Source of the DNA: Kluyvera genomosp. 3
GTDB taxonomy: Bacteria; Pseudomonadota; Gammaproteobacteria; Enterobacterales; Enterobacteriaceae
Length of the DNA: 24,000 nucleotides
Assembly (NCBI GenBank): GCA_002211745.1
Contig: CP022114.1
Span: 1,806,645-1,830,644, forward strand
Direction of reading: 5' to 3'
Shown here: piece after piece, positions 1 to 24,000 of the stretch
Layout of the letters: every line of letters starts with the position of its first letter
How positions within the stretch are numbered: the stretch's first letter is position 1
The notes under the pieces: model-generated
What the model was told of the DNA's origin: nothing
Database searches by the model: none
The model's input: the letters and a program-made list of their open reading frames with translations, nothing else
Program-made: the position numbers and the translations under genes

Positions 1-383
1 TCCGGTGATATCAATTGGCTGGGCAAGCGTAGCGATATCAAGGAATTAATTGAAAGTGTGGATATAGTCGCTTTGCCATCTGTCTACTCTGAAGGTATTC
101 CTCGAATTCTTTTAGAAGCCGGTGCAATCGGTCGTCCTGTTATAAGTTTTGATACTGGTGGTTGTGGGAGTTTAATACTTGACGGTTATAATGGTTTCCT
201 TGTGCCTAAAGGAAATGTGAACCTATTTTCTCAGAAGCTTGGTATCCTTATTAGCGATCCTCTTGAGCGCACTAAGATGGGCAGAATGCCAGAAAGCGAG
301 TAGAGGAAAAGTATTCATCTACCGTTGTCATACGAAAAACCGTTCAAATCTATAATAAACTCATAATGCAAGAAGTGCTCTAA
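1..383 (+). pseudogene. GT-B (family 4-like) glycosyltransferase, 3' portion, 5'-truncated by the window edge. Last gene of a surface-polysaccharide cluster upstream of gnd. One -1 frameshift as written.
   Basis: Frame 1 reads ...DIVALPSVYSEGIPRILLEAGAIGRPVISFDTGGCGSLILDGYNGFLVPKGN..., containing the E-x7-E (EGIPRILLEA) motif typical of GT4 C-terminal domains. After ...RTKMG the frame breaks at AA 285-286. Adding one base gives ...GRNARKRVEEKYSSTVVIRKTVQIYNKLIMQEVL* with a stop at 381-383. The region is visibly AT-rich compared with the rest of the window. Confidence 0.7.
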
Positions 384-553
384 TATTGAGCAACAACTTA
401 TCAGAGCTTGTCGCTATGCGTTTTTTAGTAACTTATGACAGTTATTAATTTCACTCAAACATCTAATTCTTTATACAACTTGCCGTTCTCCTAATATATA
501 ATTTCTTAAATTCTGTCTGTTCATAGACAGATACCACCTGACAGGAGTATGTA

Positions 554-1957
554 ATGTCTAAGCAACAAATCGGCGTAGTCGGTATGGCTGTGATGGGGCG
601 CAACCTGGCGCTCAACATCGAAAGCCGCGGTTATACCGTCTCTATCTTCAACCGCTCCCGTGAAAAAACCGAAGAAGTTGTCGCTGAGAATCCAGGCAAA
701 AAGCTGGTTCCTCACTACACGGTCAAGGAGTTCGTCGAGTCTCTTGAGACCCACGTCGTATCCTGTTAATGGTGAAAGCAGGCGCGGGCACCGATGCTGC
801 CATCGATTCCCTGAAACCTTACCTTGATAAAGGTGACATCATCATTGATGGTGGTAACACCTTCTTCCAGGACACCATTCGTCGTAACCGTGAGCTGTCA
901 GCTGAAGGCTTCAACTTCATTGGTACCGGCGTGTCCGGTGGTGAAGAGGGCGCGCTGAAGGGCCATCCATCATGCCTGGCGGCCAGAAAGAAGCGTATGA
1001 GCTGGTTGCGCCTATCCTGACTAAAATTGCCGCTGTGGCGGAAGACGGCGAGCCTTGCGTAACCTACATCGGTGCTGACGGTGCGGGTCATTACGTGAAA
1101 ATGGTCCACAACGGTATCGAATACGGCGACATGCAGCTGATTGCTGAAGCCTATTCTCTGCTGAAAGGTGGCCTGAACCTGTCTAACGAAGAGCTGGCAA
1201 CCACCTTCACCGAGTGGAATGAAGGCGAGCTGAGCAGCTACCTGATCGACATCACCAAAGACATCTTCACCAAAAAAGATGAAGACGGTAAATACCTGGT
1301 TGATGTGATCCTCGACGAAGCGGCGAACAAAGGCACCGGTAAATGGACTAGCCAGAGCTCTCTGGACCTGGGCGAACCGCTGTCGCTGATCACTGAATCT
1401 GTTTTCGCGCGCTACATCTCCTCCCTGAAAGAGCAGCGCGTGGCGGCATCTAAAGTGCTGACTGGCCGCAGGCTAAACTGGCTGGCGATAAAGCAGAGTT
1501 CGTTGAGAAAGTGCGTCGCGCACTGTACCTGGGTAAAATCGTCTCCTACGCGCAGGGCTTCTCTCAGCTGCGTGCCGCGTCTGACGAGTACAACTGGGAT
1601 CTGAACTACGGCGAAATCGCGAAGATCTTCCGCGCGGGCTGCATCATTCGTGCACAGTTCCTGCAGAAAATCACCGACGCCTACGCTGAAAACGCGAGCA
1701 TCGCCAACCTGCTGCTGGCGCCGTACTTCAAAAATATCGCTGATGAATACCAGCAGGCGCTGCGTGACGTCGTGGCCTATGCTGTGCAGAACGGTATTCC
1801 GGTACCGACCTTCTCTGCAGCAGTGGCGTACTACGACAGCTACCGCGCTGCGGTACTGCCAGCGAACCTGATTCAGGCTCAGCGTGACTACTTCGGTGCG
1901 CATACCTATAAACGCACTGATAAAGAAGGTGTGTTCCACACCGAATGGCTGGATTAA
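554..1957 (+). pseudogene. gnd: 6-phosphogluconate dehydrogenase (decarboxylating), split into 4 ORF pieces by three -1 frameshifts. Probably intact in vivo.
   Basis: ORFs 554-769, 769-1020, 972-1604 and 1511-1957 tile the full Gnd sequence ([27 protein letters not shown]...HTEWLD). The breaks are at C runs 750-752, 963-964 and 1466-1467. The span is 1404 nt, which is 1407 (468 aa plus stop) minus 3. Confidence 0.95.
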
Positions 1958-1984
1958 TCTGAATTAGTTCATCCGTAAAGCCAG

Positions 1985-2011
1985 GCCCGGAGCGCATCTC
2001 CGGGCTTTTTT
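1985..2011 (+). terminator. Rho-independent terminator after gnd
   Basis: Stem gcccggag / ctccgggc with loop cgcat, followed by a T run at 2006-2011. Confidence 0.8.
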
Positions 2012-2160
2012 ATTGTCTGAAAACAGCATTCAGTCAGGTCTGATAGGCGGCGACACGGTAATTCGCGATATACTGGCCGCAAGCCGATCCGACAACGTTG
2101 GGTCCCACGGTGGTGATGCATTCACCCTCAAATGTTTAACCGGAAGAAGTTACAGAGCGA

Positions 2161-3324
2161 ATGAAGATAACTATTTCAGGAACAGGTTACGTCGGCCTGT
2201 CGAACGGCATTCTGATCGCCCAGCACCACGAAGTGGTGGCCCTGGATATCGTTCAGGCCAAGGTCGACATGCTGAATCAGAAACAGTCGCCGATCGTCGA
2301 CAAAGAGATCGAAGAGTATCTGGCGACCAAACCGCTGAATTTCCGTGCGACCACTGATAAGCGCGATGCTTATCGCGATGCAGACTATGTGATCATCGCC
2401 ACCCCGACCGATTACGATCCCAAAACGAACTATTTCAATACGTCCAGCGTTGAGTCTGTTATCCGTGACGTCGTTGAAATCAACCCCAATGCGGTGATGG
2501 TTATCAAATCTACCATTCCGGTAGGCTTTACCAATTCGATTAAAGAAAAACTGGGTATCGACAATATTTTCTTCTCGCCGGAATTCCTGCGTGAAGGCCG
2601 TGCGCTGTACGATAACCTGCATCCGTCGCGTATCGTTATCGGCGAACGTTCTGACCGAGCCGAGCGTTTTGCCGCGCTGCTGCAGGAAGGGGCAGTGAAG
2701 AAGGATATCCGACGCTGTTCACCGACTCGACCGAAGCCGAAGCTATCAAGCTATTCGCGAACACCTACCTCGCGATGCGCGTGGCTTATTTCAACGAGCT
2801 GGATAGCTATGCGGAAAGCCTGGGCCTGAATTCCGCCAGATTATTGAAGGCGTGTGCCTGGACCCGCGTATTGGTAATCACTATAACAATCCATCTTTTG
2901 GTTATGGTGGTTATTGCCTCCCGAAAGATACTAAACAACTGCTGGCAAATTATGCGTCTGTGCCAAATAACATCGTCGGTGCGATTGTTGACGCTAACCG
3001 TACCCGCAAGGACTTTATTGCCGATTCTATCCTGGCCCGCAAGCCGAAAGTGGTTGGGGTATATCGCCTCGTCATGAAGTCAGGATCCGACAATTTCCGC
3101 GCATCCTCGATTCAAGGGATTATGAAACGAATCAAAGCGAAAGGCATTCCAGTGATTGTGTATGAACCTGCGATGAAAGAAGATGAATTCTTTAATTCCC
3201 GCGTTGTACGCGATTTGGATGCATTTAAGCAAGATGCGGATGTCATCATTTCTAACCGGATGGCGGAAGAATTGGCTGATGTGAAAGAGAAGGTGTATAC
3301 CGCGATCTGTTTGGTAATGATTGA
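2161..3324 (+). pseudogene. ugd: UDP-glucose 6-dehydrogenase with three -1 frameshifts as written. Probably intact in vivo.
   Basis: ORFs 2161-2829, 2775-3077 and 2852-3343 tile Ugd ([21 protein letters not shown]...[15 protein letters not shown]...[22 protein letters not shown]). The breaks are at CC 2709-2710, 2833-2834 and 3300-3301. After correction the C-terminus reads ...KVYTRDLFGND* with a stop at 3322-3324. The span is 1164 nt, which is 1167 minus 3. Confidence 0.93.
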
Positions 3325-3345
3325 CAGGTTCGTGCAGCAATAATA

Positions 3346-3369
3346 AAGCCCGGTGTTATCGCCGGGCTT
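3346..3369. terminator. Hairpin between convergent ugd and hisIE, possibly a bidirectional terminator
   Basis: Stem aagcccgg / ccgggctt with an 8-nt loop, lying in the 57-nt gap between the two stop codons. The flanking U tracts are weak. Confidence 0.5.
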
Positions 3370-3380
3370 AAATTTATCCG

Positions 3381-3972
3381 TTACTTATGCCGTTCCCGCA
3401 AATTCTCAATCACCGCCGTCAAATCCAGCTCCTGATCCTGCAATAGCACCAGCAGGTGATACATCAAATCCGACGCCTCATTCTTCAGCTCAAACTTATC
3501 GTGCACCGTGGCGGCCAGCGCGGTTTCCACGCCTTCTTCGCCCACTTTCTGCGCGATACGCTTGGTGCCGCTGGCGTACAGCTTAGCGGTGTACGAGCTT
3601 GCCGGGTCGGCGCTTTTACGCTCGGCCAGCAGCTGCTCAAGCTGATACAGGAACAACCACTGGTGGCTGGTGTCGCCGAAGCAGCTTGAGGTGCCTTTAT
3701 GGCAGGTCGGGCCAATCGGGTTAACCAGCACCAGCAGAGTGTCGTTGTCGCAGTCGGGCGCGATGCTTACCACATTGAGGAAGTGGCCGGAGGTTTCTCC
3801 CTTGGTCCACAGGCGCTGTTTGGTGCGTGAGAAAAAGGTCACTTTGCCCGTTTCCTGCGTTTTGGCCAGCGCTTCCTCGTTCATATAGCCAGCATCAGCA
3901 CTTCACCGGATACCGCGTGTTGGATAATGGCGGGCATCAGTCCGTCGGTTTTTTGCCAGTCCAGTTGTTCAG

Positions 3973-3979
<7 letters not shown>
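3381..3979 (-). pseudogene. hisI: Bifunctional phosphoribosyl-AMP cyclohydrolase / phosphoribosyl-ATP pyrophosphatase with one -1 frameshift near the 5' end
   Basis: ORF 3381-3884 matches HisIE from ...[33 protein letters not shown] onward. The N-terminus [31 protein letters not shown] is readable upstream in another frame. The break is at + strand CC 3889-3890. The ATG at 3979 overlaps the hisF stop. The span is 599 nt, which is 600 minus 1. Confidence 0.93.
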
Positions 3980-9476
<5,497 letters not shown>

Positions 9477-9481
9477 GGCGC

Positions 9482-10379
9482 TTACTCCATCATCTTCTCA
9501 ATCGGCAGTACCAGAATCGAGCTGGCACCCAGGGACTTCAGTTTTTCCATGGTTTCCCAGAACAGGGTTTCGCTGCTGACCATGTGCATCGCCACGCGCT
9601 GCTGGTCGCCCGCCAGCGGCAGAATGGTTGGGCGCTCGGCGCCAGGCAGCAGGGCAATCACTTCTTCCAGGCGTTCGGTTGGCGCGTGCATCATGATGTA
9701 TTTCGATTCGCGCGCCTGAATCACGCCCTGAATACGGGTTAACAGACGGTCAATCAACTGCTGCTTGGCGTCGCTCATCTCGCCGTCGCGTTGAATCAGG
9801 CAGGCTTTAGAGCGGAACATCACTTCTACTTCACGCAGGCCGTTGGCTTCCAGCGTCGCGCCGGTTGATACCAGGTCGCAGATGGCGTCGGCCAGACCGG
9901 CACGCGGGCCACTTCAACAGAGCCGTTCAGCAGGCAGGATTTAAAGCTGATGCCTTTCTGGTCGAGATAACGTTTGAGCAGGTGCGGGTAAGAGGTGGCA
10001 ATACGTTTGCCGTCGAGCGCAGCCGGGCCGTTCCAGGCTTCATCCGCCGGGGTCGCCAGCGACAGACGGCAGCCGCCGAAGTCCAGACGACGCAGGGTAA
10101 AGTAGCGCGGGTCTTCGCCTTGTGCACGGCGGCTCAGCAGCTCTTCTTCCAGCACGTTTTCACCGATAATGCCGAGATCGACCACGCCATCCATAATCAG
10201 CCCGGAATATCGTCATCGCGAACGCGCAGGATATCGATCGGCATGTTCTCCGCCATCGCGATCAGGCGCTGGGTGTGGAGATTGATTTTGATACCACAAC
10301 GGGCCAGTAATTCGCGTGAATCATCGCTCAGGCGGCCTGATTTCTGAATAGCTATGCGTAAACGGCTGTTATCTAACAT
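9482..10379 (-). pseudogene. hisG: ATP phosphoribosyltransferase with two -1 frameshifts
   Basis: ORFs 10197-10493 (true start is the ATG at 10379, [29 protein letters not shown]...), 9826-10194 and 9482-9823 tile HisG. The breaks are at + strand CCC 10201-10203 and GGG 9906-9908. The span is 898 nt, which is 900 minus 2. Confidence 0.93.
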
Positions 10380-10413
10380 TCTGTATTCCTCATTACCCTG
10401 CTGAATTTGGTTC

Positions 10414-10446
10414 AAAAAAAAGCCCCGGAAGATGATCTTCCGGGGC
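10414..10446 (-). terminator. his operon attenuator terminator
   Basis: On the minus strand: gccccggaag-atcat-cttccggggc followed by eight Ts (UUUUUUUU in the transcript). It lies between hisL and hisG and closely resembles the E. coli/Salmonella his attenuator. Confidence 0.9.
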
Positions 10447-10508
10447 TCTCTTGCGTTCATGCACCACTGGAAGATCTGAACGTCTCCCAGCACACATCGC
10501 CTGAAAGA

Positions 10509-10559
10509 CTAGTCAGGATGATGGTGATGATGGTGGTGTTTAAATTGAACGCGGCTCAT
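10509..10559 (-). CDS. hisL: his operon leader peptide (16 aa, seven consecutive His codons)
   Basis: The minus strand reads atg agc cgc gtt caa ttt aaa cac cac cat cat cac cat cat cct gac tag, translating to MSRVQFKHHHHHHHPD*. Confidence 0.95.
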   Translation of the reverse strand: MSRVQFKHHHHHHHPD

Positions 10560-10597
10560 AAATTTCTCGTTGAATGACTATTCACTTGATGTCTTTT

Positions 10598-10627
10598 AAC
10601 CTAAACCACTTTTGTCGTTGAGCGCAA
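10598..10627 (-). promoter_or_regulatory. Primary his operon promoter (-35 TTGCGC, -10 TAGGTT)
   Basis: The minus strand reads ...cTTGCGCtcaacgacaaaagtggtTTAGGTTaaaagacatca..., which matches the recalled GTGGTTTAGGTTAAAAGACATCA core of the E. coli/Salmonella his promoter. Confidence 0.65.
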
Positions 10628-10737
10628 GCGCTTTTTTCATTCATTAAATCAATTCATGTTACCACTATAAATTGTCAGTTTTCTCGCTGTGGCGTAGCCT
10701 TATGAGAGGAGTGCAGGATGAACCAGGAGATAGCGCA

Positions 10738-11558
10738 ATGAAGAAGGTGGCAATTGTCGGTTTAGGGTGGCTGGGTATGCCGCTGGCGCTGTCGTTGATG
10801 GCGCGCGGCTGGCAGGTAACGGGCAGTAAAACGACAGAGGATGGCGTGGAAGCCGCACGGATGTGCGGGATTGACAGCTATCCGTTGCGGCTCGATCCGC
10901 AGCTGGTTTGTGAGGCTGATGACCTTGATGCCTTAATGAATGTTGACGCGCTGGTCATTACGCTCCCGCGCGCCGCAGCGGCCCGGGCGAAGATTTCTAT
11001 CATCAGGCGGTGCAGGAGATTGTGGACTCCGCGCTGGCGCACCAGATTCCGCGCATTATCTTTACCAGCTCCACTTCGGTCTACGGTAAAGAAGAAGGGC
11101 TGGTAAAAGAGAGCACGCCGCGTGAACCGGTTACCGCTAGCGGTAGAGTATTAAAAGAGCTGGAAGACTGGCTTCATCAATTGCCGGGGACGTCGGTGGA
11201 TATTCTGCGTCTGGCGGGGCTGGTGGGGCCGGATCGACATCCAGGGCGATTCTTTGCCGGTAAATCCGCGCCGGATGGTCAGCACGGCGTGAATCTCGTC
11301 CATCTGGAAGATGTTGTTTCTGCTATTACGCTTTTATTACAGGCGCCGAAGGGTGGACACATTTATAACATTTGTGCGCCGTTGCATCCCGCTCGCGGTA
11401 TTTTCTATCCGCAAATGGCGCGCGAGCTGGGGTTAGCGGTTCCGAGCTTTAGCGACAGCGGTAATGGAAAAGGCAAAATCATCGACGGTAATCTCATTTG
11501 CCGTGAGCTCGGCTTTGAGTATCAGTATCCTGACCCGTTACGTATGCCGATGGAATAA
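10738..11558 (+). pseudogene. yeeZ: NAD(P)-binding Rossmann-fold protein YeeZ (epimerase/dehydratase-like) with one -1 frameshift
   Basis: The ATG at 10738 is preceded by AGGAGA. MKKVAIVGLGWLGMPLALSLMARGWQVTGSKTTEDGVEAARM...LVITLP shifts at CCC 10965-10967 and continues in ORF 11010-11558 (...QAVQEIVDSALAHQIPRIIFTSSTSVYG...FEYQYPDPLRMPME). Confidence 0.85.
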
Positions 11559-11720
11559 TCGCCTCTGTTTTAGCAAATAGTGCTATTGATGAGATTTATG
11601 ATTCGGGAGTTGCTGAATTATCAGTCGTTTAGACGAGAAGGCGTGCTGATTATGCTCTCAGCGGCTTGTCTTTTTGCTACCGTTTGGGGCAAAATATGTC
11701 GAATGTAAAAAATTGAGATT

Positions 11721-11754
11721 AACCGACGTGCTTGCCGCGTCGGTTATTTTTTTT
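11721..11754 (+). terminator. Strong rho-independent terminator about 160 nt downstream of yeeZ
   Basis: Stem aaccgacg / cgtcggtt with a 9-nt loop, then one A and a T8 run at 11747-11754. Confidence 0.8.
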
Positions 11755-11853
11755 ACATCAAAACAACCATCAAATTAAAGAGGCCGGGCTTCGTACCGGA
11801 TAGATACTTACTTAAAAAACGACAGTCGTTGTCGCTGAGGAAACAGAAAAAAA

Positions 11854-11916
11854 ATGGGGCAATTTTTCAATTTTGCGCCGGCCATCGCCGTAATGGAGAC
11901 TGACCGTGTCGCATAA
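11854..11916 (+). CDS. 20-codon upstream ORF overlapping the plaP start, a possible leader peptide. Its position resembles the E. coli small-protein gene yoeI (recalled, unverified).
   Basis: atg ggg caa ttt ttc aat ttt gcg ccg gcc atc gcc gta atg gag act gac cgt gtc gca taa translates to [26 protein letters not shown] lies 12 nt upstream. The stop at 11914-11916 is 11 nt inside plaP, whose GTG is at 11906. Confidence 0.4.
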
Positions 11917-13264
11917 CGTTACTCCAAACACCTCTCGCGTGGAATTACGTAAAACGCTTACGCTTATTCCGGTTGTTATGATGGGCCTGGCCTATATGCA
12001 GCCGATGACGCTGTTTGATACGTTCGGTATCGTATCTGGCATGACCGATGGTCACGTGCCAACAGCTTATGCCTTCGCTCTGGTGGCGATTCTGTTCACC
12101 GCGCTGAGCTACGGTAAGCTGGTGCGCCGTTATCCTTCGGCGGGCTCTGCCTACACTTATGCCCAGAAATCCATCAGCCCGACCGTTGGCTTTATGGTGG
12201 GTTGGTCTTCGCTGCTCGATTATCTGTTCGCGCCGATGATCAACATTCTGCTGGCAAAAATCTATTTCGAAGCGCTGGTGCCGTCGATACCGTCATGGGT
12301 ATTCGTGATTGCACTGGTTGCCTTTATGACCGCCTTTAACCTGCGCAGTATCAAATCTGTCGCCAACTTTAACACCGTGATCGTGGTGTTCCAGGTGGTA
12401 CTGATTGCCGTGATCCTGGGTATGGTGATTTATGGCGTGGCGCACGGCGAAGGTGCCGGTACGCTGGCAAGCAACCGTCCGTTCTGGTCGGGTGATGCGC
12501 ACGTGATCCCTATGATTACCGGGGCCACGATTCTGTGCTTCTCCTTTACCGGCTTTGACGGTATCAGCAACCTGTCTGAAGAAACCAAAGACGCTGAGCG
12601 TGTGATTCCGCGTGCTATCTTCCTGACGGCGCTGATTGGTGGCCTGATCTTTATCTTCTCCACCTATTTCCTGCAGCTCTACTTCCCGGATATCTCTCGC
12701 TTCAAAGATCCGGACGCCTCACAGCCTGAAATCATGCTGTACGTGGCGGGTAAAGCCTTCCAGGTTGGCGCGTTGATCTTCTCCACCATTACCGTGCTGG
12801 CTTCCGGTATGGCGGCGCATGCGGGTGTGGCGCGTCTGATGTACGTGATGGGTCGTGATGGCGTGTTCCCGAAAAGCTTCTTCGGCTATGTGCATCCAAC
12901 CTGGCGTACCCCGGCGATGAACATCATCCTGGTTGGCGCGATTGCGCTGCTGGCGATTAACTTCGACCTGGTGATGGCAACGGCGCTGATTAACTTTGGT
13001 GCGCTGGTAGCGTTCACCTTCGTGAACCTGTCCGTTATCTCTCAGTTCTGGATCCGAGAGAAGCGTAATAAGACGCTGAAAGATCACTTCCAGTACCTGT
13101 TCCTGCCAATCTGCGGCGCGCTGACCGTTGGCGCACTGTGGGTGAACCTGGAAGAGAGCTCTATGGTTCTGGGCCTGATCTGGGCTGGTATCGGTCTGAT
13201 CTACCTGGCCTGTGTGACCAAAAGCTTCCGCAACCCGGTTCCGCAGTACGAAGATGTTGCATAA
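11906..13264 (+). CDS. plaP: Low-affinity putrescine importer, APC family (intact, 452 aa)
   Basis: GTG start with a GGAG 6 nt upstream. The full-length sequence [45 protein letters not shown]...[12 protein letters not shown] is near-identical to recalled E. coli PlaP/YeeF. Confidence 0.93.
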
Positions 13265-13287
13265 CTGAATTTAAAAACGATGGTTGC

Positions 13288-13319
13288 AAAACCGGAGGTC
13301 TGGGCCTCCGGTTTTTTTT
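13288..13319 (+). terminator. Rho-independent terminator after plaP
   Basis: Stem aaaaccggagg / cctccggtttt with a 6-nt loop, running into a T8 tract. Confidence 0.85.
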
Positions 13320-13454
13320 GTCTTACGTTTGTGGAGTGATTAAAAAATCAATATTAATAACCGTCGGGAATAATATAGAGCTTTTGGTTATTGGAGCCGT
13401 CCGGCGGGGTCAGGAATAATTTTAAGACTGATAATATTGAGTTAATTGATTCTT

Positions 13455-14510
13455 ATGTTGCACATGATAATAAGTGGCATGATTTGCGGGGCCTTACTGG
13501 GATTCGTTATGCAGCGCGGTCGTTTCTGCCTGACGGGCGGCTTTCGCGATATGTATATCACCAAAAATAACCGCATGTTTTACGCACTGCTGATTGCTAT
13601 CTGTATCCAGAGTATCGGCGTGTTCGCGCTGATCCAGCTTGGCCTGGTGCAGTACGATGCGGGCGCATTCCCGTGGCTCGGCACCGTGGTGGGCGGATTT
13701 GTTTTTGGTATCGGTATCGTTTATGCGGGCGGCTGCGCCACCGGCACCTGGTATCGTGCCGGGGAAGGGCTGATTGGCAGTTGGATTGCACTGGTCACCT
13801 ATATGGTGATGAGCGCGGTGATGCGCTCGCCGCACGCCGCGGGCCTGAACAAGTTTCTTGGTCAGCACACGACCGCGCATAACGGTATTGCCGAAACCCT
13901 GAATATCTCCGTCTGGCCGATTATTGCGCTGCTGGTGGTGGTGACGCTGTGGTTTGTGCGCAAAGAGCTGCGCAAACCAAAGCTGAAGGTTGCCTCTCTG
14001 CCGCCGCGCCGCACTGGCCTGGCGCATCTGCTGTTTGAAAAGCGTTGGCATCCGTTTGTGACCGCCGTGCTGATTGGCCTTATCGCCCTGCTGGCCTGGC
14101 CGCTGAGTGAGGCCACCGGCCGTATGTTTGGCCTTGGTATCACCTCGCCGACCGCCAACATCCTCCAGTTCCTCGTTGGTGGCGATAGTAAATTCCTCAA
14201 CTGGGGCGTCTTCCTGGTGCTGGGGATCTTTATTGGCTCGTTTATCGCCGCGAAAGCCAGCCGTGAATTCCGCGTCCGCGCTGCCGATGCCAGCACCACG
14301 CTGCGTAGCGCCAGCGGCGGCGTGCTGATGGGCTTCGGTGCCAGCATTGCCGGCGGCTGCTCGATCGGCAACGGCCTGGTGATGACGGCGATGATGACCT
14401 GGCAGGGCTGGATTGGCCTGGTATTTATGATTCTCGGCGTGTGGTGCGCGTCGTGGATGTTGTATGTTCGCCCGCAGCGGAAAGCAAAACTGAAAACCGC
14501 AACGGCTTAA
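13455..14510 (+). CDS. yeeE: Thiosulfate uptake inner-membrane protein YeeE/TsuA (intact)
   Basis: MLHMIISGMICGALLGFVMQRGRFCLTGGFRDMYI...GGCATGTWYRAGEG...GGCSIGNG... matches E. coli YeeE. I prefer the ATG at 13455 (351 aa versus 352 in E. coli) over the track's TTG at 13446. Confidence 0.9.
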   Translation: MLHMIISGMICGALLGFVMQRGRFCLTGGFRDMYITKNNRMFYALLIAICIQSIGVFALIQLGLVQYDAGAFPWLGTVVGGFVFGIGIVYAGGCATGTWYRAGEGLIGSWIALVTYMVMSAVMRSPHAAGLNKFLGQHTTAHNGIAETLNISVWPIIALLVVVTLWFVRKELRKPKLKVASLPPRRTGLAHLLFEKRWHPFVTAVLIGLIALLAWPLSEATGRMFGLGITSPTANILQFLVGGDSKFLNWGVFLVLGIFIGSFIAAKASREFRVRAADASTTLRSASGGVLMGFGASIAGGCSIGNGLVMTAMMTWQGWIGLVFMILGVWCASWMLYVRPQRKAKLKTATA

Positions 14511-14522
14511 GGAGTAGAAAAA

Positions 14523-14747
14523 ATGGTTGTGAAGAAACTGGACGTAGTCACGCAGGTTTGCCCGTTCCCGTTAATTGAAGCGAAGGCGGCGATGGCGGAA
14601 CTGGCCAGCGGCGACCAGCTGGTGATTGAGTTCGACTGTACTCAGGCGACGGAAGCCATCCCGCAGTGGGCGGCGGAAGAGGGCTTTACGGTCACGGACT
14701 ATCAGCAGTCTGGCGATGCGGCGTGGACCATCACCGTACAGAAATAA
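14523..14747 (+). CDS. yeeD: TusA-like sulfurtransferase YeeD/TsuB (intact, 74 aa)
   Basis: MVVKKLDVVTQVCPFPLIEAKAAMAELASGDQLVIEFDCTQATEAIPQWAAEEG... carries the conserved CPxP motif. It starts 12 nt after yeeE. Confidence 0.9.
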   Translation: MVVKKLDVVTQVCPFPLIEAKAAMAELASGDQLVIEFDCTQATEAIPQWAAEEGFTVTDYQQSGDAAWTITVQK

Positions 14748-14761
14748 TGCCCCAGGCATCA

Positions 14762-14792
14762 AGCGACGCCAGGAAGATTTTCCGGCGTCGCT
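14762..14792. terminator. Hairpin between convergent yeeD and sbcB, probably a bidirectional terminator
   Basis: A 9-bp stem agcgacgcc / ggcgtcgct with a 13-nt loop, lying in the 53-nt gap between the two stop codons. Confidence 0.55.
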
Positions 14793-14800
14793 GCGTTGAA

Positions 14801-16224
14801 TTAAACAATCTCCTGCACGTACTGATACAGCGCCTTCAGCAACGACAGCTTCTCGTTATTCCCCTCATACTGACCGTACAACATCTCCAGTTGCTGGGCG
14901 TAGGCCTGTAAAAATTCCGGGGTGAAGATCTGCCGACGATGCTCCAGCCAGCGCTGTTGTTCATTTTCATCCAGCGTGCCCGGGAAGTTACGCGCGCGAT
15001 AGTTAAACAGCAGCTTCTCGATACGCTTGTCGGCGAAGGTGATGTCCAGCGCCGGCAGATTGCGTGGCTCGGTCTCAAGCACGATTTTCATCGCCGCACG
15101 GTCGGCGTCGCTAAAGAAGCCGTTATAGAGCTGGGCGTCAACGTTATCCGACGGCACAAACGGCTCGGCTTCGGCGAATATCGCCACCACCTTCTCGCGC
15201 ACCTGCGGGTTATCGCGCAGCTGCTTCAGGTTATCCAGACAGTGCTGGCGGTTGATGCCCAGACGGTCGGCATCCTCCGGCCGTAGGGTATTGGCCTGCG
15301 CCAGCACCGGGCACTTATTCAGATGCACCAGCTTAATCGGCACCGGCGAACTGTCGCCGAGCTCGGCCTTCGGCGTATACAGGCGCTCGCGCAGCGTATC
15401 GGCATCCAGCTCGAGCAGCGGGGCGATGTCGCCCGCCAGGTCGACCATGATCACCGCGTTGCGGTTATCCGGATGCCAGGCTAGCGGCGCAATCCAGCTG
15501 GTGTTTCCGCGCCAGGCGCCAAACATTCCCGAGACATGCACCAGTGGCTTCATCTGCGGGACGTCAATCAGCGTCATCAGCTTGTTTTTGCCCCGGTAGG
15601 CATACAGATAATCAAAAAGCTTCGGCTGCTGGGCCTTCACCAGCTTCGCCATGGCGATGGTGGCATAAACGTCGGCCATCGCATCATGGGCGTTGCTGTG
15701 CTCAATGCCGTTGGCTTTGGTTAAATGTTCGAGGCGAAAGCTCGGCAGACCGTCGTCGTTTTCCGGCCAGTTGATGCCGTCCGGCGCAGGGCATAGCAGG
15801 CGCGCATCACGTCAAGCAGGTCCCAGCGCGAATTGCGGTTTTGCCAGCTCCAGGCGTAAGGGTCGTAAAAGTTACGGTAGAAAATATTGCGCGTCACTTC
15901 ATCATCAAAGCGGACGTTGTTGTAGCCCACTACGCAGGTTTCCGGCACCGTGAAAATATCGTGAATACGTTTGGCAAATGCGGCTTCGTTTTCGCCCTTA
16001 GCGCGCGCTTCCTGTGGGGTGATGCCGGTAATTAACACCGCTTCCGGCTGCGGCAGATAGTCGTCCGCCGGCTTACAGTAAAAAACCTCCGGCTCACCGA
16101 TGATATTGAAGTCCTTATCGGTACGAATAGCGGCGAACTGCGCGGGTCTGTCGAGGGAAGGGCTGGTTCCGAACGTTTCATAGTCGTGAAACAGGAATCC
16201 CGGCGCGCTGGAGGTCTCTTGCAT
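14801..16224 (-). pseudogene. sbcB: Exodeoxyribonuclease I with one -1 frameshift
   Basis: ORFs 15721-16251 (...FLFHDYETFGTSPSLDRPAQFAAIRTDKDFNIIGEPEVFYCKPADDYLPQP...MRACYALR) and 14801-15679 (MADVYATIAMAKLVKAQQPKLFDYL...) tile ExoI. The break is at + strand GG 15783-15784, and the restored link reads PDGINWPENDDGLPSFRLEHLTKANGIEHSNAHDA. The start at 16224 gives 474 aa (E. coli has 475). An alternative ATG lies at 16251. Confidence 0.92.
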
Positions 16225-16438
16225 GGCGTTAACTGTGTCCGTGTATGGCATTGAATGTCCATGGTAAACGATTTAGCCTGGCATCAGAAGCGCCAGAACC
16301 GTTTCTGGAATCCGTCACGCAGGGGATTTTTTTGTGTGAAAATAGAGATATGTCATATTTTCTTGCAATTTAGCCCTGTCATGAGGCACAAACTTCCGTA
16401 AAAAGGACGGCGAATTTGTAAAAGTTGAGGATGTTCCG

Positions 16439-17605
16439 TTGAAAGCCCGTTTTCTTGTTGCCGTTTCTTTGCTCGCTTCGAGCGTTTCGTGTGCATTTGC
16501 CGACAATATCGCAATGCCTGCTGTCACCCCGCCCGCGATTAAAGCAGGTTCGTGGGTACTTATGGATTATACAACCGGGCAGATTTTAACCGCAGGTAAT
16601 GAACATCAGCAGCGTAATCCAGCCAGTCTGACTAAGCTCATGACCGGCTACGTGGTGGATCGGGCTATTGATAGCCATCGCATCACGCCGGACGACATCG
16701 TCACCGTCGGGCGCGATGCCTGGGCGGCGGCTAACCCGGTGTTTAATGGTTCGTCGCTCATGTTCCTGAAAGCGGGCGACCGCGTTTCGGTTCGCGATCT
16801 GAGCCGTGGCCTGATAGTGGATTCCGGCAATGACGCCTGTGTGGCGCTGGCGGACTACGTGGCCGGCGGCCAACCGCAGTTTGTCAAAATGATGAATGAC
16901 TACGTGCAGAAGCTGAATCTGCGCGACACGCATTTTGAAACCGTCCATGGCCTTGATGCACCGGGCCAGCACAGCTCAGCTTACGATCTGGCAGTGCTTT
17001 CGCGCGCGATTATTCACGGTGAGCCAGAGTTCTATCATATGTACAGCGAGAAGAGCCTAACGTGGAACGGTATCACCCAACAGAACCGTAACGGCCTGCT
17101 GTGGGAAAAAACCATGCACATTGACGGCCTGAAAACCGGGCATACTTCCGGTGCCGGGTTTAACCTGATCGCGTCATCGGTGGATGGTCAGCGTCGTCTG
17201 ATTGCCGTTGTGATGGGCGCCGACAGCCCGAAAGGTCGTGAAGACCAGGCCCGCACGCTGCTGCGCTGGGGCCAGCAAAACTTTGATACCGTGCAGGTTC
17301 TGCAAAACGGTAAAAAGGTCGGGACTGAGCGTATCTGGTATGGCGATAAAGAAAAGATTGCTCTCGGTACCGATCAGGATTTCTGGTTAGCGCTGCCGAA
17401 AGCCGAAGTGCCGAATATTAAAGCCAAATACGTGCTGGATAAAAAAGAGCTGGAAGCGCCGCTGGCTGCTCATCAGCGGGTGGGGGAAATCCAACTGCTC
17501 GACCGCGATAAAGTGGTGGCGCAGTGGCCGCTGGTGACGCTGGAGAGCGTTGGCAAAGGTGGGCTGTTCTCGCGCTTAAGCGATTACCTGCATCACAAAG
17601 CCTGA
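16439..17605 (+). CDS. dacD: D-alanyl-D-alanine carboxypeptidase PBP6b (intact, 388 aa, TTG start)
   Basis: It has a signal peptide MKARFLVAVSLLASSVSCAFA, followed by ...GSWVLMDYTTGQILTAGNEHQQRNPASLTKLMTGYVVDRAIDSHRITPDDIVTVGRDAW...SRLSDYLHHKA. This matches E. coli DacD. Confidence 0.93.
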   Translation: MKARFLVAVSLLASSVSCAFADNIAMPAVTPPAIKAGSWVLMDYTTGQILTAGNEHQQRNPASLTKLMTGYVVDRAIDSHRITPDDIVTVGRDAWAAANPVFNGSSLMFLKAGDRVSVRDLSRGLIVDSGNDACVALADYVAGGQPQFVKMMNDYVQKLNLRDTHFETVHGLDAPGQHSSAYDLAVLSRAIIHGEPEFYHMYSEKSLTWNGITQQNRNGLLWEKTMHIDGLKTGHTSGAGFNLIASSVDGQRRLIAVVMGADSPKGREDQARTLLRWGQQNFDTVQVLQNGKKVGTERIWYGDKEKIALGTDQDFWLALPKAEVPNIKAKYVLDKKELEAPLAAHQRVGEIQLLDRDKVVAQWPLVTLESVGKGGLFSRLSDYLHHKA

Positions 17606-17628
17606 TGTAAACTCTATTTAATCGATTA

Positions 17629-17651
17629 GCGCCCTTTTCAGGGGCGTTTTT
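17629..17651 (+). terminator. Rho-independent terminator after dacD
   Basis: gcgccc-ttttca-ggggcg followed by TTTTT. The stem arms are unequal (ccc versus gggg), as if one C is missing here too. Confidence 0.6.
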
Positions 17652-17720
17652 GCGCTCCCGGTGGTCGTTGCCTGACGGAGCAGGTACAATTTGCCCTTTC
17701 GTTTTTTGTGGAGAGTGGAT

Positions 17721-18777
17721 GTGCGTCCGGATAAGTCACTCAGCCCGTTTGAAATACGCTTATATCGACACTATCGTACCGTGCACGGCGCACGCATTGC
17801 GCTGGCTTTTGTCCTGACGTTTCTTATCGTCCGCCTGCTTGGTATTCCTGACGGCTCCTGGCCGTTGATCACGCTGGTGGTGGTCATGGGGCCGATTTCG
17901 TTCTGGGCAATGTGGTTCCGCGCGCCTTCCAGCGGATTGGCGGCACGGTGCTTGGCTCCGCGCTGGGCCTGGTCGCCCTCAAGCTGGAGCTTATCTCACT
18001 GCCGCTGATGATCATATGGTGCGCGGCGGCGATGTTCCTCTGCGGCTGGCTGGCGCTGGGTAAGAAACCGTATCAGGCGCTGTTGATTGGCATCACGTTG
18101 GGGTGGTGGTCGGCGCGCCGCCGGGCGATATGACCACCGCGCTGTGGCGAAGCGGCGACGTGATTTTCGGCTGCCTGCTGGCGATGCTGTTTACCGGTAT
18201 CTGGCCGCAGCGGGCGTTTATCCACTGGCGTATCCAGATGGCGACTTTCGTCACCCAGTTTAACCGTATCTACCAGGCGGGCCTGTCGCCTAACCTGATT
18301 GAGCGGCCGAGGCTGGAAAAACACCTGCAAGCGGTGCTTAACGACGTGGTGAAAATGCGCGGTCTGATCACCCCGGCCAGCAAAGAGACGCATATTCACA
18401 AAGGCATCTTTGAGGCCATTCAGACCGTGAGCCGCAATCTGGTGTGTATGCTGGAGCTGCAAATTAACGCCCACTGGGCGACCCGCCCAAGCCATCTGCT
18501 GATGCTCAACGCTCAGACGCTGCGTGAAACTCAGACCATGACGCAGCAAACGCTGCTCTCCATCGCCCACGCGCTGTACGAAGGTAATCCGCGGCCTATT
18601 AAGGCCAACAGCGAGAAGCTCAACGATATTGTCGCCGAACTGCGCCAACTGGTGAATGACTACAAGGGCGATAACCTTTCGGAAACGCCGATTCATGGTT
18701 ACGTCTGGCTGAGTATGGAACTGGCGCGGCAACTGGAGCTCCTCTCCAGTCTGATGTGCCGCGCATTGCGTAAATAA
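17721..18777 (+). pseudogene. yeeA: Inner-membrane protein YeeA (FUSC/aromatic acid exporter-like family) with two -1 frameshifts
   Basis: The GTG at 17721 aligns with E. coli MRADKSLSPFEIR. ORFs 17691-18008, 17912-18133 and 18103-18777 tile YeeA. The breaks are at GGG 17905-17907 and GGGG 18100-18103. The span is 1057 nt, which is 1059 (352 aa plus stop) minus 2. Confidence 0.88.
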
Positions 18778-18978
18778 AAGGCAGATGCGCAGGGTTTTTC
18801 GTCTGGTTGTTTCGATTCAGCTGGATTTAGGGTTATGATGAACTCAAAGCAAAAATGATTGTTTGCCGCAACGGTGATACGCGAAGTCATACTGGTTGAA
18901 GGGGATATCAGTAATGTGTACCTTATCGTGTAGCCGTTGTTTTAACGAATCCGACTCTCAACTATCAGGGGTATAAAA

Positions 18979-19299
18979 ATGGAAACCACGAAACCTTCGT
19001 TTCAGGACGTACTGGAGTTTGTACGTTTGTTCCGTCGTAAGAACAAACTGCAGCGCGAAATCCAGGACGTTGAGAAAAAGATCCGTGACAACCAGAAGCG
19101 TGTCCTGCTGCTGGACAACCTCAGCGACTACATCAAACCGGGCATGAGCGTTGAAGCTATTCAGGGCATCATTGCCAGCATGAAGGGCGACTACGAAGAT
19201 CGCGTTGATGACTACATCATCAAAAATGCTGAACTGTCCAAAGAACGCCGCGACATCTCTAAGAAACTGAAAGTGATGGGCGAGCAGAAAGGCGAGTAA
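18979..19299 (+). CDS. yeeX: UPF0265 family protein YeeX (intact, 106 aa)
   Basis: [98 protein letters not shown]... is near-identical to E. coli YeeX. Confidence 0.93.
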
Positions 19300-19498
19300 C
19301 CGTCCTTCTCGGGTGGCGGCGCTGCCGTCACCTGGCCATTGTTTTTCCTTCCCCTAATCCCACCGACACAACCTCAGTGACATCGCGAGCAATGCGGAGT
19401 ATAAAGCTCTGTGTTTGATATATTAGCCACAGTTATGTGGGAACATATTGATATCAAAGGAACTCGCTAACAATGCAGCAACATCAGGAAGCGCAATC

Positions 19499-20039
19499 AT
19501 GATGCTGGTGACCGGCGGCGCGCGCAGCGGCAAGAGCCGCCACGCTGAATCGTTACTCAGCCAGTACTCCCGGGTTTGCTATATCGCGACCTCGCAAGTT
19601 TTCGACGCCGAGATGGCCGAGCGCATTCAACATCATCGGGACAGCCGCCCTGCACACTGGCGCACCGAAGAACGCTGGCAACATCTTGCCGACATCATTA
19701 CCCTCACAACGATCCCAGCGAAGCCATCTTACTGGAATGCATCACGACGCTGGTGACCAACATTCTCTTTGCCTCGGATAACCCGGACGAGATTGAGCGT
19801 TGGGACTTCGACGCGCTGGAACGCGAAGTCAACGCAGAAATCGACGCGCTGATCGCCGCCTGTCGAGCATGCCCGTCACCGGTGGTGCTGGTGACCAATG
19901 AAGTGGGGATGGGCATCGTGCCCGAGAATCGTCTGGCCCGGCATTTTCGCGATATTGCCGGCGTGTGAACCAAAAGCTGGCGCAGGCGGCGGATGACGTC
20001 TGGCTGGTGGTATCAGGGATTGGAGTCAAAATAAAATGA
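19499..20039 (+). pseudogene. cobU: Adenosylcobinamide kinase / adenosylcobinamide-phosphate guanylyltransferase with two -1 frameshifts
   Basis: [17 protein letters not shown] (P-loop)...[16 protein letters not shown] shifts at CCC 19701-19703 to [20 protein letters not shown]...[26 protein letters not shown]. It then shifts at GG 19960-19961 to [25 protein letters not shown]. The stop overlaps the cobS ATG. Confidence 0.9.
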
Positions 20040-20773
20040 GCCGACTGTTTTTCGCCACCCTTTCGTTTATGAGCCGTCTGCCGGTACCGCAGCGCTGGTC
20101 GCAGGGGCTGGATTTAGACCGCTACGTCAGCGGCGTGATCACCTTTCCGTTTATTGGCTTGCTGCTCGGGGCGCTAAGCGGCCTGGTATTTATCATCGTT
20201 CAGGCCTGGTGCGGGATCCCGCAGGCGGCGTTCTTTGCGGTACTGGCGCTGGCGTTGCTTACCGGGGCTTCCATCTGGATGGGCTGGCGGATACCTGCGA
20301 CGGCGTTTTCTCCGCACGCCGTCGTGAAAAGATGCTGGAAATTATGCGCGACAGCCGCCTGGGCACTCACGGCGGCCTGGCGCTGATCTTCGTCCTGCTG
20401 GCGAAAGTGCTGGCCGTCAGCGAACTGGCGCTACGCGATACGCCGATGCTCGCCGCCATTGCTGGCGCCTGTATTGCCGGGCGCGCGGGTCGGTGCTGAT
20501 GATGTACCGCCACCGCTATGCGCGGGAAGAGGGGTTGGGCAATCTGTTTATCGGCAAAATCAGCTTCCGCCAGACCTGGGTTACGCTGGTTATCGGCGGC
20601 GCGCTGGTTACCGCCATGCTGGGTATGCATGGCCTGCGTGCGTTGCTGGTGGCGTTTATTGGCGTCTTTATTTTAGGACTGTTGCTGAAACGCACGCTCG
20701 GTGGACAAACCGGCGATACGCTGGCGCGGCCATCGAGCTAGGCGAAGTGATTTTCTTGCTGGCGCTACTGTAA
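20036..20773 (+). pseudogene. cobS: Adenosylcobinamide-GDP ribazoletransferase (cobalamin synthase) with three -1 frameshifts
   Basis: ORFs 20036-20386, 20209-20499 and 20493-20741 plus a restored tail tile CobS ([26 protein letters not shown]...LLTG / [37 protein letters not shown]... / [18 protein letters not shown]...GGQTGDTL / [16 protein letters not shown]). The breaks are at G runs 20264-20267, 20487-20489 and 20723-20724. Confidence 0.9.
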
Positions 20774-20803
20774 GCCAGCGTTTAACGGGGTAAATAATAA
20801 AAT

Positions 20804-21854
20804 ATGCAAACACTGGCTTCATTATTAGCGGCGATTCCTGACGTCGATAACGCCGCGATGGCACAAGCACAGCAACATATTGATGGGCTGCTGAAACCCA
20901 CCGGTAGCCTCGGGCGTCTGGAGTCTTTGGCGGTGCAGCTGGCCGGTATGCCGGGGCTGCACGGTACGCCGCAGGTGGCGAAGAAAGCCATCCTCGTAAT
21001 GTGCGCCGACCACGGGTCTGGCATGAAGGGGTCGCGGTTTCGCCGCAGATTGTCACGGCAATCCAGGCGGCAAATATGACTCGCCATAACACCGGCGTCT
21101 GTGTGATGGCCGCCCAGGCCGGTGCCGACGTGCACGTGATAGATGTCGGTATTGATGCCGATCCGATTCCCGGCCTGATTGATATGAAGGTCGCGCGCAG
21201 CAGCGGCAATATTGCGCAGGGGCCGGCGATGAGCGCGGAGCAAGCGCAGTCGATTCTGATGGCAACTATTCGCTATACGCGTCAACTGGCGGAGCAGGGC
21301 GTGACGCTGTTTGGCGTGGGCGAGTTGGGCATGGCAAATACCACCCCAGCAGCGGCGATGGTGAGCGTGCTCACCGACAGCGAGCCGGAAGCGGTGGTTG
21401 GCGTAGGGGCAAACCTGCCGCAGACGCAGCTGGGGCATAAAGTTGAGGTTGTTCGCCGCGCTATCGCTGTGAACCAGCCTAACGCCGACGATGGTCTTGA
21501 TGTGCTGACGAAAGTGGGTGGTTATGATCTGCTCGGGATGACCGGCGTGATGCTCGGCGCCGCGTCCTGTGGCCTGCCGGTGGTGCTGGATGGTTTCTTG
21601 TCCTATGCGTCAGCGCTGGCCGCCTGCCGGATAGCGCCGGGGGTGAAACCGTATCTGATTCCTTCCCATTTCTCCGCTGAGAAGGGGCGCGTATCGCGCT
21701 CGCGCATCTCGAGCTTGAGCCGTATCTGCACATGGAGATGCGCCTGGGCGAGGGCAGCGGCGCTGCGATGGCGATGCATATCGTCGAGTCGGCCTGCGCC
21801 ATGTATAACCGTATGGGGACGCTGGCGGGTAGCAACATCGTCCTGCCGGTATAA
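20804..21854 (+). pseudogene. cobT: Nicotinate-nucleotide--dimethylbenzimidazole phosphoribosyltransferase with two -1 frameshifts
   Basis: [51 protein letters not shown]...VMCADHG shifts at GGG 21014-21016 to [22 protein letters not shown]...[10 protein letters not shown]. It then shifts at GGGG 21684-21687 to [55 protein letters not shown] with a stop at 21852-21854. Confidence 0.9.
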
Positions 21855-21858
21855 CGGT

Positions 21859-22748
21859 TTATTTCGTTATCATCTGTCGCAGCAGCCATTCCCGCAGCGC
21901 CAAAATATCCTGGCGCTGCGCGGTTTCTTCGGTTGCGACCAGATAGTAGTTCGCGCCGGGCAACGTCATGTTGAACGGTGCGGTGAGCACTCCGCGTTCC
22001 AGCAGATCCCGCGCCAGCAGTTCGCTGGCAATCACCACGCCCTGGCCGCGACCGCGGCCTGTAGCGCATGCGTTTCATCGCTAAAGGTTAATCCAGCCTG
22101 AATGTTTAAACCTTCAGGTCCATAGCGCTTTTGCCAGTTTTCCCAACTCGGTTCCGCGGCTGGAACGCGGCGATTCTCTACATGGAATAAGGTCACCGCC
22201 TGCAAATCCTCGGGTTTGCATATCTTCAGCGTCGGGCTGGCGACGACGATAAAGCGATCGGTATACAGCTGCGTGCAGTGCAGCGCCGCTTCCGGCCTCT
22301 CGCGGTAGCGAATTGCCACGTCTACGGTTCGCTGGCTGAGATCGACGCGCTCGACGCTGGTGTGCAGACGCAGGTCTATGGCCGGGAATTCCGCTTTAAA
22401 GTCGGCCAGCCTGGGCACCAGCCAGTGGGTTAAAAAATTGGACGTGGTGGTGACCGTCAGCGAGGGCGGCTGCTGAGCGCGAAGTACCTGTGTTGTGGCC
22501 TCTTCGAGTGCGGCAAAGGCGCGCTGAGTGCCTGCATAAAGCACTCGGCCACTTTCCGTCAGACTCATGCCCTGCGCGCTGCGCTCGCAGACCCGGCACC
22601 CAAGCACTGACTCCAGAAGTTTGATTTGATGGCTGACTGCCGTGGCGCTCACACCCAGCGTGTCGGCAGCCCGTTTAAAGCTCTGGCTTTCGGCGACTGC
22701 GTGAAACGCCCGCAGCGCGCCAAGCGGCGGGAGGCGTATTTTTTTCAT
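21859..22748 (-). pseudogene. LysR-family (GcvA/AmpR-like) transcriptional regulator with one -1 frameshift near the 3' end
   Basis: MKKIRLPPLGALRAFHAVAESQSFKRAADTLGVSATAVSHQIKLLESVLG... is a wHTH domain. The break is at + strand CC 22046-22047, and the restored tail reads [62 protein letters not shown]. It converges on cobT with a 4-nt gap. Confidence 0.8.
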
Positions 22749-22767
22749 ACCTGAGTTTTTCTCATCT

Positions 22768-22782
22768 ATAGCTGAAAACTAT
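22768..22782. promoter_or_regulatory. Candidate LysR-type binding box (T-N11-A dyad) in the divergent intergenic region
   Basis: ATAG-ctgaaaa-CTAT is a perfect dyad fitting the T-N11-A consensus. It lies 20 nt upstream of the LysR start codon. Confidence 0.4.
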
Positions 22783-22872
22783 GCGTTTGTTTAAGCCATT
22801 ATACAGGGCGTAGGCTACCCGGCATGTAAAGCGAGAAGTGAATTATTCTCATGATGATGTCGGGAGTCGAAA

Positions 22873-23390
22873 ATGAGTACAGAGATACATAACGCTACGT
22901 TGCCGGGCGAAGCGGGTGCGCTACGCGCCATTGCGCTAGGTTCCGGGATCGCTGCGGGTGGCTTGTTGCTGAAAATGGCGACGATTGTTGGCGTGGGCAT
23001 CAGCGTGATCCTGCTGGCCGCATTGGTGGCAAGCGCCGCTCTGGGCGTTGTGCTGGCGCGTCAGCGGGGGATCGCGCGTCACGGCTTTCTGCTGGCCGCT
23101 GCGGCTGGCTGTTGGTATTGCTGACCACGTTGAATGCGCATCCAGGGATGGCACTGTTGCCCGGCATTCTTATCGCTGGCGTAGGGCTGGGGCTGGCCCA
23201 CGGTCAGCACGCTGTCGAGAAACGGATGGGCACGATGATGAGTTGCGCCGTGGCGCTGACGGCAGTCTTACTGATTCAGGCTTGCGCAGCACCAGGCTTG
23301 ATGGGGTACGTCTTTGCGCTTGCGTTGCCTGTCGATCTCGCCTTGCTTGGCGCATTGCTGGTTCGAATTGCGGAACAGGAAAGGCGTTAA
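22873..23390 (+). pseudogene. Hypothetical polytopic membrane protein (about 172 aa), divergent from the LysR gene, with one -1 frameshift
   Basis: ORFs 22873-23124 and 23112-23390 join if one G is restored at GG 23107-23108 (...LLAAAAG-LLVLLTTLNAHPGMALLPGILIAGVGLGLAHG...). The protein is Ala/Leu/Gly-rich with several hydrophobic segments. I recognise no family. Confidence 0.55.
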
Positions 23391-23393
23391 AAG

Positions 23394-23424
23394 CAAAAAT
23401 CCCGCTTAAGTTTCCTTAAGCGGG
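23394..23424. terminator. 10-bp perfect hairpin that terminates tRNA-Asn (minus strand) and probably the + strand membrane-protein gene
   Basis: Stem cccgcttaag / cttaagcggg with loop tttc. On the minus strand it is followed by a U-rich tract (complement of aaaaat). Confidence 0.75.
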
Positions 23425-23435
23425 ATCTTCGAATT

Positions 23436-23511
23436 TGGCTCCTCTGACTGGACTCGAACCAGTGACATACGGATTAACAGTCCGCCGTTCTACCGACTGA
23501 ACTACAGAGGA
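23436..23511 (-). tRNA. tRNA-Asn (anticodon GUU), 76 nt with encoded CCA
   Basis: The reverse complement reads TCCTCTGTAGTTCAGTCGGTAGAACGGCGGACTGTTAATCCGTATGTCACTGGTTCGAGTCCAGTCAGAGGAGCCA, identical to the recalled E. coli tRNA-Asn. Confidence 0.97.
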
Positions 23512-23527
23512 ATCGTTGTGGAGTCGT

Positions 23528-23555
23528 ATCTTAGCGGCGAAAAAATTTTTGTCAA
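23528..23555 (-). promoter_or_regulatory. Candidate sigma70 promoter for tRNA-Asn
   Basis: The minus strand has TTGACA (23550-23555), a 16-nt spacer, then TAAGAT (23528-23533). A GC-rich discriminator follows, about 10 nt before the mature 5' end. Confidence 0.5.
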
Positions 23556-23672
23556 ACCCCAATTATGACTTTGTGGTGCAGTTGCCTATTCCATCAACAA
23601 TTTGTCGTCATTCCAGACAAAAATTAAGGAAAAATGTTTTGCAGGATCGGTGATTCTCCCTCATCATTTGAA

Positions 23673-24000
23673 ATGGAGTTTCAACTTTCAGAACTAAGGT
23701 CCATTTTGAACGTCACCGCCGTGCTTCGCCAGGCCGTCTCGCGCACGCCCTGGTATAAAAAACGCAAAAGTTATCGAGTTCTCTTCTGGCGTGAAATCAC
23801 CCCCCTTGCTGTACCCATTTTTCTGGAAAATACCTGCGTTCTGCTGATGGGCGTGCTGAGTACCTTCCTCGTCAGTTGGCTGGGAAAAGAGGCTATGGCA
23901 GGTGTCGGTCTCGCCGATAGCTTCAATATGGTGATTATGGCGTTCTTCGCCGCCATTGACCTTGGGACAACGGTGGTGGTGGCGTTTAGTCTCGGCAAGC
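23673..24000 (+). CDS. yeeO: MATE-family efflux transporter YeeO, 5' portion, 3'-truncated by the window edge
   Basis: The frame from the ATG at 23673 reads MEFQLSELRSILNVTAVLRQAVSRTPWYKKRKSYRVLFWREITPLAVPIFLENTCVLLMGVLSTFLVSWLGKEAMAGVGLADSFNMVIMAFFAAIDLGTTVVVAFSLGK, matching the E. coli YeeO N-terminal region. An in-frame ATG at 23634 is an alternative start. The ORF is missing from the track because it runs off the window. Confidence 0.88.
   Translation, partial: MEFQLSELRSILNVTAVLRQAVSRTPWYKKRKSYRVLFWREITPLAVPIFLENTCVLLMGVLSTFLVSWLGKEAMAGVGLADSFNMVIMAFFAAIDLGTTVVVAFSLGK

Follow-up and report, generated by a model that had tools for sequence, protein, structure and literature searches.

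Single-base deletions in C and G runs across a Kluyvera chromosomal segment as a very probable homopolymer undercall artefact

Does a Kluyvera record in which 17 genes are interrupted by frameshifts within a few tens of kilobases describe the loss of those genes, or the way in which the sequence was made? The window (the whole stretch of DNA that was analysed, 24,000 nt) is an ordinary Kluyvera chromosomal segment, which runs on the left from the end of an O-antigen cluster through gnd, ugd and hisIE-F-A-H-B-C-D-G with its His leader, and on the right through an SDR gene, plaP, tsuAB, sbcB, dacD, yeeA, tmaR, cobUST, a LysR gene, a 172-aa ORF and tRNA-Asn. Taken at face value, the record suggests a histidine-auxotrophic Kluyvera without Gnd and Ugd. 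An earlier note on this DNA had claimed 31 single-base deletions breaking 17 genes. All 31 are present, each one base short relative to every reference, and it is very likely that the full set of 35 deletions described here is a homopolymer undercall artefact in an unpolished assembly and not gene loss. In the organism itself, the 17 genes are almost certainly undamaged.

References and the inventory of shortened runs

The nearest Kluyvera species representatives were rejected as references because, at only ~85% nucleotide identity, they were too divergent for the missing base to be identified; exact-protein look-ups of DacD and HisB then yielded references at 98% identity. The full set of 21 sequences (~98% identity) comprises 19 conspecific Kluyvera contigs and two E. 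coli chromosomes whose own, closely related version of the window's first 16 kb is 97.5% identical. Ten conspecific contigs, chosen by an identical DacD protein, are the basis for window 6448-24000; nine others, chosen by an identical HisB protein, are together with the E. coli copies the basis for window 1-16140. The genes broken in the window are all intact in the DacD-identical and HisB-identical contigs.

Against the 21 references, 35 single-base deletions are private to the window, all in C or G runs, which are shortened from three bases to two, four to three or five to four. The density is ~1.5 deletions per kb; 31 lie in 17 genes and four in non-coding DNA, and 22 of the G/C-run deletions were scored against the E. 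coli copies in the first 16 kb. None of the sites is shared with any of the 19 conspecific contigs or the two E. coli copies, and the frame jumps in tblastn coincide with the break positions derived from the alignments. The sites, with the His leader that contains two of them, are as follows.

279-281: GGG against GGGG in references; family-4 glycosyltransferase gene on the + strand, window 1-380, broken at its 3' end; covered by the E. coli copies only
750-752: CCC against CCCC in references; gnd, break 1
963-964: CC against CCC in references; gnd, break 2
1466-1467: CC against CCC in references; gnd, break 3
2709-2710: CC against CCC in references; ugd, break 1
2833-2834: CC against CCC in references; ugd, break 2
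3300-3301: CC against CCC in references; ugd, break 3
3889-3890: CC, with the C run one longer in references; hisIE, gene on the - strand
3995-3996: CC against CCC in references; hisF
4116-4118: CCC against CCCC in references; hisF
4506-4507: CC against CCC in references; hisF
4889-4890: GG against GGG in references; hisA
4973-4975: CCC against CCCC in references; hisA
7242-7243: CC against CCC in references; hisC
7527-7529: CCC against CCCC in references; hisC
9094-9096: CCC against CCCC in references; hisD
9906-9908: GGG against GGGG in references; hisG
10201-10203: CCC against CCCC in references; hisG
10413-10533: His leader, - strand, Rfam RF00514
10423-10426: CCCC against CCCCC in references; non-coding, one arm of the His-leader terminator stem
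10442-10445: GGGG against GGGGG in references; non-coding, opposite arm of the same stem
10965-10967: CCC against CCCC in references; SDR-family oxidoreductase (yeeZ-like)
15783-15784: GG against GGG in references; sbcB (exonuclease I)
17632-17634: CCC against CCCC in all 10 references; non-coding, dacD/yeeA spacer
17905-17907: GGG against GGGG in references; yeeA, break 1
18100-18103: GGGG against GGGGG in references; yeeA, break 2
19351-19354: CCCC against CCCCC in references; non-coding, tmaR/cobU spacer
19701-19703: C run one short; cobU, break 1; adjoins a private synonymous C>T at 19704
19960-19961: GG against GGG in references; cobU, break 2
20264-20267: GGGG against GGGGG in references; cobS, break 1
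20487-20489: GGG against GGGG in references; cobS, break 2
20723-20724: GG against GGG in references; cobS, break 3
21014-21016: GGG against GGGG in references; cobT, break 1
21684-21687: GGGG against GGGGG in references; cobT, break 2
22046-22047: CC against CCC in references; LysR-family regulator, - strand, 296 aa when restored
23103-23104: GG against GGG in two references; 172-aa ORF, + strand

There are thus three breaks each in gnd, ugd, hisF and cobS, two each in hisA, hisC, hisG, yeeA, cobU and cobT, and one each in the GT4 glycosyltransferase gene, hisIE, hisD, the SDR/yeeZ-like gene, sbcB, the LysR-family gene and the 172-aa ORF. The break coordinates of the earlier note equal the derived runs at 29 of 31 sites. 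Its first break, assigned to an A run at 285-286, belongs to the G run at 279-281, and its last, assigned to 23107-23108, belongs 4 nt earlier; the site at about 4889-4891 that it had left ambiguous is the GG run at 4889-4890, and the four non-coding deletions are additions to its list. The run-length comparison with close references for which it had asked finds the references one base longer at all sites. A run of T at 421-426 (site 427) was considered as a 36th deletion, being T6 against T7 in the E. coli copies, but T6 is present in the conspecific contig L065 as well, and the site was dropped.

Affected runs, restored frames and population background

The deletions are of one kind, as the earlier note had maintained: no private insertion, nonsense codon, larger lesion or insertion element is present in the window relative to the references. 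The fraction of runs hit climbs with run length, both for C (10/140 for C3, 9/19 for C4 and 2/2 for C5) and for G (5/217 for G3, 5/49 for G4 and 4/7 for G5). With site 427 removed, none of the 585 A/T runs of at least three bases has changed, and A8, T8 and 25 other A/T runs of at least six bases are all correct; the contrast between G/C and A/T runs has p=1e-12, computed with site 427 still counted. Coding and non-coding G/C runs of at least three bases are hit at the same rate (31/388, 8.0%, and 4/47, 8.5%; p=0.78), and no flanking-base or methylation-motif context was found around the deletions.

The hits are unevenly distributed. In window 1-11,020, C runs are hit far more often than G runs (17/79 against 4/107, p=2.4e-4), none of the 76 G/C runs in window 11,021-15,800 is hit, and after 15,800 the counts are 4/60 for C and 10/113 for G. 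The idea that the bias flips cleanly from C to G between the window halves holds only in part, the first 11 kb being C-biased and the last 8 kb unbiased per run. The C-over-G bias is independent of gene orientation. Cumulative GC skew rises throughout the stretch where the bias changes, which we read as a single replication direction.

Once one base is restored at each break, the window reads as 22 ORFs free of internal stops, and the proteins that they encode align with their orthologues end to end without gaps at 97.7-100% identity, HisD, HisG, HisF and the SDR protein being 100% identical. The length arithmetic of the earlier note holds, with restored gnd at 1407 nt, ugd at 1167, hisF at 777, hisD at 1305 and yeeA at 1059, and so does its statement that conservation is kept after each shift: read in the restored frame, the private substitutions that lie beyond the first break are 20 synonymous and six non-synonymous (~3:1). 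In all, there are 61 private substitutions, of which 45 are synonymous and 11 non-synonymous. Substitution-type sequencing errors were considered and set aside; the private substitutions are mostly synonymous and their GC>AT-biased spectrum is common to the window and the references, so that the window's substitutions look natural.

The window is ~98% identical to each reference, and the references are equally similar to one another. Private gap columns over an alignment of 17.1 kb number 22 for the window, none for each of eight conspecific genomes and one for a ninth, a difference that chance does not come near to explaining. Among the conspecific genomes, indel polymorphisms are confined to three intergenic A/T runs, which are at least 8 bases long where the printed context shows the run.

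Undercalling weighed against real lesions

What could have removed single bases from so many short runs in one genome while sparing its relatives? Every read-free test agrees with the proposal of the earlier note that homopolymers were undercalled rather than that genes decayed. The consensus sequence would never have been polished with accurate reads, and consensus calling would have shortened C or G runs of three to five by one base in 35 places, which would have produced 31 apparent frameshifts in 17 genes and four silent spacer deletions. The deletions would thus have arisen in the sequencing or consensus step. The unevenness and the local + strand C excess probably reflect local read depth and read-strand make-up, and a low-coverage or unpolished long-read assembly would lie behind the regional differences; the high error density suggests low coverage or no polishing.

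Real deletions could instead stem from a very recent hypermutation burst, through mismatch repair loss or a mutagen that causes frameshifts in G:C runs, with many genes knocked out too quickly for selection or further decay to act; we consider this very unlikely, despite several points in its favour. Homopolymer deletions are a classic slippage product and acridine-type mutagens favour G:C runs. The synonymous bias of the private substitutions shows only that the breaks postdate the substitutions, and selection signals are powerless against events of yesterday. Because the 17 broken genes are all dispensable on rich medium, viability alone is no bar to real lesions in the window. Mismatch-repair-deficient enterobacteria and the window are also alike in having single-base indels in mononucleotide runs (PMC8510543). 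However, indel rates in mismatch-repair-defective E. coli are run-length dependent, a run of 9 A.T being one of the hotspots, and 30,061 substitutions were found against 5,324 small indels, ~5.6 to 1 (PMC8510543). Mutator spectra contain insertions, hits in A.T runs and ~5-6 substitutions per indel (PMC8510543), and a mutator would scatter its substitutions without regard to codon position, whereas in the window A8 and T8 are untouched, runs of only three are hit, +1 events are absent, and just 61 private substitutions, most of them synonymous, stand beside 35 indels. Not only does the C-over-G bias shift within one inferred replication direction, it is also blind to gene orientation, unlike a replication-linked or transcription-linked asymmetry. 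Furthermore, 17 of 24 genes are hit, and an equal rate genome-wide would be expected to break most essential genes. A burst of -1 frameshifts specific to G:C runs, chemical or polymerase-based, very recent and sequenced before further decay, is less probable again; if true, it would amount to a one-step loss of histidine synthesis, Gnd, Ugd, exonuclease I and cobalamin salvage.

In the genomes of recently host-restricted bacteria, lesions are of several types and constraint is relaxed. The simultaneous breakage of many biosynthetic genes (histidine, cobalamin salvage) is superficially like early genome decay, and the window resembles enterobacterial genomes of the host-restricted Sodalis glossinidius type in its many inactivated metabolic genes (PMC7067036). 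Nevertheless, that these are genuine pseudogenes formed by reductive evolution in a host-restricted lineage is highly improbable: there is a single lesion type, with nonsense codons, insertions, larger deletions and insertion elements all absent, the lesions are private to a single assembly and common to 0/19 conspecific contigs, and constraint is unrelaxed past the breaks. Coding and non-coding runs are hit equally, and the window lies within ordinary population diversity. Phase-variable contingency switching or programmed frameshifting might also be proposed for some of the breaks, as contingency loci do switch by single-base changes in homopolymer length. The tracts of such loci are long and vary within populations, and most lie towards the 5' end of a surface or restriction gene, whereas the runs affected here have just three to five bases in the references, occur throughout the coding sequence of housekeeping genes with up to three per gene, and keep the same length in every other genome; this possibility is the most far-fetched of those considered.

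Consequences for the record and the probable platform

The finding is very probably an ordinary sequencing artefact, of practical and not biological value. At face value the record would burden databases with 17 false pseudogenes from 24 kb, and if the same rate held assembly-wide, ~70% of genes would be mis-called, a scale at which pan-genome, completeness and metabolic-reconstruction analyses would be distorted. The signature of the errors (G/C runs only, deletions only, coding-blind and locally strand-biased) may help to flag similar records without reads.

Which platform would leave such a signature? The earlier note had proposed an unpolished long-read or flow-based source; the deletions do resemble those of PacBio-only assemblies, and the flow-based alternative fits less well. 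With older nanopore chemistry and with flow-based chemistry, long A/T runs are expected to fail first. Older nanopore fails most on such runs, whereas those of the window are all correct, and the restriction of the hits to G/C runs, with A8 and T8 spared, is thus better fitted by PacBio-only errors than by either chemistry. A platform of the PacBio continuous-long-read type is the most probable candidate, although we hold to it with less than even confidence; nanopore is possible, more tentatively, and a platform other than these two is rather doubtful. Nanopore data resemble the window in their artificial one-base deletions, which fall mostly in homopolymers of at least three bases (PMC11927395), and in the account given with Kastor, frameshifts in draft long-read assemblies pseudogenise genes (PMC12007338). 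PacBio-only assemblies were shown in the ARAMIS study to lose single bases systematically from homopolymers, in most cases G or C, which truncates proteins even at high coverage, longer runs not necessarily being worse (PMC8574707). The likeness to the window is extensive: deletions rather than insertions, mostly of G/C, in a fraction of the homopolymers, with truncated proteins and several breaks within one gene (PMC8574707). It is not complete, in that the runs affected in the ARAMIS study were mainly of 4-6 bases and in high-GC genomes (PMC8574707), whereas 15 of the 35 affected runs in the window were only three bases long.

Private single-base deletions in the window

The interruptions that break 17 genes in the window are a familiar type of sequencing artefact and not a biological feature. 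Exact-protein look-ups with the window's intact DacD and HisB retrieved 19 conspecific contigs with about 98% identity to it, the complete chromosome CP078559.1 among them. Of 5,426 complete E. coli genomes searched by megablast, five have a chromosome that aligns at about 97%, over window positions 1-16,197 only. Over window positions 1-16,140, the alignment with the E. coli copies has 23 gaps, each corresponding to one base missing from the window in a homopolymer, and no insertions. The deletion sites reappear in second comparisons with ten DacD-anchored contigs (window 6,448-24,000) and nine HisB-anchored contigs (window 378-17,111), where every affected gene is called at full length. The final count is 35 one-base deletions private to the window, all in C or G runs, with 31 in 17 genes and four in spacers.

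Gene content of the window (annotation of two ~97% E. coli records and tblastn with their proteins; Rfam where named)
1-380, + strand: 3' end of a family-4 glycosyltransferase gene
554-1957, + strand: gnd
2161-3327, + strand: ugd
3384-10379, - strand: hisIE, hisF, hisA, hisH, hisB, hisC, hisD, hisG
10413-10533, - strand: His leader (RF00514, 111 bits)
After the His leader: SDR oxidoreductase gene, then plaP, tsuA, tsuB, sbcB (-)
After sbcB, in order: dacD, yeeA, tmaR, cobU, cobS, cobT
After cobT: LysR-family gene (-), then a 172-aa ORF
23436-23511, - strand: tRNA-Asn

Non-coding deletions
10423-10426: one arm of the His-leader terminator stem
10442-10445: the other arm of that stem
17632-17634: spacer
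19351-19354: spacer

The earlier note had described 31 coding breaks in 17 genes, and each is recovered as a one-base deletion relative to the references, including all those in the second half, which the anchored contigs bear out. Its run coordinates equal those taken from the window at 29 of the 31 sites; the first break, placed in an A run at 285-286, lies instead in the G run 279-281, and the last, placed at 23107-23108, lies in GG 23103-23104. The site it had left ambiguous, at about 4889-4891, turns out to be a GG pair (4889-4890) where the references read GGG. An apparent change from T7 to T6 at 421-426 is not private to the window; the same T6 is present in the conspecific contig L065, and it is therefore natural variation.

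When the missing bases are put back, 22 ORFs of annotated length and with no internal stop codons are obtained. Their products align at full length and without gaps to the orthologues of the complete chromosome CP078559.1, the conspecific contig L063 and the E. coli copy, so the earlier arithmetic, by which each gene span is the orthologue length minus its number of breaks, was correct. Identity to CP078559.1 and L063 is 97.7-100%, and is 100% for HisD, HisG, HisF and the SDR protein despite one to three breaks in each gene. Both arms of the His-leader terminator stem are one base shorter (C5 to C4 and G5 to G4), and the stem therefore still pairs; the simplest account of these paired losses is that errors are most frequent in 5-base G/C runs (6/9 shortened).

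Distribution of the shortened runs

Runs shortened out of all runs, counted on the restored sequence
C3: 10/140
C4: 9/19
C5: 2/2
C6: 0/1
G3: 5/217
G4: 5/49
G5: 4/7
A, at least 3 bases: 0/291
T, at least 3 bases: 0/294 (site 427, the T6 run, removed)

The intact A/T runs include 25 of length at least 6, no two-base run is shortened, and no effect of the flanking bases on the deletions was found. Losses are blind to coding, affecting 31/388 coding and 4/47 non-coding G/C runs (p=0.78). Along the window they are uneven: none of the 76 G/C runs in the 4.8 kb from 11,021 to 15,800 (plaP, tsuA, tsuB and the 3' part of sbcB) is shortened, and within 1-11,020 the + strand C runs are affected far more often than the G runs (17/79 versus 4/107, p=2.4e-4), with no strand bias after 15,800 (C runs 4/60, G runs 10/113). 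Because + strand C is lost alike in gnd and ugd, on the + strand, and in the his operon, on the - strand, the C-over-G bias is independent of gene orientation. Cumulative GC skew climbs across the entire window, which we read as a single replication direction, so that the bias is not tied to replication either. Both the bias and the clean 4.8-kb stretch may come from the depth and strand composition of the local reads, the underlying data probably being a long-read consensus of low coverage or without polishing.

Within a single 17.1-kb alignment, 22 columns have a gap in the window and nowhere else; private gap columns number zero in eight of nine conspecific genomes and one in the other. Indel polymorphism among these nine genomes is confined to three columns, at about 10413, 13311 and 14778, all in intergenic A/T runs, the expected place for real slippage variation. 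Where the whole run could be read, these polymorphic runs have at least 8 bases; with 421-426 included, the full lengths that could be read are 6-9 bases. Such genuine variation, including 421-426 relative to the E. coli copies, forms an internal contrast to the artefactual G/C-run deletions. The window is about 98% identical to each reference, the references are equally alike among themselves, and the spectrum of its private substitutions, biased to GC>AT, is the same as theirs.

Under-calling versus mutation

What might explain losses of this kind? The pattern matches consensus under-calling of homopolymers, and the run spectrum, coding blindness and population controls support the earlier reading of undercalling as opposed to gene decay. 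Since only G/C runs lose bases, none gain them and far longer A/T runs are spared, and since the losses are coding-blind, vary by region and strand and are confined to one assembly of more than 20, they do not resemble mutation filtered by selection. PacBio-only assemblies present the same picture: single-base deletions that recur systematically in homopolymers, chiefly at G or C, truncating proteins at several points even with high coverage, longer runs being not necessarily worse (PMC8574707). Nanopore data also contain artificial one-base deletions, in runs of at least 3 (PMC11927395). The restriction to G/C runs somewhat favours PacBio continuous long reads as the platform, which the window cannot fix.

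The strongest biological alternative is a mismatch-repair mutator burst. Mutation accumulation in repair-defective E. coli yields about 5.6 substitutions per small indel, with indel rates governed by run length and hotspots at runs such as nine A.T (PMC8510543), whereas the window has 61 private substitutions, mostly synonymous (45, against 11 non-synonymous and 5 intergenic), for 35 indels, with no A/T events and no insertions. In the restored frame, the private substitutions beyond each broken gene's first break are still 20 synonymous versus 6 non-synonymous. Gradual pseudogenisation of the 17 genes fails on lesion diversity, relaxed constraint and sharing among relatives, and contingency loci or programmed frameshifting do not fit tracts that are short, keep their length in every other genome and lie dispersed within housekeeping genes. 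A real burst of G:C-run frameshifts, too recent for any other change to have followed, we consider very improbable. The practical value of the under-calling lies in alerting users that the source record has not been polished. Dedicated tools exist that repair gene-fragmenting errors of this kind (PMC12007338).

Relatives of the window

Among the matches listed from the genome collection, the closest species representatives belong to Kluyvera; their nucleotide identity is about 85%, and none of those matches exceeds about 85%. CP078559.1, at ~98% the nearest complete genome to the window, is named Kluyvera ascorbata strain Colony288 (PMC12460296), yet the K. ascorbata type strain ATCC 33433 is only about 80-88% identical across the region; the lineage of the window and CP078559.1 may be a separate genomospecies, or its representative may lie outside those matches.

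The remaining complete E. coli genomes match the window at about 82%. In five of the 5,426, a 16-kb block (9001-25220 in L001 and 501-16700 in L002, the two E. coli copies) is about 97.5% identical and carries the glycosyltransferase gene, gnd, ugd, the entire his operon, plaP, tsuAB and most of sbcB; identity falls to about 77% just beyond ~16,190, near the sbcB start. The block looks like interspecies recombination that imported a Kluyvera-type O-antigen/his region into E. coli. The glycosyltransferase fragment has its match in the E. coli copies, and L063 carries different genes upstream of gnd. Between dacD and yeeA (window 17606-17744), sbmC is absent from the window and conspecifics but present in E. 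coli (L002 18244-18717). The spacer between the SDR gene and plaP contains an Rfam match to the enterobacterial sRNA STnc240 (11679-11755, + strand; 60 bits versus a gathering score of 55).
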